Positions 1 to 64,000 of a stretch of DNA of 64,000 nucleotides are shown one piece after another. Location of the stretch: contig DAOTZU010000169.1 of the NCBI GenBank assembly GCA_034433995.1, positions 2,109 through 66,108 of the forward strand, in the 5' to 3' direction. The notes beneath the pieces are model-generated. The model saw only the letters and a program-made list of their open reading frames with translations, had not been told where the DNA came from and made no database searches. Each line of letters begins with the position of its first letter. Position 1 is the first letter of the stretch. Position numbers and translations under genes: made by a program. This stretch comes from Anaerolineae bacterium. GTDB lineage: Bacteria > Chloroflexota > Anaerolineae > UBA1429.

Positions 1-584
1 CTGCTATAGGTGACCACGCCGATCCCGTGTTCCCGGCAAAAGGGCAAGACGTCGGCCTCGATAAAGCGCCAGATCATGTTATAGGGGGGCTGGAGGGCAT
101 CGATGGTGCCGTACTCCATGGCCTTGCGCAGGATGGGCAAGGTAAAATTGGAGACCCCCACGGCGCGGATCAACCCCTCGCGGCGCAGCGCCTCCAAGGT
201 CGTCATGGTCTCAACGATAGGTTGGTCAAAATTGGGCCAATGGACAAAGTAGAGGTCGATATAATCGGTTTGCAGACGGGATAGCGATCCCTCCAGCGCC
301 TTGCGTATGGCCTCCGGGGCGAGATGCGCGGGGGCAACCTTGGTGGCAATATAGACCTCATGCCGGCGGCCCTTCAGCCCCTGGCCCAGGATCTCCTCGG
401 AATGGCCGGCGCCGTAGGCCTCCGCCGTGTCAAAGAGGTTGACCCCCAGTTCCAGGCTGCGCTGGATGGTGCGGATAGATTCGGCATCGTCTGCGCCGCC
501 CCATTGCGCGCCGCCCATAGGCCAACAGCCCAAAGCGACCACGCTGACGTACAGATCGGTTTGACCCAGTTGTCGTTTCTCCAT
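1..584 (-). CDS. aldo/keto reductase family oxidoreductase (partial; C-terminus runs off window start)
   Basis: Reverse-strand translation from ATG at 584 gives MEKRQLGQTDLYVSVVALGCWPMGG...DTAEAYG, typical AKR N-terminus; frame stays open to position 1. Confidence 0.7.
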   Translation of the reverse strand, partial: MEKRQLGQTDLYVSVVALGCWPMGGAQWGGADDAESIRTIQRSLELGVNLFDTAEAYGAGHSEEILGQGLKGRRHEVYIATKVAPAHLAPEAIRKALEGSLSRLQTDYIDLYFVHWPNFDQPIVETMTTLEALRREGLIRAVGVSNFTLPILRKAMEYGTIDALQPPYNMIWRFIEADVLPFCREHGIGVVTYS

Positions 585-756
585 AGTGCCCCCTTGATGC
601 TTTAGCGACCGGCACGCAAGTTCGCCACACTGCGGTGTTCCAAGCTGAAACAAGGCTCCCACTGCGGTGGTTCGTGCTCCCAGGTAAAAGACCCCAAATG
701 GCCGGGGGCGATGTTGCGTAGCAGGTTCATGGGACACGCTCCTTAAAATTTGGATG

Positions 757-1755
757 TCAATCCTTGCGCCGATGGGATAGAGCCGCAGGGTTGGCCACAA
801 ACTCGGGCAGTTCGCCTCTGGCCAGGGCCAACGCGGCGCGCCCCACCCGGCGGCGCAGCGAGGCAAAGGTGGCATCGGCCCAGGACGCTGTGTGGGGCGT
901 GAGCACCACGTTGGGCAACCGACAGAAGGGGTGGTCCTGGCCGATGGGCTCGCTCTCAAACACGTCCAGGCCGGCGCCGGCGATCCAGCCCTCCTGCAGG
1001 GCCCGGATCAGGTCAGCCTCGTTGACCACCGCGCCCCGGCTGGTGTTGATAAAATAGGCGGTGGGCTTCATCCGCCGGAAGAAGGCGGCGTCGATCATCC
1101 CTTTGGTCTGGGGGGTGGCCGGCACGTGGCAAGAGACGTAATCGGCACGTGCGGCCAATTCCTCCAGATCCACGCGCTCCACCCCCGCTTGCGCAAAGAC
1201 CTCCGGGGCCACGTACGGGTCGTAGGCGATGACGCGCATATCCAACACCTGGGCCCGTTTGGCCAGGGCGCGGGCGATGTTGCCAAAGGCGATCAGCCCC
1301 AAGGTTTCGTCGTGGATGGTGCCCATGGGCTCCAAAAGGGCCCGGGCGGCGGCCCAACCCTGCTGGCGCAGGGTGTTATCGAGCCGCACGATCTTTTTGG
1401 CGCAGGCGAGGAGGAGCACCAAGGCGTGGTTGGCCACTTCGGCGATGCAAAAATCGGGGAAATTGGCCACCAGCACGCCATAGTCGCTGGCGGCGTCCAG
1501 GTCAATGGTATCCACACCGATACCATAGCGCACCACACCTTTCAGGCGGGGGGCCTGGGCGAACACCTCGCGGGTGTAGGGCTCACCGTAGCACAGGGCC
1601 ACGTCGGCGTCGCGCACCGCCGCTGCCACCTCCGCCGGCGTCTTGCAAGGGCCGCGCAGGACCAGCTCGATATCCGGCGCGTTCAGCGCCTCCCGCTCTT
1701 CGGGCAGGGGCGCGCCGGGCTGGGCTCCGGTATGAACGACGATCTTTTTGTTCAT
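757..1755 (-). CDS. D-isomer-specific 2-hydroxyacid dehydrogenase (phosphoglycerate dehydrogenase-like, NAD-binding)
   Basis: ORF 757..1845 (-); internal start MNKKIVVHTG at 1755; NAD-binding GxGxxG (FGNIARALAK) and catalytic motifs of D-2-hydroxyacid dehydrogenase family. Confidence 0.8.
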   Translation of the reverse strand: MNKKIVVHTGAQPGAPLPEEREALNAPDIELVLRGPCKTPAEVAAAVRDADVALCYGEPYTREVFAQAPRLKGVVRYGIGVDTIDLDAASDYGVLVANFPDFCIAEVANHALVLLLACAKKIVRLDNTLRQQGWAAARALLEPMGTIHDETLGLIAFGNIARALAKRAQVLDMRVIAYDPYVAPEVFAQAGVERVDLEELAARADYVSCHVPATPQTKGMIDAAFFRRMKPTAYFINTSRGAVVNEADLIRALQEGWIAGAGLDVFESEPIGQDHPFCRLPNVVLTPHTASWADATFASLRRRVGRAALALARGELPEFVANPAALSHRRKD

Positions 1756-2009
1756 GGCACCGTCCTTTCTCCAGGGTTTTGTTTCGCCCTCGGCGAGGCA
1801 AGAGGATGATAAACCGGTTTGGGCATCTGTCAATGCCGGGCGCAAGGGGGCGCGCCAGGTTCCTGGGAGATGCAGTGGACCTGGTTTTGCGCTATAATCG
1901 GGATGCCGCTGCCATCAGCCTGATTTGTCAAAACAGCCGGTCTGCATATATTCTCCAAGAGAATATTCTCGAAATTCGGTTTCCGTTCACGCATGTCAAA
2001 GGGGGAACG

Positions 2010-4301
2010 ATGGACACCACGCGCCTGGTTTTGTTGGGATTGTTGCGGGGTGGCGCCCGCTATGGGTATCAGCTCGGCAAAATGCTCCAAGAGGAGCGCT
2101 ACCGCGATTGGGCCACCGTGCCCACGGCTTCCCTCTACCGCGAGTTGGGGCATCTGGCCGATGAAGGCCTGATCGAGCGGGTGGGCGTGGAGGCCGCCGC
2201 CGGCCGGCCGGCGCGGGTGCTCTATCGTTTGACGGCGGCGGGGGAGGAGGAGTTGAGGCGCCTGCTGCGCGAGGCGTGGAGCGAGATCGCCCCTTGGGGT
2301 TCGCCCCAAGATAGCGCCGTCTTTTTCCTGGAGGCGTTGCCCACCCAGGAGGCAGCGGAGCTTCTGCGGCAACGGTTGCAGCGCCTGGAGGAGGAGGCCG
2401 ACCGTCTGCATCGCCCCGCCCGCGAAGGCCAAACCTCGCCGCTCTTGGAGGCGATCTGGGAGCATGCCCGCCTGCGCTGCCAGAGCGAGATTGAGTGGAC
2501 GCGCGCCCTCTTGGCGCGCCTGGAGGCGGGGGATCTGGCGCCCGAGCCGGCGCTCCCGGCCCAGGCCGCGCAGCCGGCGCCGCGCCCCCCACGGCGCACC
2601 ACGGAGGGGCTGGGCGCCTTTACCTTTGTCCTGCATACCCATCTGCCCTATTGCCGCCTGGCAGGGCGTTGGCCCCACGGCGAAGAATGGATCCATGAGG
2701 CCGCCGCGGAGACATACGTGCCCCTGCTCAACGCCCTGTACGATCTCCGCGAGGAGGGCGTGCCGTACAAACTGACTCTCAGCCTCACCCCCGTCCTCAC
2801 CGAGCAGTTGGCCGATGTGGATATCCAGCAACATTTCATCCTCTATCTGGAGGACGAGATCGAGGCGGCCGAGCTGGATATCCCCCGCTTTGGCGAGGAG
2901 GGACAGCCCCATCTGGAATATTTGGCCACCTTTTATCGCGATTTTTACACCCAGGTGCGCGATGCGTTTCTGCAGCGCTTCTCCGGCGATATCATCGGCG
3001 CCTTTCGTCAGCTCCAGGATGAAGGTTATGTGGAGATCATCACCTCTGCCGCCACCCATGGCTATCTCCCCTTGCTCTCCCGGGATGCTTCCATTTATGG
3101 GCAGTTGCGGGCGGGGGTGGAGAGCTACCGACGGCACTTTGGCCGGGCGCCCAGGGCCATCTGGCTCCCCGAGTGCGCCTATCGCCCGGCCTATCAGGAT
3201 TATGATAACATCGTGCGCCCTGCCCTGGAAGAGTTTCTCGCCCCGCTGGGCCTCACCTGCTTTTTTGTCGAGACCCACGCCATCGAGGGCGGGCGCCCGG
3301 TGGGCAAGGCCGCCGGCGAGGTGGCCATCGGCCCCTATGGGGCCATTCAGCGCCGCTATGTCATCCCCATGGCCGCAGAGCGGGCGCCGGGAGGCACCAC
3401 CTTCTCCGCCTATTATGTGGTGGGCAGCGCCAAAGGCTTGACGGATCCCCCCGTGGCCGTCATCGGGCGCAACAACCGCACCGGCCAACAGGTCTGGTCC
3501 GGCGAATGGGGCTATCCGGGCGATGCGGATTACCGCGAGTTCCACAAAAAAGATCACCAATCCGGCCTGCAATATTGGCGGGTGACGGGTCCGCGGGTGG
3601 ATCTGGGGGATAAAGACTATTACCATCCCGATTGGGCCGCCCACAAGGTGAGCCAACATGCCAACCACTTTGTGGGGTTGGTGGAACAATTGCTGCGGGA
3701 TTATCACGCCCAGAGTGGTCGCTACGGGCTTATCGCCTCCAACTATGATACGGAGCTCTTTGGCCATTGGTGGTTCGAGGGGGTACGCTGGATCCAAGAG
3801 GTCTTGCGTGGCTTGGCGCGCAGCGAGGTGGTGGACCTGGTCACCGCCAGCGAGTACATCAGCCGGCATCCGCCGCAAGAGGTGATGGCCGTGCCGGAGA
3901 GCTCCTGGGGCACCGGCGGCACCCACTGGACCTGGGATAACCCCGATACCCACTGGCTTTGGGAGCCGCTTCATCAGGCCGAGCGCCGCATGGAGGCCCT
4001 GGTGGCAAGTTTCTCCCCCGCGGAGGGCGAGGTTCGCCTGGCCCTCAACCAGGCCGGCCGGGAGCTGTTGCTCCTGCAGGCCAGCGATTGGCCCTTTTTG
4101 ATCACCACCGGCCAGGCCAAACAATACGCGGTGGAGCGTTTTCACGGCCACTTGGAGCGCTTCCATCGCCTGGCCAACTTGTTGGAGCAAGGAGACCTGA
4201 CCGAGGCCGCCCGGCTCGCCGTGGAGCTGTACGAGGTGGACAAAGTCTTCCCAGAGCTGGATTATCGCTGGTTTGCCGCGCGGCAAGGACGGGCAGAATG
4301 A
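2010..4301 (+). CDS. PadR-like winged-HTH domain fused to glycoside hydrolase family 57 (alpha-1,4-glucan branching-enzyme-like)
   Basis: ORF 1779..4301; start chosen at ATG 2010 after GGGGGA RBS. N-terminus has PadR signature (LLGLLRGGARYGYQLGK...SLYRELGHLADEGLIE). From FTFVLHTHLPY onward it is typical GH57. No in-frame start codon exists near the GH57 boundary. Confidence 0.75.
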   Translation: MDTTRLVLLGLLRGGARYGYQLGKMLQEERYRDWATVPTASLYRELGHLADEGLIERVGVEAAAGRPARVLYRLTAAGEEELRRLLREAWSEIAPWGSPQDSAVFFLEALPTQEAAELLRQRLQRLEEEADRLHRPAREGQTSPLLEAIWEHARLRCQSEIEWTRALLARLEAGDLAPEPALPAQAAQPAPRPPRRTTEGLGAFTFVLHTHLPYCRLAGRWPHGEEWIHEAAAETYVPLLNALYDLREEGVPYKLTLSLTPVLTEQLADVDIQQHFILYLEDEIEAAELDIPRFGEEGQPHLEYLATFYRDFYTQVRDAFLQRFSGDIIGAFRQLQDEGYVEIITSAATHGYLPLLSRDASIYGQLRAGVESYRRHFGRAPRAIWLPECAYRPAYQDYDNIVRPALEEFLAPLGLTCFFVETHAIEGGRPVGKAAGEVAIGPYGAIQRRYVIPMAAERAPGGTTFSAYYVVGSAKGLTDPPVAVIGRNNRTGQQVWSGEWGYPGDADYREFHKKDHQSGLQYWRVTGPRVDLGDKDYYHPDWAAHKVSQHANHFVGLVEQLLRDYHAQSGRYGLIASNYDTELFGHWWFEGVRWIQEVLRGLARSEVVDLVTASEYISRHPPQEVMAVPESSWGTGGTHWTWDNPDTHWLWEPLHQAERRMEALVASFSPAEGEVRLALNQAGRELLLLQASDWPFLITTGQAKQYAVERFHGHLERFHRLANLLEQGDLTEAARLAVELYEVDKVFPELDYRWFAARQGRAE

Positions 4302-4384
4302 CCTGGCGCAGAGGGATATAGTGAGGCTTTACGTTGGGCAAGGGCAGCGCTTTGCGTGGGCCAGGATGTGGTAGCGGCCGGCCC

Positions 4385-4413
4385 TTGACGCCCGGTGCCG
4401 ACGGCGCTATAGT
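4385..4413 (+). promoter_or_regulatory. sigma70-like promoter TTGACG-N17-TATAGT upstream of GntR-type regulator gene
   Basis: Hexamers with 17-nt spacer about 40 nt upstream of ATG 4450. Confidence 0.35.
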
Positions 4414-4449
4414 CTGGTTGGCGGTGTAGACTCTTGAAGGTGAGAGGTC

Positions 4450-5535
4450 ATGCCCAAGGCGACGGCAGAACGCGCACAACCTCTGTATCAGCGGGTCATC
4501 CAAGATATCTGCGCCCACATCGAAAGCGGCCAGTGGCGCCCTGGCGACAAGTTGCCCAGCGAGCACGCGCTGTGCGAGCGCTACGGCGTCAGCCAGATTA
4601 CGGTGCGCAGGGCGCTGCGCGAGCTGGCCCAGGCGGGACGGGTTTACAGCCACCACGGTTTGGGCTGGTTCGTCAGCGTGGAGAGGGCGGCCCAGGCTGC
4701 CGAGGTGACCCTGCTCCTCTTTGACCTCAATGAGGGCTATGCTCCCGTGGTGCATGCGTTGGCGCAGGCGTTATACCCCCATGGGGTCGTCTTGCGGTTG
4801 GCCTTGGTGGAAGGACCCGGTGAGGACGAAGCGGAGGCGGTGGCCGGGGCCATCGCCCGGGGCGCCGGCGCGCTGGTGCTGGATGTGACCGGCGAGGAGC
4901 GCCGCCTGATCCAACGGTACCATCGCCTGTTGCGCAACGTGGAGATCCCCGTGCTTTTTTTGCGCCACGAGGTGAACGGACTGGATGTGCCCGCAGCCAT
5001 CTTGGATGAGGCCAGCTGCATGGAACAGCTCACCCGCCATATTCTGGCCTTGGGGCATCAACGGGTGGCCTATGCGGGCAACGATCCTGCCTTGGTGGAG
5101 GGACAGCGGCAATACTGGGGTTTTGCCACCACCCTGTGGGATCATGGATTGGAGCTGCCCTTGGATTGGGTCTTTACCGGCGACCTCGCGGCGGAGCGGG
5201 AGGCGGCCCGTTTCCGCCGCGCCTTCCAAGGTGCCGAGCGACCCACGGCCCTCGTCTGCGCCTCCGCGCTCCAGGCGGCGGAGGCCATGCATCTCTTGCG
5301 CGAGCTGGAACTGCACTGCCCGGAGGACGTGGCCATCGTGGCTCTGGGCGATAGCGCTTTCGCTCCCCTTTTGCCCACGCCCCTCACCACCTTTCGCCTG
5401 GCCCTGGCCGAGCTGGGCCAGGCTGCCGCTCAGTTGCTCCTCGAACTGGTGGCCGGCCATCCTGTTCAAAGCGTTCGCCTCACCGGCGAGCTGGTTGTGC
5501 GCCAAAGCTGTGGTGCCCACGCTGCCCGAACCTAG
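4450..5535 (+). CDS. transcriptional regulator: GntR-type HTH fused to LacI/periplasmic-binding-protein-like sugar-binding domain
   Basis: N-terminal GntR HTH (LPSEHALCERYGVSQITVRRALRELA); C-terminal PBP-like domain; RBS GAAGGTGAGAGG. Confidence 0.75.
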   Translation: MPKATAERAQPLYQRVIQDICAHIESGQWRPGDKLPSEHALCERYGVSQITVRRALRELAQAGRVYSHHGLGWFVSVERAAQAAEVTLLLFDLNEGYAPVVHALAQALYPHGVVLRLALVEGPGEDEAEAVAGAIARGAGALVLDVTGEERRLIQRYHRLLRNVEIPVLFLRHEVNGLDVPAAILDEASCMEQLTRHILALGHQRVAYAGNDPALVEGQRQYWGFATTLWDHGLELPLDWVFTGDLAAEREAARFRRAFQGAERPTALVCASALQAAEAMHLLRELELHCPEDVAIVALGDSAFAPLLPTPLTTFRLALAELGQAAAQLLLELVAGHPVQSVRLTGELVVRQSCGAHAART

Positions 5536-5615
5536 CTCGTAAGAATCCTTGAGATGCTTGTGGCGTTCTCTATCCTCAGTTACGGTGGAATGCTTTCGGC
5601 TTGCCGGGGACTTGC

Positions 5616-6350
5616 TCAGCTGAGGGGATAGGGCACGTTGCGCCAGCCCGGCCGCGGCCGGGGGAAATGTCCGTTCTGCAAAAGAGCGTGCAGCCGGCGC
5701 CGCAAGGCTGCCAGTTCCTCTGGCGCGATCAATGCGGAGAGAGCTTGGACCAGCGGAGCTCCCTCTTGCGCCAAGGCGGCCCGCAGCCGGCCTAGTTCCT
5801 CTGCCATCTCTGGCGGGATGGGCTGCCCGGCATAATCCCAGATCACCGTGCGGAGCTTGTACTCCACATGAAAGGTGAGGCCGTGGTCAATGGCCCACAC
5901 CTGATCCTCTGGGCCCAGAAGGAGGTGCCCCCCTTTGCGGTCGGCGTTGTTGACCACGACATCGAACAGGGCGATGCGTTGCAGCTCGTCCTGGCGCGCC
6001 GGCGATTGGCGCCAGGTGAAATAGTGGGCCTCCTCATCCACGTCCACGTAGAGCTGCACCGAGCCGAGCCCCAGCGGTCCTTGGCGCAGCACCACCGGTG
6101 GGATGGCCGGCCAGCCCAAACTTTGGCCCAGGAGAAAGGTGGCCACCTCGCGGCGGCAGAGGGTGCCGGCGGGAAAATCCCACAGGGGGCGTTCGCCGCG
6201 GGCGGGCTTGTAGATGGCACAGAGCGCGCCCTCTGGGGCGTGCACCCGCGCCAAGAAGGCGGCGTTGGAGCTCCACACCAAGCGTCCCTCGAGTTTCAGC
6301 TCACCTTGGGCCAACAGGGCCAGGATCTCGGCGGTAGAAAGGGGCGCCAT
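5616..6350 (-). CDS. SCO1664-family protein (PI3/4-kinase-like fold; partner of DUF3090)
   Basis: ORF 5616..6524 (-); start taken at MAPLSTAEIL (6350) to avoid overlap with upstream gene; motifs NNADRKGGH, DHGLTFH. Confidence 0.65.
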   Translation of the reverse strand: MAPLSTAEILALLAQGELKLEGRLVWSSNAAFLARVHAPEGALCAIYKPARGERPLWDFPAGTLCRREVATFLLGQSLGWPAIPPVVLRQGPLGLGSVQLYVDVDEEAHYFTWRQSPARQDELQRIALFDVVVNNADRKGGHLLLGPEDQVWAIDHGLTFHVEYKLRTVIWDYAGQPIPPEMAEELGRLRAALAQEGAPLVQALSALIAPEELAALRRRLHALLQNGHFPRPRPGWRNVPYPLS

Positions 6351-6367
6351 GGGCGGAGGAGGGCGGC

Positions 6368-6910
6368 TCAGACTGTGGGGACCTGATCGTGGCCATTGCC
6401 CCGGGGGCAGAAATGGCCGCCGGGGTCTATGGGGTTGCCACAGAGGGTACAGATGGGCCGCCCTTGGCCGGCGACCTCCCGGGCCACGCGGCTGAGGGCG
6501 CGCATCTGCCCCAGGCCGGCCCAAAAGCGGGCCACCTGGAGGGGCGGGCCCTCTGCTGCGCCGGTCTCGGCGGCCTCCTGCACCACCAGCACCAGCAGCC
6601 CGCTGGCCTGGTCGAAGGCCAACGCCATCTGTCCCGCGACAAAGGCTGGCTCCACCGGCTGGCGCAGGGCCAGCGCGTCACCGGAGGGCTCCTCCAGGCT
6701 CGAGACGGGGCGCAGTTCCCGCTGCTCCAACTCTTCCAGAATCGTCTCGATGGCCCGGGCCAGGGCCACCACCTGTTCCTTTTCCAGTTTCAGGCTGATC
6801 ATCCGTTCGCCCTGGCTGGCTTGGAGGAAAAAGGTGCGTCGGCCCGGCTGGCCCACCGCTCCGATGGTGATGTGGGAGGTGGGATTAAACTCGTACACTA
6901 CTTCTGACAT
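6368..6910 (-). CDS. DUF3090-family protein (Cys-rich C-terminus)
   Basis: MSEVVYEFNPTSHITIGAVGQPGRRTFFLQASQGERM...PICTLCGNPIDPGGHFCPRGNGH; conserved partner of SCO1664 family. Confidence 0.7.
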   Translation of the reverse strand: MSEVVYEFNPTSHITIGAVGQPGRRTFFLQASQGERMISLKLEKEQVVALARAIETILEELEQRELRPVSSLEEPSGDALALRQPVEPAFVAGQMALAFDQASGLLVLVVQEAAETGAAEGPPLQVARFWAGLGQMRALSRVAREVAGQGRPICTLCGNPIDPGGHFCPRGNGHDQVPTV

Positions 6911-6934
6911 AGGTCTCCCCAGGTTTGCCCGGCG

Positions 6935-7483
6935 CTACGCTTCGGCCAGCCAGCGCCCCGTGGCCTCCAGGATGGGCAGCTTGGCCGCCAGGTTTTGCCG
7001 GCGCAGGGGCAGCACATCCACCAGGTCAAAACCGCAGGTGCGGAGCACCCTCTCCAGGCTCACAGCGCATGTGGGCCCTCCGCCTCCTCCGCCGCCGGCC
7101 ACGCAGAGCCCCACGGCCCGTTTATCGGCGATGCCGGCGCGGCCGGCATCGTGCATGCAGATGCGGCGCAAGCGGTCGGTGAAGGCCCGCAGGCTCTCGC
7201 TGAGATCGCCGAAATAGACGGGTGTGGCGAACACGGCCAGGTCCGCCGCTTTGATCTGGGCCACCAGGTTGGCGAAATCATCCTGGATGATGCAGCGGCC
7301 CTCGCTGCGGCAGATGCCCCAGCCGTCGTCTTCACACTGGCGGCAACGTTCGAGATGGCGGGTGGGCAAAAAGATGATCTCGCCCTGGCCGCCCCGCTCC
7401 TTCCAGCCCTGGAGCAACGCCTGGGCTGCCTTGGCCGTCTGGCCTGCAGGATTGCGGCTGCCGGAGAGGATGATGCATTGCAT
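6935..7483 (-). CDS. flavodoxin-like fold NAD(P)H-dependent FMN reductase / iron-sulfur flavoprotein family
   Basis: ORF 6935..7531 (-); start MQCIILSGSRNP at 7483 with GGAGGTG RBS; flavodoxin-like SGSxR motif and Cys cluster. Confidence 0.65.
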   Translation of the reverse strand: MQCIILSGSRNPAGQTAKAAQALLQGWKERGGQGEIIFLPTRHLERCRQCEDDGWGICRSEGRCIIQDDFANLVAQIKAADLAVFATPVYFGDLSESLRAFTDRLRRICMHDAGRAGIADKRAVGLCVAGGGGGGGPTCAVSLERVLRTCGFDLVDVLPLRRQNLAAKLPILEATGRWLAEA

Positions 7484-7625
7484 GATGGCACCTCCCAAAA
7501 GGGTTAAGATCTCTGAGCGCTGCCTTGACAAAGGCGAACAGGATGCTTGCCCATTTGCACACCATCAGGATAATCGCTAGGGGAAACTCTGTCAAACCTT
7601 TGGGCCGCCGTCCTTGCGGGGCGGT

Positions 7626-7654
7626 TTGAGCGCCGGAGCAAGAGGGCGTATAAT
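7626..7654 (+). promoter_or_regulatory. sigma70-like promoter TTGAGC-N17-TATAAT overlapping the first ATG of the downstream ORF
   Basis: Perfect -10 TATAAT (7649-7654), rare in this GC-rich sequence; implies the real start may be GTG 7689 (RBS GGGAGG). Confidence 0.35.
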
Positions 7655-8408
7655 GCGCCCCGACACCACCCATCCGGGAGGCAGAACGGTGCCCTCTCCC
7701 CTGATCGGTATTCCCGGCAGCAATAAAGACGAATCCTTTGTCCTGCGCAAGCCTTATGCCCGCGCCATCGCCGAGGCGGGCGGTTTGCCCGTCATCTTGC
7801 CCTTGATCCACGATGAGGGCCTGCTCTGCTCCCTTTATGCGCGCCTGGACGGCCTGCTTTTTAGCGGCGGGGGGGATCTATCCCCCGCCCACTATGGCGG
7901 GGAGGATAACGGCAGGCTCAACAACATAGATCCTGAACGTGATGCGGTGGAGCTCCTCCTGGCCCGCTGGGCCTTGGCGGAGGGGAAGCCTGTTTTGGGC
8001 ATCTGTCGCGGGATCCAGCTCCTCAATGTGGCCGCCGGCGGCACGTTGATCCAGGATATCCCCAGCCAGTTCCCCGGCGCGCTGGCGCACTGGGTCCGCG
8101 CCTCCGGCCATCGTCCGGCCCATGAGGTGGAGCTCGTCCCCGGCACGCTCCTGGCGGATATCCTCCTGGCCGGGAAGGCTTCGCGCCCCCTGGGCGTCAA
8201 CAGCCGCCATCACCAAGCGGTGTGCCGGGTGGCGCCAGAGTTTGTGGTCAGCGCCCGCGCCCCCGACGGGATCATTGAAGGGCTCGAGCGCCCTCAGACC
8301 CAAGGGGGTTTCGCCGTAGGCGTCCAGTGGCACCCGGAGGATCTGGTGCCCGGCGATCTCCCCATGGAGCGCCTCTTCCGGCGCTTTGTGGCCGCCTGTG
8401 GCCGTTGA
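7653..8408 (+). CDS. class I glutamine amidotransferase, peptidase C26 (gamma-glutamyl-GABA hydrolase PuuD-like)
   Basis: PLIGIPG...GGGDLSPAHYG...GICRGIQLLNVAAGG...H motifs; alternative start GTG 7689 if the overlapping promoter is real. Confidence 0.75.
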   Translation: MRPDTTHPGGRTVPSPLIGIPGSNKDESFVLRKPYARAIAEAGGLPVILPLIHDEGLLCSLYARLDGLLFSGGGDLSPAHYGGEDNGRLNNIDPERDAVELLLARWALAEGKPVLGICRGIQLLNVAAGGTLIQDIPSQFPGALAHWVRASGHRPAHEVELVPGTLLADILLAGKASRPLGVNSRHHQAVCRVAPEFVVSARAPDGIIEGLERPQTQGGFAVGVQWHPEDLVPGDLPMERLFRRFVAACGR

Positions 8409-8417
8409 GGCACGTCC

Positions 8418-9266
8418 ATGATCTCAGTCACCCCTTCCCGCCCCCCGACGCCGGACGATCCCATCGGTGTGTTCGATTCCGGAGTGGGCGGCTTATCGGT
8501 GGTGCGGGCCTTGGTGGCACAACTGCCCCAGGAGAACCTGCTCTACGTGGCCGATGCGGCCCATTGCCCTTATGGAGCGCGCGCGCCGGAGGAGATTCGC
8601 CATTTGAGCGAGGGGATCAGCCGCTATCTCATCGCCCAAGGCGCCAAAGTGGTGGTGGTGGCCTGCAACACGGCCTCGGCGGCGGCGCTGAGGCATCTGC
8701 GGGAAACCTTCCCCCAAACGCCCTTTGTGGGCATGGTGCCGGCCGTCAAGCCGGCGGCGCAGCTCACCCAGAGCGGCGTGGTGGGAGTGTTGGCCACGCC
8801 CATCACCATCGGTGGCGCCCTCTATGAGGAGGTGGTGGAGCAATATGGGGTGGGGGTGCGGGTGATCTCGCGGGCCTGTCCGGGCCTGGTGGAGCGGGTG
8901 GAGGAAGGGGACCTGGATGGCCCCGCGACGTTGGAGCTTGTGCGCGATTGCGTCACCCCTCTCTTGCGCGCCGGGGCCGATACCCTGGTATTGGGCTGCA
9001 CCCATTACCCCTTTTTGATCCCTCTCCTGCGCCGCCTGGTGGGCGATGGGGTACACATCCTGGAACCCAGCGACGCCGTCGCCAGGCAGACGGGGCGGGT
9101 GTTGGGCCGCCTGGGCCTCCTGCGCAGAGGCGGTGAGGCGCCCTGGGCCCTTTACACCACCAGCGGCGAGCCCCGGCGCTTGGCTGTGGCTGTGGAGCGC
9201 CTCCTGGGGCAAAAGGCCGACGTGCGCCAACTGCTTTGGCGTGGAGATAGCCTCGGAGAAAGGTAG
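8418..9266 (+). CDS. murI: glutamate racemase
   Basis: IGVFDSGVGGLSVV...VVACNTASAAAL signature of MurI. Confidence 0.85.
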   Translation: MISVTPSRPPTPDDPIGVFDSGVGGLSVVRALVAQLPQENLLYVADAAHCPYGARAPEEIRHLSEGISRYLIAQGAKVVVVACNTASAAALRHLRETFPQTPFVGMVPAVKPAAQLTQSGVVGVLATPITIGGALYEEVVEQYGVGVRVISRACPGLVERVEEGDLDGPATLELVRDCVTPLLRAGADTLVLGCTHYPFLIPLLRRLVGDGVHILEPSDAVARQTGRVLGRLGLLRRGGEAPWALYTTSGEPRRLAVAVERLLGQKADVRQLLWRGDSLGER

Positions 9267-9324
9267 GCGCGCGCGACGGAGATGGCCTCTCAGCGGGAGG
9301 GGGCCCCAGCCTTGCTTTTGCTCT

Positions 9325-10698
9325 TTACTCCTGCAAAATCTCTTTGGCCTGGGCGATCTGGGCCAGGACGCTGCGGCGCGCCGTGCCGCCGATGACGTTC
9401 CGCGCCTCCACCGAGGCCTCGAAGCTGAACACGCCATAGAGATCCGGCCCAAAGGCCGGCGAGAGGCGCCGGTACTCTGCGTACTCGAGCTTGCTCAACG
9501 GCACGCCCCGCTCCTCGGCCAAGAGCACCGCTTGGCCCACCAGCCTGTGCGCCTCGCGGAAGGGCAGCCCCCGCTTGACGAGGTAATCGGCCAGGTCGGT
9601 GGCCAAAAGGTCCTCGCGCAGCGCGGCCCGCATGCGCTCGGCGTTCACCTCCAAGGTCTCTACCACGCCGGCGACCACGGGCAGCACCCGGGCCAAGGTG
9701 TCCAAAGTATCAAAAAGGGGTTCCTTATCCTCCTGCAGGTCTTTATCGTAGGTGGAGGGGAGGCCCTTGAGCACCACCAGCAGGCGCGTCAGGTTGCCCA
9801 CCAGCCGGCCCGCCTTGCCGCGCACCAACTCCATGCTATCGGGGTTGCGCTTTTGGGGCATGATGCTGGAGCCGGTGGTGTAGCGCTCCGCCAGGCGCAG
9901 AAAGCCAAACTCGGCGCTGGACCACAGGATCACATCCTCCGCCAGGCGGCTGAGGTGCAGCCCCAAGATGGCCGCCCAGCTCAGGGTCTCCAGGATCATG
10001 TCCCGGTCGCTGACGGCATCCATGCTGTTCTCCGTCACGCCGGCAAAGCCCAGCTCCCGCGCCAACGCCTCGCGATCGAGGCCATAGGCGTTGCCGGCCA
10101 ACGCGCCGGCCCCCAAAGGACAGCGGGCCACCCGTTTGAGGAGATCGGCGAGCCGCTCCTGATCCCGCTGGAGCATCCAGAAATACGCGAGCAACCAATG
10201 GCTGAAGCGCACCGGCTGGGCGGGCTGCAGGTGCGTATAGCCGGGCATGATGACCTCGATCTCGGCCTCGGCCTTGCTCACCAGCGCTTGCTGCGCCTGG
10301 CGCAACAAGCGCCCCAGGGCTGGCAGTTCCTCCAACAGGTAAAGGCGCACATCGGTGGCCACCTGGTCGTTGCGGCTGCGGCCGGTGTGGAGCTTGCCCG
10401 CCACCGGCCCCACCAGCTCGCCCAGGCGTCGCTCCACGGCGGTGTGGATGTCCTCATCGCCGGGGGCCAGGACGAACGTGCCCTGGGCGAACTCGGCGGC
10501 CACCTGTTCCAGGCCGGTGATGAGGGTCTGCGCCTCCTCCACCGTGAGCACCCCCGCCCGGGCCAACGCCCGGGCATAGGCGATGCTGCCCTTGATATCC
10601 ACCTGGGCCAAACGCCGATCGAAACCGATGGAGGCGTTCAGCTCCCACAGGAGCGCATCCGTCGGGCCGGTGTAGCGGCCGCCCCAGAGTGTGCCCAT
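9325..10698 (-). CDS. argH: argininosuccinate lyase
   Basis: ORF 9325..10740 (-); start MGTLWGGRY at 10698; fumarate-lyase family signature. Confidence 0.9.
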   Translation of the reverse strand: MGTLWGGRYTGPTDALLWELNASIGFDRRLAQVDIKGSIAYARALARAGVLTVEEAQTLITGLEQVAAEFAQGTFVLAPGDEDIHTAVERRLGELVGPVAGKLHTGRSRNDQVATDVRLYLLEELPALGRLLRQAQQALVSKAEAEIEVIMPGYTHLQPAQPVRFSHWLLAYFWMLQRDQERLADLLKRVARCPLGAGALAGNAYGLDREALARELGFAGVTENSMDAVSDRDMILETLSWAAILGLHLSRLAEDVILWSSAEFGFLRLAERYTTGSSIMPQKRNPDSMELVRGKAGRLVGNLTRLLVVLKGLPSTYDKDLQEDKEPLFDTLDTLARVLPVVAGVVETLEVNAERMRAALREDLLATDLADYLVKRGLPFREAHRLVGQAVLLAEERGVPLSKLEYAEYRRLSPAFGPDLYGVFSFEASVEARNVIGGTARRSVLAQIAQAKEILQE

Positions 10699-10702
10699 GG
10701 CG

Positions 10703-11968
10703 CTAATCCCGCTTGAACTCGGTGTAATCCGGGCCTTCATGGCCCGTCTTCCCTTTGCCTTCCAGGTCCAGCAGGGCGCGCACCTTCATGGAGAGGCCAT
10801 ACAGATTGATGAATCCCTCGGCGTCGCTTTGGTCGTACACATCGTCGGCGCCAAACGTGGCATAGTCCTCGCGATAGAGGCTGTAGGGCGACTTGCGCCC
10901 CACCACCCAGCAATTTCCCTTGTATAGCTTGACCCGCACAGTGCCCGTCACCCGTTGCTGGGTGGAACGGACAAAGGCGTCCAGGGCCTCGCGCAAGGGG
11001 GTAAACCAGCGGCCATTGTACACCAATTCGGCGTATTTCTGGGCGACGAGGTCTTTGTAATGCATCGTCTCGCCATCCAGCGTGAGGCTCTCCAAGCCCA
11101 TATGGGCCGTGCGCAGGATGGTGCCGCCGGGGGTCTCGTACACGCCCCGGGACTTCATCCCCACCAGGCGGTTCTCCACCATGTCCACCCGGCCCACGCC
11201 GTGGGCGCCGCCCAGGCGGTTCAAGGCCGTGACAAGCTCCACCGGCCCCATGCTGACGCCGTTCAAGCGCACCGGCACGCCCTGGTGAAAGTCAATCTCC
11301 ACATAGGCCGGCTCGTCGGGGGCCTTTTCGGGGGCGACGGTGAGGACAAACATCTCCTCGTCCGGCTCGCGCCAGGGGTCTTCCAGGCCGCCGCCTTCAT
11401 GGCTGATGTGCCAGATGTTGCGGTCGCGGCTATAGATGGAGCGGCGCGTCTGGCTCACGGGCACGTTGTGGGCCGCGGCATATTCCAGGGCATCCTCGCG
11501 GGAGCGGATGTGCCACTCGCGCCAAGGGGCGATCACCCGCAGCTTGGGGTTCAGGGCCTTGAAGGTCAACTCAAAGCGCACCTGGTCGTTCCCTTTGCCG
11601 GTGCAGCCGTGGGCCACGGCATCGGCCCCTTCCAGCTCGGCGATCTCCACCATTCTTTTGGCGATGAGGGGCCGGGCGAAGGAGGTGCCTAGAAGGTACA
11701 GCCGCTCATAGACGGCGCCGGCCATGAGGGTGGGAAAGACATATTCGGTGAGGAACTCGCCCCTGAGGTCCTCGATATAGATTTTGCTGGCGCCGCTGGC
11801 CAGGGCCTTGGCCTCCAGGCCGTTCAGTTCCTCCTCCTGGCCCAGGTCGGCGGTGAAGCAGACCACCTCGCAGCCATAATTCTCGCGCAGCCAGGGCACG
11901 ATCACCGAGGTATCCAGGCCGCCCGAATAGGCCAAGACGCACTTGTTCACTTTACCCTTGGGTTGCAT
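10703..11968 (-). CDS. argG: argininosuccinate synthase
   Basis: [22 protein letters not shown]-terminus; start at 11968. Confidence 0.9.
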
Positions 11969-12464
11969 GGCGCTCCTCCTGTTGTTGATCCAGATCAATG
12001 ATCAAAGCCACTTCATCGCAATTGGGGAATTTGGGACAATCGATGCAATCGCCCCAGATCTTGTGGGGCAACATCTCCCGCGAGACAAGGTGAAACCCCA
12101 GCCATTCAAAGAACGTTTGATGGTAGGTCAGGGCAAAGACCCGGGGTAGCCCCAAACTGCGGGCCTCCCGCAGCAATGCCTGCACCAGGCGCCGTCCCAC
12201 GCCTTTTTTGCGCCAACCCTCGGCCACGGCCAGGGAGCGGATCTCGGCGATGTCCTCCCAGACCACGTGGAGCGCGCCACAGCCGATGAGCTCGCCCTCG
12301 GCGATGGCCACGGTGAAATCGCGGATGTCTTGGTAGAGGCGATGTTGCGAACGAGGCAACATCTGCCCCTGGGCGGCATAGCCGTTGATGAGCCGCGCCA
12401 TGGCCGGCACATCTTTGACGGTGGCCTTGCGGATGAGGATGGATTGGTTGTCGCTTTCCGTCAC
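11952..12464 (-). CDS. GNAT-family N-acetyltransferase (short N-acetylglutamate-synthase-like; in arg operon)
   Basis: GNAT motifs ([10 protein letters not shown]); sits between argD and argG; 17-nt overlap with argG start. Confidence 0.7.
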
Positions 12465-12476
12465 AGAAACCTCCTG

Positions 12477-13667
12477 TCAGAGCCGGCTAAAGGCCCGGTC
12501 GAGGATCTCCACCGCCCGATCCAGCTCGGCCTGGCCCACGATAAGGGGCGGCAGCAGGCGCAACACCCGCGGCCCCGCCTTGCAGGTGATCAGGCCCTCC
12601 TCGTAGCCGGCCTGGATCAGCGGTGTCACGTCCCTATCGGTCTCTAATCCCCAGATCAGCCCCCGTCCGCGCACCTGGCGGATTTGGCCGTGGCGCTGTT
12701 GCAGCTCCAGCAACCTTCCCTCCAGATAAGACCCCGCCCGGCGCACATGCTCCAGAAATTGGGGGGCCGAGATCTTGTTGACCACCACCTGGGCCACCGC
12801 GCAGACCAGGGGGTTGGCAGCGAAGGTGCTGCCGTGGTCGCCCACGGCGACGGTCTCGGCCACCTCTTCTTTGAGGAGGGTGGCGCCCATGGGCAGGCCG
12901 CCGGCCAGGGGCTTGGCCAAGGTCATGAGATCGGGCTGGACGCCATAGAACTCGTGGGCCCACAGCGTGCCCGTGCGTCCCAGACCGCATTGCACTTCGT
13001 CAAAGATGAGCAGAACTTGGCGTTCCGTGCAAAGCTGGCGCAGGCCGCGGAGGAATTCCGTCGTAGCCAGGTTCACGCCGCCCTCTCCCTGCACCGGCTC
13101 CACGATGCAGGCGCAGGTCTTTTCGTCCAGCAGGGCCTCGGCCGAGGCCAAATCGTTAAAAGTGGCGAACTTGGCCCCCGGCACCAGGGGACGGAAGGGA
13201 TCTTGGTAATGCGGGCGCGGCGTCACCGCCAGGGCGCCCATGGTGCGCCCGTGGAACCCCTCGCTGAAGGCCAGGATCTCGTTCTTCTCCGGGCCGAAGC
13301 GGACCTTGGCCCATTTGCGGGCGAATTTGAGCGCCGCCTCTGCTGCCTCGGTGCCTGAATTGCAAAAGAATACCTTATCGGCGAAAGAGCGCTCCACCAA
13401 CATCTGGGCGAGCTGGGCCTGGGGCGCCGTGAGGTATAAATTGGAGACGTGGATGAGCCGCTCGGCCTGCTCGTGCAGCGCCCGGCGCACGTCAGGATCG
13501 CCGTATCCCAGGGCATTGACGGCGATGCCGCTGACGAAATCCAAGTAGGCGCGCCCCTCGGTATCGTAAAGGTAGGCCCCCTCTCCCCGTTCCAAGACAA
13601 AGGGGGCACGGGCATACGTGGCCAGGACATAGCGCTCATCTAACGCGCGGATCTCGGCTGCGTTCAT
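12477..13667 (-). CDS. argD: acetylornithine aminotransferase
   Basis: Class-III PLP aminotransferase; MNAAEIRALDERYVLATYARAPFVLERGEGAYLYD. Confidence 0.9.
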   Translation of the reverse strand: MNAAEIRALDERYVLATYARAPFVLERGEGAYLYDTEGRAYLDFVSGIAVNALGYGDPDVRRALHEQAERLIHVSNLYLTAPQAQLAQMLVERSFADKVFFCNSGTEAAEAALKFARKWAKVRFGPEKNEILAFSEGFHGRTMGALAVTPRPHYQDPFRPLVPGAKFATFNDLASAEALLDEKTCACIVEPVQGEGGVNLATTEFLRGLRQLCTERQVLLIFDEVQCGLGRTGTLWAHEFYGVQPDLMTLAKPLAGGLPMGATLLKEEVAETVAVGDHGSTFAANPLVCAVAQVVVNKISAPQFLEHVRRAGSYLEGRLLELQQRHGQIRQVRGRGLIWGLETDRDVTPLIQAGYEEGLITCKAGPRVLRLLPPLIVGQAELDRAVEILDRAFSRL

Positions 13668-13683
13668 CTCTCCTCCTCAATGG

Positions 13684-14439
13684 TCAAGCCAGCACGCGGG
13701 TGCCCGAGCCCCGGGCGAACCCCGCCAGATCGGTGATGCGCACCGCGCCCACGCCCGCGGCGATGGCCTCCAGGGCCGAGCGCACTTTGGGGATCATCCC
13801 GCCGCTGATTTCCCCTGTGGCGATGAGATGCTCCGCCTCCTCCGCCCGCAGCGCATCCATCAGGGCGCCACCCCGCAGCACGCCGGGGACGTTGGTCAAA
13901 AAGACCGCCTCGGCCACCTTCAAGGCGCCGGCGATGGCCAAGGCGGCGTGATCGGCGTTGACGTTCAGCGCCCGGCCGTCCTCGCCCAGGGAGATGGGCG
14001 AGATGACCGGCGTCAAGCCCAGGGAGAGGAGCTGCTGAAGGCAGGCGGCGTCCACGGCGGTGATCTCGCCCACGCGCCCCAGGTCGCCTTGGGGATGGAC
14101 CAGGGTTTTGGCCCGCAAGAGGCCGGCGTCCACCCCGCTCAGGCCCATGGCCCGCACCCCTTGGGCCACCAGCCGGGCCACCAGGCGTTTGTTCACCGCC
14201 CCCGAAAGGACCATCTCTGCCACCCACAGGGAGGCCTCGTCGGTCACCCGCAGGCCCTCCACAAAGCGGGGCTGCAACCCGAGACGTTCTTGGAGCGCGG
14301 CGATCTCTGGCCCGCCGCCATGCACCACCACCAGGGGGCGCTGCCTTGCCAGGCGGGCCAGCACCTCCACTAAGGTGGCCAGCTCAGGCCCTTCCTGCAA
14401 TTCCGCCCCACCCACTTTGACCAGGATCAAATCGCCCAT
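13684..14439 (-). CDS. argB: acetylglutamate kinase
   Basis: ORF 13684..14496 (-); start MGDLILVKVGG at 14439 with GAGGGGGA RBS. Confidence 0.9.
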   Translation of the reverse strand: MGDLILVKVGGAELQEGPELATLVEVLARLARQRPLVVVHGGGPEIAALQERLGLQPRFVEGLRVTDEASLWVAEMVLSGAVNKRLVARLVAQGVRAMGLSGVDAGLLRAKTLVHPQGDLGRVGEITAVDAACLQQLLSLGLTPVISPISLGEDGRALNVNADHAALAIAGALKVAEAVFLTNVPGVLRGGALMDALRAEEAEHLIATGEISGGMIPKVRSALEAIAAGVGAVRITDLAGFARGSGTRVLA

Positions 14440-14533
14440 TTTCCCCCTCTCCAGGGGTATGTTTGCCACTTCTCGTGGCCTTGTGCCCGTGGCCAACGCC
14501 CACGAGGGGCTAGGGTACCGGTTGGTAGCCCTG

Positions 14534-15550
14534 CTAGACCAGCAACCCCAACGTCTCTTCTAGGCCAAACATCACGTTCATATTCTGCACGGCCTGGCCG
14601 GAGGCCCCTTTGACCAAATTATCAATGGCCGAGACCAGGATAAATTCCCCCGGCGCGCCTGCCGAGCTGAGGGATAGCGCGCAACGGTTGCTGTGCACCA
14701 CGTGGGCCAACGTGGCCAGGTTGCCCAATTCCAGGATCTGAATAAAGGGCTCGCCGGCATAGGCTTGCTGCCAGAGGGCTAGAAGATCCTCTGCCCCCAG
14801 CTCCGGCCGCGCCTGGATATAGATGGTGGAGAGAATCCCCCGCGAGACGGGCAACAGATGCGGCGCAAAGACCAGACGCAAGGGCTTTTTCCCATAGAGG
14901 GCCAGCTCCTGCTCCATCTCGGGGACGTGACGGTGCACATGCCCCACGTTATAGGCCGAGTAATTCTCGTACACGCTGACAAAATGGGTCTTGGGCGTGG
15001 GTTTGGCCCCCGCCCCCGAAACGCCGGAGGCGGCATCCACGATGATGCGCTCTCCCGTCAGGGCGCCGGCGCGCAACAAAGGGTATAGGGGCAGGAGCAC
15101 CGACGTGGGGTAACACCCCGGATTGGCCACCAACCGCGCCCCGGCCACCTGGGTGCGATAGACCTCCGTGAGGCCGTAAACGGCCTCGCCCAAGAGTTCG
15201 GGCGCCGGATGGGTGTGTTCGTACCAGGCGGCGTAGACGGCCGGATCGCGCAAGCGGAAATCGGCCGAAAGATCCACGCATTTGGCCCCCGCCGCCAGCA
15301 CCTTCTGGGCCAAGGGGGCCGAGGCGCCGTGGGGCGTGCACAAAAAGACGACATCGGCCTGCTCCAAGGGGGCCTCCTCCGGCGAGATCAGGCGCAGATC
15401 AAAGGGCCCCGGATAGACCTGGTTCAGGCGCTGGCCCGCGTAACTTTCCGAGGCGGCAAAGACCACCTCCGCTTGGGGGTGTCGCGCCAGGATCTGGAGC
15501 AGCTCGTATCCCGCATACCCTGTGACGCCATAGATGCCGACGCGAATCAT
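14534..15550 (-). CDS. argC: N-acetyl-gamma-glutamyl-phosphate reductase
   Basis: MIRVGIYGVTGYAGYELLQILARHP; RBS AGGAGG. Confidence 0.9.
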   Translation of the reverse strand: MIRVGIYGVTGYAGYELLQILARHPQAEVVFAASESYAGQRLNQVYPGPFDLRLISPEEAPLEQADVVFLCTPHGASAPLAQKVLAAGAKCVDLSADFRLRDPAVYAAWYEHTHPAPELLGEAVYGLTEVYRTQVAGARLVANPGCYPTSVLLPLYPLLRAGALTGERIIVDAASGVSGAGAKPTPKTHFVSVYENYSAYNVGHVHRHVPEMEQELALYGKKPLRLVFAPHLLPVSRGILSTIYIQARPELGAEDLLALWQQAYAGEPFIQILELGNLATLAHVVHSNRCALSLSSAGAPGEFILVSAIDNLVKGASGQAVQNMNVMFGLEETLGLLV

Positions 15551-15577
15551 CGGCCTCCTTTCCTTTCCGTGAAGCGC

Positions 15578-15612
15578 AGAGCAACAAAAAAACCAGCCCC
15601 CGTCTGGAGAGC
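15578..15612 (-). terminator. hairpin followed by T7 run inside the argC 5' leader (attenuator-like)
   Basis: Minus-strand CCAGCTCTCCAGACGGGGGCTGG-TTTTTTTG; only long U-tract seen in this GC-rich window. Confidence 0.3.
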
Positions 15613-15670
15613 TGGTGTGTGCATGCGCAGAATCGTGACCCAGGCGATACCATCCAGACCGGCGGTCCGG

Positions 15671-15718
15671 CTACAGCCCAGGCTGCCTCCTCAATGGATG
15701 GACCATCGTCGGGTTCAT
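15671..15718 (-). other. 15-codon upstream ORF in arg leader (MNPTMVHPLRRQPGL*) with tandem rare AGG-AGG Arg codons
   Basis: Minus-strand ATG preceded by AGAGG; lies between promoter and U-tract hairpin. Confidence 0.2.
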
Positions 15719-15747
15719 CGCCTCACCTCTGTTCAGCGTTGCGCCAA

Positions 15748-15776
15748 GTATAACGCAAAGGCCGGCCCTTGTCAAT
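15748..15776 (-). promoter_or_regulatory. sigma70-like promoter TTGACA-N17-TATACT for arg operon, with TTGCG-N10-CGCAA inverted repeat overlapping the -10
   Basis: Minus-strand hexamers exact for -35, 5/6 for -10, 17-nt spacer; about 190-nt leader to argC ATG. Confidence 0.4.
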
Positions 15777-15779
15777 TTA

Positions 15780-15836
15780 AAGACCCGACAGGTCTTTCAA
15801 GACCTGTCGGGTCTTGCCAGACCTGTCAGGTCTCCA
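15780..15836. promoter_or_regulatory. array of three 15-bp palindromes AGACC-N5-GGTCT in argC/epimerase divergent region
   Basis: AGACCCGACAGGTCT / AGACCTGTCGGGTCT / AGACCTGTCAGGTCT separated by 4 bp. Confidence 0.4.
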
Positions 15837-15957
15837 TACGCGGCGAGACCCCTGGCTCCCAAATGGCCGGCCAAAACCCTTTCCGGCCTCAGTGGACGGG
15901 GAAGAAGGACCATGCTATCATACTGGCCACATGACCAAGCAACGGGGAGGAAAGGCG

Positions 15958-16968
15958 ATGCGGGTTCTTTTCATCGGCGGGACGGGCAACATCAGCTCGG
16001 CCTGCGTGGAGTTGGCCCTGGCGCGGGGCTATCAGGTGACGTTGCTCAACCGCGGCACCCGGGAGACGCCCTGGGGCGACCGGGTGACCACCATCCTGGG
16101 CGACCGCAACGATGGCCCCTTCCTGGCCCAGGTGGCCGAGGAGGGGCGCTACGATGTGGTGGCCAACTTTGTCGGTTTTACGCCGCAACAGATTGAGCTG
16201 GATATCGCCGCCTTTGCCGGGCGGGTGGGCCAGTACATCTTTATCAGCTCGGCCAGCGTCTATCAAAAGCCACCCAACCATTACCTCATCACCGAGTCCA
16301 CGCCTCTCCATAACCCCTATTGGGAGTATTCCCGGCAAAAGATCGCCTGCGAGGAGCGCCTGCTGCGGGCCTATCGCGAGGAGGGGTTCCCCATCACCAT
16401 CGTGCGCCCCTCGTACACCTTTGGCCCTACCTGGATCCCCAGCGGCGTGGGCGGCCACGGCTATACCATCGTGGGGCGGATGCGCCAAGGCAAGCCCATC
16501 ATCTCCCACGGCGATGGCCAATCGCTCTGGGTGATGACCTTCCACACCGATTTTGCCCTGGGGTTTGTGGGGCTATTCGGCAAAGCCCAGGCCATCGGCG
16601 AGGCGGTGCACATCACCAGCGACGAGGTGCTCACCTGGGACCAGATCTACCACACCATCGCCCGCGCCGCTGGCTGTCGGGCAGAGATCGTGCATATCCC
16701 CTCGGATTTCATCGCCGCCGTCTATCCGGAATGGGGCCCTGGCCTCTTGGGCGATAAGGCCCATAGCGTGGTGTTCGATAACCAAAAGATCAAGCGCTTG
16801 GTGCCCGAGTTTCGCGCCACGGTGAGCTTTGCCGAGGGGATCGCCCGCTCCCTGGCCTGGCATGACGCCGACCCCGCCCGCCAGGTGGTGGATGCCAAAA
16901 CCGACGCCATGATGGACCGCCTCATCGCCCTCTATCGCCGCGCCTGGGAGGGGTTGGGACGCGGATGA
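15958..16968 (+). CDS. NAD-dependent epimerase/dehydratase family protein
   Basis: MRVLFIGGTGNISSACVELALARGY Rossmann N-terminus; start 15958 after GGGGAGGAAAGG. Confidence 0.8.
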   Translation: MRVLFIGGTGNISSACVELALARGYQVTLLNRGTRETPWGDRVTTILGDRNDGPFLAQVAEEGRYDVVANFVGFTPQQIELDIAAFAGRVGQYIFISSASVYQKPPNHYLITESTPLHNPYWEYSRQKIACEERLLRAYREEGFPITIVRPSYTFGPTWIPSGVGGHGYTIVGRMRQGKPIISHGDGQSLWVMTFHTDFALGFVGLFGKAQAIGEAVHITSDEVLTWDQIYHTIARAAGCRAEIVHIPSDFIAAVYPEWGPGLLGDKAHSVVFDNQKIKRLVPEFRATVSFAEGIARSLAWHDADPARQVVDAKTDAMMDRLIALYRRAWEGLGRG

Positions 16969-16985
16969 CCCCGGATGGGACGGCT

Positions 16986-17019
16986 GGACGCGGAGCAGAA
17001 ATGGGGATGCTCCGCGTCC
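16986..17019. terminator. bidirectional terminator hairpin (12-bp perfect stem) between convergent genes
   Basis: GGACGCGGAGCA-N11-TGCTCCGCGTCC. Confidence 0.5.
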
Positions 17020-17077
17020 ATGGCGGCTCGGTCTTGCGCGTCGTCCAACCCTACCCCCAAACCTTGTTCCCTGACCT

Positions 17078-18937
17078 CTATTCCCCAAACGGCCCGTGAT
17101 AGCGCCCGAAACCGGCCCGCCACAGGGTGAGGCGGTCCGGCATCTCCGCCAGGGGCAGCCAGGAGCGGTAGGGTGTGCCGGTGGTGCCGGCGGAGGCAAA
17201 ATCGCAGAGGACCAGCTCACGGCCCGCCGCGGTCTGGAGCTTGAGCAGGAGCCACGGCGCGGGCCAGGCGCCTGTCCAGGGCACGGGGGTGGACTGAAGT
17301 TGGCGCACATCCACCGGCGGCAGGTCGCCCGGATCGACGCTGTTGAAGCGGCGGTCGTAGGCCAAGAGCAGCGGGCCGTAGTAGAGGGATACCTTGCCCT
17401 CAGCCTCTCGCTCGCCGATCCAAGGGCGCAGGGACATATCCAGTTCCAGCGTCACCCGGTCGCCGGCGCGCCACTCCCGCCGTAGCGCCAGATAGCGTCC
17501 GGGCACCACGCCCTCCACCGGCTGGCCGTTCACCGCCACTTGGCTGTGGCGCGACCACGTTGGGATGCGGAGAGAGAGGCTAAAACTCTCCGCCTGAGAC
17601 AGTTCCAGGGCCAGGGTGATCCTGCCGGAGAGAGGATACTCGGTATATTGAGTGAGCCCCAGCCTTTGGCCGGAGGGCAGGTCGAAGGCGATGGCGCAGG
17701 GGCCATAATAGTTGACCACCGGCCCCTCCTCGGCCTGCATCACCGCCCAATCGGCCAAAAGGGCCAAACTGCGCGGACCGTTCACCGAGCAGCAGTTCAG
17801 CTCCGGGCTGCCCTCCCGCGCCTGAAAGACAATGTGGTGGGCCGAAGCTTTGCGCACGCCGTCCATGGGAGTGTCGTAGGTCCACCAGCGGCCGGAGGGA
17901 TGTTGCGCGCCGAGGGTCGCGTTGAGGGTGGAGAGCTCCAGTTCATCGGCCACGCGGGAATCGCCGGTCAGCCGCAACATATCCACGCTGAGCACCATCC
18001 AGGCCACCGTGCAACAGGTCTCGATGGCGCCCCGGTCGTAGGGGTTGCCGGTGGCCCTTTCGCCGGAGGAAAAACCACCGGTGTTGTGGCGGTCGCCCTG
18101 CTGGATGGTGCGCCAGATCTGCTCAAAAGCGCGGCGATAGTCCTCCTGGCCGGTGATCTCGTACAGGCTGAGGATAGCTTGGATATCGTGCAGGCTCTCC
18201 CAGCGCGGCTTGGGCGTCCGGTGGAAGGGGATATCGGCCAGGGCGGCGCGGACATAGTCGCCGGCCGGAGGGTGTTGCCAATCAGCCTCCACCTCTCGCA
18301 ACATCTGCAAGTAGCGCGGCTCGCCCGTCTCCTGGTAGAGCAGGGCCAGGCCGTGGCTGATGGCCATGTTCATCTCCTCGGCGCCCGCCTGCCGGACCCG
18401 CTCCCCCGTGCCCAGAAAGCGGCGGCAGATGTAATCGGCCGCCCGGCAGCAGGCCTCCAGCGCCGGACGATAGCCCGTCTCCCAATACCAGAGGAGCAGC
18501 CCCAAGATGCAATGGTAGTGGCCCCATAGATCCCAGAGGGCGCCATGGCGGCCATCGCTGGCGCGGCCTGTCAACCGCTCCTGGAGGGGATAGGGGCCCA
18601 GGTAGCCGTCGGCATCCTGGCAGGCGATCAGCTCATCCACAAAGCGATCCAGCTGGGCGCGGAGGCGCTCGTCGCGGCTGAGGCGATAGGCCAGCACCGC
18701 CGAGGTGAGGTACTTGCCGGCGAACTCGCCCGCCCAGGGGACGAGGTCCCGGCGGGGCAGGCGGTCGCGGTCGCGAAAAATCTCCAACATGGCCGGGTTG
18801 GCCTGGGGGGCAATGAGCAGCCATTGCTCCAGGTTGGCCTGCAGGCGCTGCTCGATGAATCCATGGAAGGTGAAGCGCGCCCCCGCGACGGGGGCAAGGG
18901 CGAGGCGAGATGATCTCTTGCAGGGCTCGTGGTTCAT
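17078..18937 (-). CDS. glycoside hydrolase family 127 (beta-L-arabinofuranosidase-like, DUF1680)
   Basis: ORF 17078..19141 (-); start MNHEPCKRSS at 18937 with GGAGGAG RBS; GH127 motifs and Cys residues. Confidence 0.8.
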   Translation of the reverse strand: MNHEPCKRSSRLALAPVAGARFTFHGFIEQRLQANLEQWLLIAPQANPAMLEIFRDRDRLPRRDLVPWAGEFAGKYLTSAVLAYRLSRDERLRAQLDRFVDELIACQDADGYLGPYPLQERLTGRASDGRHGALWDLWGHYHCILGLLLWYWETGYRPALEACCRAADYICRRFLGTGERVRQAGAEEMNMAISHGLALLYQETGEPRYLQMLREVEADWQHPPAGDYVRAALADIPFHRTPKPRWESLHDIQAILSLYEITGQEDYRRAFEQIWRTIQQGDRHNTGGFSSGERATGNPYDRGAIETCCTVAWMVLSVDMLRLTGDSRVADELELSTLNATLGAQHPSGRWWTYDTPMDGVRKASAHHIVFQAREGSPELNCCSVNGPRSLALLADWAVMQAEEGPVVNYYGPCAIAFDLPSGQRLGLTQYTEYPLSGRITLALELSQAESFSLSLRIPTWSRHSQVAVNGQPVEGVVPGRYLALRREWRAGDRVTLELDMSLRPWIGEREAEGKVSLYYGPLLLAYDRRFNSVDPGDLPPVDVRQLQSTPVPWTGAWPAPWLLLKLQTAAGRELVLCDFASAGTTGTPYRSWLPLAEMPDRLTLWRAGFGRYHGPFGE

Positions 18938-19158
18938 ACTGCTCCTCCGAAAATGCTCATCCGTCATTATCACCCTGGCGGTGAACCCAGGGATCGTGAG
19001 TGACTCACAGGCAGGCCAGCAAGCGCCACTCTCCATCTCCCCAGGAGGATAGCTCAAAACCCCATCCAGCTCAAATCCCCCCTTCTTTATCCATTCTTTA
19101 CGTTGGCGCGCCGAAATTCGATTAAAGTAAGTTGAGTCCATATGTTCCAGGAGTGTTT

Positions 19159-21696
19159 ATGGCTACTGAGAGCTATTCTGCAAACTCTACAGAGCGCTCA
19201 GCCCTTTCTGCCCCTTCCTTTTGGGGTTTTTGGATTCAAAACGCCGCTTTGCCCATCCTGGTCCTCGCCCTGTTGGTGGTGAGCTGGCAGTTGCCCTTTT
19301 CTCAAAACCGCATGTTGACCGAGGCGGCCACCCGGACCTATCAGCTTACCCAGCTAGAGATCGTGCGCGCTGTGGCCCGCAGCGTGGAGCAATATCTCCA
19401 AGAGGCGGTGGAGCGACACGCGGTAACGGATCTCTCGGCCTTGGAGCCGGAGGTCCTGGAGCGGTTTATCGCGCCGGTGCAGGTGTTGCCGGGCGCCAAG
19501 CTCTGGCTCGCTGCCCCGGACCGCGTTGTGTTCGAGCGTGGCGGCGATTTCCCCGCAGAGTATCGCGAGCTCAGCTTGGCCAAAATCTTTGAGCGCCAGT
19601 CGGCCCTTGGGGCGCGCGGTTATGAGGAGCTGCTGCGCGCCATCAGCTACGGCCGTGAAGGGGTGGGTTCGTACGTTTGGCTTCCCCAAAAGGGTACCGA
19701 GATCGCCGCTTGGGCGCCGGTGCGGGTGGGCGAGCGTGTTTGGGTCATTGTGCTTTCCACGCCTTTGCGCGAGGTGCTGCGCTCCATCGGAGTGGGCCGG
19801 GAGATCAATACCTCCATCGTCTCCATGAGCCTGGTGACGGTGCTGAGCCTGATCCTGCTTACCGCCTATGCGCGCAACGCCGTCTTGCGCCGCCGGGCGG
19901 AGGAGGATCTTTGGCGCGTGCGCAACGAGCTGGAATGGCGCGTGCAAGAGCGCACTGCCGAGCTGGACCGGCTGAACGAGGCCCTGCGCCAGGATATCGT
20001 CCGTCGGGAACAGGCCGAGCGCAGCTTGCGCCAACGCGAGCAATATCTGCTCACCCTGGTGGAGCTGCAAAAATATCTCCTCCATCTCGGCCGCGAGGAT
20101 GATCTTTATGCGCCGGCGCTGGCCCTCCTGGGCCAGGTCTCTGGCGCCAGCCGAGTGTATATCTTTGAAAATCACCGGAACGGGGCAGGACGCTTGCTCA
20201 TGAACCAGCGCGCCGAATGGTGCGCGCCGGGGATTCATCCAGAGCTGGATAATCCCCGTTTGCAGCATCTCCCCTACGATCAAGGTTACTCCCGTTGGGA
20301 GGCGACCCTCTCCCAGGGCGAGGTCATCGCCGGCCCCGTGGCCGAGTTCCCTGCCGAGGAACGCCCCCTCTTGGAGGAGCAAGGGATCCTGTCGTTGATG
20401 GTGATCCCACTCCTGGTGCAGGGCGAGTTCTTTGGGTTCATCGGCTTTGACCATTGCCAAGAGGCCAAGGCCTGGAATCCCTCCGAGGTAGCCCTCTTGC
20501 GCAGCGCGGCGGTTTCCATCTCTTTGGCTTTGGAACGGCGCCGCCTGGAGGAGCAGTTGCTCCAGGCGCAAAAGATGGAGGCCATCGGCCGCCTGGCCGG
20601 CGGCGTGGCCCATGATTTCAACAATCTGCTCACCATCATCAACGGCTTTAGCCAGCTCCTGTTGCAGACGGCCAAGCCGGAAGATCCCTGGCGCGAGGGA
20701 TTGGAGCAGATCCGCCAGGCCGGCGAGCGCGGCGCCCATCTGACGCGCCAGCTCCTGACCTTCAGCCGGCGCCAGGTGTTGCGGCCCCAGGTGCTCAATC
20801 TCAACGAGGTGCTGGAGGGCCTGCAAAAAATGTTGCCCCGCCTGTTGGGCGAGGATATCATCATCCAGTATGATCTGGCGCAGGATCTGGGCTGGATCAA
20901 GGCCGATCCGGGACAGATGGAGCAAGTGGTGCTCAATTTGGCCGTCAATGCCCGCGATGCCATGCCCCATGGCGGCACCTTGACGGTGCGCACGGCCAAC
21001 GCCACTTTGGATGGCACCCAGGCGCCGAAAAGGACAGGGCGCTACGTGCGGCTCACCTTCCAGGATACCGGCGTGGGGATGTCGGCCCAGGTGCGGGAAC
21101 ACCTGTTTGAGCCTTTCTTCACCACCAAAGAGGTGGGCAAGGGCACGGGGCTGGGGCTTTCGGTGGTCTATGGCATTGTGCAGCAGAGCGGCGGCTGGAT
21201 CGAGGTGGAAAGCGAGCCGGGGCGCGGTTCCACGTTTATCCTCATGTTGCCCCAGGTGGAGGCGCATCCCGTCGCCACCGAGGCGGAATCCCCTGCGGCG
21301 CCGCGGGGTAGCGGCACGGTCTTGGTGGTGGAGGATAACGAAAACGTGCGCCGCCTGACGGTGCGCCTGGTGCGCGAGCTGGGCTATTCCGCCTTGGAGG
21401 CCTCCAACGGGCCGGAGGCGCTGGAGCTCTTGCGCCGCCGGGATGTGCCGGTGGATGTGGTCTTGAGCGATGTGGTCATGCCCCAGATGAATGGCCGAGA
21501 GCTGGCAGAACGAGCCCGCGAGCTCCGGCCGGAGGTGCGCGTGCTCTTGATGTCCGGCTATCCCCAAAGAGCGGGCCGGCCCGAGGCCGAGGCCGCGTTC
21601 CCCATCCTCGATAAACCCCTCACCTTGGAGAGCCTGGCCCGGGCGTTGCGCCAGGTGCTGGGCAATCACCCCCCGCCCGATGCTTCTCTTCCCTAA
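19159..21696 (+). CDS. hybrid sensor histidine kinase (periplasmic sensor, TM, GAF, HisKA, HATPase, C-terminal receiver)
   Basis: H-box GGVAHDFNNLLTII; N/G boxes; C-terminal REC (VLVVEDNENVRRL...LSDVVMP). Confidence 0.8.
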   Translation: MATESYSANSTERSALSAPSFWGFWIQNAALPILVLALLVVSWQLPFSQNRMLTEAATRTYQLTQLEIVRAVARSVEQYLQEAVERHAVTDLSALEPEVLERFIAPVQVLPGAKLWLAAPDRVVFERGGDFPAEYRELSLAKIFERQSALGARGYEELLRAISYGREGVGSYVWLPQKGTEIAAWAPVRVGERVWVIVLSTPLREVLRSIGVGREINTSIVSMSLVTVLSLILLTAYARNAVLRRRAEEDLWRVRNELEWRVQERTAELDRLNEALRQDIVRREQAERSLRQREQYLLTLVELQKYLLHLGREDDLYAPALALLGQVSGASRVYIFENHRNGAGRLLMNQRAEWCAPGIHPELDNPRLQHLPYDQGYSRWEATLSQGEVIAGPVAEFPAEERPLLEEQGILSLMVIPLLVQGEFFGFIGFDHCQEAKAWNPSEVALLRSAAVSISLALERRRLEEQLLQAQKMEAIGRLAGGVAHDFNNLLTIINGFSQLLLQTAKPEDPWREGLEQIRQAGERGAHLTRQLLTFSRRQVLRPQVLNLNEVLEGLQKMLPRLLGEDIIIQYDLAQDLGWIKADPGQMEQVVLNLAVNARDAMPHGGTLTVRTANATLDGTQAPKRTGRYVRLTFQDTGVGMSAQVREHLFEPFFTTKEVGKGTGLGLSVVYGIVQQSGGWIEVESEPGRGSTFILMLPQVEAHPVATEAESPAAPRGSGTVLVVEDNENVRRLTVRLVRELGYSALEASNGPEALELLRRRDVPVDVVLSDVVMPQMNGRELAERARELRPEVRVLLMSGYPQRAGRPEAEAAFPILDKPLTLESLARALRQVLGNHPPPDASLP

Positions 21697-21768
21697 ATCT
21701 GATGCGCACATCTTGAAATCCCTCACGGTGTTGCATATGATAGGGGCAACACTTGTGGGGGGAGCGCC

Positions 21769-22899
21769 ATGATGAACCAAAATCTGGTGGTGGAGCCGGT
21801 CCGCTCGCGCCGCGACTTGAGGCGTTTCGTCCTGCTGCCGTGGCGCATCTATCGCCACGACCCGAACTGGGTGCCTCCCTTGATCGGTGAACGGATGGCC
21901 TATCTCACGCCATCCCGCAACCCCTTCCTGCACGATGCCGAGATGGACCTTTTCCTGGCCCGCCGCGCAGGGCGGGTGGTGGGCAGCATCGGCGTCATCC
22001 TGGATGCCCAGGGGCGATCGGAGGGGGTGGCCCGCTTCGGCTTCTTTGAGGTGGAGGAGGATTACGCCGCGGCGGCGGCGCTGTTGGATCGGGCCCGCCG
22101 CTGGGCCAAGGAGCATGGCGCAAGCTGGCTGCGCGGCCCGGCCAATTTCAGCGAATGGGAATGCCCCGGCGTCTTGGTGGAGGGCACCGATTGCCCCCCG
22201 GTGATGTTGGCCGCCCACACCCCCCTCTACTACCGCGAGTTCCTGGAGCGCTACGGCATGGCAAGTTACCAGGATATGTTCGCCTGGCGCGCTTTCCGCG
22301 AGCAGATCGGCGAGGGCTTGGAACACGTGCCCGATATCCTGGCCCATGTGGCCCAGGTGGCCGAGCAACACCACGTTGTCGTGCGCAAGCTGCGTTTCGA
22401 CCACTGGACCGAGGATGTGGATACCGCCTGTTATCTCTTTAACGCCACGTTGCAACATCTGCCCAAGTTTGTGCCCATCTCCCAAGAGGATTTTCGCCAT
22501 TTCGCCGAGCAGGTGCGCCCCCTCCTGGATCCCGACCTGGCCCTCTTTGCCGAGGTGGATGGCAAGGTGGTGGGTTTTTGCGTCTCCTGGCCCGATTTCA
22601 ACCGCGTCCTGATCCATCTCAACGGCAGGCTGTGGCCTTTGGGCTGGGTGAAGCTGTTTTGGTACATGCGCCGGATAGATGTGCTCACCTTCAAGCTCAT
22701 GGGCCTCTTGCCCGAATATCGCCTGCGCGGGATCGATGCGTTGCTCTTTCTCTCCTCCCTGCGGGCGATGATGGCCAAGGGCTATCGCTGGTTGGATGGT
22801 TCCCTCACTTCGGAGTATAATGCGGCTGTCAATCAATTAGCGGCGCGGTTTGGCGCGGAGCGTTACAAACACTATCGTTTGTACCAGATGGCGGTATAG
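21769..22899 (+). CDS. FemAB-like / GNAT-fold acyltransferase (Acetyltransf_6-like), putative
   Basis: 376-aa two-lobed GNAT-like protein; translationally coupled (4-nt gap) to downstream AMP-ligase gene. Confidence 0.55.
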   Translation: MMNQNLVVEPVRSRRDLRRFVLLPWRIYRHDPNWVPPLIGERMAYLTPSRNPFLHDAEMDLFLARRAGRVVGSIGVILDAQGRSEGVARFGFFEVEEDYAAAAALLDRARRWAKEHGASWLRGPANFSEWECPGVLVEGTDCPPVMLAAHTPLYYREFLERYGMASYQDMFAWRAFREQIGEGLEHVPDILAHVAQVAEQHHVVVRKLRFDHWTEDVDTACYLFNATLQHLPKFVPISQEDFRHFAEQVRPLLDPDLALFAEVDGKVVGFCVSWPDFNRVLIHLNGRLWPLGWVKLFWYMRRIDVLTFKLMGLLPEYRLRGIDALLFLSSLRAMMAKGYRWLDGSLTSEYNAAVNQLAARFGAERYKHYRLYQMAV

Positions 22900-22903
22900 C
22901 GTC

Positions 22904-24598
22904 ATGATCACCGCGAACATGACCCTTTACCAGGCCTTGCTCCAGGAGGCCCGCCAGCATCCGGAGCGCGAGGCCCTCATTGTCGAGGATGTGCGCCTGA
23001 CCTATGGCCAATTGCTGGCCCGCTGTGAGGCGCTGGCTTGGGGGCTGCACCGGGCAGGGCTGCAACCGGGAGAGCGGGTGGCCAGCCTCCTGCCGCCGGG
23101 GTGGCCCGCGGTGGTGTTGCTCTTTGCCCTGGCGAGGCTGGGGGCGGTTGCCGTGCCCCTGAACCCCCAATTCCGCCGTCGCCAGTTGGAGCAGATCCTG
23201 GCCGAGGTGGAGCCGGTCTTTTTGTTCACGGCGGCGCCTCCCCATACCGCCGAGGATCCGGCCACCATCCGAGAGGTCGCGGCGGCCGTGCCCTCCCTGC
23301 GGCAGGTGGTGCTGGTGGAGGATGGGGAGGGGACGCCTTGGAGCGAGCTCCTCCGGCACGCGCCGCCGGTGGAGTGGCCCGAGGGCCCGGCTTCGCCGGA
23401 CGATCTGGCGGTGATCCTTTACACCTCCGGCACCACAGGCCAACCCAAAGGGGTGATGCACAGCCACCGGGGCTTGATCACGCCGGTCTTGGCCAGCCTC
23501 ACCTTGCGACGCATGTGGCTCCATGCCCCCTCGCCGGCCCGGCTCTTGCAGATGGCCGGCTTGGTGGCCCGCTACGGTACGCGGCTGCTCCAGGCCGCCG
23601 GCAAGCCACAGACCTTTCTCACCGCCCTGGGCACCTCCGCCATCGCCGGCGTGGAGGTGGTGTTGCAGGCCCTCTTGATGGGCGATCGCCTCATCCTCAT
23701 GCCCCATTTTCACCCGGTGGAGACCCTGCGCTGGATCCAGCGCGAACGGGTGACGGTGTTGATCGCCGTGCCCTTTGCCTTGGGTGTGTTGGTCAAGATG
23801 CGCGATCTGGAGCGTTACGACCTTTCCTCCCTTTTGATTTGTGGCACCGGCTCGGCCCCCTGCCCGCCGGAGCTGGCCCGCCAGGTGCAGGAGCGTTTCG
23901 GCTGTGCCGTGCACATCGGTTTTGGCACCACCGAGATCGGCGGCGGCATCTCGGCCACCAGCATCGAAGATTCCTCTGAGCGCCAGGCCGAGACGGTGGG
24001 CCGGCCCATGCCGGGCATGGAGGTGCGGGTGGTGGATGAGCAGGGGCGGCCCTTGCCCCCCGGCGCGGTGGGCGAATTGGTCTGCCGCAGCCCCAGCCGC
24101 ATGTTGGGCTACTATCGGGCGCCAGAGTTGACCCGCGAGGTGTTGGACCCCGAGGGCTGGTACCACACCGGCGACCTGGCCACCATGGATGAGCAAGGGT
24201 TCATCCGCATCGTGGGGCGCAAAAAGGACGTCATCATCCGCGGCGGGCAAAATATCTACCCCGCCGAGATCGAGCACTTTTTAATGTCCTTGCCCGGCAT
24301 CCGCGAGGCGGCGGTGGTGGGCGTGCCGGCCCCGGCCGGCGGCGAGCAGGTGTGGGCGTTCATCATCCCGGAAGAAGGGGCCACGGTGGATGCCCAAGAG
24401 GTGTTGGCCCGCTGCCGAGGGGCGTTGGCGCGCTACCAGGTGCCCGAGCAGGTGCGTTTTGTCTCTACTTTGCCCCGTTCCGCGCTGGGCAAGGTGAACA
24501 AGGTGGCCCTGCGCGCCGAGGCGTTGCAGGAGTTCAGCGCCAAGCCGGCTCAAGAGGTAACCCTTGGCACCGATGGGAGCGCTCCCGCGAACGCCTGA
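22904..24598 (+). CDS. AMP-dependent synthetase/ligase (acyl-CoA or acyl-ACP ligase)
   Basis: YTSGTTGQPKGV, GTTE, and ...KVNK motifs of adenylate-forming enzymes. Confidence 0.85.
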   Translation: MITANMTLYQALLQEARQHPEREALIVEDVRLTYGQLLARCEALAWGLHRAGLQPGERVASLLPPGWPAVVLLFALARLGAVAVPLNPQFRRRQLEQILAEVEPVFLFTAAPPHTAEDPATIREVAAAVPSLRQVVLVEDGEGTPWSELLRHAPPVEWPEGPASPDDLAVILYTSGTTGQPKGVMHSHRGLITPVLASLTLRRMWLHAPSPARLLQMAGLVARYGTRLLQAAGKPQTFLTALGTSAIAGVEVVLQALLMGDRLILMPHFHPVETLRWIQRERVTVLIAVPFALGVLVKMRDLERYDLSSLLICGTGSAPCPPELARQVQERFGCAVHIGFGTTEIGGGISATSIEDSSERQAETVGRPMPGMEVRVVDEQGRPLPPGAVGELVCRSPSRMLGYYRAPELTREVLDPEGWYHTGDLATMDEQGFIRIVGRKKDVIIRGGQNIYPAEIEHFLMSLPGIREAAVVGVPAPAGGEQVWAFIIPEEGATVDAQEVLARCRGALARYQVPEQVRFVSTLPRSALGKVNKVALRAEALQEFSAKPAQEVTLGTDGSAPANA

Positions 24599-24665
24599 CC
24601 ATGATGCTGGGCGGGCCGGCTGAGCCCTGAGGGCTGAGAGCTGACCGCTATCGTTGAGGAGGATA

Positions 24666-24974
24666 ATGATGACCTCGTCTCTAACGCATCCGTTGGGCTT
24701 GGAAGAGTTCCGCCAGTTGGTCGCCAAAGAATTGCAAATAGACCTTGCCCAGGTGACGCCCCAATCCTCCTTCATTGAGGATCTGCAGGTGGATTCCATC
24801 CACATGGTGGAGCTCATGCTGCGGCTGGAGGAGTTGGGCATCACCATCCCCCTGGAGCAGGCCTGGGAGATCCACACGGTGGAGGATGCCTATCGTTGCT
24901 ACCGTGCCGGGGTCGAAGCCTCCGCTGCTCCCCAGACCGGTGACCAGCATGCCCCGGCCACCTCGGGCGGCTGA
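24666..24974 (+). CDS. acyl carrier protein (phosphopantetheine-binding)
   Basis: DLQVDSIHMVEL phosphopantetheine attachment-site context; GAGGAGG RBS. Confidence 0.75.
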   Translation: MMTSSLTHPLGLEEFRQLVAKELQIDLAQVTPQSSFIEDLQVDSIHMVELMLRLEELGITIPLEQAWEIHTVEDAYRCYRAGVEASAAPQTGDQHAPATSGG

Positions 24975-24987
24975 GACCGACGGACTC

Positions 24988-25023
24988 CTTGGCAGGGCGC
25001 GAGGCTCCTCGTGCCCTGCCAAG
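24988..25023. terminator. strong hairpin (about 16-bp stem) after ACP gene
   Basis: CTTGGCAGGGCGCGAGG-ctc-CTCGTGCCCTGCCAAG. Confidence 0.5.
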
Positions 25024-25244
25024 ATGCGTTGGCGATGTGCGTCGGAGAGTATCGCTCCGGCCTAAAGGTCGGGCGTGGTCTTGTTTTCCCTCTTTTCAAC
25101 CCCCCGGTTTGCTGGCTTGGCTGCGTTGGGTCGTAAAATCTCTGTGAATTAACGTTGCCTTCACGTTCCCCCTGGCGCTTCTTGGGTACAATAAGGGCGC
25201 TTCTGAAGGATTCTTTCGATTTCAGTGCCTTTGAGGAGCGAGCT

Positions 25245-25460
25245 ATGGCATCCGACGAGCGCATGACCCTGTTGACGGCCAAAGAGGCGGCCAAGTACCT
25301 GCGGGTGAGTCTCTTTACCCTGAGCCGGATCGAGAAGGAGGGACACCTTTTGCCCTTCCGGACGCCAGGGGGGCATCGCCGCTATAGCATCCACATGTTG
25401 AACGAATATTTGGAGCGCAGCCGCCAGGCCGACCGGACCACATCCCCCGCCAAGGCCTAG
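25245..25460 (+). CDS. small helix-turn-helix DNA-binding protein (excisionase/MerR-type HTH_17-like)
   Basis: LLTAKEAAKYLRVSLFTLSRIEKEG; start 25245 after GAGGAG. Confidence 0.6.
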   Translation: MASDERMTLLTAKEAAKYLRVSLFTLSRIEKEGHLLPFRTPGGHRRYSIHMLNEYLERSRQADRTTSPAKA

Positions 25461-25492
25461 AAGGGCCCTGGGGCGGGCGCGAGAGGTGCACC

Positions 25493-27007
25493 GTGGCTGA
25501 TCCATGCAAGCCGGACAAGATCCTCGTGGTGGACGACGAGGCGAACATCCGCCAGATCATCATCCGTGTCCTTGAGCAACGGGGCTACCGGGTGAAGGAG
25601 GCGGCCAACGGCGCGCAGGCCCTGGACTTCCTGCGCGAGGAGCCCTTTGACCTCGTCATCACCGATCTGCGCATGCCCCAGATGGAGGGTTTGGAGCTCT
25701 TGGAGCGGGCGCGGGAGCTTTATCCGGAGACGGATTTCATCATCCTCACCGCCCATGGCACCATCGAAAGCGCCGTCTGGGCCATGCAGCGCGGCGCCGA
25801 TGATTACCTCACCAAGCCCTTTGATGTGCGCGATCTGGAGCTCAAGGTCTCCCAATGCTTTGAGCGGCGCCGCCGGCGCTACGAGGCCCGGCGGCGTTCT
25901 CCCCTGGAACCCCTGGTGGAGCTGGGGCGCATCCTCTCCAGCCAGACGGGCCTGCCCACCAAGCTGGAGCAGATGTTGGAGCAGATTCTGGACCTTATGC
26001 GGCGCACCTTTGCCCCCAACGGCATCGTCATGACCCTGTTCGATCCCCAGAGCCAGCAAGAGGTCACCGTCATCCAGAGCGGCCTGGTGCCCGAGGCTTT
26101 GGGGTATCCCCGGCTCTCTTATGAGGCCATGCGCCAGCTCGCCCAGCGGCCACGGGGATGGTGCCTGCGGGAGGCCGGCGATGCGGCGCCCCTGGAGCGA
26201 GAGGCCCAGAGCGGCGGCGGCATCACCGTCCCCTTGTTTGTGGGCGAGGAGATGGCCGGCGAGCTGACCCTGGTCCGCCAGCCCGGCGCGCCGCGTTACA
26301 CTCCGGAGGATGCCCAGCTCCTGCAGATCTTTGGCTTTCAGGTGGGCATCGCCGTGTTGCAAACCAGGACCCGCCAACGCTTGCTGGAGGCCTTCCAGAA
26401 CCTCCGCCAGGTTACCGTGGAGGCGGTGCAGACCCTTTTTGCGGCGGTGGGCACGTATGACCAATACACCCACGACCATTCCCAGCGGGTGGCCCAGTAT
26501 GCTTATTGGTTGGGGCAACGTGTGGGGCTGGTGGGACGGGAGCTGGAGGCGGTGCGGATTGCCGGTTTGCTCCATGATATCGGCAAGCTGGGCGTGGCCG
26601 ATGAAACGTTGCACAAGAACGGCCGCCTCACCTCCGACGAGTTCGATCGTGTCAAGCTCCACCCGGTGATGGGCGCCCGCATCCTCATGGGCATGGAGGC
26701 CTTTGCCGAGGCGGTGCCCTTGGTGCTCCATCACCATGAACATTATGACGGCAAGGGCTATCCTGACGGCCTGGCCGGCGAGGCGATCCCCCTGGGGGCG
26801 CGCATCATCGCCGTGGTGGATGCTTTCGATTCCATGACCTCCGATCGCCCCTACCGCCCCGCGCTCTCTGTGGCCGAGGCCTTTGGCCTGCTCCGCGGCG
26901 CGGCGGGGACCCAGTTGGATGGTCATTTGGTGGAGGAATGGATCGCGCTGGTGCAGCAAGAGCCCGAAAAAGTAAGCGGTGCTCGCCTGGGGCTAGAAAG
27001 CAGGTGA
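25493..27007 (+). CDS. response regulator with REC, GAF and HD-GYP domains (putative c-di-GMP phosphodiesterase)
   Basis: N-terminal REC (ILVVDDEANIRQ...DLVITDLRMP); HD motif LLHDIGK; HHHEHYDGKGYP (GYP motif). Confidence 0.8.
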   Translation: MADPCKPDKILVVDDEANIRQIIIRVLEQRGYRVKEAANGAQALDFLREEPFDLVITDLRMPQMEGLELLERARELYPETDFIILTAHGTIESAVWAMQRGADDYLTKPFDVRDLELKVSQCFERRRRRYEARRRSPLEPLVELGRILSSQTGLPTKLEQMLEQILDLMRRTFAPNGIVMTLFDPQSQQEVTVIQSGLVPEALGYPRLSYEAMRQLAQRPRGWCLREAGDAAPLEREAQSGGGITVPLFVGEEMAGELTLVRQPGAPRYTPEDAQLLQIFGFQVGIAVLQTRTRQRLLEAFQNLRQVTVEAVQTLFAAVGTYDQYTHDHSQRVAQYAYWLGQRVGLVGRELEAVRIAGLLHDIGKLGVADETLHKNGRLTSDEFDRVKLHPVMGARILMGMEAFAEAVPLVLHHHEHYDGKGYPDGLAGEAIPLGARIIAVVDAFDSMTSDRPYRPALSVAEAFGLLRGAAGTQLDGHLVEEWIALVQQEPEKVSGARLGLESR

Positions 27008-27013
27008 GGTTGG

Positions 27014-28636
27014 ATGCCTGAGCGGATTTTACTTGTGGATGATGAACAAGAGATCGTCGAGTTTGCCGGCCGGGTGCTCCAGCGGCTGGGGTACGAGACC
27101 GTCACGGCCACCTCCGGCGAGGCGGCTTTGGCGCTCCTCTCCCAGGAGCATTTTGACCTGTTGGTCACAGATCTCATGATGCCGGGGATGACGGGGCTGG
27201 AGCTTTTGGCGGCGGCGCGCCAGGCGAACCCTCACCTGGCGACGGTGGTCATCACCGGGTTCGGCAGCGTGGAGATGGCCATCAAGGCCCTGCGGGCCGG
27301 CGCGGGAGATTTTGTCACCAAGCCCTTTGGCATGGCCGATCTCCGCGCCGCCGTGGAGCACGCCCTGGAGCAGGGGCGGCTGTTGCGCGAGAACGCCCGC
27401 CTGCGCGCCCTCTTGCCCCTTTTGGAGCTGAACAAGCAGAGCTTGCGCCAGGATTTGCCGTCGCTCCTGCAGCACCTTGTGGAGATCGCCCAGGAGGAGA
27501 CGGGCGCCGATGGGGCGGCCCTGTTGCTCCTCGGTGAAGACGGCCATACGTACATCGAGGGAAGACTTGGGCTCATCCCCGCAAGTTGCACCGAATGCGA
27601 GAACATTACCCGCAATATGAGTGCCTCCGAAGAGGCGCGTATCTTGAGCCCGCAGGACGCGCCCTCGCCCACGCTGTGCGAGGCGATGCAAGAGCACGGC
27701 ATTGCCTCGCTCATGTGCGTGCCTTTGCGCACCCCCAACCGCTATCTGGGCGTCATGGCGTTGACCAAGGCCGCCGGCCACGAGCTCTTCCGCGAGGCGG
27801 ACCGGGAGTTGGCCTCCATCTTGGGAAGCCAGGCGGCGGCGCTTTTGGAGAACGCCAACCTGGTACAAAAGTTGGGGGCCTGGAACAAGGAGCTGGAGGC
27901 GCGGGTGGAGGAGCGCACCCGCGAGCTTCGCGCCGCCCAGGAGCAGCTCTTGCGCGCCGAACGCCTGGCCACCATCGGCAAGTTCGGCGCCAGCATCGCC
28001 CATGAGTTGCGCAACCCGCTGGGTGTGATCAACAACTCGGTCTATTACCTCAAAACGCGCCTGGGCGAGGCTGATCCCAAGGTTGCCAAGCATCTCCAGA
28101 TCATCGAGCGCGAGGTGGAGGCCGCAAACCGCATCATCACCGATATCATGAACTTTGTGCGTGTCACCGAGGTGCGGATGGAGCCGGTAGATCCGAACGC
28201 GTTGGTGCGCCAAACCCTGGAACGGGCTTTGTTGCCCGATACGGTGCAAGTGCAGTTGGCTCTCACCCCTGATCTGCCTCCTGTACAGGCGGATGCCGAT
28301 AAGATGCACCAGGTCTTTATCAATCTGATCAACAACGCCGTCCAAGCCATGCCCGAGGGCGGAAAGCTCACCATTGCCACGGATCAGCAGAACGGTTGCG
28401 TCCGTTTTAGTTTTAGCGATACCGGCTGCGGCATCCCCGAGGAGAACATGGAGCGCATCTTTGAGCCCTTGTTCACCACCAAGGCCAAAGGGATCGGCCT
28501 GGGGTTGCCGCTGGTGCGGATGTTGGTGGAGGCGCACCGTGGCCAGGTTCAGGTCGCCAGCCGCGTGGGCGAAGGAACCCGCTTCACCGTGTGCTTGCCC
28601 TATCAAGAGCATCATAAGGAGCACCTGACCACATGA
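27014..28636 (+). CDS. hybrid REC-GAF-histidine kinase
   Basis: N-terminal REC; H-box ASIAHELRNPL; HATPase G-boxes. Confidence 0.8.
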   Translation: MPERILLVDDEQEIVEFAGRVLQRLGYETVTATSGEAALALLSQEHFDLLVTDLMMPGMTGLELLAAARQANPHLATVVITGFGSVEMAIKALRAGAGDFVTKPFGMADLRAAVEHALEQGRLLRENARLRALLPLLELNKQSLRQDLPSLLQHLVEIAQEETGADGAALLLLGEDGHTYIEGRLGLIPASCTECENITRNMSASEEARILSPQDAPSPTLCEAMQEHGIASLMCVPLRTPNRYLGVMALTKAAGHELFREADRELASILGSQAAALLENANLVQKLGAWNKELEARVEERTRELRAAQEQLLRAERLATIGKFGASIAHELRNPLGVINNSVYYLKTRLGEADPKVAKHLQIIEREVEAANRIITDIMNFVRVTEVRMEPVDPNALVRQTLERALLPDTVQVQLALTPDLPPVQADADKMHQVFINLINNAVQAMPEGGKLTIATDQQNGCVRFSFSDTGCGIPEENMERIFEPLFTTKAKGIGLGLPLVRMLVEAHRGQVQVASRVGEGTRFTVCLPYQEHHKEHLTT

Positions 28637-29031
28637 CCGACGAACCTGCACGTCCTGCGTTGCTGTTGGTGGTGGATGACGAAGAGGGCATGCGCGATAC
28701 CCTGCTGGACATCTTGGAGGCGTATGACTTTGACGTCGACCAGGCCTGTAACGGCCAAGAGGCGGTGGACAAGGTGAAGCGGCGGCCCTATAACCTGGTG
28801 TTGATGGATGTCAAGATGCCGGTGATGGATGGCCTGATGGCGCTCCATCTCATCAGGACGATCCGCCCCAAGCTGCCGGTGATCCTGATGACCGCCTATG
28901 CCGACACCTTCTCGCTGGATCGGGCCAAGGTGGATGGAGCGACGGCGATCTTTGCCAAGCCCCTCAAGCTGGACGATCTGCTGCGCTTGATCCAAAGCCT
29001 TTTGCCCGTGCAGGGCAGGGGAGGCTGCTGA
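28633..29031 (+). CDS. single-domain response regulator (REC)
   Basis: LLVVDDEEGMRD...VLMDVKMP...ILMTAY; 4-nt overlap with upstream kinase. Confidence 0.8.
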   Translation: MTDEPARPALLLVVDDEEGMRDTLLDILEAYDFDVDQACNGQEAVDKVKRRPYNLVLMDVKMPVMDGLMALHLIRTIRPKLPVILMTAYADTFSLDRAKVDGATAIFAKPLKLDDLLRLIQSLLPVQGRGGC

Positions 29032-29717
29032 TGGCCGCCATCCGCGAGCGCCCATTTTTGGTGGATGAGGCTTTCGGGCAGATCATCCGCCTGGTGGGCC
29101 ACGATTTGCGCAACAAGCTCAGCGTGATGCAGAACTCGACGTACTTTTTGAATATGAAGGTGGGCGGCCAGAATGAGAAACTGGCCAAACACCTGGGCAT
29201 TCTGCTGCGCGAGATCAACCAAAGCAACCGCATCGTGCTCAACTTGATGGACCTGGCCGCGCCCAAGACGCCCAAGCCGGCGCTGGTGGAGCTCAACCCG
29301 CTGATCCAGCAGACCCTGGAACAAGTGCCGCCGCCCGAGGGCGCCATCCTCAAGACCATGCTGGCGGCAGAACTGCCTCCCGTGCAGGCTGATGGGGAAC
29401 AGCTGGGCCGGGCGTTGGAGAACATCCTCCTCTTCCAATATGCCGCCCTCAGGCCGGGCGATACCTTGCGGGTGATCTCGCGCGCCGCCGGCGCCAAGGT
29501 TTATGTGGAGCTGGTGGATAGCGGCCCCGGCCTGGCCAAGGAGCAGGTGGCGCGCCTGTTCGAGCTACAGCCGGGGGAGGGGCCTATCGCGTTGCAGATG
29601 GGCCTGGTGGTGGCCCGTCAATTGATCGCCTTGAACAAGGGCCAGCTTGAGGTGGAGAGCCGCCTGGGCCTGGGCACCCGGTTCAGCATCATTTTGCCCC
29701 TCTCCCCTGCGGGATGA
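29031..29717 (+). CDS. cytoplasmic histidine kinase core (HisKA-like + HATPase)
   Basis: LVGHDLRNKLSVM H-box; C-terminal ATPase GxGLG motifs; start overlaps stop of REC gene. Confidence 0.7.
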   Translation: MAAIRERPFLVDEAFGQIIRLVGHDLRNKLSVMQNSTYFLNMKVGGQNEKLAKHLGILLREINQSNRIVLNLMDLAAPKTPKPALVELNPLIQQTLEQVPPPEGAILKTMLAAELPPVQADGEQLGRALENILLFQYAALRPGDTLRVISRAAGAKVYVELVDSGPGLAKEQVARLFELQPGEGPIALQMGLVVARQLIALNKGQLEVESRLGLGTRFSIILPLSPAG

Positions 29718-29858
29718 GGGTCAGCAGCCCTTCCTCTCCCCTGCGGGGCGAGGGGCCAGCCGTTCCTCTCCCCCCTGGGGAGAGGCTAGGTGAGGGGAGG
29801 TCACCCTCCTGCCCGCCCCCTCACCCCACCCTCTCCCCTGCGGGGCGAGGGGCAAAGG
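29717..29858. repeat. G/C-rich palindromic repeat cluster (REP-like), family shared with 60744..60881
   Basis: Two copies of CCTCTCCCCTGCGGGGCGAGGGG, hairpin CCTCTCCCCCCTGGGGAGAGG, GGTGAGGGG / CCCCTCACC inverted repeats. Confidence 0.5.
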
Positions 29859-30989
29859 TCAGGCGGAGCGCAGGAGCTGGCGCACGTGTTCCGGATTATT
29901 GGCCTTGGCCAAGATGTCTTCCAGGGTGACCATGCCGCGACGGTAAAGCTCGATCAGCGCCTGATCTAGGGTCCTCATCCCCAGCCGCTGGCTGGTCTCG
30001 ATGACGCCGGGGAGTTGATGGGTCTTGGCCTCGCGGATGAGATTGCGCACCGCCGGCGAGGCGACCATCACCTCCACCGCTACCACGCGGCCCTTCCCAT
30101 CGGCGGTGGGCAGCAGCGTCTGAGAGAGCACTCCCTCCAGGATCATGGAGAGTTGGATGCGCACCTGTTGTTGCTGGTGCGGCGGAAAGACGTCGATGAT
30201 GCGGTCCACCGTGTTGGCGGCGCCGGCGGTGTGCAGGGTGGAGAGCACCAGGTGGCCCGTCTCGGCGGCGGTGATGGCCGCGGCGATGGTCTCCAGGTCC
30301 CGCATCTCGCCCACCAGGATCACGTCGGGGTCCTGGCGCAAGGCGTGTTTGAGGGCGGAGGCGAAGCTGGGCGTGTCCTCGCCCAGCTCCCGCTGGGTGA
30401 TCATGCTCTGCTTGTCGGTAAAGACGTACTCGATGGGATCTTCGCAGGTGACGATGCGGCAGCGTTGTCGCTCGTTAAGATAGTCAATCATCGCCGCCAG
30501 GGTGGTGGATTTGCCGCTGCCGGTGGGCCCGGTGACGAGGATCAAGCCACGGGGCCGCATGATCAATTCTTTGCACACCGGGGGCAGCAACAAGTCGTCC
30601 AACGTGGGGATGATCATGCTCAGGCGGCGCATGACCATGGTGATGGTGCCCCGTTGTTTGGCCACATTGATGCGAAAGCGGGCCACCCCTTCCAGCTCAT
30701 AGGAGAGATCCAGCTCCAATTCCTGCTCAAAGCGCCGGCGCTGCTCCGGATTGGTCACCTGCTCGTAGAGGCGGGCCAGGTCGGCGGCGCTCAGGGGCTC
30801 GTACTGCGCCTGCACCTGCAGGTCGCCCCGGATGCGCAACACCGGCGGGCTCCCGGCCTTCAGGTGCAGATCTGAGGCGCCCAGGCGCGTCGTCAAGTGC
30901 AAAAGCTCGTCAATGTACACCTCCGCGCTGGGCGTGGGCCGGGCGAAGGTTGTGCGCTGCGTAGGTTGGCGCATGATGGGATCGGACAT
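29859..30989 (-). CDS. pilT: type IV pilus retraction ATPase PilT
   Basis: Walker A GPTGSGKST, PilT-family motifs; start 30989 with GGGGAA upstream. Confidence 0.85.
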   Translation of the reverse strand: MSDPIMRQPTQRTTFARPTPSAEVYIDELLHLTTRLGASDLHLKAGSPPVLRIRGDLQVQAQYEPLSAADLARLYEQVTNPEQRRRFEQELELDLSYELEGVARFRINVAKQRGTITMVMRRLSMIIPTLDDLLLPPVCKELIMRPRGLILVTGPTGSGKSTTLAAMIDYLNERQRCRIVTCEDPIEYVFTDKQSMITQRELGEDTPSFASALKHALRQDPDVILVGEMRDLETIAAAITAAETGHLVLSTLHTAGAANTVDRIIDVFPPHQQQQVRIQLSMILEGVLSQTLLPTADGKGRVVAVEVMVASPAVRNLIREAKTHQLPGVIETSQRLGMRTLDQALIELYRRGMVTLEDILAKANNPEHVRQLLRSA

Positions 30990-31145
30990 GTCCAAATTCC
31001 CCAGATCAGGATGTTGTGCTATCCCCTCGCCTGTAATGGGCCCTGAGGCCAAACAGTCGTTCTCCCCCGCGGTGCGACCAAATCCATGGGCGCGGGACCC
31101 TGCCCGATATATTTGCTCTAGTGAGCCCCTTGTGGGCCGTGGCCT

Positions 31146-31976
31146 CTAACCGGCGAAATACCAGAGCAACAGCCGGCTGCCGTAGAGCATGTACAGGAAG
31201 GTGGTGAGCACCAAAAAGGGCGCAAAAGGGATGGCCGTTTTGCGCCCGGCCAGCCGGGTGATGAGCAGCACGACCCCCACAACCCCTCCCAAAATGAAGG
31301 AGCTGAACACCGCCACCAGCGCCCCCGGAAAGGCGGTGATGAGCCCGGCAAAGGCCGCCAGCTTGACATCGCCGGCCCCCATCCCCTGGGGGGCGATGAG
31401 CCAGATCAGCCAAAAGATGAGAAAGGCGGCCAAGCCTCCCAGCAGCTGGCTCAAGGCCGTCCATTGCGCGATGGACAAACTCGCCATGCCACGGTTGCGT
31501 TGGATCAGCCAAAAGAGGCCCAAGTGGGCGAAGGAAGGCTCCGCCACCAGGGCCTGGATGGGGATGGCCAAAAGGGCCAAGACGATGGCCGGCAAGATGA
31601 CCACGTTCAACACCAATTTGTGCTCCAAGTCGATGACCAGGATGACCAGGAGGAAGCAGGTGTACACCGTGCTCAGCGCCAGTTCCACACTGGGGCCGAA
31701 AAACCAGGCCAGGAAGGCGAAAAGGAGGCCGGTAACCAGTTCCACCAGCAGCACGCGCAAGGGAATGCGCGCCCCGCAGGTGCGGCAACGTCCCCGGAGG
31801 ACGAGATAGCTGACCACAGGCACCAGGTCCCCCGCGGTGAGCTGCCGACCGCACTGGGGACAATGGGAGGGCGGGCGCAGCAGCGATTGCTGGGCGGGCA
31901 GCCGATCCATGACGACGTTCAGGAAGCTGCCCACGATGAGCCCCACCAAGCCATAAAGGGCGCTGAACCACACCAT
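31146..31976 (-). CDS. pilD: prepilin peptidase (A24 family)
   Basis: N-terminal CPxCG Zn-finger-like (HCPQCGRQL...CRTCG), polytopic membrane domain. Confidence 0.85.
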   Translation of the reverse strand: MVWFSALYGLVGLIVGSFLNVVMDRLPAQQSLLRPPSHCPQCGRQLTAGDLVPVVSYLVLRGRCRTCGARIPLRVLLVELVTGLLFAFLAWFFGPSVELALSTVYTCFLLVILVIDLEHKLVLNVVILPAIVLALLAIPIQALVAEPSFAHLGLFWLIQRNRGMASLSIAQWTALSQLLGGLAAFLIFWLIWLIAPQGMGAGDVKLAAFAGLITAFPGALVAVFSSFILGGVVGVVLLITRLAGRKTAIPFAPFLVLTTFLYMLYGSRLLLWYFAG

Positions 31977-31977
31977 G

Positions 31978-32871
31978 CTACACCTTCTTCAGGGCCAGGC
32001 CGAAATTGGTCATGAACTCCATCTCGGGCAATTCCTCCGGGCAGGGAAATGGGGCGACGGCCCGTTCCACGGGGCGGTCAATGGTGGCTTTGAGATAGTC
32101 CCAGGCCTCGCGGGTATTCAGCGAGCGCCCCGCCAAATAGACGGACGTGCTGGGCTGCAACATAGCCTCGCGGTGGCTATCGTTGTAAAAGCGCACCGTC
32201 TGGGTCAGCTCCTCCAACAAGCGTTCGAGCTGGCCCAGGGCATCCAGGCCCTCCTTTTCAAAGGAGAAGGTGCGCATGATGGCCGGCAGATAATCTATGA
32301 CGATGACGATATCCAATAACCCATCCTCCAGGCAGACGATGATCGCCTCCGGTTGGCCTATGGCGCGGATGAGGGCCAACGGTTTGAGGTCCATCACAAA
32401 AGGCGGGATGCCCGCGGCCTGGAGCGCCCGCACCTGGGCCTCAATCATCTCCCTGGGCACCCCCACCACGTAAATGCGCTGTTGGTCGCCCACTCCGGGC
32501 ATGGATTGCCACGCGAGGTAGAGGCTCTCCAAGGAGACGGGCATCTCTTTGCGCGCCTCGCGGGAGATGGCCTCTTCCATCAACGAGGCCTGCAACTTGG
32601 GCAAGGTGAGCAGGCGCGGGATGGAGCGCATGGCGCTCAGGCTCGTGATCACCTGTTTGCGGGGCAGATTGTGGGCGGTAAAGAGGGCATCGAGGATCTT
32701 GCCCATCTCCACGGCGTTGGTGATCAACCCTTCCACCACCAGCCCCGGCGGCAGGTCCACGCTGAGCCAGCGGTCCACCTTGCCGTTGCGCAGGGTGAGC
32801 AGCCGCACATCGGTGGGTTCGATGGCCAGGGTGATCACATCACGGGTTTTGGGCTTGCTGAACAAGGCCAT
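31978..32871 (-). CDS. pilM: type IV pilus assembly protein PilM (actin-like ATPase fold)
   Basis: MALFSKPK...ITLAIEPTDVRLL N-terminus typical of PilM; GGAAGGA RBS. Confidence 0.8.
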   Translation of the reverse strand: MALFSKPKTRDVITLAIEPTDVRLLTLRNGKVDRWLSVDLPPGLVVEGLITNAVEMGKILDALFTAHNLPRKQVITSLSAMRSIPRLLTLPKLQASLMEEAISREARKEMPVSLESLYLAWQSMPGVGDQQRIYVVGVPREMIEAQVRALQAAGIPPFVMDLKPLALIRAIGQPEAIIVCLEDGLLDIVIVIDYLPAIMRTFSFEKEGLDALGQLERLLEELTQTVRFYNDSHREAMLQPSTSVYLAGRSLNTREAWDYLKATIDRPVERAVAPFPCPEELPEMEFMTNFGLALKKV

Positions 32872-32914
32872 GTGCGTTTCCTTCCCCAGGGCTAGGGGCA
32901 TCCCTGCGCCGATT

Positions 32915-34162
32915 TCAAGGGATGCGCAGCCTCATGCCCACGGTGATGCGCGAGCTGGTCAGACCGTTGGCCGCCATGAGGGCCGCCACGGTGGTGCCGA
33001 AGCGTTGGGCGATACTGAACAGGGTATCGCCGGCCTGCACGATATAGATCCTCCCGGGCAGGAGCGGCCCTCCGGGTAGGCCGCCCGGCCACAGCGGCGG
33101 GCTGCCCGCCCAGCCGGCCGGCGGGATGATCAAGCGCTGGTACACATAAAGGCTGTAGGTGGTCAAGCCGTTGGCCAACATGAGCAGGGCGACGGTGGTG
33201 TTGTAGCGTTGGGCGATGGTGTAAAGCGTCTCGCCGGGCATGACCACATGGATCAGGATGTCCGATTGCATGACGGTGGGGATGAACAGCGCCCGGTAAG
33301 CGCGGATGCTGGTGCCAGTCAACCCGTTGGCCGCCATGATGGCCCAGACTGTGGTATTGTACTGGCGGGCGATGGAGTAGAGGGTCTCGCCCGGCTGGAC
33401 GATGTGCACTAATGGCCCCGGTGCCGGGATGCCGCTGGCGGGGATCCAGATCACCGCGCCGGCGCGCAAGAAATAGGTCATCATCCCGTTGGCCTGCATG
33501 ATGGCTTGGACGGTGGTGTTGTAGCGCTTGGCCAGGCTATAGAGCGTATCGCCGGGTTGGACGGTGTAGGTGATGGGCTGGGAGAGGGTGCGTGGCGTGG
33601 GGGTGGGCGTGCTCGGTCCCGGTGTGATGGTGAGGGGGGGCGTGGAGGTGGCGGTGGGCGTGCCCGGCACCGGCGTGGTGCAATACCGCGCCACCAAATC
33701 AAGGCCCATGAGGGCCTCCTCGCCGGTGGGCCTGAGGGACCAAGCCTGGCGGAATTGCTCCAACGACTCGGTGCACTTGTTCTCCGTCAACAGCTTGTAG
33801 CCATAGTTGACATGGGCATAGTAGCGCTTGGCCTGGATGTCGTCATAGTTGGGGTCAATGGCGATGATCTGGCCGATGAGGTTCAACACTTGGGGCCAAT
33901 CCTGGGCGTTCCAGGCGGCGTCGAGCTGCTGCGCCAGGGCTTGCAGGCGCTGCTCGTTGGTGGGCGTGGCCGTGGCCACTTGCAAGGGGTGAAGGGGCAG
34001 TCCCTGGGGCTGCCCTCCCTCGGCTGCCGGCGGTTGGGCGCCGAGGCTCGCCCGCGCCGCCGGCGGCAGCCGGCCGGCCAACGTCCCTTGGGGCAAGAGG
34101 CCGCCGAGAAGGGCCAAGATCAGCAACGCCCTGCCCAAACGTGTCCATCGTCGCCTGCTCAT
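32915..34162 (-). CDS. secreted protein with TPR-like N-region and four LysM peptidoglycan-binding domains
   Basis: Signal peptide; four repeats of YTVQPGDTLYSIAxRYNTTV...ANGL. Confidence 0.75.
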   Translation of the reverse strand: MSRRRWTRLGRALLILALLGGLLPQGTLAGRLPPAARASLGAQPPAAEGGQPQGLPLHPLQVATATPTNEQRLQALAQQLDAAWNAQDWPQVLNLIGQIIAIDPNYDDIQAKRYYAHVNYGYKLLTENKCTESLEQFRQAWSLRPTGEEALMGLDLVARYCTTPVPGTPTATSTPPLTITPGPSTPTPTPRTLSQPITYTVQPGDTLYSLAKRYNTTVQAIMQANGMMTYFLRAGAVIWIPASGIPAPGPLVHIVQPGETLYSIARQYNTTVWAIMAANGLTGTSIRAYRALFIPTVMQSDILIHVVMPGETLYTIAQRYNTTVALLMLANGLTTYSLYVYQRLIIPPAGWAGSPPLWPGGLPGGPLLPGRIYIVQAGDTLFSIAQRFGTTVAALMAANGLTSSRITVGMRLRIP

Positions 34163-34174
34163 CTTTTCGCCCTC

Positions 34175-35317
34175 TTATCTTGGAATCACCAGCCGCTGAC
34201 CCACATATACGGTGGTGCTGCGCAGATCGTTGGCGCGCATGATGGCGCTGACCGTGGTATGGTAGCGGCTGGCGATGGACCACAAGGTATCTCCGGGCCG
34301 CACCACATGGATCAGCACCTCAGGCGTGGGGGTTTTGGTGGGCCCGGCGGTGGGGGAAGGTTTGGCCGTCTGCCCCGGCCGGGTGATGGTGGGCCGCGCC
34401 GCGGGGAGGGTCGGCGTCCCCTGAAGGCCGCGCAACAGCGTCAAGGCCTCCTGGCCGTTGGGCACCAAACGGAGGGCGGCCTCGAAGCGTTGTTGCGCCT
34501 CGGCGCGCCGGCCCTTGGCGGCCAGCTCGCGCCCCCAAGCGAGGTATACCTGATAGAGCTGATACGTCACCTCTTGGTGTTCCGGCTCCTCCTGCAAAAG
34601 GCGCTCCCCCTGGGCCGCCGCGGCCGGCCAATCCTGGGCCGCGATGGCGGCCTGGAAGGATTCCATCAGGCTACCTTGTTGTGCCGGCGTGGCGGTGGGG
34701 GCAGGACTGGGCGTCCCCTGGGCCGGCGCCGGTAGGGTGCCCCGCTCGATGGAATAGACCGCCAGGTCCACATTCCCCGTGAAGGGCCCATCGGGTTTGA
34801 CGATGAGGTTATCCAGCAAAAAGGTCTTGAACGGCCCATCGGCCAGGCGCGCCAAAAAGCGCAACAGCCCCGGCACCTCCCCCCGCGCCTCCACCAGAAA
34901 GCGCTGTACGTTATAGGCCTTCTCGGCCTCCTCCTCCGGCGTCTTGAGCAATGGCTCCAGCCGCGCCAGCCGCACGCCGAAGGTGCTGGCGTATTGGTAA
35001 TACTGGGCCATCTCATCGGCCACCTGTTGCCCGGTGGGCCAACCCGTGGTCAACTGCTGCAGTTGCTGTTGGGCCGCGCCCAGGCGCTGGCGCAGCGTCT
35101 CGGGGGCGGCGGCCTGGACGCGTTGAATCTGGGCGATGGCCTCTTGGGCGGTGTCGTACTCGCTCTGGGCCTCGCTCCGCCGCGAGATGGCACGCACCAG
35201 CGCGCTGAACACCACACCGGAGAGGACCAGTGCCACGATGAGGCTGAGGACGGCTCCCACCACCAGCGGGTTCTTGATCTTGAAGCGCCGAAAAAGATCC
35301 TTGACGTCGGTGTTCAT
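34175..35317 (-). CDS. PilO-like pilus assembly membrane protein with C-terminal TPR-like region and LysM domain
   Basis: Single TM (LVVGAVLSLIVALVL), coiled-coil, PilO-like core, C-terminal LysM (HVVRPGDTLWSIASRYHTTV); ATGA start/stop overlap with upstream giant gene. Confidence 0.5.
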   Translation of the reverse strand: MNTDVKDLFRRFKIKNPLVVGAVLSLIVALVLSGVVFSALVRAISRRSEAQSEYDTAQEAIAQIQRVQAAAPETLRQRLGAAQQQLQQLTTGWPTGQQVADEMAQYYQYASTFGVRLARLEPLLKTPEEEAEKAYNVQRFLVEARGEVPGLLRFLARLADGPFKTFLLDNLIVKPDGPFTGNVDLAVYSIERGTLPAPAQGTPSPAPTATPAQQGSLMESFQAAIAAQDWPAAAAQGERLLQEEPEHQEVTYQLYQVYLAWGRELAAKGRRAEAQQRFEAALRLVPNGQEALTLLRGLQGTPTLPAARPTITRPGQTAKPSPTAGPTKTPTPEVLIHVVRPGDTLWSIASRYHTTVSAIMRANDLRSTTVYVGQRLVIPR

Positions 35318-38300
35318 GGCGTCACCGTCTTGAGCCGCAGTTGCAGGGTGAATTGGATCAGTTGCGCGCCGGGGGCAGCGCCCAAGGGCGCCAATTGGGC
35401 CGCCGGCCGCTCCGGGGGCGCCGCCAGCCCCCACCAGCGCCGCGGGGCCGGCCAGGCTATCCCTTGCAGAAGGGGAGCGCCCTCTCTCCGCCAAGCGACC
35501 GCCTGGGGCTGCCCCAACGGGGCCCAGGCAGTCACTAGCCCCACCTCGTAGGCGCGCAGGTAATATTCCATGGTGGGGCCGAACAGTCCCTTGTTGTAGA
35601 TGGTGATGGTCACCTCGCCGTCGGCGGTCGCCTCAAAGATCACCGCCGAGTTCAGGTAACCCGTGCCGGGCAACGCATCGTCGCTTTGGCAGCCGCTGGG
35701 CTGGCAGTTGTGCACCGGCCCCGTCACCACCAACACGGTATCCACGCCGGGGGTCAGCGGATCGCAGACCAACTGGGTGGGCGAAAAGGGCGTGGTGACG
35801 GTGATGCTGGAACCGGGCTCCAGCCCGTTGCCGCAGGTGACCACCATGTAGCGCCGGCCGGCCTTGACCAAGAGGGTCACCTGGTCCACATCCAGCGCGG
35901 GGTGGAAGGTGTGGCGCTGGGATTCGTTGATGGAAAGATACCGTTTCACCGTGAGGTCCGGCTCGTAGGCGTCACCGCTTTCGGTGCCCAGATCGTCTAC
36001 CTGCAGGACATAGGTCTTGTCCGGCCCGTATTGTCCCTTGTTGGTGACCTGCACCGTCGCCTCAAGGTCGTCCGGGCCGTCGTTCTGCAGCTCCACGTAG
36101 GAGGAGAGATCGCCCGGTATCTTGTCGTCATTGCTGAGGTGGGTTGTGCCCATGTCCACCGTCAACATGGTATCCACGCCGGGGGCCAGATCTCGAGTGT
36201 AGATGCGATAGCGGCGTTCCGCCTTGGCGGTGAAGTAAACCCGATCCACGTCGCCGGGCGGATAAAAGCTCCGCGCCTGCCCCGCGCCGATGGCGATGGG
36301 CACCGGCGCAAGATCATCCACTTCGTAAGCATCGCCGGAGCCGACATCCGTCACCCGCAGGACGTAGGTGCGGTTGGGGCCAAAGAGGCCTTTGTTGGTC
36401 ACGGTGACAAAGGCGGGGGCGTCGGCGCCCGTTTGATTTTGAAACACAACCCTTGAGCTGAGATCCTGGGGCGAGCGATCGTCGCTGGTCCAGACCTGGC
36501 TGCCCAGGCGCACGGTGAGGACGCTATCGGCGCCCGTGGCCAGGGCGGTGGTCTCCACGGCGTAGGAATAGCCGGCTTTGGCGGTAAAGACCACCTGGTC
36601 CACATCGCCCGCGGGGCAGAAGGTGCGTGGCTGCTCCTCGTTCACCCCCATCACGCGGGCCACGGCATCGTCCGGTTCAAAGGCATCGCCGCAATCGAGG
36701 GTTGGAGTGGAGCTGGGGCCGGGCGTCGCCGTCGGTCCAGGGGTGAACAGCGGTGTGGGCGTAGCGGTGGTGCGGGTCAAATCGGGCGTAGGGGTGCGCA
36801 CCACACCCAAGAACTCGACCACCAGGGTGTAGGTCTTGTCCGGCCCATATTGGCCGTTGTTGGTCACCAAGACGGTGGCTTGGACGTCGCTAGCCCCGTC
36901 GTTCTGCAACTCCACATAAGATGAGAGATCGCCCGGCTGGCGGTCGTCGTTGCGGAGCTGGAGGGCGCCCATATTCACCGTGAGGACCGTATCCACGCCG
37001 GGGGCCAGGCCCTGGGTATAGATGCGGTAGCGGTGGTTGACCTTGGCCACAAAATAGACCCGATCCACATCGCCGGGCGGGTAAAAACTGCGCGCCTGGC
37101 CGATGCCAAAGGCGATGGGCACGGGGGAGAGGTCATCCACCTCGTAGGCATCGCCGGTGCCCGCGTCGGACACCTTGAACTTGTAGGTGCGATTTTGGCC
37201 AAAAAGGCCCTTGTTGGTGATGGTGATAAAGGCGGGAGCATCGCGGCCCGATTGGTTCTGGAAGATGATCTTGGAGCTGAGATCCTGGGGCGAGCGGTCG
37301 TCGCTGGTCCAGGATTGACCGCCCAAGAGCACGGTGACCACCGTATCCACACCGGGGGCCAGGTCATAGGTTTCCACGATGTAGGAATAGCCGGCCTTGG
37401 CGGTAAAGACGGCCTTGTCCACATCCCCGTTGGGACAAAAGTTGCGTCCCTGTTCCTGGTTCACCACCGCCAGGCGGCCCACGATATCATCCGGCTCGTA
37501 ACTATCGCCGCAAAAGACGGTGGGCGTGGGGCCGGGGGTAAGGGGCTGGCGGGTGAGATCGCGGGTGGGCGTGCCGGCCAGCTCGCGCAGCGTGAGCCAA
37601 TATTCCTTATCCACCCCATACTCGCCCCGGTTGGTGAGGGTGGCGATGGCCACACCGTCGCGGGAGGGGGTGAGGATCACCCGCGAGGCATAATCGCCGG
37701 GGGCGATGTCATCGTTCCGGAGGGTTTGCCCCTCCACCAGCACCTCCAACACCGTATCCACGCCCAAGGTGAGGCTGTACGTCTTGACCTCGTACACCCG
37801 CCCCGCCTTGACGGGGAAATAGACCCGGTCTACATCGCCCAAGGGGAAGAAGGTATGGCGCTGGCCCTCGTAAGGCGAGAGGGGCCGCGGGGTCTGGTCA
37901 TCCGGCTCGTAGGCATCACCCCCCGCCTCCAAGAGTTGCAGGGTGTAGGTTTTATCCACGCCATAGAGGCCCTTGTTGGTGATGGTGACCTGGGCCGTCC
38001 CATCGGCGTTGGCCTTGAAGAGGAGGCGCGAGGAGGGATCGCCGGAGGCGGCGTCATCGTTCTGCTGGGTGACGCCATCCACCTGCACCACGATGACCGT
38101 ATCCACCCCCAGGGCCAAGTTGGTGGTGCGCAATTCGTAGGCGTGCCCCGCCTTGACGGGGAAATAGACCCGGTCCACATCGCCGGCGGGGTAGAAAGAG
38201 CGGGCCTGGGCCTCGCCGATGGCGATGGGTTTGGGGGTTTGGTCGTCGCGCTCGTACGCGTCGCCGGTGGCCTCATAGACCGCCAGGGTGTACCACTTGT

Positions 38301-39294
38301 CTGGCCCGTATTGGCCGCGATTGCTGACCCGCACCCGCACCTGTTGGTCGGTGGCGCCGGGGATCTGGATCTCCACCAGGGAGGCCAAGCTGCCCGTCAC
38401 CGTCCCTGTGGGGCAGGCGCAGGCGAGCAAGGTCGCCTCGCCGGGGTGGCAATCGTCGTTAGTCAAGCCCGCACCGGCGACGGTGACCTCTAGAAAAGTA
38501 TCCACCCCGATGGCCTGGGGCAACGCCTGGATGCAATAGCGCCGGCCGGCCTTGCCCAAAAAGATCACCTGGTCCACATCGCCGGGGGGGTTAAAGTTGT
38601 GCCATTGCACCTCGCCCAGGACGATGGCGGTGGCTTGAAAATCATCGGTCTCGTAGGCATCGTAGGGGCTGGCGGTGGGCGTGGGGGTGACTTGGGCCGT
38701 GGGCGCCATGGTCAAGGTTAGAACCGCCGTACCGGTTACGGTGGCCGCGGCGGTGGGCGTGGGCAAGGTAAAGCTCTCCATGGATTGGACGATGACCTGT
38801 TCAAAGACGCCGGACCGATCCAGGGCGTTGGCGTAGCTGAGGACGTCGTCCTCGCTGAGGGCCAGGCCGCCGACGGTGAGGGTGTTGCGATCTTGGAAGA
38901 GGTCGGTCAGGCTGAGCCGCTGACGGTCATAGTTGAGCAACGCCTCGACGATGGCCGTCCAATCGCGCTGTTTGGCGGCGAGGGAGGGCTGCAGGGTCTG
39001 GATGACGGTGATGGCCCGCAGCGTGCGGCTGAGCTCGTCGGTCATCTGGATCATCTCTGGGGCGGGCGTGCGCATGGTTTTGAGGGCGCGCTGGGCCTGT
39101 TGGGCCTTGAGCTCCAGTTGCTCTGCCTGGGAGGTGTTGACGCTCAGCAGGACCAGCCCGAGCACCGTCAGCACGACCAGGCCGATGGATACGCCCCAGA
39201 GCAATTTGGCCATGGGCGGCACCACCCGCGGCCGGTATTGGGGCGGCAAGATATTCAGGTCAATTGGGCCAGGCGCTGGTGGTTTTGGCGGCAT
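35314..39294 (-). CDS. giant PilN-like protein: N-terminal PilN membrane/coiled-coil module fused to about eight pre-peptidase C-terminal (PPC)-like beta-sandwich repeats
   Basis: N-terminus LNILPPQYRP + TM + coiled-coil (PilN hallmark); then eight repeats of DAYEPDD...GDVDRVYF..KAG..Y......GVDTVL.V.....NDD...........T.TN.G.YG....Y.L.V. Confidence 0.65.
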   Translation of the reverse strand: MPPKPPAPGPIDLNILPPQYRPRVVPPMAKLLWGVSIGLVVLTVLGLVLLSVNTSQAEQLELKAQQAQRALKTMRTPAPEMIQMTDELSRTLRAITVIQTLQPSLAAKQRDWTAIVEALLNYDRQRLSLTDLFQDRNTLTVGGLALSEDDVLSYANALDRSGVFEQVIVQSMESFTLPTPTAAATVTGTAVLTLTMAPTAQVTPTPTASPYDAYETDDFQATAIVLGEVQWHNFNPPGDVDQVIFLGKAGRRYCIQALPQAIGVDTFLEVTVAGAGLTNDDCHPGEATLLACACPTGTVTGSLASLVEIQIPGATDQQVRVRVSNRGQYGPDKWYTLAVYEATGDAYERDDQTPKPIAIGEAQARSFYPAGDVDRVYFPVKAGHAYELRTTNLALGVDTVIVVQVDGVTQQNDDAASGDPSSRLLFKANADGTAQVTITNKGLYGVDKTYTLQLLEAGGDAYEPDDQTPRPLSPYEGQRHTFFPLGDVDRVYFPVKAGRVYEVKTYSLTLGVDTVLEVLVEGQTLRNDDIAPGDYASRVILTPSRDGVAIATLTNRGEYGVDKEYWLTLRELAGTPTRDLTRQPLTPGPTPTVFCGDSYEPDDIVGRLAVVNQEQGRNFCPNGDVDKAVFTAKAGYSYIVETYDLAPGVDTVVTVLLGGQSWTSDDRSPQDLSSKIIFQNQSGRDAPAFITITNKGLFGQNRTYKFKVSDAGTGDAYEVDDLSPVPIAFGIGQARSFYPPGDVDRVYFVAKVNHRYRIYTQGLAPGVDTVLTVNMGALQLRNDDRQPGDLSSYVELQNDGASDVQATVLVTNNGQYGPDKTYTLVVEFLGVVRTPTPDLTRTTATPTPLFTPGPTATPGPSSTPTLDCGDAFEPDDAVARVMGVNEEQPRTFCPAGDVDQVVFTAKAGYSYAVETTALATGADSVLTVRLGSQVWTSDDRSPQDLSSRVVFQNQTGADAPAFVTVTNKGLFGPNRTYVLRVTDVGSGDAYEVDDLAPVPIAIGAGQARSFYPPGDVDRVYFTAKAERRYRIYTRDLAPGVDTMLTVDMGTTHLSNDDKIPGDLSSYVELQNDGPDDLEATVQVTNKGQYGPDKTYVLQVDDLGTESGDAYEPDLTVKRYLSINESQRHTFHPALDVDQVTLLVKAGRRYMVVTCGNGLEPGSSITVTTPFSPTQLVCDPLTPGVDTVLVVTGPVHNCQPSGCQSDDALPGTGYLNSAVIFEATADGEVTITIYNKGLFGPTMEYYLRAYEVGLVTAWAPLGQPQAVAWRREGAPLLQGIAWPAPRRWWGLAAPPERPAAQLAPLGAAPGAQLIQFTLQLRLKTVTP
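36004..37506. repeat. intragenic tandem duplication (two ~0.7-0.8 kb units, period 819 bp) encoding a two-PPC-domain module
   Basis: Nearly identical 32-nt strings at 36462 and 37281; protein units DSYEPDD...TYTLVV and DAFEPDD...TYVLQV are co-linear. Confidence 0.6.
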
Positions 39295-39385
39295 AGGTTC
39301 CTTTGCGCAGCAAGGGCCAGAGCCGAGACTCTGGCCCCATTGTAACATATCTTGCTGTAGCTGTCATCCGTGGCAATGGGGGCGT

Positions 39386-40543
39386 TTAGCGGGTGATGAA
39401 CCAGGAGAGGAGCTGCATGGCCCCGTCCTCGCAAAGGCGCACCCGCGCCCGGGTGATGGTGCCGCCGGCGGTGGCTTCGATGTCGAAATCCTTGCAGCCC
39501 TCGTCCTCGCCGGCCATGGGGGGCGGCTGTATGGTGAGCCCCTCGCCGCAGAGATCCACCGAATCGCCCACAAAGGCGCCGGCCATGGCGCCGGAACCGC
39601 TCACGCGGATCATCCCGTTGGGGGCATAAACGTAACCCCGCACCATGGAGACGCCGCTCCCGCTGATCTGGATCACCGGCTGGGAGCAACGCGCCGAGCC
39701 GGTGTAGGCCGCCGGCGTGAAAAAGGCCAGATTATCCACATAGGGATGCAGGTCATAGCCGGAGCCGATGATTTCGATGGTGCCCAAGGCCACAAAGGTG
39801 GCCGTGCCGCTGAAGCTGTTGCCGTTGATCTTTAGATTGCCGGTGATATAGTACAGCCCGTCAAAGACGGTGCCGCTTTCGTTGACCGTATAGTTGCCCT
39901 CGATCCGGTGGTAGCGGCCCTCTTGTTGGGCAGCGTAGGCTGCCGTGCCCACAGCGTTGGGGTTGTTGTAATCATCGAGGGTGAACAACGGGGGCAAGAT
40001 CGTCACCGGCACCTGAATGGGGCTGGCCGGCGGGGGCGGGTTAAAGGTCACTTGGCCCTCGCCGCTGACCTCGGTGACGTACTCGACGATGCCGTTGATG
40101 ATGGTATCGGCCCCGCGGATGCGCATATCCCGGTTGGTGTGGACGTTGCCGTACAGCCGGTTATGGGCGCCCGTCCAATCCAACACGGAGGAACAGGTGG
40201 TGCTGTTGCCCCACAGAGTATAGTTGAAGGACCAAGAAACGGGCGCCACGCGCAGGGTGACCGGTAACCGGTTGACCGTGTCGGGCAGGGTCAGCTGCAC
40301 GCCTGAGGCGCCGCTCTGCTTCACCGTCTCGCGCCAGGCGGCATCGTGGCGCAGTCGCCAGAGGGCGTATTCCGCCCCCGCCTCGGAGGCGTACTGGGCG
40401 TGGAGCGCTCCCTCGTGGCGCAGGGTGGCCTTTTGCGCCGTGGCCACATGGCCCAAAAGGGGCACCAGGAGCAACGTCCCCACCATCAGGGCCACCAGCG
40501 CGTGGGGCAACGTGTTTCCCTGTTCCCTCGCGAGAGACGTCAT
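39386..40543 (-). CDS. pilus-associated protein, PilX/TadG-like N-terminus with GSG-repeat beta-rich C-domain (paralog 2)
   Basis: N-terminal TM, conserved YASEAGAEYALWRLRHDAAWRE block, repeated I(S/T)GSG motifs; ATGA overlap with upstream paralog. Confidence 0.5.
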   Translation of the reverse strand: MTSLAREQGNTLPHALVALMVGTLLLVPLLGHVATAQKATLRHEGALHAQYASEAGAEYALWRLRHDAAWRETVKQSGASGVQLTLPDTVNRLPVTLRVAPVSWSFNYTLWGNSTTCSSVLDWTGAHNRLYGNVHTNRDMRIRGADTIINGIVEYVTEVSGEGQVTFNPPPPASPIQVPVTILPPLFTLDDYNNPNAVGTAAYAAQQEGRYHRIEGNYTVNESGTVFDGLYYITGNLKINGNSFSGTATFVALGTIEIIGSGYDLHPYVDNLAFFTPAAYTGSARCSQPVIQISGSGVSMVRGYVYAPNGMIRVSGSGAMAGAFVGDSVDLCGEGLTIQPPPMAGEDEGCKDFDIEATAGGTITRARVRLCEDGAMQLLSWFITR

Positions 40544-41742
40544 GATGAGCCCACCTGCCAGGAGAGCACCTGCCAATCGCCGTCGCCGCACCCTCGCATC
40601 CGCACTGTCGTGACCGTCGAGCCGGAGGTGGACCGGATGTCATAGACGCCACAGACGATGCTGCTGCCGCCGCTGCCCGGCAGTTCCACCTCGGCCAGGT
40701 TGATGGTGGCCCCCGAACCGTTGATATCGATCTCGTTGCCCAAGAAGGCGCCGGTGATCACCCCGCCGGAGCCGGTGAGAGAGATCTTGCCATTGGGGGC
40801 AAAGACCGTCCCGCCGGTGTTGCCCGAACCGCTGATGCTGACCACGTTGGTGCTGGCCGCGCGGGTGCTGAAAAAGCTCAGGCCGGGCACGTAGGGCGTG
40901 AAATCCAGCCCCGAGCCGCTGACATCGATGGTGGACAAGGAGACCACGGTCACATTGTATCCCCGCAGGCCCGAGCCGGAAAAGTTGACTTTGCCGGTGC
41001 AATAGTGCAGACCCTCCGGGATCACCGTGCCGGAGCCGGTGATGTTCCATGTGCCATTATGGACGTAATATTTCCCCTCGGCCTGGGCTCGGGCTGCCCA
41101 GCTGCCGGGTTGGTTGGGATCGTTGAACTCGTTGATATCCCAGGTGATGGGAAAAGGCTGGACGGTGGTCTGCACGGCCGGGCCCGGCACGATGCGGTTG
41201 CCCGAACCCAAAATGGTCAGGTTGCGCACATATTCCGCTGTGCCGTAGATGGTGTGGCCCGAACCGTTGATCTTGAGATCGCGGTTGCTGTGCACGCCGC
41301 CGTTGACGGTGTGCCCCGATCCGCCGATGACCAAGCCGTTGGTGGCGGTGCTGCTCTGGGCCCAGAGGGCCCATTCCAGGCATTCTGGCTCGCCGCCCCC
41401 GCCGCCAGCCTGGGTCTCGGTCTCGACGCACACCACCTCCACGGTGGGGGTATCTCCGTTGGGGGCGCTGGGCAGGGTCAAGGAGGCCACGGTGCCCGGC
41501 TGGTCCAGCAGAGTTTGCCGCCAAGCCGCGTCGTGGACCAGCTTCCAGAGGGCGAATTCCACGCCGGCATCGCTGGAATATTGCCGCTGCAGGGTGGTCT
41601 GGGTTGCCGCCGTCGTCTTCAGGCTGGTGCTCAGATGGGCCAGGAGCGGCCCGATCAAAATGATCCCCGTGGCTAAGGCGAGCAAGGCCAGGGGCAAGGA
41701 CTCGCCGCGTTCCTCTTGCCGGAATGTTGCTCTGTGCTTCAT
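40540..41742 (-). CDS. pilus-associated protein, PilX/TadG-like (paralog 1)
   Basis: Collinear similarity to 39386..40543 product (YSSDAGVEFALWKLVHDAAWRQ; GSG repeats); GAGGGAG RBS. Confidence 0.5.
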   Translation of the reverse strand: MKHRATFRQEERGESLPLALLALATGIILIGPLLAHLSTSLKTTAATQTTLQRQYSSDAGVEFALWKLVHDAAWRQTLLDQPGTVASLTLPSAPNGDTPTVEVVCVETETQAGGGGGEPECLEWALWAQSSTATNGLVIGGSGHTVNGGVHSNRDLKINGSGHTIYGTAEYVRNLTILGSGNRIVPGPAVQTTVQPFPITWDINEFNDPNQPGSWAARAQAEGKYYVHNGTWNITGSGTVIPEGLHYCTGKVNFSGSGLRGYNVTVVSLSTIDVSGSGLDFTPYVPGLSFFSTRAASTNVVSISGSGNTGGTVFAPNGKISLTGSGGVITGAFLGNEIDINGSGATINLAEVELPGSGGSSIVCGVYDIRSTSGSTVTTVRMRGCGDGDWQVLSWQVGSS

Positions 41743-41755
41743 GGGAAGATCTCCC

Positions 41756-42274
41756 TCACTGGGAAAGGCGCCGGGTGATGGTCAGCGTCATGCTGCGGCT
41801 GCCCCGGCGGGCCAGGGCGCTGGTCAAGGTGATGCGCACGGTGGTGCTGATCTGGGTCCCTTGCAGCGGCTCGATCTGCCAGGAGCTGATGTGCCGGGCC
41901 ACGGTGACCGAGCTGCTCCCGCCCGCGCCCGAGGTGGTGCGCACCAAATTGCCCCCCACCAGGCTGTAGGTGACGGTGGTGACCTGCGCCGATCCCGTTT
42001 GTCCAAAGGGGTAGGAGGGGATGTTCAGAGTCAATGTGGTGCCGTCAAAAGTGCCCTCCGAGGCGCCCACCACATCCCGGTTGAGGAGCACGCCGGCGGT
42101 CTGGAGCTGTTGGCTCAGCGTCAGCGAGTCCTGCTGCAGGCGGGTGAGGTTGTTAAATTGATACAGCATCACCACCAACGCCCCCAGGAGCAGCGCCGTG
42201 ATGGCGGTGGAGATCATGGTCTCCACCAGGGTGAATCCGTTTTGGCCCGTGCCGAGGAGCAAGCGCTTTTTCAT
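41756..42274 (-). CDS. prepilin-type N-terminal cleavage/methylation domain protein (minor pilin-like)
   Basis: GFTLVETMISTAITALLLGALVVML class-III signal peptide. Confidence 0.7.
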   Translation of the reverse strand: MKKRLLLGTGQNGFTLVETMISTAITALLLGALVVMLYQFNNLTRLQQDSLTLSQQLQTAGVLLNRDVVGASEGTFDGTTLTLNIPSYPFGQTGSAQVTTVTYSLVGGNLVRTTSGAGGSSSVTVARHISSWQIEPLQGTQISTTVRITLTSALARRGSRSMTLTITRRLSQ

Positions 42275-42675
42275 GGCCGATCCACCTTGTAATCCTCTAA
42301 GGCAAAGAGCAACTTGCCGTTTTCATAGACCTTGACCAGGATCTTTTGCATCCCGTTATCCGTGGCCGGCGGCGAACCGGAGAAGGTCTGGGTGGCCGAG
42401 AGCCAGTAGGTCACCTCCACCGAATGGGTGTAGAGGCTGGAGGGTTGGATGGTGGGGTACGGCTGGGCCGTCGGGTTGGCCCGATACTCGGCCTGTTTGA
42501 TCAGCTCCATCTGCTGCCGGGCATAGTTTTCGGCGCTGATGCGCTCTTCCACCAAAGCCACGCTCCCGCTGGAGGTGGAAAGCCCGCTGAGCATGATGAG
42601 GAGCGCCGCGCCGACGATGGCCAGCGTCACCAAGTCGCCCACCAGAGAACCGCCCCGTTGATCTTGTAACATCAT
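42271..42675 (-). CDS. pilin/pseudopilin-like protein with hydrophobic N-terminal helix
   Basis: ORF 42271..42795; start MMLQDQRGGSLVGDLVTLAIVGAALLIM at 42675 with AAGGTGG RBS. Confidence 0.6.
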   Translation of the reverse strand: MMLQDQRGGSLVGDLVTLAIVGAALLIMLSGLSTSSGSVALVEERISAENYARQQMELIKQAEYRANPTAQPYPTIQPSSLYTHSVEVTYWLSATQTFSGSPPATDNGMQKILVKVYENGKLLFALEDYKVDRP

Positions 42676-42802
42676 GGGAACCACCTTCTTGCTTATAAAA
42701 CCACCCGCAAAAACGCCGGTTTTTGTCGTCCAGCGCCCGCGAGGGGCTGGGCACCCGGCGGACCGCAAGACCTGTGCCCGCCGGATGCGCCCCAAAAGCG
42801 GG

Positions 42803-44005
42803 TTACTTGATCGAACCCATGAGCGAGTACATGGGCATGATCACCGCCACAGCCACAAAGCCCACCACCGCGCCGATAAAGAGGGTGAGGGCCGGCTCCA
42901 CCGCCCCGGCCATGGCCGCCACGGCCCGGTCCACCTCCTCTTCGTAAAAGATGGCCAGGGTCTCCATGTTGGAATCCAGGGCGCCGGTCTCTTCGCCCAC
43001 CCGCACCATCTGCACCAGCATCCCCGGAAAGATCTTTTGCTGGGCTAAAGGATCGGCCAGGCCGCGGCCCTGCAAAAGGTCGCGGCGCACGCCCTCCAAG
43101 GCGGCCCTGATGACCCGGTTGCTCTGGGTGCGGATGATCATCTCGATGATCTCCGGCAGGGCCAACCCCGCCCGCAGCAGGGCGGACATGGAGCGACACA
43201 TCCGCGCCACCGCCCCTTGGATCGTCACCCGTTTGATGAGGGGGATCTTGAGCAAGGCCCGGTCAAAGAACCAATGCCCTGCCTCCGAGCGGAAGAAAAG
43301 CACCCCCGCGCTGCCCACCAGCACCAGCGTGCCCAGGAGATGGAACTTGTAGGTGGAGGCGAAATCGGTGATGGCGATGAGGATGCGGGTGGGCAGGGGT
43401 AACTCCGCGCCGAAGGAGGTGAACAGGCCCATCAGGGGCGGCAGGGCCACGGTGAGCATCAAAAAGACCACGCCCACCGCCAACAAAAGCACAAAGGAGG
43501 GATAGGCCATGGCGCTGCGGATCTTGCGCACCAGGGCCTCTTCTTTCTCCATGTAAATGGCCAGTTGCCGCAGCACCATCTCCAAATTACCGGTGCGCTC
43601 GCCCACCTCGATCAACCGAGCATAGAGGTTGGAAAAGATCTTTTTGTGTTTCGAGATGGCCTCGGAGAGGAAACGGCCCTGCTGCAGGTCGAGGATGATC
43701 TCGCCCAACACCTGGCGCAGACGCTTGTTGCTGGTCTGTTCCTGCAACAGTTGGATGGCGCGAACGATGGGGATGCCCGATTCGATCAGTGTGGCCAATT
43801 GCCGGGAAAAGATGATCAGATCCCGGGTGCGCACCTTGGGGCTGAACAAGGAGACCCCGCCGTTTGTCTCCTGGGTCTCCTTGAGAGAGATGATGGTATA
43901 GTTCAGCTTCCACAGGAGCTCCTCGGCCACTTTCTCCGAGGCCGCCTCGATGCGGCCTTGGATCATTTCTCCTTTAGGCGTATACGCGATGTAATGGTAT
44001 GCCAT
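42803..44005 (-). CDS. pilC: type IV pilus inner-membrane platform protein PilC (GspF family)
   Basis: Two GspF-type repeats; start MAYHYIAYTPKGE at 44005. Confidence 0.85.
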   Translation of the reverse strand: MAYHYIAYTPKGEMIQGRIEAASEKVAEELLWKLNYTIISLKETQETNGGVSLFSPKVRTRDLIIFSRQLATLIESGIPIVRAIQLLQEQTSNKRLRQVLGEIILDLQQGRFLSEAISKHKKIFSNLYARLIEVGERTGNLEMVLRQLAIYMEKEEALVRKIRSAMAYPSFVLLLAVGVVFLMLTVALPPLMGLFTSFGAELPLPTRILIAITDFASTYKFHLLGTLVLVGSAGVLFFRSEAGHWFFDRALLKIPLIKRVTIQGAVARMCRSMSALLRAGLALPEIIEMIIRTQSNRVIRAALEGVRRDLLQGRGLADPLAQQKIFPGMLVQMVRVGEETGALDSNMETLAIFYEEEVDRAVAAMAGAVEPALTLFIGAVVGFVAVAVIMPMYSLMGSIK

Positions 44006-44019
44006 GGTCACCCACTCCC

Positions 44020-45930
44020 TCAACTCATGGTAAAGACGCCCCTCAAAATCTCTGAGGGCGTGGTGATGCCCATTTTGACCTTGACCATGCCGTCGTAGGG
44101 CATGCTCTTCATCCCCATGGCCTCGGCGGCGCGGCGCAGGTCGCCCGAGTTGGCCCCCTGCAACACCAGGCGGCGCAGCTCGTCGTTCATCATCAAGAGC
44201 TCAAAGACGCCCACCCGCCCGCGATAGCCCGTCTCGGCGCAATAGTTGCAGCCTGTGCCGTATTCAAAGTGGGTGCGGTGTTCGCCCAGTTGCTGCTCAT
44301 AGGCCGTGATCTCGGGCAGGGTCGCCTCTTTGACGGCGCGACACTGGTTGCACACCCGCCGCACCAGCCGCTGGGAGAGCACGGCCAAGAGCGACGAGGT
44401 GAGGAGGAACGGCTCCACCCCAAGGTCAATCAGGCGAAAGATGGCGCCCACGGTGTCGTTGGCGTGGATGGAGGAAAAGACCAGGTGGCCCGTCAGCGAG
44501 GCCTGCACCGCCGTCTTGGCCGTCTCTTGGTCGCGGATCTCGCCCACCAGGATGACGTCGGGGTCCAAGCGCATCGCCGCCCGCAGCCCGCTGGCGAAGG
44601 TGATCTCCGCCTGGCGGTTCACCTGCACCTGGTTGATCCCCTCAAAACGGTATTCCACCGGGTCCTCGATGGTGATGATCTTGAGCACCGTCTTATCCAG
44701 CTGGTTCAAGCTGGCATAGAGGGTGCTGGTCTTGCCGGAGCCGGTGGGACCGGCGATGAGCACGATGCCCCAGGGCGAATGAATCAGGCGGTTCCAGTTC
44801 TGCTCCATCTCGGGCAAAAAGCCCAGCTCGCTCAAGCCCCGCACCGAGATGGATTTATCCAGCACGCGCATGACCACCATCTCCCCCTTGACGGTGCTGA
44901 TGGTGGCCACGCGGATATCCACGGATTTTCCCTCCACCGTGATGGAGAATTGCCCATCTTGCGGGCGGCGCCGCTCGGCGATGTTGAGGTTGGCCAAAAC
45001 TTTGATCCGCGAGACGATGGGCGCGTGCACCCGCAACGGCAGCCGCATGGCATCGTGCAAGACGCCATCGATGCGGTAGCGGATCCGGAGATGGTCCTCC
45101 TGGGGCTCGATATGGATATCGGAGGCCTTGTCCTTCACCGCCTGGGTGATCATGAGCTCCACGGCCCGCACCACCGGCGCCTGCGAGACCAGTTCGGCGG
45201 TGAGGCGTTGGCTGGTTTTATCCTCCGTCTCGCTGGGGGGCGGCGCGATGCGCTCGATGTGGCGATCGATCTCGGTCGTCGCCTGATAATAGTTGGTAAA
45301 GGCGTTTTGGATATCGGCCGGCGAGGCGCGCAGTGTCTTGATCTTTAATCCCGTGCGGATGCGCAGGTCCTCAATGGCCAGCAGGTTGGTGGGGTCCGTC
45401 ATGGCCACCAACAATTGCCCTTGCTCCACCTTGAGCGGCAACAGGCTGTACTTGCGGGCCAGCTCCTCCGGCACCAGTTTCACCGCTTCGGGATCCACCT
45501 GGTAACGCTTCAGGTCAATGATGGGCAGGGAGACCAGGTCGCGGTGTTTGCGTTCGATCAGCTCGATGACGGCGTTGACGTCAAAGGGCTTGTACAAAAC
45601 GCCATCCACGCCGGCCCAGAGGGCCTCGGAGACGTACCCCTCCAATTGGCTGTGGCCGGTCATGATGATGGTGATCACATTGGGATTGATGGCCTTGATC
45701 TGGCGCAGCGTCTCCACGCCGTTCATCCCCGGCATCATGATGTCGATGAGGATGAGGTCGTAGGAGGCCTTTTTCATCAGCTCCAGGGCGGTCTTGCCGT
45801 CCTGGGCGCTGCCCACGCTAAAGCCCCGATCCTCCAGGATATCCACCAGGGTCTCGCACATCCCGGGGTCGTCATCCACGATGAGCACGCTCAATTGTTT
45901 TTGTTGGACGGCAACCGTTTCCTCGGTCAT
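44020..45930 (-). CDS. pilB: type IV pilus assembly ATPase PilB (GspE family) with N-terminal response-regulator receiver domain
   Basis: REC block LSVLIVDDDPGMCET...LILIDIMMPGMNG; GspE N-domain; Walker A GPTGSGKT; tetracysteine CNQC...CNYC; start could also be 45969. Confidence 0.85.
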   Translation of the reverse strand: MTEETVAVQQKQLSVLIVDDDPGMCETLVDILEDRGFSVGSAQDGKTALELMKKASYDLILIDIMMPGMNGVETLRQIKAINPNVITIIMTGHSQLEGYVSEALWAGVDGVLYKPFDVNAVIELIERKHRDLVSLPIIDLKRYQVDPEAVKLVPEELARKYSLLPLKVEQGQLLVAMTDPTNLLAIEDLRIRTGLKIKTLRASPADIQNAFTNYYQATTEIDRHIERIAPPPSETEDKTSQRLTAELVSQAPVVRAVELMITQAVKDKASDIHIEPQEDHLRIRYRIDGVLHDAMRLPLRVHAPIVSRIKVLANLNIAERRRPQDGQFSITVEGKSVDIRVATISTVKGEMVVMRVLDKSISVRGLSELGFLPEMEQNWNRLIHSPWGIVLIAGPTGSGKTSTLYASLNQLDKTVLKIITIEDPVEYRFEGINQVQVNRQAEITFASGLRAAMRLDPDVILVGEIRDQETAKTAVQASLTGHLVFSSIHANDTVGAIFRLIDLGVEPFLLTSSLLAVLSQRLVRRVCNQCRAVKEATLPEITAYEQQLGEHRTHFEYGTGCNYCAETGYRGRVGVFELLMMNDELRRLVLQGANSGDLRRAAEAMGMKSMPYDGMVKVKMGITTPSEILRGVFTMS

Positions 45931-46429
45931 GGTCTCATCTCGATGGACATTAAAGGCTATACCGGCCATGGGCCTTGCCGGCTAACGAAATCTAACAGTT
46001 TCTGCTCTTATCATACCGGATCGTGGGCGGCGGGGCATAAAAAGTACATTAATCCAGCGCTTTTGGCGCGGGGAGGGGGCTAAATTTGGCCTAAAGGAGA
46101 ACACACCCGCTTCGCCCTCGGCGCTCGGAGGTATCCCCAGAAAGATGCCGGGGCTGCGCCTGGCGGGTGGCGCGCCACCGCCGTGGCGCGCTCGCGGATT
46201 TACGCTTCATTTACCCCACTTTGACCCACGCTTTACGGATGCCTATAGGGGCTGTGCTATGATGTGGCCAGAATAAGCTCAGGATAGACGACGATAGCAT
46301 CGCAGCAGCAGTGAGGCCAGCAGGCAAGGAGGTAAGGAGGCAAGATCAGAAGACGAGGTCAGAGTTGCGGCACATGGCAATGCGTGTGGCATCGGGCATT
46401 ATTCTTAGCACTAAACGGAGGTAACGAAA

Positions 46430-46768
46430 ATGCGTAAGCAGCAAGGTTTCACCCTGATCGAACTGTTGATCGTCTTGGCCATCCTCGGCATCCTCATCGG
46501 CATCGTGGCCATGAGCGTGGGCGGCCTGAACCAGACGGCCAAGAGCCGGGGCATGAACTCGGAGAAAGAGATCGTCCAGACGGCCATCGACACCTACAAC
46601 ACCCAAGACGTGACGGTGGAGGGCTCGGCCACCATCCCCGCGCGGGCAACGGCGGCCACCATCGGCACGGCGGATACGGATGCTCCCTTCGCCAAGTATC
46701 TGAAGCGCGCCACCAAGTACAAGTACACCTGGGCCGCGGGTGGGGACACCTTGGTGGTCTCTGAATAA
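46430..46768 (+). CDS. pilA: type IV major pilin PilA
   Basis: MRKQQGFTLIELLIVLAILGILIGIV prepilin leader plus N-methyl-Phe motif; RBS GGAGG. Confidence 0.8.
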   Translation: MRKQQGFTLIELLIVLAILGILIGIVAMSVGGLNQTAKSRGMNSEKEIVQTAIDTYNTQDVTVEGSATIPARATAATIGTADTDAPFAKYLKRATKYKYTWAAGGDTLVVSE

Positions 46769-46794
46769 AACCGAATACGGCTGTTGATTGGAGG

Positions 46795-46828
46795 GCGATG
46801 GCCCGCTGAGCACCAGCGGGCCATCGCT
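46795..46828. terminator. perfect 14-bp stem hairpin after pilA (bidirectional with convergent gene)
   Basis: GCGATGGCCCGCTG-agcacc-CAGCGGGCCATCGC. Confidence 0.55.
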
Positions 46829-46830
46829 CG

Positions 46831-48891
46831 TTATGGCGTGACGCGGCGCGGAACGACCGTGATCGTCCCCAGTGCGATCCCCTCCTCTGGCCGCGCCACA
46901 CCCATCGGCAAGACGGGACGCGTGCGCTCCTCATCCTCATAGACCCAAAGCTTGATGGTGTACGTGCCCGGCTTGACGCGCCAGGGCACGAGCATATCGT
47001 AGCGCTCGCGGATGATCGTCCCAGCCTCCCAGCGGGAAGAGGGGCGGGCTCCGCCAAGGAAATGGCTCTGGTCCCACACCGGCAGGCCGCGCAAGAGCTG
47101 GATATAGCCCTCGGCATCTTCAAAGCGGACGCTGGCATAGTAATCCACCGTGGTGGGCTGCTCCAGGCGCCAATAGTAGCTGAGGCTGGCCGCCTCGCCC
47201 ACTGCTACCGGCTGGGTTGGCCCGCCAAAACCCACCAACGTGAGGGAAGGACCAAAACGCACGCCGCGCAGCTGATGTTCCTGGGGGATGGCAGCGACAA
47301 CACCGCTGGGTGGGGCGGGGACCATGCGATAGACATCCATCATCGGCAGCCAGACATCTTTGAAGCGCGGCAGGGGCACGGTGGCGGAGACCATCGTTTC
47401 CACTATGTTGAGGCCCACCGGCGATAGGGTCAGATGGTGCCATACCTCCTCTGGGAGCCGCAGGCCTGGGATCACATAGAGCGGAGCCTCGGCCGCGCGC
47501 AGTTCGGCGGCGAACTCGTCCCAATCCAGGTCAGGCACGCTCAGGCCGGCTGAGAGCTCCACATCCGGCCGCCAGCCGCCGATGGTTTGATAGTAGGCCA
47601 GCGGGGCCCAGGCCCAGAAATCCGCCAACACGTGGGCGTTGGGCTCTAGGCGCAGGGCGAGGTAGCGGGCGTAATCGTAGGCAGAATAGTCCTGGCTGCG
47701 GTCGAGAACGCTAAAATCCCGCGCCACCAGATAGGTCGGCAGGCCGAGCAGGAGGAGGCCAAGCAGCAAGGGCACAGAGGCAACCGAGATCGGGCCGGCC
47801 CCTCGGACCGGCCGCGCGGCCCATCTTTCCACCCATCCGATGAGCGCAGCGCATCCCACCCCTAGCCAGATGGCCATGAGGACATAGATGGGCAAGAAAT
47901 ATTGAAAGATGTTGTGGATGCCGTAGATGAGGATCATCCCCATGGTCAAGACGCTGCCCACAAGGGCATAGAGCAAAAAGGGGCGGTTTTCCTGCCAAAG
48001 GCGCACCGCGCCCCACAAGGCCAGGGCCAGGCCAACGGCGGTGAACTCGTAGAGGGGAAAGAGGACCGCCGTCTTGAGCCGGATGCGCGCCACGACCACG
48101 TTGGCCGTAGGGGCCTGCAAGACCGAGCTGCTCTGCATGCCGACGGTAATCATCTTGAGAAAGGTGCGCCAATCGGAGGCGTCGGCCCACATCATGGTGG
48201 GCTTTTGCAGGGAGCGCAGGGGCAGGTAGAGGTTGATGGCGAACCCCGCCAGGAAAAGCCCAGCCAGCGGCAAAAGCTCACGCCAGGGCAGGCGGCGCTG
48301 GCGGTCCCAATGCACCGCGCCCCAATAGACCAGCATGGCCGGGGCAAAGAATTGGATCAGGTGGTGATTGCCCATCCCCAAGCCCAACACATAAAACGCC
48401 CAACGCAGCGTGCCGGGGCGTCCCCTCCGTTGCCAGGTGAGCAACAGATAACTGATCAAGGCCACGAGAAAGGCGTTGAGGGCATAACTTTCGGCCAGGG
48501 TGGCGTTGGCCCAGAGGGTGGAGCTGACGCCCAGGGTGAGGGCAGCCAGGCTGGCGGCCAGGCGGCGGCCGGTCACATCCCAGACGATGAAAAACACCAC
48601 CACCACCGTGCCCGTGGCAAAGACGGCGGACATCAGGTTCACCCGATAGGCGATATCCCCCACCGGCAAAAAGGTGAAGAGCTTGCCCAGAAGCGCGTAG
48701 AGGGGGTAGCCCGTGTGATGGATGATCCCCAGGTGGTAGGCCGCCGCGGCCATCTCGGCCATGTCGTACCACATGGCGGTGGGAGCCAGGGTACGGAGAT
48801 ACAGCGCCCCACAGAGGAGGCCCACCAACGCCGCCCAGAGGCGATGATCCAGCAGGGGCAGGGCGATCTGTATCCTTGGTTTCGCTTTCAT
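46831..48891 (-). CDS. polytopic membrane protein, DUF2723 / GT-C (PMT-like) glycosyltransferase family
   Basis: About 11 TM segments N-terminal, C-terminal soluble domain; GGGAGGA RBS. Confidence 0.6.
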   Translation of the reverse strand: MKAKPRIQIALPLLDHRLWAALVGLLCGALYLRTLAPTAMWYDMAEMAAAAYHLGIIHHTGYPLYALLGKLFTFLPVGDIAYRVNLMSAVFATGTVVVVFFIVWDVTGRRLAASLAALTLGVSSTLWANATLAESYALNAFLVALISYLLLTWQRRGRPGTLRWAFYVLGLGMGNHHLIQFFAPAMLVYWGAVHWDRQRRLPWRELLPLAGLFLAGFAINLYLPLRSLQKPTMMWADASDWRTFLKMITVGMQSSSVLQAPTANVVVARIRLKTAVLFPLYEFTAVGLALALWGAVRLWQENRPFLLYALVGSVLTMGMILIYGIHNIFQYFLPIYVLMAIWLGVGCAALIGWVERWAARPVRGAGPISVASVPLLLGLLLLGLPTYLVARDFSVLDRSQDYSAYDYARYLALRLEPNAHVLADFWAWAPLAYYQTIGGWRPDVELSAGLSVPDLDWDEFAAELRAAEAPLYVIPGLRLPEEVWHHLTLSPVGLNIVETMVSATVPLPRFKDVWLPMMDVYRMVPAPPSGVVAAIPQEHQLRGVRFGPSLTLVGFGGPTQPVAVGEAASLSYYWRLEQPTTVDYYASVRFEDAEGYIQLLRGLPVWDQSHFLGGARPSSRWEAGTIIRERYDMLVPWRVKPGTYTIKLWVYEDEERTRPVLPMGVARPEEGIALGTITVVPRRVTP

Positions 48892-48989
48892 CGGGATCCT
48901 CCCATGGGAGACCTTTTGGGCTCACCTGCCGCATAGCGTCGTGGTCTTGTGCCCGTTTTTTTGCTGGTCGCCGCCCGCAAAGGGCTAGG

Positions 48990-50003
48990 CTACCGTTGGT
49001 ATGGGACATTAGGCCTCGTGTGGATCGCCTCCACCAGCACATAGCGATGGTCCGAGCCGGGCATGCGCCCTAACCGCGCCCGCAGGGGCCGCCAGGCGCC
49101 GGCGCAAAAGATATAATCCAGCCGCAGGATGGGCCAGGGCGGGCGCAGCCCAAAGAGGGGCGCGCCCACGGGATAGGTGAACCCCGCCCCCCAACCCACC
49201 TGGCGAAACGCGTCGCGCCAATGGCGGGGGAGCAGGCGATATTCTTGGCATTGGTCGGTGGTGTTCAGATCGCCGAGGAGGAGGGCGTCGCCGGGCAAAG
49301 CGGCCAGAAGCTGCGCCAGGGCGACCATGTCCTCGCGGCGGAAGCGCGTCTCGAACCCACAGGGCAGGCGCAACCCCAGAAAGCGGCGGAAACGGGGAAA
49401 GGCGATGCGCGGGTGGGCGTTGACCAGCCATGTCTCATGCCCATCCAGGCGCAGGCGCGCCACCTGGGTGGGGTTGGCCCGGGGCGCAAGCTGCCGCAGC
49501 TCCACCGCCAGCAAGGGATGGCGACTGAGCAGCCCCATCCCCCGCGAGCCACCGGCCGGAGCCAGGGCCTGGTAGGGGTACGCCTCGGCCAGGAGGCGCT
49601 TGAGGGCCCGGGCGTGCTGAGGACGCAGCTCCTGCAACGCCACCACGTCGGGGGCGGCGGCCAAGATCGTCTGGGCGATGGCCTGGGCGTGGCCGTTGGT
49701 CTTGAGCAGGTTGGCGGTCATCAGGCGGATGGGGCGCTCCTCCGGCCGCGGCCGGCGCCGCTGCCAAGGGATCAGTGGCCAAAGGAAATGGCCGGCATAA
49801 AGGCCCGTTGCCAGGGCCGCCGCCCCAAGATAGAGCGGCGCGCGCACCCAAAGGCCCAGCGGTAGCAACACCAGCACGGGCATGAAGGCCCAGAAGGCGA
49901 CGGGGCTCAGCGCCGCCAGCCACCACGGGCGGGATCCATCCAGCCGCACCCAAAGGAGGTAGGCACTCAGGAGCAGGACGCAGGACCAGGCGAGATACAT
50001 CAT
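48990..50003 (-). CDS. endonuclease/exonuclease/phosphatase (EEP) family membrane-anchored protein
   Basis: N-terminal TM helices, EEP motifs (LMTANL...ALQEL...GDLN..D...SDH). Confidence 0.65.
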   Translation of the reverse strand: MMYLAWSCVLLLSAYLLWVRLDGSRPWWLAALSPVAFWAFMPVLVLLPLGLWVRAPLYLGAAALATGLYAGHFLWPLIPWQRRRPRPEERPIRLMTANLLKTNGHAQAIAQTILAAAPDVVALQELRPQHARALKRLLAEAYPYQALAPAGGSRGMGLLSRHPLLAVELRQLAPRANPTQVARLRLDGHETWLVNAHPRIAFPRFRRFLGLRLPCGFETRFRREDMVALAQLLAALPGDALLLGDLNTTDQCQEYRLLPRHWRDAFRQVGWGAGFTYPVGAPLFGLRPPWPILRLDYIFCAGAWRPLRARLGRMPGSDHRYVLVEAIHTRPNVPYQR

Positions 50004-50031
50004 CCGCCCACCTCAATGGGGAAAAAGACTC

Positions 50032-51657
50032 TCAATCTTCCACATCCATGGCGAGGGAGAGAGGATTTTGGCGGCCGCCCGCGGGTTTGGCTCTAGGCGC
50101 GCGCTGAAAGGTAATGTTCACCCCTTGGGCCGGGGGATAATCCACCCTTTTCCCTGCCAGGAGCTCGGCGATGGTGAGGATCTGGAGGCGGGGATGCTGG
50201 CCCCAGGGGGAGGTGTAAAAGCCGGCGCTGGCCGCCTCGGCCCGCATGGCCGGGGAGGGCTCCTGCAGCGTGATCAGCACGCCGATCTCGGCCTGCTCTC
50301 GGTTGACCACGCCCCACAGGTCGCGCAGATGGGCCACGGTGGTATGGCCGGCCTTGACAGAAAAGACGATCTGCTTGGTTTTGCCGTTGGGATCATCGTG
50401 GAAATAGAGCCGCCCATCTACGCCTTTATCGGCACCCCGTTTCCCGGCCGCGGGACGGGCGCCCACCAGCCCCAGGGCCCACCATTGGAACTGGAAGGGA
50501 TCTTGCGCAGCCAATTCCTCGGCATCGGCCAGGGTGACGGGCTCGCCGATCACCTCATAGTGGACGCTATCGCCAAAGGTGTCGCTCAGGCGCCGTTTGA
50601 TCAAGTTAATGGCCAGGTGGGTAATATCAATGCCGATCCAGCGGCGGTTGAGCTTTTGCGCGGCGGCAATGGTGGTGCCACAGCCGCAGAAAGGATCCAA
50701 GACGATATCGCCCTCGTTGCTGGAGGCGCGGATGATGCGCTCCAAAAGGGCCACAGGTTTTTGGGTGGGGTAGCCGAGGCGTTCTACAGCTTGCGCGCCG
50801 ACAGGGGGAATATCCGTGATGACTGACCTGATCAGCGTCCCCTTTTGCTCATGCAAATAGCGTTTGAGATAGGGCCTGCCCGTTTTGCTCCAGAACAATC
50901 TCCCGTCTTGATCCAGCATTTCCAGTTTTTCGCGCACGACGCGCCACCCCCAACGGGGCGTATAGCCTTTGTATTCGTAGGTCAGATTGGGCCTAGCTCC
51001 CATCGTGGCTGAGCGGATGATGTGATCCAGACGATACCTCCCTCGCTCGTCAGTATAGCGGTAAAAACTTTTAACGTAATCTACGCTGTGCGGAATATAG
51101 ACCCGGTTCCAAGTTGCCTGTTCAGTTTTGACATAATAGAGTATGACATCATGCACGGCTCCCCATTTCTTGGAATCATTGTGGCTGCTTGTGCGTTGCC
51201 AGATAAGCTCATTGCGAAATTGACGCGGTCCAAACACCGCGTCCATCAGCAGGCGCAGATAGGGGCTGGCCGTGGGGTCGCAATGGAGATAGATGCTGCC
51301 GGTGGGCTTGAGCACGCGGTGCAGCTCCACCAGGCGGGGCGCCATCATGGCCAAATAAGCCATCATGTTGCTGCCGCCCAGCAAGCGATAGAAGGCTTGC
51401 AAAGTCTGGGAGACCTGGCCGCCTCGTTCCACCATCTCTTGGTAGGCGCGGGCCGCGGCCTGGTCCCACGTCCAAGTATCCTCAAAAGCTTTGATCTGGG
51501 CGGCAGCCTGAGAGCCGTTATGCTCGGCAAAGAGGACGTTGTAGGTGGCGTTACTGTTAAAGGGGGGATCGAGGTAGATCAGATCTACCGACTCATCTTT
51601 GATATAGCGCTGGAGGATCTCCAAATTATCGCCGTAGTAAAGCAGATTCTCGGCCAT
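50032..51657 (-). CDS. beta-class N6-adenine/N4-cytosine DNA methyltransferase with C-terminal Mrr-cat-like (PD-(D/E)xK) domain
   Basis: Motif IV DPPF (LIYLDPPFNSN) precedes motif I (VLDPFCGCGTT); C-terminus GADKGVDGRLYF...IVFSVK; visibly lower GC than neighbours. Confidence 0.8.
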   Translation of the reverse strand: MAENLLYYGDNLEILQRYIKDESVDLIYLDPPFNSNATYNVLFAEHNGSQAAAQIKAFEDTWTWDQAAARAYQEMVERGGQVSQTLQAFYRLLGGSNMMAYLAMMAPRLVELHRVLKPTGSIYLHCDPTASPYLRLLMDAVFGPRQFRNELIWQRTSSHNDSKKWGAVHDVILYYVKTEQATWNRVYIPHSVDYVKSFYRYTDERGRYRLDHIIRSATMGARPNLTYEYKGYTPRWGWRVVREKLEMLDQDGRLFWSKTGRPYLKRYLHEQKGTLIRSVITDIPPVGAQAVERLGYPTQKPVALLERIIRASSNEGDIVLDPFCGCGTTIAAAQKLNRRWIGIDITHLAINLIKRRLSDTFGDSVHYEVIGEPVTLADAEELAAQDPFQFQWWALGLVGARPAAGKRGADKGVDGRLYFHDDPNGKTKQIVFSVKAGHTTVAHLRDLWGVVNREQAEIGVLITLQEPSPAMRAEAASAGFYTSPWGQHPRLQILTIAELLAGKRVDYPPAQGVNITFQRAPRAKPAGGRQNPLSLAMDVED

Positions 51658-51790
51658 GGAAGACCACCTCAGATTATCTCACGGGTATTATACACCATAA
51701 ACGTGAGCGATGTCATTTGGGGCCACGAGGTCGCCCTTTCCCGCATGGAGCCGCGGCGCGATAAGCGCGCACGTTCTCCGCGTGTGGCGG

Positions 51791-54061
51791 CTAGAGCGCG
51801 GGCAGGTTGGGCAAGTGTTTGCGCAGCTCCGCCTGCAGCGCCTCTTTCATGCGCTGCACGCTGGCCGCGCTCTCGCCCTCAAACCGCAGCGAGAGCTTGG
51901 GCGAGGTGTTGGAGGCGCGGATCAAGGCCCAATCGTGCTCACCAAAGTAGATGCGGGCGCCGTCAATATCGATCACCCGGTGGTCGCGGATAAAAGCGTC
52001 GCGCACGGCGTCTACTACGTCCCATTTGAGATAGTCGGGGCAGTCGAGGCGCAATTCCGGCGAACTGACATAGCGCGGCAGGCCCTCCAAGATCTCGGCC
52101 AGCACGACGCTGAGGGGTTTGCCGGCGCGATCCAGGTAGCTCAGCAAGAGCGCGGCGGCATAGAGGGCGTCGTCGAACTCAAAGGGCGGATCGTTGAAAA
52201 AGACGTGGCCGCTCAGCTCGCCGCCGATGACGGCCCGCTCCTGTTGCATCCGGGGCAGGATGGAGGTGTTGCCGCATTTGGCCATCACCGGGATGCCGCC
52301 GTATTTGCGCACGCCGTCAAAGAGGGTCTCGGAGCAGCGCACCTCGAACACGGCCTTGCCCGGCCCGTTGCGAAGGGCCTCGCGGGCGTAGAGCAGAAGG
52401 AACGTATCCGGCGGGACGACGGTGCCGCGTTCATCCACCATGCCGATGCGGTCGCCATCGCCATCGAAGGCCAGGCCCACATCACATCCCTCGCGCACCA
52501 CCAGGGCCGCCAATTCTTGCAGGTTCTCCGCCTCGCTGGGGTCAGGGGGATGGTGGGGAAAGGTGCCATCGGGCTCGCAATAGAGGGGCACCACCTCGCA
52601 CCCCAGCTCCCGCAGCAGGCGCACAGCCAAGGGGCCGCTCACGCCGTTGCCGCCATCCACGGCCACTTTGAAGGGGCGAGAGAGCTGCACTTTGTGCAGG
52701 ATGCAGTTGAGGTAGGGGTAGACCACATCCCGCGCCAGGCGGTTGCCCTGGCCGGAGGCAAAGGCGCCGCTGGCGATGAGCCGCTCGATCTTTTGCAATT
52801 CCAACCCAGAGAGAGCCTCCATGCCCACCTGGAGCTTCAGGCCGTTGAACTCGGCGGGGTTGTGGCTGGCCGTCACCTGCACAGCGCCATCCACCCAGAA
52901 ATGGTTGACGGCAAAGGAGGTGAGGGGCGTGGGCACCTGGCCGATGTCGATCACCTCGCAACCGGCAGCCAAGAGGCCCTGGATGGCCGCCTCGCTAAAG
53001 GCCGCCGAGCTGGGGCGCACGTCGCGCCCGACCACGATCTGCCTGCGCCCCGTGCGTCGCTGCATGTAGGTGCCAAAGGCCCGGCCCAGGCTCTCCAAGA
53101 CGGTGGTGGTCAGCTCGGTGCCCACCAAACCGCGGATATCGTATTCGCGAAAGATCGTCCGGCTGACGGCGAGCTTTTCCTGCAGGGCATAATCGTGGAG
53201 CAGCGAGCGCAGCGCTTGGCCCAGCTTCACCGGATCGTGGCGCACCACCAGCCGCTCCTCGCCCGTCAGAGGATCGCGCTCCATCACCTCGGCGGCAAGA
53301 TCGCGCTGCACCAGGATGGCGCCTTCGACCAGGGCCATCTCTTGGGGGGTTTCGGGGAAAATGACCAATTGCGAATCATCGTGCACCACCCGCTCCGTCT
53401 CCACCAAACGGGACGAGGCGTTGCGGTAGCGCTCCAGCACCTCCGGGCTGAGGGAATCGCCGTGGTGGGTGAGGACGTAATCCAAACGGAAGCCGCAGTG
53501 CTTGTGGATGGCCCGCACGTGGTCGGCCACGGAGTAGCCTTCGGTCTGGTTGGGCTGGGTCATCAGGTTGCAGACAAAGATCTTGCGGGCGTTGGAGGCG
53601 CGGATGGTCTGGTTGATCTGCTGGATCAACAGGGCGGGGATCAGGTTGGTAAAGAGGGAGCCGGGGCCGATGACGATGGCGTCGGCCTCCTTGAGGGCGG
53701 TCAGTACCTCCGGCGTGGGGCGAAAATCGTCGGCCGGCCGGCCCAGGACCTCCGAGATCAAAAAGACGCGGCGGATGGTAGCCCCCGGCTTGCCGCGGGT
53801 GATGGCCGCCTCGCCCACCAGGTGGCTGCCGTCGCTCAGCTCGGCGCAGACCTCCACCCGGTCCAGGGTGGGGATGAGGACCTCGTCGGCGGTGGCGCCG
53901 ATGGCGGAGTGGAGTTGGGCAAAGGCGGCGCCGGCGTTGGCCGGCGGCACGACGCCCACCGTGCGCCAAGGGGCGTCTTTGCAGGCGGAGAGCATCATGG
54001 CCAGGCCTTGGGTGCCGGCCAGGGCGACGACCAGAGAGCGCTTGTGGTTCGGTGTGGTCAT
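51791..54061 (-). CDS. fusion: YvcK/CofD-like (gluconeogenesis factor family) N-domain + phosphohexomutase (PGM/PMM/GlmM-type) C-domain
   Basis: N-terminal YvcK-like region of about 320 aa; C-terminal mutase with TASHNP active-site loop and GDGDR metal loop. Confidence 0.8.
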   Translation of the reverse strand: MTTPNHKRSLVVALAGTQGLAMMLSACKDAPWRTVGVVPPANAGAAFAQLHSAIGATADEVLIPTLDRVEVCAELSDGSHLVGEAAITRGKPGATIRRVFLISEVLGRPADDFRPTPEVLTALKEADAIVIGPGSLFTNLIPALLIQQINQTIRASNARKIFVCNLMTQPNQTEGYSVADHVRAIHKHCGFRLDYVLTHHGDSLSPEVLERYRNASSRLVETERVVHDDSQLVIFPETPQEMALVEGAILVQRDLAAEVMERDPLTGEERLVVRHDPVKLGQALRSLLHDYALQEKLAVSRTIFREYDIRGLVGTELTTTVLESLGRAFGTYMQRRTGRRQIVVGRDVRPSSAAFSEAAIQGLLAAGCEVIDIGQVPTPLTSFAVNHFWVDGAVQVTASHNPAEFNGLKLQVGMEALSGLELQKIERLIASGAFASGQGNRLARDVVYPYLNCILHKVQLSRPFKVAVDGGNGVSGPLAVRLLRELGCEVVPLYCEPDGTFPHHPPDPSEAENLQELAALVVREGCDVGLAFDGDGDRIGMVDERGTVVPPDTFLLLYAREALRNGPGKAVFEVRCSETLFDGVRKYGGIPVMAKCGNTSILPRMQQERAVIGGELSGHVFFNDPPFEFDDALYAAALLLSYLDRAGKPLSVVLAEILEGLPRYVSSPELRLDCPDYLKWDVVDAVRDAFIRDHRVIDIDGARIYFGEHDWALIRASNTSPKLSLRFEGESAASVQRMKEALQAELRKHLPNLPAL

Positions 54062-54082
54062 GGTTCCCTCCCAATAAGCGTT

Positions 54083-54250
54083 TTACTCGAGCCGCATGGC
54101 GAACAGGCCGACCGTGTCATCCTCTGGGTTGATCTTGTTGCGCCAGCGTCTCTCCCGGCGGGCGGGGGAGCGGGGATTGGCATAGGCCTTGACCTGCACA
54201 GGCACGCCACTTGCTATGTGCACGACAATCCATATCTTTTTACCTTTGGG
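54083..54250 (-). CDS. small hypothetical protein (55 aa) in AT-rich island
   Basis: MPKGKKIWIVVHIASGVPVQVKAY...; ATG in AT-rich context; no recognisable family. Confidence 0.2.
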   Translation of the reverse strand, partial: PKGKKIWIVVHIASGVPVQVKAYANPRSPARRERRWRNKINPEDDTVGLFAMRLE

Positions 54251-54380
54251 CATGCTACTTTTTCCTTTAACATCAAATAAGATACCATGCACTGGTTTCT
54301 TTTGCTGGTTTGAGGCTACCCCTATTATGCCCAAGATCATCCCCTTTGGCAAACGCCGTGGGCAGATGGTCGAGAGGGCC

Positions 54381-54465
54381 CCCGTCGGTTGGAAACCGAC
54401 GGCTGTGGATGGTAAGCCCGCGTTGCGGGCTTGGCAGGCAGAGCCGTCGGATTGGATCCGACGGC
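54381..54465. repeat. two near-identical 7-N7-7 palindromes (CCGTCGG-N7-CCGACGG) plus further hairpins upstream of the AOR gene
   Basis: CCGTCGGTTGGAAACCGACGG (54382-54402) and GCCGTCGGATTGGATCCGACGGC (54443-54465), with AAGCCCGC-GTT-GCGGGCTT hairpin between. Confidence 0.35.
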
Positions 54466-54672
54466 GAGCAAGGGCCACATGCCATCGGTGGTTTAACGCA
54501 TTGCTACGGGCGGAGTCGCCCGCAACTCGCCCTCGTTCAACACCCCCTGTGAGCCTGCGTTTGACAACGTTGTCCCAGGCCGTTAGAATTTCGTGCAACA
54601 CGGGGCACGCCCGCTGGGTGCCGCCGATGGCTGTCGGTCGATCGGGGTAAGCTACACAATAAGGAGGTCGGG

Positions 54673-56541
54673 ATGAAAGGGTATGCGGGCAAGATTCTGC
54701 GGGTCAATCTGAGCAGCGGCGACATCTGGACGGAGGAGCCGCCGGAGAGCTTTTACCGCCGCTATCTGGGCGGGCAGGGGTTCATTGCGTATTACCTTTT
54801 GAAAGAGTTGCCCAAGGGGGCGGATCCCCTGGGGCCGGAGAACCTGCTGATCTTTGCCGGCGGCGCGGTGACGGGCATCCCCGTGGCCGGCGCCGGGCGC
54901 AGCGCTGTGGGGGGCAAATCCCCCTTGACCGGCGGCTATGGGGAATCCGATGTGGGGGGCTTTTTCGGCGCCGAGCTCAAGCGCGCCGGCTATGATGCCA
55001 TCGTCATCACCGGGAGGGCGCCCCGGCCCGTGTACCTCTGGGTGCACGATGGCCAGGCCGAGCTCCGCTCCGCGGAAAAGCTCTGGGGCTTGAGCACCCT
55101 GGATTGCCAAGAGGCCATCCAGGCCGAACTGGGCGATGCCCGTGTGCGCCTGGCCATGATCGGGCCGGGCGGCGAGAAATTGGTGCGCTATGCCTGCGTG
55201 ATCAACGACCTGCGCCACGCCGCCGGCCGCTGCGGCCTGGGCGCGGTCATGGGCTCCAAGAACTTGAAGGCTGTGGCCGCCCGTGGCACGGGCAATATCC
55301 CCGTGGGCGATCCGGACGGTCTGCGAGAGCTGGCCAAGTGGATGCGCGATAACTGGAAGGAGAAGGCCTGGGGCTTGCACGATACCGGCACCGATGGCGG
55401 CCTGCTGGATCTGAGCGAGCAGGGGGCGCTGCCCACGCGCAACTTCCAAGACGGCCAGTTCGCCGGCGCGGACAAGATCACCGGCGCCACCATGCGCGAT
55501 ACCATCTTGATCGACCGCGAAGGCTGCTACGCCTGCCCCGTGCGCTGCAAGCGGGTGGTGCGGGTGGATGACGCCGAATATCAGGTCAACCCCATCTATG
55601 GCGGCCCCGAATACGAGACCACCGCTGCCTTTGGCTCCAACTGCGGCGTGGATGACCTGCGGGCCATCGCCAAGGCCCACGAGATCTGCAATGCCTACAG
55701 CCTGGATACCATCTCCACCGGCATGGCTGTGGCCTTTGCCATGGAATGCTACGAGGCGGGGTTGCTCACCAAGGAGATGACCGGCGGGCTGGAGCTCAAC
55801 TTTGGCAACGCGGCGGCCATGGTGGAGCTCACCCGTCTCATCGGCGAGCGCCAGGGCATCGGCGATCTTTTGGCCGAAGGCCCCCGCCGCGCGGCGGCCA
55901 AGATCGGCCCCAAGGCGTTCGACTTTGTGGTGGATGTCAAGGGGCAGCCCTTCCCCATGCACGAATGTCGCACCCGCCACGGCCAGGCCCTGGGCTACGC
56001 CGTCTCTCCCACCGGCGCCGATCATGTGCACAACTTTTGGGATGGCGGCATGGCCAAAGAGCCTTTGGAGGAGAGTTGGCAGGAGTTGGGCATCTATGAG
56101 CCGGTGCCCCAGACGGTATTGAACCCGGCCAAGGTGCGGGCCTATACCGTGGTGACCAATTGGTCATGGCTGCCCAACCATTTGGGGCTCTGTGTGTTCC
56201 TTCCCTGGTCACGGGATCAGGTGGTGCAGCTCGTGCGGACCATCACTGGCTGGCGCACGAACATGTACGAGCTTTTGCAGGTGGCCGAGCGCGGCGTGAC
56301 CATGGCCCGCGCCTTTAACCTGCGCGAGGGGTTTGGCCGGGCCGATGACGTGTTGCCCCTGCGGATGCGCATGCCTCATGTCAGCGGCAGCTTGAACGAG
56401 AAGCCGGTGGATCCGGAGGTGTTGGACGAGAACCTCACCACGTTCTACGCCATGATGGGCTGGGATCCGCAGACGGGCATGCCCACCTTGGCCAAGTTGC
56501 AGCAATTGGATATCGCCTGGGTGGCCGAGGCGATCAAGTAG
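54673..56541 (+). CDS. aldehyde:ferredoxin oxidoreductase (tungsten-containing AOR family)
   Basis: MKGYAGKILRVNLSSG...; AOR N and C domains, Cys ligands for 4Fe-4S; AAGGAGG RBS. Confidence 0.85.
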   Translation: MKGYAGKILRVNLSSGDIWTEEPPESFYRRYLGGQGFIAYYLLKELPKGADPLGPENLLIFAGGAVTGIPVAGAGRSAVGGKSPLTGGYGESDVGGFFGAELKRAGYDAIVITGRAPRPVYLWVHDGQAELRSAEKLWGLSTLDCQEAIQAELGDARVRLAMIGPGGEKLVRYACVINDLRHAAGRCGLGAVMGSKNLKAVAARGTGNIPVGDPDGLRELAKWMRDNWKEKAWGLHDTGTDGGLLDLSEQGALPTRNFQDGQFAGADKITGATMRDTILIDREGCYACPVRCKRVVRVDDAEYQVNPIYGGPEYETTAAFGSNCGVDDLRAIAKAHEICNAYSLDTISTGMAVAFAMECYEAGLLTKEMTGGLELNFGNAAAMVELTRLIGERQGIGDLLAEGPRRAAAKIGPKAFDFVVDVKGQPFPMHECRTRHGQALGYAVSPTGADHVHNFWDGGMAKEPLEESWQELGIYEPVPQTVLNPAKVRAYTVVTNWSWLPNHLGLCVFLPWSRDQVVQLVRTITGWRTNMYELLQVAERGVTMARAFNLREGFGRADDVLPLRMRMPHVSGSLNEKPVDPEVLDENLTTFYAMMGWDPQTGMPTLAKLQQLDIAWVAEAIK

Positions 56542-56562
56542 CGCCTCGCTGAGGCGCCTCCC

Positions 56563-56617
56563 AAAGGGGTGAAGCGCGCGCCGGTGGAGCAAGGCTCCCC
56601 GCCAACGCTTCACCCCT
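56563..56617. terminator. 13-bp stem hairpin downstream of AOR gene
   Basis: AAGGGGTGAAGCG...CGCTTCACCCCTT with about 30-nt loop. Confidence 0.3.
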
Positions 56618-56820
56618 TGTCGTTTAACCCATCCGCTGTGCCCGCTGGCAGGATGCCACTGTGTTGACGGGCCCCTACCACAAGGTTTAACGAACCTCTA
56701 ACCTCCCCTTAACTCTCTGTTAGCTCTGGCTTAATGGACCTGTGGCATGATTCTAAAGGAAGAGGGTTTTCTCGCAGCGTGATGATAGGAACCAGTTCTT
56801 CGCCGAAGGAAAAGGCACAT

Positions 56821-59280
56821 ATGGCCAAAGCCGATCTCCATGTCCATAGCAAATTCTCTGACCGCCCATCTGAATGGTGGTGGCAGCGCCTGGGGGCTGC
56901 CGAATCCTATACCGAGCCCGAATTCATCTATCGCACTGCCAAAGCCCAGGGTATGGATTGGGTCACCATCACCGATCACGACCAGATCGCCGGCGCACTC
57001 CAACTCCAAGAGGCGCATCCTCGCGATGTCTTGACCGGCGTCGAGACGACGGCATTTTTCCCCGAAGATGGCTGTAAAGTGCATGTCCTGGTCTGGGGTT
57101 TGAGCGAGGCCGAGTTTCGCGATACGCAGCGTCTGCGCACCAACATCTATGATCTGCGCGACTATCTGCACGAGCATAACCTGGCCCACGCTGTGGCCCA
57201 CGCCACCTTTGCCGTCAATGGCCGGCTGACCCTATCCCATCTGGAGAAACTGATCCTGCTCTTTAACGTCTTTGAGGGGCTGAACGGCGGACGCAACCGC
57301 CTCAACAATGAGACCTGGACGCGCATCCTGCGCGGTTTGACGCCGGAACATTTGGAGGATCTTTATCACCAATACCGCATCGCGCCGGTGGGCGAGGAGC
57401 CTTGGATCAAGGGGTTCACCGGCGGCTCGGACGACCACGGGGGCATCTTTATCGGGCGCACTTATACCGTTGCCGATGGCGCCACGCCGACGGCTTTTCT
57501 GCGCAATGTGATGCAGAGGCGCTCCTGCGCCGAAGGGCGGCAAAACGATTACCAATCGTTGGCCTTTACCCTCTACAAGATCGGCTACGACTATGCCCGG
57601 GCCAAGGGCGAAGAGCGGCCCAGCCCCATCCTGACGCAGCTTACGGAGATGGTCTTTGACCGGCATGCGCCGACCATCGCGGAGAAGCTGCGGGTGCGGG
57701 CTTTTAAATCCATCAGCAAAAAAGAGCACAAGATTGAGCGCACCTGTCTGGAGCTGATCCATGATCTGCAGGTGCACCATCGCGCGCCGGTAGACGAGAA
57801 GCTGGCCCTCGTCTATCACAAAGCGGCCGGAATCGTGGACGAGTTTGTCAAGATCTTTTGCGAGACCGTCGTGCACGATGTGAAAAAGGGCCAAGTGGTG
57901 CGTTTGGTGCGCGATCTATCTTCTTCTTTACCCGCCGTGTTGCTCTCGGTGCCTTTTCTTTCCACCTTGAAACATCTTTATCAAGGCCGAGCACTGCTCA
58001 ACCAGTTGGAGGTGCGTTTTAGCCCCGGTCGTCCCCGCCAGAAGCGCGTGCTTTGGTTCACCGATACCCTGACCGATCTGAACGGCGTGGCCATCACCTT
58101 GCGCAAGGTCGGCTGGCTGGCGCATGTCACCGGCCGCCAACTGCAGATCGTCACCTCGCTCGACCCGAACCAGAGCGAGACGAACCTCCCTCCCAATGTG
58201 ATCAATCTTCCCACAGCTCACGCGTTCAATTTGCCCACGTATGAGAGCTATGCCATGCGCATCCCCTCGCTCCTCGACGCTCTAGAGCGTCTCTATCCGT
58301 TTGAGCCCGATGAGGTCCTGATCTCCACCCCCGGCCCCATCGGGCTCTTGGGGCTATTGGTCGCGCGGCTCTTCAATGCCCGCAGTGTGGGCATCTATCA
58401 CACCGATTTCACGCTGCAAGCCAAAGAGATCACTGGCGAGGAGACGATTGCGAATCTCCTGGAGGCCTATACCCGCTGGTTCTATTCCTCGGTGGATGAG
58501 ATTCGCGTGCCCACTCTGGAATACCGGCGCATCCTGACGGCCCGCGGCCTGGATCCTACCCGCATGAAGCTTTTTCGCCGGGGGATCGATGCCGAGCTCT
58601 TCCGCCCCAGGCCCGAAGGGCGGGCCTATTTGGCCGAACATTTCAACCTCAGGCGTGGGCCAACCCTGCTTTACGTGGGGCGCATTTCCAAGGACAAGGA
58701 TTTGGATTTTTTGGGGCAGGTCTATGTGCGGCTCTTGACCCGGCATCCCGATCTCAACCTGGTCATCACCGGCGACGGCCCCTATCTGGCTGAACTGCGC
58801 GAACGCTGGCGACATCTGCCGCGAGCCGTTTTCACCGGGCGGCTCGCCCATGAGGAGCTGCCGCTGGTGTACTCTGGCGCGGATGTGTTTATCTTCCCCA
58901 GCATCACCGATACCTTTGGGCTGGTCGTTTTGGAGGCTCAGGCCTGTGGGCTGCCGGCCGTCGTCTCCAACGTGGGCGGGCCCCAGGAGATCGTGACTCC
59001 TCACCAGACCGGCTATGTGTTGCCCGCCCGCGATCTGGAGGCTTGGGTGGCCCAAGTGGACGAGCTTTTGCTCATGCGTGAGGCACGGCCACGCGATTAT
59101 GAGGCCCTCCAGGTGGCGGCCCGTGAAATGGTTTTGCATCACTGCGATTGGGACGCTGTCTTGCGTGATCTTTTGGGCGAGGAACCCGGAGCCGAAAGCG
59201 CGGAACCGGCGGCGTCCCCAGAGGCGCAAAAGAATAGCCAGTGGCTCGTCTCGCCCTTGCCGGTAGCGGCCGGATCGTGA
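56821..59280 (+). CDS. fusion of PHP-domain metal-dependent phosphoesterase and family-4 glycosyltransferase (GT4)
   Basis: ADLHVHSKFSD...ITDHD PHP motifs; C-terminal GT-B signature (E...GLVVLEAQACGLPAV). Confidence 0.8.
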   Translation: MAKADLHVHSKFSDRPSEWWWQRLGAAESYTEPEFIYRTAKAQGMDWVTITDHDQIAGALQLQEAHPRDVLTGVETTAFFPEDGCKVHVLVWGLSEAEFRDTQRLRTNIYDLRDYLHEHNLAHAVAHATFAVNGRLTLSHLEKLILLFNVFEGLNGGRNRLNNETWTRILRGLTPEHLEDLYHQYRIAPVGEEPWIKGFTGGSDDHGGIFIGRTYTVADGATPTAFLRNVMQRRSCAEGRQNDYQSLAFTLYKIGYDYARAKGEERPSPILTQLTEMVFDRHAPTIAEKLRVRAFKSISKKEHKIERTCLELIHDLQVHHRAPVDEKLALVYHKAAGIVDEFVKIFCETVVHDVKKGQVVRLVRDLSSSLPAVLLSVPFLSTLKHLYQGRALLNQLEVRFSPGRPRQKRVLWFTDTLTDLNGVAITLRKVGWLAHVTGRQLQIVTSLDPNQSETNLPPNVINLPTAHAFNLPTYESYAMRIPSLLDALERLYPFEPDEVLISTPGPIGLLGLLVARLFNARSVGIYHTDFTLQAKEITGEETIANLLEAYTRWFYSSVDEIRVPTLEYRRILTARGLDPTRMKLFRRGIDAELFRPRPEGRAYLAEHFNLRRGPTLLYVGRISKDKDLDFLGQVYVRLLTRHPDLNLVITGDGPYLAELRERWRHLPRAVFTGRLAHEELPLVYSGADVFIFPSITDTFGLVVLEAQACGLPAVVSNVGGPQEIVTPHQTGYVLPARDLEAWVAQVDELLLMREARPRDYEALQVAAREMVLHHCDWDAVLRDLLGEEPGAESAEPAASPEAQKNSQWLVSPLPVAAGS

Positions 59281-59443
59281 CGCCAACCGTTGGGCCGGCG
59301 ACGCGCCATTCCCCAAGATTGGCATCCTGGAGGGCTGCCAGAAGATTGGCGCAGCCGGGCCGATCTCCCGCCGCCGGGATGCCTCTGACCAGCCTATACC
59401 AAAAGCAGTGCGATAAGAGCCGGCCTGGGCTTACCGCCGTGGC

Positions 59444-60601
59444 TTATGCCGGCATCACCACCTCGCAGTAACGCCGGCTCTCGGCGGATTCCCTGGCCCA
59501 CAGGCAGGTGAGGGCGCTGAGGATGCCCGCGGCCATGGGGCTGCGAGACGGGGTGCCATCGCGCATGGCCCGCAGGAAATCCAGGCACAGCTCCCGGTCG
59601 CCGCCGAAATGGGGCATCTCGCCGGTGAACTCGATGGTCTCCACGCTGGGCGTGTGGTGCTTGTAGACGCGGATGACGTTCTCGTACCAATCGAAATGAA
59701 TGGTCCCCCGATAGCCGTACAGCCGCGCCCCGCGCCGCGCTGCCTTGAAACGGGCAAAAAAGTTCTGCGTGTAGCTGGCCTGGGCGCCGTTCTCGTATTC
59801 CAGAAGGCAGCTCCCCAAATCCTCGTTGAGGATCCCCTTGGCGAATAGGCACATCCGCTGCGACTGGGTATCCACCTTCTCCCCCTGATAGCGCTGATAA
59901 AAGAGGTTGAAGGGGCTTTCGGGGCACGTTTCCCACCGTTCACAATCCACGCAATGCAGGTCAAAGGGCATCTCGCCGCCATAGATCCGTTGGGCCTTCA
60001 TGGCGCAGAGCAGCCGGGGCCGCTGATTCAAAAGGTAGGCGATGTAATCCAGATCGTGGGTGGCCTTTTGCAAAAAGAGGCCGCCCACCTGCTCATAGTT
60101 CCGATACCAGCTGTAGTAGTAGACATCGCCATAGGGCACGTCGTTAAAGGCGATGACCTGTTCCACCGTGCCGATGGTATCCGCCTCCAGCAGTTGCTTC
60201 ACCGTCTGCACGATGGGCGAGAGGCGCAAAGGGAACGAGACCACCGTGGGCGCGGGGTAATCGCGAAAGGCCGCGTCCAACCGTTTGACCTGCTCAAAGG
60301 TGATGGCCACAGGTTTCTCCAAAAAGAGAGGCAATTTGTAGGGCGCCACCTTGCAGGCCATCTCGGTGTGCAGGTAACAGCGGGTGCCCACCATCACCCC
60401 GTCCAGTTTCTCCTTTTCCAGCATCTCCTCAGGGGTGGCGTAAAAGACCGTATCCTGCAGGAAAGGATCGTTGGCCGCCTGCAATTCTGGCGCGCGGGGA
60501 TCCACAATGGCCGCCACGCGATAGGGGATGCCGTAAACGGCCAACGCTTTGGCCATGCTGGAAACGCGCCCACCGTAGCCGATGATGCCGATCTGCAACA
60601 T
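59444..60601 (-). CDS. Gfo/Idh/MocA-family NAD(P)-dependent oxidoreductase
   Basis: MLQIGIIGYGGRVSSMA Rossmann N-terminus; GAGGTG RBS before ATG 60601. Confidence 0.8.
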   Translation of the reverse strand: MLQIGIIGYGGRVSSMAKALAVYGIPYRVAAIVDPRAPELQAANDPFLQDTVFYATPEEMLEKEKLDGVMVGTRCYLHTEMACKVAPYKLPLFLEKPVAITFEQVKRLDAAFRDYPAPTVVSFPLRLSPIVQTVKQLLEADTIGTVEQVIAFNDVPYGDVYYYSWYRNYEQVGGLFLQKATHDLDYIAYLLNQRPRLLCAMKAQRIYGGEMPFDLHCVDCERWETCPESPFNLFYQRYQGEKVDTQSQRMCLFAKGILNEDLGSCLLEYENGAQASYTQNFFARFKAARRGARLYGYRGTIHFDWYENVIRVYKHHTPSVETIEFTGEMPHFGGDRELCLDFLRAMRDGTPSRSPMAAGILSALTCLWARESAESRRYCEVVMPA

Positions 60602-60743
60602 CTTGTTCACCTCTGCTTCGTGATAGCCCCGCCCACAGGGAGGCCGACTCCGCCGATTATAGGCCTTGCCCCAGGATGGCGCAAACGGCCCAGGTTGACA
60701 GTTATCGCCCCTGGGCTTACCATAGAAAGAGGCGATACTGCCC

Positions 60744-60881
60744 CCCTCTCCCCCGTGGGGAGAGGGATGGGGTGAGGGGGGAAGTGCCGGACCTTGGTTT
60801 CACCCTCACCCCACCTCTCCCTGAAGGGAGAGGCGCTGCGGCCCTCCCCTCTCCCTGTGGGGAGAGGGACGGGGTGAGGGG
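60744..60881. repeat. REP-like G/C-rich palindromic repeats (two direct 36-bp units flanking an inverted related unit)
   Basis: CCCTCTCCCCCGTGGGGAGAGGGATGGGGTGAGGGG (60744) and CCCCTCTCCCTGTGGGGAGAGGGACGGGGTGAGGGG (60847); middle CACCCTCACCCCACCTCTCCCTGAAGGGAGAGG matches 29815-29840. Confidence 0.5.
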
Positions 60882-60927
60882 ATGGCCCTGTTGACGGATG
60901 CGGCGTTGCTGTGGGAAGGTGAGGACG

Positions 60928-63141
60928 ATGCGGAAAAAACAGTTCCGGCAGGTCAAGCCCAGCGGAGAACAGGAAAATCTCCAAGAAACGTTGACGGCCA
61001 TGCGTGGCGACACCTTCCGGGTGATCCTGCTCCTCAGCTTGGTGGCCACGGTGGGCTGGTATCTCTGGGAGAGGATACGGGTGCCGGCCAATGACGCCGT
61101 GGATGGCGGGCTCTTTATCGTCCCGGTGTTGCTCTGGCTGTGGATCGTCTATCAATTGTTGGATGAGCAGCCGCGGGCGGCGCAGCTCGTCTATCTCCTG
61201 GGCGGGTTGGTCTTGTTGAGCGGGCACATCTGGTTATTCCAATCGTCGCGGGCGCTGTATCTTTATGGCGTGTTGGCCTTGATCGCCGTGGTCATTTGGG
61301 AGCCTTGGTCCGGCTTGGCCATGGCGGGCCTGGGGATCTTGACGGCCTATCTCTTGCTTTCCTTCGGCGGGACGCGCCTGGGGTCTCCTGCCCAAGTGAC
61401 TTTAATGGCGCTGAACACCTTGGCGGTGGTGGTGGTGGGTTGGACCTTGGCCCAGAACTTTGCCTTGGCCGTCAGTTGGTCCCTCACCAGCTATGCCAAG
61501 GCCAGGGATAGCTTGGCGGCGGTGCAGGCCCGGCGGGCGGAGGTGATCCACCTCAACCAGGAGCTGAGCCGCGCCCGCGAGCGCCTGGAGCGGGCCAACG
61601 CCGCCCTGGTGCGCGCGTGGCGCGCCGCCGAGGAGGCCGAGCGCCGCCAAAAACAGATGACGGCTTACATCAGCCACGAGCTGCGCACGCCCCTTAACCT
61701 CATCGTCGGCTTTAGCGAGATGTTGGTCACCTCACCCGAGACCTACGGCCTGGAGCAGCTCCCGCCCAAGGTGCGCCGCGACCTCAACGCCATTTACCGC
61801 AGCGCCGAGCAGGTGGCGGCGCTGGTGGATGACGTCTTGGACATGGCCAGCGTGGATGCTGGCCATCTCGCCCTCATGCGCGAGCCTTCGGACCTTTGGC
61901 AGGTGGTGCTGGAGGCCATCTCCATGGTGCGAGATTATGTGGAGACCAAGAACCTGGCTCTGCGCGTGGAGCGCCAGGGCGAGATCCCCACGCTCCTCTT
62001 GGACCGGCTGCGCATCCGCCAGGTGTTGCTTAACCTGCTCATCAACGCGGCGCGCTTTACCCTGGAGGGGGCCATCATAGTGCGAGTGATGCGCGAGCCG
62101 GACCAAGTGCGGGTGCAGGTGCACGACACGGGCAAAGGGATCGCCCCGGAGGATCTGGACAAGATCTTTCAAGAGTTTCACGCCTCATCGGAGGCCCCTT
62201 CGTGGTGGGGCAAGGGCACCGGCCTGGGGCTGCCCCTCAGCCGGCGCTTGGTGCGCCTCCACGGCGGCGAGATGGGCGTGGAAAGCACGCTGGGCCGAGG
62301 CTCCACCTTCTGGTTCACCCTGCCCCTGGAGATGGCCACTGACCAGGGCCAGGTGACCATGGTCTACACCCAGCCCAGGGTGGCCCGCTCCGAGCCTCAA
62401 CCCAGCTTGGTGATCTATCAGGAGGACGAGGTGGCGGTGCACCGCCTGCGGCGCTGGCTGGAAGGTTACCACCTGGTGAGCGCACCCTCATGGGAGGAGG
62501 CCCGACAACGGGCGGAGGAGCTGCGCGCCGTGGCCCTCCTGGCCGACGCCCGAGCGCCCCTGCCTGAAGAGCCCGCTGCCTTGCCCATCATCCAATGTCC
62601 TTTGCCCAGCACCCGCCAATGGGCCCAGGCCCTGGGCGTGGAGGCCTATTTGGCCAAGCCGGTGCGCAATGCCTACTTGCTGCAAGTTTTGCGCGAGGTG
62701 ATCCCGCAAGGGGAAAAGGTGTTGGTGGTGGATGACGATGAGCGCTTTGTGCAGTTGGTGAGCCGGGTGTTGGAGACGGCCTCGCCGCCCTATCGCGTGG
62801 CGGTGGCCTATAACGGCGAGGAGGCCCTACAAAAGATGGCCACGGAGCGGCCCGACGTGGTGTTGCTCGACCTGGCTTTGCCCCAGGTGGATGGCTACCA
62901 GGTGTTGAAGATCAAAGCAGCAGATCCCCAGATGGCCCCCATCCCGGTGATCGTCATCTCGGCGCCGCCGGTGGAGGAGGAGAGCGCCCCCTTGGGCGAG
63001 ACCTTTATCGTGCGGCAAAAGGAGGGGCTCTATCTGGATCAGATCAGCCATCTGGTGCAGAGCGTGCTGACGGTGCTTTCCCCTGGGGATGGGAGCGCTA
63101 GCCCCAGCGATGCAGGGCCTCGCGAAGCATCTCCTGGGTGA
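60928..63141 (+). CDS. membrane-bound hybrid histidine kinase with two C-terminal receiver-like domains
   Basis: About 6 TM helices; H-box ISHELRTPLN; HATPase; C-terminal REC (VLVVDDDERFV...VLLDLALPQVDG). Confidence 0.75.
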   Translation: MRKKQFRQVKPSGEQENLQETLTAMRGDTFRVILLLSLVATVGWYLWERIRVPANDAVDGGLFIVPVLLWLWIVYQLLDEQPRAAQLVYLLGGLVLLSGHIWLFQSSRALYLYGVLALIAVVIWEPWSGLAMAGLGILTAYLLLSFGGTRLGSPAQVTLMALNTLAVVVVGWTLAQNFALAVSWSLTSYAKARDSLAAVQARRAEVIHLNQELSRARERLERANAALVRAWRAAEEAERRQKQMTAYISHELRTPLNLIVGFSEMLVTSPETYGLEQLPPKVRRDLNAIYRSAEQVAALVDDVLDMASVDAGHLALMREPSDLWQVVLEAISMVRDYVETKNLALRVERQGEIPTLLLDRLRIRQVLLNLLINAARFTLEGAIIVRVMREPDQVRVQVHDTGKGIAPEDLDKIFQEFHASSEAPSWWGKGTGLGLPLSRRLVRLHGGEMGVESTLGRGSTFWFTLPLEMATDQGQVTMVYTQPRVARSEPQPSLVIYQEDEVAVHRLRRWLEGYHLVSAPSWEEARQRAEELRAVALLADARAPLPEEPAALPIIQCPLPSTRQWAQALGVEAYLAKPVRNAYLLQVLREVIPQGEKVLVVDDDERFVQLVSRVLETASPPYRVAVAYNGEEALQKMATERPDVVLLDLALPQVDGYQVLKIKAADPQMAPIPVIVISAPPVEEESAPLGETFIVRQKEGLYLDQISHLVQSVLTVLSPGDGSASPSDAGPREASPG

Positions 63142-64000
63142 CGGGCTTGCGCAGATATCCCGCCGCCCCCAGGGAGAGGGCCAATTGGGGTTGATGCAGA
63201 ATGGAACAGATGACCACGGGGATGGAGGCCGTGGCCGGCGAGCGCTTGAGCTGGGTCAGGAGCTGCCAGCCATCCTGGCCGGGCAGGAGCACGTCCAGCA
63301 GGATGAGGGAAGGCCGCCGTTCCTGGCATAGGACCAGGGCCTGTTCCACCGTGGCTGCGTGCAAGAGGAGCCAATCCTCTCCCTCGAGATAGCGGGCAAA
63401 GAGCTCCGCTAACTCCTGGTTGTTATCCACCAAGAGGACGAGCCGTTGGCGCGCCAGAACGGGAAAGGAGAGGCAAATCTGTCGGGCGCCCTCTTGGTCG
63501 AGGATGATGGCGCCCCCGCTCATCTCCACAAAGGGGCGCACGCGTTCGGGATCCAAGGGCGGCGCTGTGGGATTGAGGGGCCCCTCGCAGGAGATGCGGA
63601 CGAGGGCTTGCTCCCTTTGCGAAACAACCTGTACCCGCACCGCCCCTTCCATCAGCGCGCCGGCCAGCTCAGAGAGGGGCAAAAGCACGCTCTGGCGCAG
63701 GATGCTGGGGATGGCCCGCACCCAAAGCGGCGTGGTGGATGGCGCCAGCTCCAAGCGTAGACCGCTCTCCTGGAGGCTGGGCCCCAGCAGGGTGGCCAGA
63801 TCGCGGAGGACCGCGTTGAGCTCAAGGGCCTCCGGCGCCTCCTGGCGGGCAAGGGCCAGGAGCTCATCCCGGGTGAGGGTGTCGGCATCGGTGGGGGGGC
63901 AAGGCTGCTCTGCCTCGGTCAGTGCTTGGTCCAGCCCCCAGGCGTGCCAGAGGATGCAAGCCAGGGCCTCCACGGCGCGGGAATGGTCACGATAGTATTG
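63098..64000 (-). CDS. signal-transduction protein with C-terminal receiver domain (partial; N-terminus beyond window)
   Basis: C-terminal REC block LVLLVDNNQELAEL...ILLDVLLPGQDG; frame open to window end; 44-nt convergent overlap with 60928..63141. Confidence 0.55.
   Translation of the reverse strand, partial: QYYRDHSRAVEALACILWHAWGLDQALTEAEQPCPPTDADTLTRDELLALARQEAPEALELNAVLRDLATLLGPSLQESGLRLELAPSTTPLWVRAIPSILRQSVLLPLSELAGALMEGAVRVQVVSQREQALVRISCEGPLNPTAPPLDPERVRPFVEMSGGAIILDQEGARQICLSFPVLARQRLVLLVDNNQELAELFARYLEGEDWLLLHAATVEQALVLCQERRPSLILLDVLLPGQDGWQLLTQLKRSPATASIPVVICSILHQPQLALSLGAAGYLRKPVTQEMLREALHRWG

What the first reader, a model, noticed from the sequence alone, without database searches (positions are those of the whole stretch)
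29717..29858. G/C-rich REP-like palindromic repeat family, locus 1
A 140-bp gap between convergent genes (kinase and pilT) is made almost entirely of nested inverted repeats. Words are CCTCTCCCC / GGGGAGAGG and GGTGAGGGG / CCCCTCACC. The stretch CACCCTCACCCCACCTCTCCC recurs at 60801-60821 and CTCTCCCC-N3-GGGGAGAGG hairpins recur at 60744 and 60847. This is a dispersed repetitive extragenic palindrome family not described for this kind of genome as far as I can tell. Likely functions are terminators, mRNA stabilisers or targets of a REP-associated tyrosine transposase.
Basis: seen in the sequence. Interest (0 to 1): 0.5.

Follow-up and report, generated by a model that had tools for sequence, protein, structure and literature searches.

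The report
Known BoxC-type G/C-rich palindromic repeats
The two intergenic clusters of G/C-rich hairpins are real, but they are copies of the "BoxC / triplex-motif" repeat known from E. coli since 1992, found here in an uncultured Anaerolineae bacterium, and its function is still unknown.

Summary
Seven units of one repeat family sit in two intergenic loci, 29696-29852 and 60743-60881, and nowhere else in the 64 kb. They occur far above chance.

Each unit is a 9-10 bp hairpin (CCCTCNCCC / GGGNGAGGG). Most units also carry a third block (GGGTGAGGG). At both loci two units face each other as an inverted pair.

The family is not undescribed. It fits the published BoxC / PIT / TMECO pattern, also described as a G-quadruplex-hairpin switch. 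The window unit aligns by blastn to 5391 of 5426 E. coli genomes.

ArgG places the window in an uncultured Anaerolineae (Chloroflexota). Collection scans find the same unit in many phyla and in viral contigs.

The REP/RAYT reading fails. There is no GTAG tag and no Y1 transposase in the window, and seven RAYT loci elsewhere carry unrelated GTAG palindromes. The terminator reading is weak, because no unit has a U tail and locus 2 lies in a divergent gap.

A bias towards gene 3' ends does hold across genomes.

Most likely this is a non-autonomous, structure-prone interspersed repeat. Its mode of spread and its function are unknown.

Verdict: a new member of a known kind, of low to moderate interest.

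The parts
29696..29722 (+). Unit a. Hairpin only: CCCCTCTCCCC-TGC-GGGATGAGGG. It overlaps the last codons of the kinase ORF and supplies its TGA stop (29715-29717).
   Evidence: E 0.0011
29733..29755 (+). Unit b. Hairpin CCTCTCCCC-TGC-GGGGCGAGGGG with a central T.C mismatch. It has the same 24-mer as unit d.
29765..29797 (+). Unit c. Three blocks: CCTCTCCCC-CCT-GGGGAGAGG-CTA-GGTGAGGGG. It is the left member of the inverted pair c/d.
   Evidence: I10, I12; E 2e-6
29798..29815 (.). Spacer, about 18 nt, between the facing third blocks of units c and d.
29816..29852 (-). Unit d, on the minus strand: CCCTCGCCC-CGCAG-GGGAGAGGG-TG-GGGTGAGGG. It fits the TMECO pattern except that the second loop is 2 nt. 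It holds a canonical G-quadruplex motif.
60743..60781 (+). Unit e. Strict TMECO match: CCCTCTCCC-CCGTG-GGGAGAGGG-ATG-GGGTGAGGG. It is the left member of the inverted pair e/f and holds a G-quadruplex motif.
   Evidence: (E 4e-7)
60782..60801 (.). Spacer, about 20 nt, between units e and f.
60802..60833 (-). Unit f, a degenerate three-block unit. On the + strand it reads ACCCTCACCCC-A-CCTCTCCC-TGAA-GGGAGAGG.
   Evidence: E 2e-5
60845..60881 (+). Unit g. Strict TMECO match, solitary: CCCTCTCCC-TGTG-GGGAGAGGG-ACG-GGGTGAGGG. It holds a G-quadruplex motif.
   Evidence: (E 1e-7)
60695..60723 (+). Context. A sigma-70-like site, TTGACA-17-TACCAT, lies just upstream of the locus-2 units. If it is real, the units form the 5' leader of the hybrid histidine kinase gene.
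   Evidence: consensus match only
29031..29717 (+). Context. Histidine kinase ORF (HisKA + HATPase_c) whose 3' end runs into unit a.
29859..31052 (-). Context. PilT/PilU-family ATPase, convergent with the kinase. Its true start is probably about 20-40 codons inside this ORF.
59444..60610 (-). Context. Oxidoreductase ORF weakly similar to inositol 2-dehydrogenase. It is the left, divergent neighbour of locus 2.
60898..63141 (+). Context. Hybrid histidine kinase, the right neighbour of locus 2. An alternative in-frame ATG at 60928 follows a Shine-Dalgarno-like GGAAGGTGAGG.

Best explanation
Identity (shown). These are copies of the BoxC / PIT / TMECO family of short interspersed G/C-rich repeats, here in an uncultured Anaerolineae genome.

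Anatomy (shown). A unit is about 35-40 nt: a C block (CCCTCNCCC), a 3-6 nt loop and a complementary G block (GGGNGAGGG). Usually a second G block (GGGTGAGGG) follows 2-3 nt downstream. At both loci two units face each other across an 18-20 nt spacer, and extra tandem or solitary units are attached.

Mechanism (inferred). The element is non-coding and non-autonomous.
- Single strands can fold in mutually exclusive ways. The C block can pair with either G block. The two G blocks can form a G-quadruplex or, with the duplex, an intrastrand triplex. An inverted pair can form a long stem or cruciform.
- I take these structures, forming transiently during replication or transcription, to drive slippage, gene conversion and indels. 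That would amplify units locally and make the loci unstable.
- Copies persist mainly where they do little harm, at gene 3' ends.
- In transcripts, the kinase and pilT mRNAs would end in very stable hairpins, and the hybrid-kinase leader would be highly structured. This could act as a 3'-exonuclease barrier or a translational brake, but not as a canonical terminator.
- How copies reach new loci and new phyla is unknown.
For: Identity:
- The window holds 2 strict TMECO matches and 1 match with a 2-nt second loop. The pattern is from PMC4666352.
- blastn of unit e hits 5391 of 5426 E. coli genomes, with a median of 11 places each, at 86-88% identity over 41-43 nt. All listed places are unannotated. 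One is the araA-araD spacer, CCCCCCTCGCCCCTTTGGGGAGAGGGCCGGGGTGAGGGGG.
- The inverted-pair layout matches E. coli, where 5 pairs occur among 23 copies. It recurs as the consensus of longer elements in an Enterobacteriaceae MAG and in Xanthobacteraceae.

Host: ArgG is 85-88% identical to proteins named 'MAG: Anaerolineae/Chloroflexi bacterium'.

Spread:
- The exact 22-mer is found in at least 111 genome loci across Proteobacteria, Terriglobia, Chloroflexota, Polyangiaceae and others.
- Strict units occur in a complete Dehalococcoidia chromosome.
- At least 120 viral contigs carry the hairpin.
- Control: 514 kb of pilT-relative metagenome loci hold 0 strict units.

Structure:
- Both loci fold better than shuffles, with z from -3.4 to -3.9.
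- Alternative C-block/G-block pairings and short-loop G-quadruplex motifs are present.

Instability:
- All 6 metagenome contigs carrying the kinase end 45-210 nt past its stop, or cycle through the array.
- A linked 3-substitution haplotype makes the b-c spacer resemble the a-b spacer, as gene conversion would.
- In E. coli one unit is a discrete 56-nt indel at araA-araD.

No mobility gene:
- None in the window.
- No transposase family among the 25 families shared most often by 110 flanking ORFs.
Against: - The copy number in the source genome could not be measured. Only two loci are seen in 64 kb, and a relative's syntenic 21 kb holds none.
- The instability evidence at this locus is thin. 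It is one shared haplotype, so the Fisher p is inflated. The cycling contigs may be assembly artefacts.
- In E. coli, in vivo footprinting did not show a stable triplex (PMC4666352).
- Structure-driven slippage explains local arrays. It does not explain dispersal to distant loci, nor near-identical units in unrelated phyla. That points to an unidentified trans-acting factor or to horizontal transfer.
- Why the T/A interruptions in the blocks are conserved is not explained by structure alone.
Confidence: 0.7

Rival explanations
1. REP/REPIN system. The units are the cognate repeats of a REP-associated tyrosine transposase (RAYT), which cuts and re-joins them as single-stranded hairpins.
For: - The units are short imperfect palindromes in inverted doublets, like REPINs.
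- They show a 3'-end location bias like REPs (PMC3733652).
- A central stem mismatch is common (units b and d).
- The RAYT-like 'TIRYT' genes of Di Nocera 2013 are flanked by inverted repeats sharing GGGGWSAS. Both G blocks fit that motif. This lead was not tested.
Against: - No unpaired GTAG or CGTC tag flanks the hairpins. The only GT[AG]G matches lie in loops.
- No Y1_Tnp among about 46 window ORFs.
- E. coli RayT against all six-frame ORFs of about 320 fetched loci found one RAYT (L168) and one weak Y1-like ORF (L319). Both have their own GTAG palindromes.
- Five plasmid RAYT loci, including a Chloroflexota plasmid, show GTAG REPs, no BoxC-profile hit and no GGGGWSAS.
- The E. coli study found no mobility genes near the motif.
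Confidence: 0.07
2. A miniature inverted-repeat element mobilised in trans by a transposase of another or unknown class, spreading between phyla by horizontal transfer.
For: - The inverted pair of about 35-nt units around a spacer looks like terminal inverted repeats.
- Lineage-specific longer consensus elements exist.
- Distribution is patchy between relatives (PMC4666352).
- One unit is present or absent as a discrete indel in E. coli.
- The element is found on viral contigs.
Against: - There is no clean target-site duplication at the one filled/empty site examined.
- No transposase family is among the 25 most shared by 110 neighbouring ORFs.
- Only 17 of 114 seed units have a complete inverted partner within 130 nt.
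Confidence: 0.13
3. Functional RNA 3'-end elements. The units act as bidirectional terminators or mRNA-stabilising hairpins, selected at the ends of the kinase and pilT transcripts.
For: - Very stable predicted hairpins on both strands.
- Locus 1 is a convergent gap.
- There is a cross-genome excess in convergent gaps and no strand bias in tandem gaps, 19 against 17.
- REPs are known to stabilise upstream mRNA (established knowledge).
Against: - No T tract follows any unit.
- Locus 2 lies between divergent genes, in a probable 5' leader.
- PIT elements showed no terminator or promoter activity in E. coli.
- Structure-only selection would not conserve the sequence across phyla.
- Units occur in frame inside a mutY-like gene.
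Confidence: 0.12
4. A regulatory DNA or RNA switch between G-quadruplex or triplex and hairpin, tuning neighbouring genes.
For: - Three of the 12 canonical G-quadruplex motifs in the window lie in the units, and those three have the shortest loops.
- Triplex formation in vitro is reported in PMC4666352, and G-quadruplex and hairpin formation in PMC5100583.
- The locus-2 units sit between a promoter-like site and a start codon.
Against: - With the C block present, the hairpin is strongly favoured over the G-quadruplex: -28 against -13 kcal/mol in the RNA model.
- No stable triplex was seen in vivo, and neighbouring genes show no common function or fixed distance in E. coli.
- Neighbours in 110 loci are functionally miscellaneous.
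Confidence: 0.08

Closest known systems
BoxC repeat = PIT (potential intrastrand triplex) element = TMECO triplex motif of E. coli. References as cited in PMC4666352: Bergler 1992; Hoyne et al. 2000; Hoyne & Maher 2002; Holder et al. 2015.
   Same: - Same three-block sequence pattern, met exactly by units e and g.
- 86-88% blastn identity to E. coli copies.
- Intergenic location.
- Frequent inverted pairs.
- No linked mobility gene.
- Loci that vary between strains.
   Different: - The host is an uncultured Anaerolineae (Chloroflexota). The 2015 survey reported the strict pattern in 262 proteobacterial genomes.
- Locus 1 carries a short tandem array (a-b-c, 32-34 nt period) of hairpin-only units.
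- One unit overlaps a gene's stop codon.
- The second loop is 2 nt in unit d, and unit c is shifted in register.
HPGQ1/HPGQ2 'G-quadruplex-hairpin-duplex switch' motifs of E. coli (Kaplan et al. 2016, PMC5100583)
   Same: These are the same sequences under another name: four G runs with short loops, preceded by a complementary C-rich block about 3 nt upstream.
   Different: That work proposes a regulatory role from motif enrichment and CD spectra. Nothing in this window shows regulation.
REP / BIME / REPIN elements with RAYT transposases (Di Nocera et al. 2013, PMC3733652; REPIN concept from own knowledge, Bertels & Rainey 2011)
   Same: - Short extragenic imperfect palindromes.
- Inverted doublets.
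- Clusters.
- Preference for gene 3' ends.
- They break short-read assemblies.
   Different: - No GTAG or CGTC tag.
- No RAYT nearby.
- RAYT loci examined, including two from Chloroflexota, carry unrelated GTAG palindromes.
- The third G block has no counterpart in REPs.
Inverted-repeat families flanking RAYT-like 'TIRYT' genes that share a GGGGWSAS motif (Di Nocera et al. 2013)
   Same: Both G blocks (GGGGAGAG, GGGGTGAG) fit GGGGWSAS. Some of those inverted repeats are described as 'double palindromic' and occur in dimers or clusters.
   Different: The resemblance is read from an 8-nt consensus only. The sequences are in a figure that is not held, so identity with BoxC units is untested.

Membership tests
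BoxC / PIT / TMECO | Three-block pattern CCCTCNCCC-N3-6-GGGNGAGGG-N3-GGGNGAGGG, with one mismatch tolerated | tested here: met
   strict matches at 60744-60778(+) and 60847-60880(+); 29818-29851(-) fits with a 2-nt second loop. Units a, b, c and f are partial or degenerate.
BoxC / PIT / TMECO | Direct sequence similarity to E. coli copies | tested here: met
   5391 of 5426 E. coli genomes, median 11 places, 86-88% identity over 41-43 nt, best E 1e-4. One search shows the araA-araD copy.
BoxC / PIT / TMECO | Intergenic location | tested here: met
   Both clusters fill intergenic gaps. The only exception is unit a, which overlaps the last codons and the stop of the kinase ORF.
BoxC / PIT / TMECO | Units often paired in inverted orientation | tested here: met
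   Pairs c/d and e/f. The same layout is reported in E. coli and appears in two lineage consensus sequences.
BoxC / PIT / TMECO | Many dispersed copies per genome | tested here: inconclusive
   Two loci 31 kb apart in 64 kb. Six metagenome contigs break in the repeat.
BoxC / PIT / TMECO | No associated transposase or integrase | tested here: met
   None in the window ORFs. None among the 25 Pfam families most shared by 110 flanking ORFs in other genomes.
BoxC / PIT / TMECO | The G-rich strand folds into an intrastrand triplex or G-quadruplex in vitro | not testable with these tools
   Only motif logic and an RNA energy model are available. The published CD/NMR work is for E. coli sequences.
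BoxC / PIT / TMECO | Raised local sequence variability between strains | tested here: inconclusive
   The difference rate is 0.020 inside the repeat and 0.0055 outside it, but one shared haplotype dominates. Contigs cycle or end in the array.
REP / REPIN with RAYT | Unpaired GTAG (or CGTC) tag at one end of the palindrome | tested here: not met
   no GT[AG]G in locus 1. In locus 2 the only matches are inside hairpin loops.
REP / REPIN with RAYT | A RAYT (Y1/HUH) gene flanked by the same repeats | tested here: not met
   No Y1_Tnp in the window. Seven RAYT-like loci elsewhere carry other GTAG palindromes. The rest of the source genome could not be examined.
REP / REPIN with RAYT | Short imperfect palindromes in inverted doublets, mostly downstream of genes | tested here: met
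   for the doublets. for 34 convergent against 6 divergent gaps.
Intrinsic (Rho-independent) terminator | G+C-rich stem-loop followed directly by a T/U tract | tested here: not met
   No terminator-like site lies in either repeat cluster. The only hit, 29670-29686, is inside the kinase ORF.
CRISPR array | Identical repeats separated by unique spacers of similar length, usually with cas genes | tested here: not met
   32-nt units lie 32-34 nt apart start to start, so there are no spacers. Orientations are mixed. No cas families.
Any Rfam RNA family | A match at the family's gathering score | tested here: not met
   One search gave 0 matches in the window. Searches gave only sub-threshold generic hairpin (miRNA-type) matches.

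The most novel reading that the evidence does not exclude
The same module of about 35 nt (C block, G block, G block), with the same T/A interruptions, occurs from E. coli to Anaerolineae, a complete Dehalococcoidia chromosome, Terriglobia, Polyangiaceae and viral contigs. It often forms an inverted pair resembling terminal inverted repeats. Structure alone would not fix the sequence this tightly. The module may therefore be the substrate of an undiscovered, very widespread trans-acting system. Candidates are an HUH/Y1-type enzyme of the TIRYT kind, whose flanking repeats share GGGGWSAS, or a universal nucleic-acid-binding host factor. The element would then be a pan-bacterial mobile element hidden in plain sight.
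Probability: 0.15. Interest if true: 0.6.

Novelty: new member of a known kind. Interest (0 to 1): 0.28.

Why it matters
- For this window, the result removes a false lead. The repeat is not a new REP family and not a RAYT target. It belongs to a family first noted in 1992, whose function has stayed unknown through several experimental studies.
- The strict motif, and even an exact 22-mer, reach well beyond the Proteobacteria in which the 2015 survey reported it. This sharpens the open question of what conserves and spreads the element.
- These units break short-read metagenome assemblies. All six contigs that reach locus 1 end there. They can also supply stop codons or in-frame insertions to genes. 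Both points matter for MAG quality and annotation.

Tried and rejected
- Rfam at gathering score and at E-value threshold on both loci: only generic hairpin noise.
- tRNA/tmRNA scan: none.
- Genome-wide count in the source organism: not possible.
  - The broad hairpin pattern saturated viral contigs at 120 loci.
- Syntenic empty site. The one metagenome scan with PilT gave relatives of at most 77% identity whose pilT neighbourhoods are not syntenic.
- Exact look-ups of PilT with two alternative starts, PilM, the hybrid kinase, the 504-aa regulator and P0007 were not on record.
- Literature search for the sample accessions found nothing. One keyword search was swamped by unrelated 'BoxCar' hits.
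- tblastn of window proteins against the titled genome loci gave no taxonomic hint. ArgG names did.
- Pfam survey of 110 flanking ORFs: no mobility family among those shared.
- RAYT link: rejected.
- A GTAG palindrome found in an Anaerolineae relative is absent from the window.
- Coding reading. The ORF 60676-60894 crosses the units, but units occur in both orientations and in different frames, so I reject it by inspection.
- CRISPR and terminator readings: rejected.
Full report
WHAT IS THERE

The 141-nt gap 29718-29858 lies between a histidine kinase ORF and a convergent PilT ATPase ORF.
- The kinase is 29031-29717 (+), with HisKA and HATPase_c domains.
- PilT is 29859-31052 (-), TIGR01420 at 480.8 bits against a cut-off of 319.

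The gap is almost entirely repeat. The repeat finder gives four direct copies of a ~32-nt unit and 14 inverted-repeat pairs.

A second cluster lies at 60743-60881.

The words are far above chance:
- CCTCTCCCC: 11 against 1.42 expected, with 8 in the two loci.
- The hairpin pattern CCTCTCCC-N2-6-GGGAGAGG: 4 against 0.00 expected.
- GGGGTGAGGGG with up to 1 mismatch: 14 against 5.07 expected.

A profile of the seven units finds nothing else in the window. All hits with E<0.1 fall in 29695-29856 or 60742-60885. The remaining word hits are coding.

- Unit a begins inside the kinase ORF and supplies its TGA stop codon (29715-29717).
- The quoted 21-mer differs from its locus-1 counterpart by one extra C.
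- Locus 2 lies between divergent ORFs.

ANATOMY

When the seven units are aligned, each shows the same plan:
- a C block, CC(C)TCNCCC(C);
- a 3-5 nt loop;
- a complementary G block, GGGNGAGG(G).

In five of the seven, a second G block (GG(G)GTGAGGG) follows 2-3 nt downstream.

Units b and d share an identical 24-mer. Its stem has a central T.C mismatch.

Locus 1 reads a-b-c in tandem with a 32-34 nt period. Unit d then follows, inverted, so that the third blocks of c and d face each other across about 18 nt.

Locus 2 reads e, then an inverted f across about 20 nt, then a solitary g.

Both loci fold much better than dinucleotide shuffles, on either strand: z = -3.4, -3.4 and -3.9. The inverted pairs form long stems.

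Within one unit the C block can pair with either G block. The two G blocks together form a canonical short-loop G-quadruplex motif. Three of the 12 such motifs in the window are these units.

IDENTITY

A full-text search for the two G-block words led to two papers:
- Holder et al. 2015 (PMC4666352);
- Kaplan et al. 2016 (PMC5100583).

Holder et al. define the E. coli triplex motif 'TMECO' as CCCTCNCCC-N3-6-GGGNGAGGG-N3-GGGNGAGGG. It was earlier called BoxC, and later PIT. They report the following:
- 23 copies in MG1655, all intergenic and in both orientations;
- five inverted pairs among those copies;
- no common neighbouring function;
- no promoter or terminator activity (citing Hoyne & Maher 2002);
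- no nearby mobility genes;
- triplex formation in vitro, but no stable triplex in vivo;
- raised variability of the loci between strains.

Kaplan et al. describe the same sequences as a G-quadruplex-hairpin-duplex switch.

In the window, units e and g match the pattern exactly. Unit d matches with a 2-nt second loop.

Independently, blastn of unit e hits 5391 of 5426 complete E. coli genomes. The median is 11 places per genome, at 86-88% identity over 41-43 nt, and all listed places are unannotated. One is the araA-araD spacer, which reads CCCCCCTCGCCCCTTTGGGGAGAGGGCCGGGGTGAGGGGG.

The family is therefore known. Rfam holds nothing for it.

HOST AND DISTRIBUTION

ArgG from the window is 85-88% identical to proteins that NCBI names 'MAG: Anaerolineae bacterium' or 'Chloroflexi bacterium'. 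The window is therefore from an uncultured Anaerolineae. Its source is an NCBI contig of 66,169 nt.

By my arithmetic, under equal base frequencies less than one hit is expected in 596 Gb. The loci come from:
- Entero-, Alpha-, Beta- and Gammaproteobacteria, including cultured isolates;
- Terriglobia;
- Chloroflexota (Thermoflexus, Anaerolinea, Dehalococcoidia);
- Polyangiaceae, Dormiibacterota and contigs labelled Patescibacteria.

In 73 of 114 cases a CCCTCACCC block lies within 60 nt upstream.

Strict three-block units occur in Chloroflexota-labelled loci, including a complete Dehalococcoidia chromosome.

The hairpin pattern also saturated the viral-contig scan, at 120 or more loci with GC from 33 to 73%.

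As a control, 80 metagenome loci around PilT relatives (514 kb) hold no strict unit. A close relative's syntenic arg cluster (21 kb) holds none either. Distribution is thus wide but patchy, as reported for E. coli and Salmonella.

In different lineages the core is embedded in different longer consensus elements. In an Enterobacteriaceae MAG and in Xanthobacteraceae these are again inverted pairs of units around a spacer of about 35 nt.

(a) Location bias. With a simple GC3-based gene caller on the 111 genome loci, elements with both neighbours called fall as follows:
- 34 in convergent gaps;
- 36 in tandem gaps;
- 6 in divergent gaps.

The background gaps of the same loci are 113 convergent, 226 tandem and 74 divergent. 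The binomial p for convergent against divergent is 0.001. Tandem gaps show no strand bias, 19 against 17. The predicted preference for gene 3' ends therefore holds, with the caveat that the gene calls are crude.

(b) RAYT.
- There is no GTAG or CGTC tag.
- No Y1 transposase is found among about 46 window ORFs.
- E. coli RayT searched against all six-frame ORFs of about 320 fetched loci finds one RAYT (L168) and one weak Y1-like ORF in an Anaerolineae relative (L319). Both are bracketed by their own GTAG palindromes.
- Five RAYT loci on plasmids, one from Chloroflexota, likewise carry GTAG REPs. They give no hit to the unit profile.
- Among 110 ORFs flanking elements in other genomes, no transposase family is among the 25 most shared.

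(c) Terminator.
- No T tract follows any unit.
- Locus 2 sits between divergent genes, just downstream of a TTGACA-17-TACCAT site.
- The E. coli tests were negative.

POPULATION DATA

Six independent metagenome contigs, 99-99.9% identical to the window, reach locus 1 from the kinase side. All of them end 45-210 nt past the stop codon.

Two of them run from unit d back into unit c. This is either a longer array or an assembler loop.

Four contigs share three linked substitutions. These turn the b-c spacer into a near copy of the a-b spacer, as gene conversion would. They are one haplotype and not independent events, so the enrichment statistic is inflated.

In E. coli, the araA-araD copy is present or absent as a discrete 56-nt indel. 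It lies next to a variable REP array and has no clean target duplication.

HOW IT MOST LIKELY WORKS

Shown:
- membership of the family;
- the unit and pair anatomy;
- strong folding potential;
- the absence of a linked mobility gene;
- the 3'-end bias;
- the assembly breaks.

Inferred:
- The element is a non-autonomous, structure-prone repeat.
- Its transient hairpin, cruciform, G-quadruplex or triplex forms promote slippage, conversion and indels.
- It survives where it is least harmful.
- It gives the neighbouring transcripts very stable terminal or leader hairpins.

Not explained:
- dispersal to new loci;
- the near-identity of units across phyla.

For these two points I keep an unidentified trans-acting enzyme as the main rival. 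One lead was not testable here. The RAYT-like 'TIRYT' genes of Di Nocera et al. 2013 are flanked by inverted repeats sharing GGGGWSAS, which both G blocks fit.

VERDICT

It is wrong on novelty and on RAYT, and the terminator reading is weak.

This is a new host lineage for a known repeat family of unknown function. Interest is low to moderate.

Noticed in passing
L001-L005 and L318 against window 29691-29858: All six metagenome contigs that carry the kinase gene stop 45-210 nt after its stop codon. Two of them loop from unit d back into unit c. The repeat is a systematic breakpoint for short-read assemblies.
   Followed up: partly
window 29696-29722: The kinase ORF ends inside repeat unit a. 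Its last residues (..PLSPAG) and its TGA stop are repeat-encoded, and the HATPase_c match ends at residue 225 of 228.
   Followed up: partly
L167:4300-6200 and L168:1-860: A MutY-like ORF reads in frame through a BoxC-type unit (..LLPQSPRPAGERVRERGEKNE..) in two related contigs. This looks like an in-frame insertion of about 13 residues in a DNA-repair gene. I judged it by reading the translation and did not run a family search.
   Followed up: partly
L168:825-1460: A clear RAYT gene (E 2e-50 to E. coli RayT) is flanked by GTAG-tagged inverted palindromes, GTAGGATGGGTTGAGCGCAGCGATACCCATC. These are unrelated to the BoxC unit 580 nt upstream. The contig is labelled Patescibacteria but closely resembles a Gallionella locus (L167), so the label is doubtful.
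   Followed up: partly
L319:4519-4957: An Anaerolineae relative carries two copies of a perfect GTAG-tagged palindrome, GGTAGGGGCACGACATGTCGTGCCCCTACC, around a weak Y1_Tnp-like ORF (E 5e-4). This looks like a genuine REP/RAYT-type system in this class. The palindrome is absent from the window.
   Followed up: partly
L317, L321-L323 (E. coli araA-araD spacer): The spacer is polymorphic among E. coli genomes. It holds one to three REP doublets, with or without a 56-nt segment carrying one BoxC unit.
   Followed up: partly
L126, L138, L157, L164, L171, L187, L194, L233; and the Xanthobacteraceae loci: In some genomes the core unit is part of a longer conserved element of about 100-130 nt, built as an inverted pair of units around a spacer of about 35 nt. 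In Terriglobia an extra small hairpin separates the CCCTCACCC block from the main hairpin.
   Followed up: partly
L239 and L240, about 130-200 nt after the pilT homologue: Unrelated metagenome contigs (PilT 63% identical) carry a BoxC-like unit between pilT and a type IV pilin gene: ccctcaccc..CCCCTCTCCCC-N8-GGGGAGAGGGG.
   Followed up: no
window 60695-60723 and 60898/60928: A promoter-like TTGACA-17-TACCAT lies directly upstream of the locus-2 units. The hybrid kinase may start at the in-frame ATG at 60928, which follows GGAAGGTGAGG, rather than at 60898.
   Followed up: no
window 29859-46768: A large type IV pilus gene cluster: PilT, prepilin peptidase, PilM, LysM proteins, a 1344-aa protein with no family hit (35314-39348), pilin-like N_methyl proteins, PilC, and a PilB with an N-terminal receiver domain.
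   Followed up: no
window 50032-51657 and 51791-54061: Two fused ORFs: a DNA methylase fused to an Mrr-like restriction endonuclease domain, and next to it a CofD-like domain fused to a phosphoglucomutase.
   Followed up: no
window 19354-22836 and 46831-48891: Long ORFs of 1160 and 686 aa have no NCBIfam hit at E 1e-10. The first has a lower third-position GC (0.69) than its neighbours (about 0.8-0.85).
   Followed up: no

What the first reader, a model, noticed from the sequence alone, without database searches (positions are those of the whole stretch)
29859..46768. Complete monoderm-style type IV pilus locus lacking secretin/PilP and enriched in LysM domains
One minus-strand operon encodes REC-PilB, PilC, two pilin-like proteins, two paralogous GSG-repeat proteins, PilN-PPC, PilO-LysM, a 4xLysM protein, PilM, PilD and PilT; pilA is divergent upstream. 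Gene order (pilM downstream of pilN/pilO) and the absence of pilP, pilQ and tsaP differ from proteobacterial pilMNOPQ. Three products carry peptidoglycan-binding LysM domains. Together this indicates a cell-wall-anchored T4P of a monoderm lineage (Chloroflexota-like) with lineage-specific parts.
Basis: partly seen in the sequence, partly recalled or inferred. Interest (0 to 1): 0.6.

Follow-up and report, generated by a model that had tools for sequence, protein, structure and literature searches.

The report
Wall-anchored type IV pilus operon, Anaerolineae
This is a complete, secretin-less type IV pilus gene cluster from an uncultured Chloroflexota (Anaerolineae) bacterium whose PilN/PilO scaffold carries cell-wall-binding and long repeat modules. 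It suggests, but does not show, how a pilus machine is fixed in an envelope without an outer membrane.

Summary
Window 29859-46768 carries a tight minus-strand operon: REC-PilB, PilC, two small pilin-like proteins, two paralogous beta-solenoid proteins, PilN, PilO, a 4xLysM protein, PilM, PilD and PilT. A divergent pilA lies upstream. No secretin, PilP or TsaP-like gene was found in the 64 kb or beside eleven related loci.

- Two products carry LysM, not three (five domains in all).
- The PPC part of PilN is eight repeats inserted inside the PilN fold, not a C-terminal fusion.
- The "GSG" proteins are pilin-like beta-solenoid proteins whose best structural match is Thermus ComZ.
- PilO is below the Pfam threshold on its own and is supported only at family level.

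The same gene order recurs in Chloroflexota/Anaerolineae metagenome genomes. The PPC-bearing PilN and the multi-LysM protein are the constant parts there. A LysM on PilO is frequent (59 of 150 relatives) but not universal.

A PilO-LysM fusion in Chloroflexota was already reported in 2025-26, beside an archaellum. The wall-anchoring mechanism is inferred, not shown.

Verdict: a real, conserved, lineage-specific variant of the monoderm type IVa pilus. Interest is moderate.

The parts
44020..45969 (-). Extension ATPase PilB with an N-terminal receiver (REC) domain and a MshEN/GspE-N domain
   Evidence: T2SSE 4e-125, Response_reg 5.9e-31, MshEN 1e-21. It scores below the NCBIfam equivalog cut-offs for both PilB (543 against 676) and GspE (575 against 630). 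The REC-PilB architecture is kept in L004 and L013.
42803..44023 (-). Platform protein PilC
   Evidence: T2SSF 1.2e-57, two stretches. 63-77% identical in related loci.
42271..42675 (-). Small minor-pilin-like protein (mp1). The likely start is M41/M42; the ORF runs up to 42795.
   Evidence: No significant family hit; only a weak XpsI/GspI match at 0.008. It has an N-terminal hydrophobic segment after GG|SLVGD. It is conserved in synteny at 45-54% identity from residue 42 onward.
41756..42274 (-). Minor pilin (mp2) with a canonical G|FTLVE prepilin motif
   Evidence: N_methyl 1.3e-6; TIGR02532 domain hit plus weak GspH/ComGF hits.
40540..41742 (-). GSG1: pilin-like N-terminal helix plus beta-solenoid (ComZ-like, DUF7305)
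   Evidence: AlphaFold model has pLDDT 88, helix 15-70, then beta-rich. The top Foldseek PDB hit is Thermus ComZ 6QVI, E 2.4e-4, probability 1.0, TM 0.29. Homologs include TadG-like proteins with DUF7305.
39386..40543 (-). GSG2: paralog of GSG1. Its start ATG at 40543 overlaps the GSG1 stop (ATGA).
   Evidence: 38% identity to GSG1, 3e-81. DUF7305 28.5 bits against a cut-off of 27.
35314..39294 (-). PilN with a split ferredoxin-like domain. It has an N-terminal IDLNILP motif, a transmembrane helix, a coiled coil, a first half of the fold, the repeat array, and a last strand at the extreme C-terminus.
   Evidence: PilN PF05137 24.9 bits, covering profile positions 13-60 of 78 only. Joining the last 22 residues to the N-part raises the score to 35.3 bits and extends the match to profile 13-77. 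The N-terminal motif and a C-terminal VxFxLxLxLK strand are conserved in most of the 58 homologs inspected. The model of homolog P0124 gives alpha-beta-beta-alpha-beta, six beta-sandwich domains, then a confident terminal strand.
35572..38670 (-). Array of eight PPC / collagen-binding-domain-like beta-sandwich repeats (PilN residues about 227-1259)
   Evidence: Repeat alignment. PPC PF04151 28.9 bits against 25.9. Foldseek hit to the ColG tandem collagen-binding domains 5IKU, 2e-8. Acidic DxYExDD / GDVD / NDD positions are invariant in 24 homologs.
34175..35317 (-). PilO-like protein: transmembrane helix, coiled coil and PilO core, then a two-repeat TPR module, a Pro/Thr linker and one LysM (34181-34312)
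   Evidence: LysM 68 bits. TPR 2e-17 against consensus TPR structures. PilO support is at family level. The ATGA overlap with the pilN stop is read.
32915..34162 (-). Exported or anchored TPR plus 4xLysM protein. LysM domains lie at 33440-33568, 33278-33409, 33122-33253 and 32918-33049.
   Evidence: LysM 1.3e-64, four stretches. Its TPR-linker-LysM part is paralogous to the PilO C-terminus (31% identity, 1e-20). A multi-LysM gene sits between pilO and pilM in every related locus examined.
31978..32871 (-). PilM, a cytoplasmic actin-like protein
   Evidence: PilM_2 1.2e-11. PDB 2YCH 6.3e-12. 47-65% identical in relatives.
31146..31976 (-). Prepilin peptidase / N-methyltransferase PilD
   Evidence: A24_N_bact 2.9e-34, Peptidase_A24 3.2e-12.
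29859..30989 (-). Retraction ATPase PilT
   Evidence: TIGR01420 480.5 bits against a cut-off of 319.1. An AVRNLIRE motif is visible in the translation. The gene is called as 376 aa on the identical contig L001.
46430..46768 (+). Major pilin PilA, with leader MRKQQG|FTLIELL
   Evidence: N_methyl 8.6e-12. 56-72% identical to the pilin that follows pilT in related loci.
27014..29717 (+). Two-component trio convergent on pilT: REC-GAF-histidine kinase, single REC, and a short histidine kinase. Probable regulators of REC-PilB.
   Evidence: Pfam. The same trio lies directly upstream of REC-PilB in L013, at 62, 46 and 38% identity.

Best explanation
The locus encodes a retractile type IVa pilus machine of an Anaerolineae (Chloroflexota) bacterium, built for an envelope without an outer membrane.

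Shown by domain and family evidence:
- PilB (extension) and PilT (retraction) ATPases, the PilC platform, the PilD peptidase and a PilA major pilin.
- A set of minor pilins: two small ones plus two ComZ-like beta-solenoid proteins.
- PilM, PilN and PilO.

Inferred mechanism:
- PilM docks on the conserved IDLNILP peptide at the cytoplasmic N-terminus of PilN.
- PilN and PilO form the ring around PilC, as in other type IVa systems.
- Where diderms have PilP, a secretin and TsaP, the outer face of this ring is tied to the wall. The ties are one LysM on PilO and four LysM on a dedicated TPR-LysM partner protein.
- An array of eight calcium-site-bearing PPC beta-sandwich domains is looped out of the PilN fold. 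It would form a stiff extension, cage or sleeve that reaches through the peptidoglycan and any further envelope layers.
- The beta-solenoid minor pilins sit at the pilus tip as an adhesin or DNA receptor.
- Extension is gated by phosphorylation of the receiver domain on PilB, through the neighbouring two-component genes.
For: - Complete type IVa gene set with significant family matches.
- Tight operon with ATGA start/stop overlaps.
- No secretin or PilP in 64 kb, nor in the flanks of related loci.
- The same gene order in L004 and L006-L014, all of Chloroflexota/Anaerolineae origin where named.
- About 55 clusters (at 90% identity) of PilN-with-PPC-array proteins; every one that carries an organism name is from Chloroflexota/Anaerolineae.
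- Split PilN fold: the Pfam score rises from 27.9 to 35.3 bits and profile coverage extends from 13-60 to 13-77 of 78 when the C-terminal strand is joined. The model topology agrees, and both termini are conserved.
- The PPC repeats match the ColG collagen-binding domains and have invariant acidic positions.
- LysM domains are far above threshold.
- 59 of 150 PilO-core relatives carry LysM and 36 carry TPR.
- The GSG1 model matches ComZ.
- A two-component trio is linked to REC-PilB in two arrangements.
- Published speculation that enlarged PilO in monoderms anchors the machine to, or guides it across, peptidoglycan (PMC6916266). A published note records PilO-LysM in Litorilinea (PMC12488501, PMC13319060).
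Against: - Nothing here shows expression, piliation or peptidoglycan binding.
- The LysM on PilO is absent in several related loci (L007, L010, L012, L013), so it is not essential to the design.
- The arrangement of the PPC array is unknown. The model has pTM 0.27, and I could not inspect contacts to prove that the terminal strand docks in the PilN sheet.
- The ComZ match has a low TM-score (0.29).
- PilB is not resolved from GspE by the NCBIfam equivalogs.
- The rest of the genome could not be searched for a secretin.
Confidence: 0.72

Rival explanations
1. The machine is mainly a competence (DNA-uptake) pilus, not an adhesion or motility pilus. The two ComZ-like beta-solenoid proteins would be tip DNA receptors, as proposed for Thermus thermophilus.
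For: The best structural match of GSG1 is ComZ 6QVI. ComZ is described as a competence-associated pilin and a proposed tip DNA receptor (PMC6561018). PilM's best solved relative is the Thermus competence protein PilM.
Against: The fold match is weak in TM-score. Beta-solenoids are common adhesin folds; tapirin and ice-binding proteins are also in the hit list. No ComEA, ComEC or DprA gene is in the window. This role would not exclude motility or adhesion, and it does not change the anatomy.
Confidence: 0.2
2. The LysM protein and the PPC array are not parts of the pilus machine. They would be cell-wall or surface proteins that happen to be co-transcribed or fused.
For: LysM and PPC are promiscuous domains found in many unrelated wall enzymes and proteases; most hits are such proteins. 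No interaction data exist.
Against: The multi-LysM gene keeps its place between pilO and pilM in every related locus examined, down to 27-28% PilO identity. The PPC array is inserted inside the PilN fold itself in most of the 58 homologs inspected. The LysM protein shares a paralogous TPR-LysM module with PilO.
Confidence: 0.08
3. The organism has an outer membrane or an equivalent pore, and the secretin/PilP genes are simply encoded elsewhere, as happens in some diderms.
For: Only 64 kb of the genome and flanks of up to 10 kb beside the relatives were seen. Chloroflexota can have multilayered envelopes (PMC13319060).
Against: No secretin lies near any of the loci. Chloroflexota are described as monoderm in the literature read here (PMC12488501, PMC6916266). 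PilP, which normally follows pilO, is replaced by the LysM gene.
Confidence: 0.06

Closest known systems
Type IVa pili of monoderm Firmicutes (Streptococcus sanguinis, Clostridium), as reviewed in PMC6916266
   Same: Clustered pilB, pilC, pilD, pilM, pilN, pilO, pilT and pilins. No secretin and no PilP. PilO is enlarged beyond the PilO core, and the review speculates that this serves wall anchoring or crossing.
   Different: Here PilN, not only PilO, is hugely enlarged, by a six- to eight-domain PPC array inserted in its fold. PilO carries identifiable TPR and LysM domains. A separate 4xLysM protein is part of the operon. pilM follows pilN/pilO. PilB carries a receiver domain.
PilN / PilO-LysM pair beside the archaellum cluster of Litorilinea aerophila (PMC12488501; PMC13319060)
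   Same: Same phylum. PilO homolog with a C-terminal LysM next to a PilN homolog. The authors propose peptidoglycan anchoring and contrast it with TsaP.
   Different: There pilM, pilP and pilQ are absent, and the pair is proposed to serve an archaellum. Here the pair sits in a full type IVa pilus operon with PilM, PilB, PilC, PilD and PilT, which looks like its native context. The PPC-split PilN and the 4xLysM partner are not mentioned in the passages of those papers that I searched.
TsaP and FimV, the LysM-containing peptidoglycan-binding accessory proteins of diderm type IVa pili
   Same: A LysM domain is used to tie a type IV pilus machine to peptidoglycan.
   Different: TsaP and FimV act with the outer-membrane secretin. 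No homology was found outside the LysM domain. Here LysM is on PilO and on a TPR-LysM protein, with no secretin.
ComZ of Thermus thermophilus (PDB 6QVI; PMC6561018)
   Same: Pilin-like N-terminal helix followed by a beta-solenoid. Encoded among minor pilins. Best structural match of GSG1 (E 2.4e-4).
   Different: About 11% sequence identity and TM 0.29. The window has two tandem paralogs of about 400 aa. The solenoid domain (DUF7305) also occurs on TadG-like proteins. DNA binding is untested.
Collagen-binding / PPC domains of clostridial collagenase ColG (PDB 5IKU)
   Same: Beta-sandwich fold, tandem arrangement and conserved acidic positions of the kind that bind calcium in ColG.
   Different: Here the domains are not on a protease. 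They form a six- to eight-copy insertion in a pilus assembly protein. Any ligand is unknown.

Membership tests
Type IVa pilus machinery | PilB/GspE-family extension ATPase | tested here: met
   T2SSE 4e-125. It is below the equivalog cut-offs of both PilB and GspE, so it is assigned to the superfamily plus context.
Type IVa pilus machinery | PilT retraction ATPase | tested here: met
   TIGR01420 480.5 bits against a cut-off of 319.1.
Type IVa pilus machinery | PilC platform and PilD prepilin peptidase | tested here: met
   T2SSF twice at 1.2e-57; A24_N_bact 2.9e-34 plus Peptidase_A24 3.2e-12.
Type IVa pilus machinery | Major pilin with a class III signal peptide (G|F..xE) | tested here: met
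   N_methyl 44.5 bits against 21.2. MRKQQG|FTLIELL is read.
Type IVa pilus machinery | PilM and PilN | tested here: met
   PilM_2 44.6 against 27, and 2YCH 6e-12. PilN 24.9 against 22.8, rising to 35.3 bits once the split fold is rejoined.
Type IVa pilus machinery | PilO | tested here: inconclusive
   The window protein scores 16.3 bits against a cut-off of 22. Among its 150 closest cluster representatives, 26 hit PF04350 (best 2.8e-10) and 8 hit T2SSM/T2SSM_b. Position and topology fit PilO.
Diderm-type T4aP (pilMNOPQ) | Secretin PilQ and lipoprotein PilP next to pilMNO | tested here: not met
   No Secretin or PilP hit in the window or in the flanks of related loci. The rest of the genome was not testable.
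Monoderm-type T4aP | Full assembly set without secretin/PilP, in a lineage lacking an outer membrane | tested here: inconclusive
   The gene set fits (above). The lineage is Chloroflexota/Anaerolineae by the record titles of relatives. The monoderm state is taken from the literature and was not tested on this genome.
LysM (PF01476) peptidoglycan-binding domain | Score above the gathering threshold | tested here: met
   214 bits (four copies) and 68 bits (one copy) against a cut-off of 20.9. Five copies in all. Binding itself was not tested.
TsaP | LysM plus FlgT-like domains, associated with a secretin | tested here: not met
   Only LysM and TPR were found in the two LysM proteins, and there is no secretin.
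PPC / collagen-binding-domain fold | PF04151 match and beta-sandwich fold | tested here: met
   28.9 bits against 25.9. Foldseek hit to 5IKU at 2e-8 on the model of homolog P0124.
ComZ-like beta-solenoid pilins | Pilin N-terminal helix plus a beta-solenoid inserted in or appended to the pilin fold; DNA binding | tested here: inconclusive
   The fold search puts ComZ first (E 2.4e-4, probability 1.0) but with TM 0.29. There is no E5 residue after the putative cleavage site. DNA binding is not testable here.

The most novel reading that the evidence does not exclude
In Anaerolineae, the secretin/PilP/TsaP outer half of the type IV pilus machine is replaced by a different architecture that crosses the wall. 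A ring of PilN subunits each loops out six to eight calcium-stiffened PPC domains. The ring is stapled to peptidoglycan by PilO-LysM and a dedicated TPR-4xLysM protein. It would form a conduit through peptidoglycan and the further envelope layers. The PilN / PilO-LysM pair that Litorilinea uses beside its archaellum would then be a remnant of this pilus module, taken over for the archaellum.
Probability: 0.3. Interest if true: 0.75.

Novelty: new variant of a known kind. Interest (0 to 1): 0.5.

Why it matters
How type IV pili are anchored in, and pass through, a thick wall without a secretin is an acknowledged open question for monoderm bacteria (PMC6916266). This operon family gives concrete candidate parts that can be tested:
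- a PilO with a recognisable peptidoglycan-binding domain;
- a conserved multi-LysM partner protein;
- a PilN whose fold is split by a long array of beta-sandwich domains.

It also supplies the likely native pilus context for the PilN / PilO-LysM pair recently proposed to anchor a horizontally acquired archaellum in Chloroflexota. The practical limit is that all members found here are from uncultured genomes.

Tried and rejected
- The exact-sequence look-up of the PilM ORF found nothing, because the ORF start was too long. The look-up of PilO (P0001) worked.
- The first genome scan, with a PilO alignment, failed twice: no conserved stretch, then 107 pattern matches but no relative. The PilM alignment gave six loci.
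- Rfam found no RNA family in the window.
- The promoter and terminator scan of the operon was no better than chance.
- Sequence searches of PDB with GSG1 and with PilN gave nothing significant. Only the fold search placed GSG1 near ComZ.
- I considered a c-di-GMP link, from the MshEN domain on PilB and the neighbouring REC-GAF-HD-GYP gene. By eye, from memory of the motif, I saw no RLGxxL-type motif in PilB. In L013 the HD-GYP query matched only through its receiver domain. I dropped the idea as unsupported.
- I considered the GT-C glycosyltransferase next to pilA as a pilin glycosylase. It has no counterpart in the related pil loci, so the link is only positional.
- The 1160-aa ORF at 19354-22836 was checked as a possible large envelope protein. 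It is a shadow of plus-strand genes.
- I could not obtain model coordinates, so docking of the PilN terminal strand is inferred from topology, pLDDT and the profile test only.
Full report
**What is there**

The window is about 64% G+C. Between 29859 and 45969 the minus strand carries twelve consecutive ORFs with the high third-position G+C typical of genes in this window. A small plus-strand gene lies at 46430-46768.

Pfam and NCBIfam identify the products as follows:
- An extension ATPase with an N-terminal receiver domain (REC-MshEN-T2SSE).
- The platform protein PilC.
- A canonical minor pilin.
- PilN (24.9 bits against a threshold of 22.8) that also matches PPC.
- A protein ending in one LysM.
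- A protein with four LysM.
- PilM (44.6 against 27). Its best solved relative is Thermus PilM 2YCH, 6e-12.
- The prepilin peptidase PilD.
- PilT (TIGR01420, 480 bits against 319).
- The pilin PilA, with the leader MRKQQG|FTLIELL.

Several junctions are ATGA start/stop overlaps: pilN/pilO at 35314-35317 and GSG1/GSG2 at 40540-40543. This fits a single transcription unit. The consensus promoter and terminator scan adds nothing beyond chance.

- A tblastn with the window's own LysM domains finds five copies, in two proteins only. The claim of three LysM-bearing products is wrong.
- The ORF at 42271-42795 has no significant family match. It is a minor pilin only by its N-terminal segment and by conserved position.
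- The PilO assignment is below the Pfam threshold for this protein (16.3 bits against 22). An exhaustive phmmer search with its first 200 residues finds 177 cluster representatives. Of the best 150, 26 match Pfam PilO (best 2.8e-10) and 8 match the related T2SS protein M families. The assignment therefore holds at family level.
- The 1160-aa ORF at 19354-22836 is a shadow of plus-strand genes.
- No likely gene in the 64 kb matches Secretin, PilP or a TsaP-like architecture.

**PilN is split, not extended**

The 1344-aa ORF most likely starts at M19, because homologs align from there. That gives the N-terminus MPPKPPAPGPIDLNILPPQYRPR. The IDLNILP motif is conserved in most of the 58 homologs inspected. 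It resembles the INLLP peptide through which PilN binds PilM in other systems; this last point is my background knowledge.

The Pfam PilN match covers only profile positions 13-60 of 78. Eight repeats of about 115-155 residues follow, at residues 227-1259. After them comes a low-complexity stretch, and the protein ends in LIQFTLQLRLKTVTP. A strand of this kind, (V/I)xFxLxLxLK, closes most of the homologs whatever their length, from 770 to 1580 aa.

Joining the last 22 residues directly to the N-terminal part raises the Pfam PilN score. For the window protein it goes from 27.9 to 35.3 bits, and for homolog P0124 from 31.9 to 37.3 bits. In both, the match extends to profile position 75-77.

The AlphaFold model of P0124 (1064 aa, 54% identical, 24-sequence alignment) shows a long membrane helix and a coiled coil, then helix-strand-strand-helix-strand. 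A disordered linker, six beta-sandwich domains and a second disordered stretch follow. The chain ends in one confident terminal strand with pLDDT about 76-87. This is the alpha-beta-beta-alpha-beta-beta order of a PilN ferredoxin-like domain, with the array inserted before the last strand. I could not inspect contacts, so docking of that strand is inferred.

The repeats match the calcium-bound tandem collagen-binding domains of ColG (5IKU, 2e-8). They keep invariant acidic positions (DxYExDD, GDVD, NDD) across 24 homologs. This suggests calcium sites, but that is inference. Repeats 4-5 and 6-7 look like a recent duplication, and most relatives have six repeats.

**The LysM proteins**

The PilO-like protein has a membrane helix, a coiled coil and the PilO core in its first 200 or so residues. 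A two-repeat TPR module follows (2e-17 against consensus TPR structures), then a Pro/Thr-rich linker and one LysM.

The next gene encodes a protein with an N-terminal hydrophobic signal or anchor, the same kind of TPR module, and four LysM. The TPR-linker-LysM parts of the two proteins are paralogous (31% identity over 183 residues, 1e-20).

**The GSG proteins**

The two roughly 400-aa proteins are 38% identical. They begin with a PilX/GspK-like hydrophobic segment that lacks a glutamate at position 5.

A 30-sequence alignment gave a confident model (pLDDT 88), with a 55-residue N-terminal helix followed by a beta-solenoid. Foldseek against PDB ranks the three chains of Thermus thermophilus ComZ first (6QVI, E 2.4e-4, probability up to 1.0, TM 0.29). 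Ice-binding beta-helices and tapirin follow. ComZ is a competence-associated pilin proposed to be a tip DNA receptor (PMC6561018).

More distant homologs combine the same solenoid (DUF7305) with a TadE/G-like N-terminus. The module therefore appears to be associated with pili in general. I read these proteins as tip-located minor pilins with an adhesin or receptor role. Which ligand they bind is open.

**Relatives**

Full-length relatives of the PilO-LysM protein are few in the word-indexed search. The identical protein lies on short metagenome contigs with the same neighbours.

A 44%-identical homolog lies on a 51-kb contig (L004). Its gene order is REC-PilB, PilC, two small proteins, two roughly 400-aa proteins, a PilN of 1094 aa, PilO-LysM, the 4xLysM protein, PilM, PilD, PilT and PilA.

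A genome scan with a PilM alignment returned six loci. All are titled Chloroflexota, Anaerolineae or Anaerolineales metagenome genomes. tblastn shows the same order in them. More distant loci keep a core: L012 on a 3.2-Mb contig, and L013/L014. The core is PPC-bearing PilN, a short PilO without LysM, a multi-LysM protein, PilM, PilD, PilT and PilA.

The constant features are therefore the split PilN and the multi-LysM protein between pilO and pilM. A LysM on PilO itself is common (59 of 150 PilO-core cluster representatives) but optional.

The PilN-with-array family has about 55 clusters at 90% identity. Every cluster that carries an organism name is from Chloroflexota/Anaerolineae.

No secretin was seen in the annotated flanks of L004 and L012-L014, nor among the large flank ORFs of L006, L007, L010 and L011.

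In the relatives, pilA follows pilT. In the window it lies upstream and divergent, so this genome has rearranged that end of the cluster.

**Regulation**

The receiver domain on PilB has the usual acidic pocket, the phospho-acceptor Asp, and the Thr and Lys positions (read). It is kept in L004 and L013.

Convergent on pilT lie four genes: REC-GAF-HD-GYP, REC-GAF-histidine kinase, a single REC, and a short histidine kinase. The last three recur directly upstream of REC-PilB in L013, at 62, 46 and 38% identity. A dedicated phosphorelay that gates pilus extension is the simplest reading. This is inference.

**Comparison with what is known**

Type IVa pili without secretin or PilP are the established pattern in monoderms. 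That review (Pelicic, 2019; PMC6916266) notes that monoderm PilO is much larger than PilN and speculates about wall anchoring or crossing.

Two recent papers on Litorilinea aerophila report a PilN homolog and a PilO homolog with a C-terminal LysM beside a horizontally acquired archaellum cluster. They contrast this with TsaP, note that pilM, pilP and pilQ are absent there, and find the fusion near archaellum genes in only 3 of 244 genomes (PMC12488501, PMC13319060).

The PilO-LysM idea is therefore already published. As far as my searches went, the following are not described:
- the full pilus operon around such a pair;
- the PPC array inserted in PilN;
- the conserved TPR-multi-LysM partner protein;
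- the ComZ-like pair;
- the REC-PilB with its linked two-component genes.

**Verdict**

It is a lineage-specific variant of a known kind of machine, not a new kind.

- Identity of the machine: high confidence.
- Wall anchoring by LysM: a reasonable inference.
- A conduit role for the PPC array: a hypothesis, at about 0.3.

Interest is moderate. The locus bears on an open question about monoderm pili and on the recent archaellum co-option story. However, it rests entirely on sequence from uncultured organisms.

Noticed in passing
window 51791-54061 (-): One 756-aa product joins a CofD/YvcK-like domain (PF01933, residues 52-224) to a complete four-domain phosphohexomutase (PGM_PMM I-IV). This may be a fusion linking a YvcK/GlmR-type regulator with a GlmM-type mutase of cell-wall precursor synthesis.
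   Followed up: no
window 50032-51657 (-): An N6/N4 DNA methylase is fused to an Mrr-type / inactive-restriction-endonuclease-like domain. It lies in a patch of lower G+C (0.59, third-position G+C 0.71) and may be a horizontally acquired restriction or defence gene.
   Followed up: no
window 46831-48891 (-): A GT-C glycosyltransferase (TMEM260-like / PMT_2) is convergent with pilA. Its position recalls pilin glycosylases, but no homolog is present in the related pilus loci.
   Followed up: partly
window 25493-29717 (+): A block of four signalling genes: REC-GAF-HD-GYP, REC-GAF-HisKA-HATPase, REC, and HisKA-HATPase. The last three are also linked to REC-PilB in L013. The HD-GYP gene's link to the pilus is untested.
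   Followed up: partly
window 19354-22836 (-): This 1160-aa ORF has no family hit and an odd codon-position G+C. It is a shadow ORF over two plus-strand genes: a hybrid histidine kinase (19132-21696) and a 376-aa protein (21769-22899).
   Followed up: yes
window 1779-4301 (+): A single 840-aa ORF combines a PadR-type HTH domain with a GH57 glycoside hydrolase and a branching-enzyme C-terminal domain. It may be a real fusion or an over-extended start.
   Followed up: no
window 39339-39367 (-): A sigma-70-like site with 10 of 12 matches and an extended TG lies just upstream of the likely pilN start. The number of such sites in the region equals the chance expectation.
   Followed up: no
L004 6231-6512; L004, L007, L011, L012 downstream of pilA: In L004 a SpoVS-family gene is inserted between the second GSG gene and pilN. 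A serine hydroxymethyltransferase gene follows pilA in four related loci but not in the window, which shows that the window's pilA end has been rearranged.
   Followed up: no
window 9325-15550 (-): An arginine biosynthesis cluster: argininosuccinate lyase, argininosuccinate synthase, a GNAT acetyltransferase, a class-III aminotransferase, an amino-acid kinase, and a semialdehyde dehydrogenase.
   Followed up: no

Follow-up and report, generated by a model that had tools for sequence, protein, structure and literature searches.

Gene organization of the pilus operon

The window, the 64,000-nucleotide stretch of DNA analysed here, carries a tightly packed type IVa pilus (T4aP) operon of an uncultured Chloroflexota (Anaerolineae) bacterium. 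The span 32915–35317 contains precisely two genes of this operon, both situated on the minus strand and both encoding LysM-bearing proteins (Table 1). The operon follows the gene order REC-PilB, PilC, minor pilins, the 1344-aa PilN, PilO-LysM, TPR-4xLysM, PilM, PilD, and PilT. The pilN and pilO genes are joined by an ATGA overlap, in which the pilN stop lies over the pilO ATG, and the intergenic gaps of 12–13 nt contain Shine-Dalgarno-like motifs, GAGGG in the 12-nt gap between pilO and the 4xLysM gene. The T4aP set is complete, including PilB, PilC, PilM, PilN, PilO, a prepilin peptidase, N-methyl pilins, and PilT. In addition, a PMT/TMEM260-like glycosyltransferase gene adjoins the pilin gene.

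PilN is enlarged approximately five-fold by repeated β-sandwich-type (PPC-like) domains. Its cytoplasmic N-terminus bears an INLLP-like motif (IDLNILPP) and is followed by one TM helix, the PilN core, and eight PPC-like repeats of approximately 115–150 aa each; the PilN proteins of relatives comprise 957–1123 aa. The window ORFs that were scanned include no secretin, which matches the expectation for a monoderm (PMC12488501), and the flanks of related loci encode none either; a published survey likewise describes Chloroflexota T4aP loci without secretins (PMC12488501).

Table 1. Coordinates of the pilus genes and of the domains encoded by the two LysM-bearing genes
Feature	Coordinates	Strand	Basis
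PilT, retraction ATPase	29859..31052	-	TIGR01420, 480 bits vs cut-off 319
PilD, prepilin peptidase	31146..31976	-	L001 counterpart gene matches Pfam A24_N_bact and Peptidase_A24
PilM	31978..32901 (likely start 32871)	-	PF11104 44.6 bits; TIGR01175 E 2.9e-16; alignment
TPR-4xLysM protein, exported, 415 aa	32915..34162	-	Pfam, AF2, Foldseek
LysM 4, aa 372-415	32918..33049	-	Pfam, AF2
LysM 3, aa 303-347	33122..33256	-	Pfam, AF2
LysM 2, aa 251-295	33278..33412	-	Pfam, AF2
LysM 1, aa 197-241	33440..33574	-	Pfam, AF2
TPR-like five-helix domain, aa 67-161	33680..33964	-	AF2 pLDDT >92; Foldseek YbgF/CpoB TPR 2xev and others
PilO-TPR-LysM protein, 380 aa	34175..35317	-	Pfam, AF2, Foldseek, homologue starts
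PilO C-terminal LysM, aa 337-379	34181..34309	-	PF01476 E 5.2e-19; Foldseek match 4uz2
PilO TPR module, aa 212-298	34424..34684	-	Profile vs consensus TPR structures E 7.7e-16; AF2 helices
PilO ferredoxin-like core, 2x(alpha-beta-beta), aa 96-189	34751..35032	-	AF2 secondary structure; Foldseek
Giant PilN, 1344 aa	35314..39348	-	PF05137 24.9 bits (cut-off 22.8); PF04151
Four minor-pilin/PilX-like genes: 174 aa; 172 aa (N_methyl); 400 and 401 aa (DUF7305)	39386..42795	-	
PilC, platform protein	42803..44023	-	L004 orthologue matches Pfam T2SSF
PilB, extension ATPase with N-terminal receiver domain	44020..45969	-	TIGR02538 E 7.8e-163; response-regulator matches aa 23-146
Candidate major pilin, 112 aa, divergent transcription	46430..46768	+	PF07963 N_methyl, E 8.6e-12

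Structure of the PilO-TPR-LysM protein

The start of pilO is assigned to the ATG at 35317, because all homologues begin with MNTD and this same ATG forms the overlap with the pilN stop. The protein possesses a TM helix (approximately aa 17–40) and a coiled coil extending to aa 90, followed by the PilO core, P/T-rich linkers, two TPR repeats, and the C-terminal LysM. In the AF2 model, which is of moderate quality (pLDDT 69.7, 9-sequence alignment), the elements H17-90, H96-112, E115-123, E136-146, H148-159, E166-174, and E179-189 form the bitopic arrangement, the coiled coil, and the 2x(α-β-β) ferredoxin-like core of a PilO. The best Foldseek match of the core is Pseudomonas aeruginosa PilO (2rjz; E 4.7e-4, target TM-score 0.62), and the next is Myxococcus PilO (3jc8_Oa).

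The PilO identity was recovered only through this fold comparison, not through profile search. Searching solved structures with a profile of the core gave nothing significant, the best matches being the JetA coiled coil (E 0.05) and PilN 3jc8_Na (E 0.98). The protein also does not reach the threshold of Pfam PilO (PF04350; 15 bits, E 0.028, cut-off 22), a family recognised in three of six close relatives (best E 7.9e-7) and in 29 of the 140 subfamily representatives. Meanwhile, the gene adjoins pilN in a type IVa pilus cluster with PilB, PilC, PilM, PilD, and PilT. Because it comes after pilN and its predicted core fold best matches 2rjz, the PilO position given to it in the first-pass annotation is correct, and the assignment to PilO holds. 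The LysM with which the protein was said to end is indeed complete, covering positions 1–43 of PF01476 at 68 bits against a cut-off of 20.9, and its closest structure by Foldseek is the NlpC/P60 LysM of T. thermophilus (4uz2).

Structure of the TPR-4xLysM protein

The next gene encodes, as the first-pass annotation had also read it, an exported protein with four LysM domains behind a TPR-like region. An N-terminal hydrophobic signal-like helix precedes the five-helix TPR-like domain, modelled at aa 69–160 with pLDDT above 92, which contains only about 2.5 TPR repeats and two (nearly) invariant cysteines, C130 and C161, in an alignment of 56 sequences. The four LysM domains together reach 214 bits (PF01476, E 1.3e-64; cut-off 20.9), each covering profile positions 1–43. 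In the Pfam scan every LysM of both proteins thus lies well over the threshold, the scores far exclude a chance match, and AF2 folds the domains as β-α-α-β in both proteins. Furthermore, the TPR-LysM tail of PilO is collinear with residues 75–241 of its 415-aa neighbour (31% identity, E 4e-20) and is, as judged from sequence, a paralogue of the N-terminal half of that neighbour.

Among solved structures, the LysM domains lie closest to those of a bacterial peptidoglycan endopeptidase (4uz2/4uz3, 43–55% identity). The structural neighbours also include the chitin-binding Ecp6 and CEBiP. LysM domains of bacteria are mostly peptidoglycan binders, and the family also binds chitin-like and other GlcNAc glycans, which counts against an anchoring to peptidoglycan. 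It is conceivable, but very improbable, that the domains bind a non-peptidoglycan glycan, such as glycosylated pilin or a GlcNAc polymer associated with a sheath or S-layer, and attach the machine to an envelope layer further out. The Ecp6 and CEBiP matches, the glycosyltransferase gene beside the pilin gene, and the multilayered envelopes possible in Chloroflexota (PMC13319060) would fit such a ligand, whereas the endopeptidase structures as closest neighbours and the predominance of peptidoglycan binding among bacterial LysM domains argue for peptidoglycan.

No curated NCBIfam family fits either protein. The matches obtained, namely DipM, ActS, MltD, and LytF-type proteins, all of them LysM-bearing cell-wall enzymes or activators, arise through LysM alone and lie far under the family cut-offs. 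Such matches, together with the TPR as a typical protein-recruitment module and the acknowledged open question of how type IV pili pass through thick peptidoglycan (PMC6916266), would suit scaffolds that, like LysM-bearing amidase activators, recruit or activate a peptidoglycan hydrolase opening a local gap for the pilus, rather than static anchors. However, neither the two proteins nor the rest of the operon contain a hydrolase domain, and with the low NCBIfam scores this makes a hydrolase scaffold rather improbable.

Conservation across related loci

Of 14 metagenome loci anchored on PilM, 12 have the 4xLysM gene between pilO and pilM, as do 6 of the 8 loci approached from the LysM side. The cassette of giant PilN, PilO, 3–4xLysM, PilM, PilD, and PilT is kept down to 46–65% PilM identity and is also present in L004, L006–L009, L030, and L031. 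In two PilM-anchored loci (L022 and L025), PilO is located directly before PilM and the contig sequence examined contains no LysM.

The conserved part is the 4xLysM gene, and the LysM on PilO is variable. Among the 150 best representatives of the PilO subfamily, 69 carry the fused LysM and 81 are without it (62 of 140 subfamily representatives carry it by Pfam), and wherever present it is located at the extreme C-terminus. Even close relatives (L006, P0008, and L030) possess a PilO without LysM. In the GTDB representative genomes, which cover this clade poorly, a 4-sequence search yielded one related locus only (L006), the PilO of which carries no LysM. Neither outcome that would have refuted the first-pass annotation was observed: the LysM matches exceed the threshold, and most homologous pilus loci contain the 4xLysM gene. 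The LysM on PilO is optional.

Two further loci, L027 and L028, share a syntenic neighbourhood in which a full-length 4xLysM relative (43–44% identity) occurs and no pil gene is found within 8 kb of it, so that the 4xLysM protein may act independently of pili. There the gene is flanked by HEAT_2 and PP-binding/NTP_transf_3, and in L008, L009, L030, and L031 these same flanks adjoin the pil cluster. In addition, the 4xLysM family is abundant and well conserved, with more than 100 full-length homologues at 50–70% identity, far more than for the PilO-LysM protein. Taken together, these features would fit a general Anaerolineae cell-wall protein, for example an envelope or septum organiser, that owes its place in the pil operon to historical accident and leaves the PilO fusion as the only pilus-specific part. 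Nevertheless, in almost every sampled pil locus pilO and pilM flank the gene at distances of approximately 12 nt, and the PilO tail is a paralogue of the TPR-linker-LysM half of the encoded protein; a general wall protein is unlikely.

Proposed anchoring of the pilus machine to the cell wall

With moderate confidence, the two genes are interpreted as encoding cell-wall-binding parts that anchor a type IVa pilus machine, retractile and without a secretin, to the peptidoglycan of a monoderm Anaerolineae-type (Chloroflexota) bacterium. PilO would act as a bitopic membrane protein whose extracytoplasmic core pairs with PilN, and the flexible P/T-rich linkers past this core would bear the TPR module and one LysM gripping the glycan strands of peptidoglycan. 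Simultaneously, the exported 4xLysM protein would bind the wall multivalently through its four LysM domains, and its conserved TPR, the conserved face of which carries W89, Y106, Y114, Y120, and F137, may offer a site at which the PilN/PilO assembly, or a copy of the protein itself, docks. Both proteins would hold the membrane platform (PilM, PilN, PilO, and PilC) to the sacculus where the filament crosses it, and this attachment would bear the load of PilT-driven retraction. The analysis establishes the domain identities, the place of both genes in a tightly coupled operon, the conserved gene position, and the lack of a secretin in the examined sequence; peptidoglycan binding is expected from knowledge of the LysM family, and docking through the TPR and a load-bearing or guiding role are likewise inferred.

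An anchoring role is favoured by the high-confidence LysM and TPR assignments, the PilO fold, the tight gene packing, the conserved cassette, the frequent C-terminal LysM fusion, the paralogous tail, the missing secretin, and the presence of PilT. Against it stand the dispensability of LysM on PilO, the LysM-free loci L022 and L025, the loci L027 and L028 with no pil genes within 8 kb, and the moderate PilO model. The first-pass annotation had gone further and proposed a wall-anchored collar replacing the outer-membrane secretin complex. This proposal is partly supported: the window, the related flanks, and the published survey (PMC12488501) agree on the absence of a secretin, and nothing supports a ring or collar or a replacement of PilQ.

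A bolder reading, tentative and somewhat doubtful, is that the giant PilN, PilO-TPR-LysM, and TPR-4xLysM form a wall-spanning, peptidoglycan-anchored conduit. Such a conduit would do in a monoderm what the PilP/PilQ/TsaP envelope complex does in diderms and would represent a class of type IV pilus envelope structure not described before, part of which Litorilinea aerophila would later have borrowed to mount its archaellum.

How type IV pili cross, and brace themselves against, a thick wall where there is no outer membrane is recognised as an open problem (PMC6916266). The loci described here offer concrete conserved candidate parts, namely a PilO often bearing LysM, a TPR-4xLysM protein encoded between pilO and pilM, and an enlarged PilN, and the wall-crossing question becomes testable in cultivable Anaerolineae.

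Comparison with known systems

In the diderm pilMNOPQ arrangement, PilP and PilQ share with the 4xLysM protein the gene position right after pilO and the presumed role of linking PilN/PilO to the next envelope layer. However, the 415-aa protein is not homologous to them and, in place of a PilP β-sandwich, a lipobox, or a secretin domain, possesses a helical TPR and LysM domains. PilP itself was rejected as an identity on the missing PilP match, the signal region without Cys, and the helical TPR plus LysM fold. A pilotin of the PilF/PilW/Tgl type was likewise rejected, since no lipobox is visible by eye, the TPR repeats number only about 2.5, and no secretin was found.

TsaP of Neisseria and Myxococcus contains one LysM and FlgT-like domains and surrounds the PilQ secretin. 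As cited in PMC13319060, TsaP is a LysM protein anchoring the diderm pilus machine to peptidoglycan. The 415-aa protein resembles TsaP as a LysM-bearing protein of a type IVa pilus machine that would link this machine to peptidoglycan, but it has no FlgT-like domain or secretin partner, combines a TPR with four LysM domains, and is encoded inside the pilN-pilO-pilM operon. An identity with TsaP was rejected on the Pfam and NCBIfam results, which give LysM and TPR only, and on the absence of a secretin among the scanned window ORFs.

FimV of Pseudomonas, a large inner-membrane protein associated with type IV pili, promotes secretin assembly and has its LysM in the periplasm and its TPRs in the cytoplasm. 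It resembles the window protein in its pilus association and in the combination of LysM with TPR, whereas in the window protein both lie outside the cytoplasm and the 415-aa chain has no internal TM helix. FimV was rejected as an identity, given that the protein has no internal hydrophobic segment, carries its TPR N-terminal of the LysM domains on one side of the membrane, and matches no FimV model.

Among the Firmicutes, the PilO of Streptococcus sanguinis resembles PilO in its N-terminal portion and continues into a large additional C-terminal one (PMC6916266), and Pelicic (2019) speculated that a monoderm PilO enlarged in this way holds the machine to peptidoglycan or aids filament crossing (PMC6916266). 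Compared by description only with the S. sanguinis PilO/PilH proteins (PMC6916266), the extension here is a recognisable TPR-LysM.

The closest known case is that of L. aerophila, in which a PilO-LysM fusion beside the archaellum has already been reported, with direct peptidoglycan binding proposed by the authors, in an organism described by them as being without pilM, pilP, and pilQ (PMC12488501, PMC13319060). That protein (WP_141610923.1) belongs to the same PilO subfamily as the window protein (PilO-core profile E 1.4e-31), scores 22.5 bits against Pfam PilO, and is likewise encoded directly after pilN. The two are collinear and share the architecture type of core, TPR, P/T linker, and C-terminal LysM, but are only 25–38% identical, and the L. 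aerophila PilO is longer, at 570 aa compared with 380 aa, and has two LysM domains against one here as well as two TPR modules. Moreover, the L. aerophila PilN is short (208 aa vs 1344 aa), and the locus examined there contains archaellum genes and no pilM, pilB/C/T, or 4xLysM gene. An origin of the window from L. aerophila, suggested by a similar G+C and by the published fusion, was rejected on the low PilO identity and this archaellum cluster. The PilO-LysM fusion is thus already known, while for the operon-embedded TPR-4xLysM protein no earlier report was found in the literature covered, outside subscription journals, in which the topic of LysM in Anaerolineae/Chloroflexota type IV pili gave only the L. 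aerophila papers. The present loci place the L. aerophila protein in context as a member of a PilO subfamily that is also found in complete T4aP operons. Such an operon is probably the native context of the fusion, and the occurrence of the subfamily there fits the proposal that the archaellum recruited PilO-LysM in L. aerophila.

Organization of the pil operon

The interval 32915-35317 contains exactly two genes, encoding a PilO-position protein (gene A) and an exported LysM protein (gene B) within a packed operon transcribed in the order PilB, PilC, minor-pilin/PilX-like genes, PilN, gene A, gene B, PilM, PilD, and PilT (G+C of the window, approximately 64%). PilT scores above its NCBIfam cut-off (480 vs 319 bits), and the system is therefore a retractile type IVa pilus (T4aP); the window ORFs scanned gave no match to secretin families. 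Gene A starts at the ATG at 35317, which overlaps the pilN stop codon as ATGA and yields MNTD, the N-terminus of all homologues, and gene B starts 12 nt past the gene A stop, with a GAGGG motif ahead of the start.

Coordinates of the pil genes and other features of the window
Feature	Position	Strand	Length (aa)	Context
PilB with N-terminal receiver domain	44020-45969	-		operon
PilC	42803-44023	-		operon
Minor-pilin or PilX-like proteins	39386-42795	-	two small, two ~400	operon
PilN	35314-39348	-	1344	operon
Gene A (PilO-TPR-LysM)	34175-35317	-	380	operon
Gene B (TPR-4xLysM)	32915-34162	-	415	operon
PilM	31978-32901	-		operon
PilD	31146-31976	-		operon
PilT	29859-31052	-		operon
Candidate major pilin	46430-46768	+		divergent from operon
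TMEM260/PMT-like homologue	46831-48891	-	686	adjoins candidate major pilin gene
Receiver, kinase, and HD-GYP genes	25493-29717	+		past pilT
Methylase-Mrr fusion	50032-51657	-		
CofD-like/mutase fusion	51791-54061	-	756	
ORF without Pfam match	19354-22836	-	1160	

PilN is roughly five to six times as large as usual, and its orthologues in related loci have 957-1123 aa. A TM helix and the PilN core are followed by eight repeats of ~115-150 aa, each of which opens with a motif resembling GDAYExDD and has weak similarity to the pre-peptidase C-terminal (PPC) domain. Such a protein could span a thick, multilayered envelope; no description of it was found in a literature search mostly confined to sources outside subscription journals.

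The receiver domain of PilB, also kept in the related loci L004, L030, and L031, implies from domain content that pilus extension would be under phosphorylation control. Downstream of pilT, the opposite strand encodes a single-domain receiver and two histidine kinases, one short and one of REC-GAF type, together with a REC-GAF-HD-GYP protein that is likely a c-di-GMP phosphodiesterase. In L008, a gene of similar REC-GAF-HD type comes before the pil cluster. A SpoVS-family gene lies between the minor-pilin genes and pilN in L004 (6231-6512) and is absent from the window. The TMEM260/PMT-like gene encodes a protein O-mannosyltransferase homologue, and O-glycosylation might, speculatively, target the Pro/Thr-rich linkers in PilO, PilN, and the 4xLysM protein.

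Elsewhere in the window, a region of reduced G+C (0.59 vs ~0.64) encodes an N6/N4 DNA methylase fused to a restriction endonuclease domain of the Mrr type; this may be a mobile restriction-modification element. Another single ORF unusually joins a CofD-like 2-phospho-L-lactate transferase domain to a complete four-domain phosphoglucomutase/phosphomannomutase. The ORF without a Pfam match has atypical codon-position G+C (GC1 0.80; GC3 0.69 vs ~0.85 in neighboring genes) and, if it is a real gene at all, encodes a low-complexity protein.

Structures of the two LysM proteins

Pfam finds a single complete LysM domain in gene A (residues 337-379, E 5.2e-19) and four in gene B (E 1.3e-64), far above chance; therefore, the LysM observation of the first-pass annotation, a PilO-position protein ending in LysM followed by a protein with four LysM repeats behind a TPR-like region, is real.

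The AF2 model of gene A (pLDDT 69.7, shallow alignment) contains a long helix up to residue 90, with a single TM helix at ~17-40 by hydropathy, and a 2x(alpha-beta-beta) core (96-189). A disordered P/T/A-rich linker then leads to five TPR-type helices (212-298), and a second disordered P/T linker (299-333) precedes the LysM domain. The top PDB match is 2rjz, PilO of P. aeruginosa (TM-score on target 0.62, E 4.7e-4), with the Myxococcus PilO of 3jc8 also among the best. The sequence falls under the Pfam PilO threshold (15 vs 22 bits), though relatives score above it; because fold, topology, relatives, and gene position agree, gene A is accepted as PilO. Its LysM domain structurally matches the NlpC/P60 LysM domains of T. 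thermophilus.

The gene B model (56 homologues, pLDDT 80.9) begins with a hydrophobic, signal-peptide-like helix that contains no Cys and therefore no lipobox. After a disordered stretch comes a TPR-like domain of five helices (69-160), modeled with very high confidence; a Pro/Thr linker of 34 aa then leads to four LysM domains arranged in a row like beads. Two cysteines, C130 and C161, show (near) invariance in the family and would fit an extracytoplasmic disulfide. Structural comparison places the protein near LysM proteins from both bacteria and eukaryotes and near generic TPR domains, for example that of YbgF/CpoB.

Residues 216-380 of PilO are collinear with residues 75-241 of gene B (31% identity, E 4e-20) across TPR, linker, and first LysM; the tail of PilO is therefore a module paralogous to the N-terminal half of gene B.

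Conservation of the LysM components

Gene A has few close relatives; only one, with 42% identity, was found in GTDB representative genomes (L006, a Chloroflexota MAG), and its PilO has the TPR without LysM. PilO proteins of 215-329 aa in other loci also lack LysM. A PilO-core-only profile retrieved 1034 proteins (E <= 1e-3) from 1.84 billion cluster representatives, and among the best 150, 69 carry LysM (64 in single copy, 5 in two), always at the extreme C-terminus. Pfam on 140 of these 150 detects LysM in 62, TPR_2 in 37, and PilO in 29. Named members of the sampled clusters are all Anaerolineae, Anaerolineales, or Litorilinea. LysM on PilO of this subfamily is thus frequent but optional.

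Full-length homologues of gene B sharing 50-70% identity number over 100, the named ones from Anaerolineae, Anaerolineales, or Chloroflexota MAGs. A PilM-anchored scan, which served as the first-pass annotation's own check for absence of the genes from homologous pilus loci, gave 17 metagenome loci (PilM identity 46-97%), annotated with custom LysM, PilO-core, and PilM HMMs, 14 of which have usable sequence upstream of pilM. Directly upstream of pilM, 12 of the 14 have an ORF carrying 3-4 LysM domains, in line with the first-pass annotation, and this ORF is preceded by a PilO-core ORF wherever the contig reaches far enough. In L022 and L025, PilO directly precedes PilM, and the custom HMMs find no LysM in the contig sequence examined. 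Six contexts sampled from the gene B side (L004, L007, L008, L009, L030, and L031) all contain giant PilN, PilO, 4xLysM, PilM, PilD, PilT, and pilin.

More distant full-length TPR-4xLysM relatives (43-44% identity) occur in L027 (8001-9281) and L028 (8001-9299) with no pil genes within 8 kb. They sit between HEAT_2 and PP-binding/NTP_transf_3, which also flank the pil cluster in L008, L009, L030, and L031; the matching flanks suggest that the pil genes were deleted in situ while the LysM gene was retained. These two loci are the main indication that the TPR-4xLysM protein may not belong to the pilus alone.

Proposed peptidoglycan anchoring and comparison with known systems

The best-supported reading, considered reasonably probable, is that both proteins bind peptidoglycan as parts of a T4aP machine that lacks a secretin. 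PilO would use its LysM as a tether to the wall, and the exported gene B protein would bind the wall through its four LysM domains and dock to the PilN/PilO assembly through its conserved TPR domain. In combination, they would hold the platform firm against PilT-driven retraction and mark the point of crossing. Binding to peptidoglycan, docking through the TPR domain, and a possible ring or "collar" arrangement are predictions. The first-pass interpretation, a wall-anchored collar perhaps replacing the secretin, is partly supported, structural replacement of PilQ lying outside what the analysis supports. Among the alternatives, a housekeeping wall protein whose gene is merely lodged in the operon is considered unlikely, recruitment of a wall hydrolase rather improbable, and binding to a glycan other than peptidoglycan very improbable.

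T4aP loci occur in 340 of 3,780 Chloroflexota genomes, with a secretin in none (PMC12488501). Monoderm PilO proteins are enlarged, and the extra part was speculated to be a peptidoglycan anchor or an aid to filament crossing (Pelicic 2019, PMC6916266). One PilO-core representative, L. aerophila WP_141610923.1 (NCBI name 'type 4a pilus biogenesis protein PilO'), contains the PilO core, two TPR modules, and two LysM domains; its fusion beside the archaellum locus was noted in two papers, which proposed an archaellum anchor to peptidoglycan and found such a gene near the archaellum in only 3 of 244 archaellated Chloroflexota (PMC12488501, PMC13319060). PilO-TPR-2xLysM proteins adjoin archaellum-type clusters (archaellins, KaiC-like ATPase, T2SSE, and T2SSF) in L032 (9378-11713), the published L. 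aerophila locus, and in L029 (850-2379), an apparent second example with PilD immediately upstream. The PilO-LysM fusion is thus already known, from annotation and these papers.

Compared with the window, the L. aerophila PilO-LysM locus combines a short PilN and PilO-LysM with archaellum genes and contains no 4xLysM gene. No account of a TPR-4xLysM component encoded in the operon emerged from the literature search, with subscription journals mostly outside its reach; the conserved TPR-4xLysM gene of the operon, the paralogy between its product and the tail of PilO, and the common occurrence of LysM fusions in the PilO subfamily appear undescribed. In diderm bacteria, the LysM proteins TsaP and FimV link T4P machines to peptidoglycan, and the proteins of the window would fall among peptidoglycan-anchoring accessories of type IV pilus machines.
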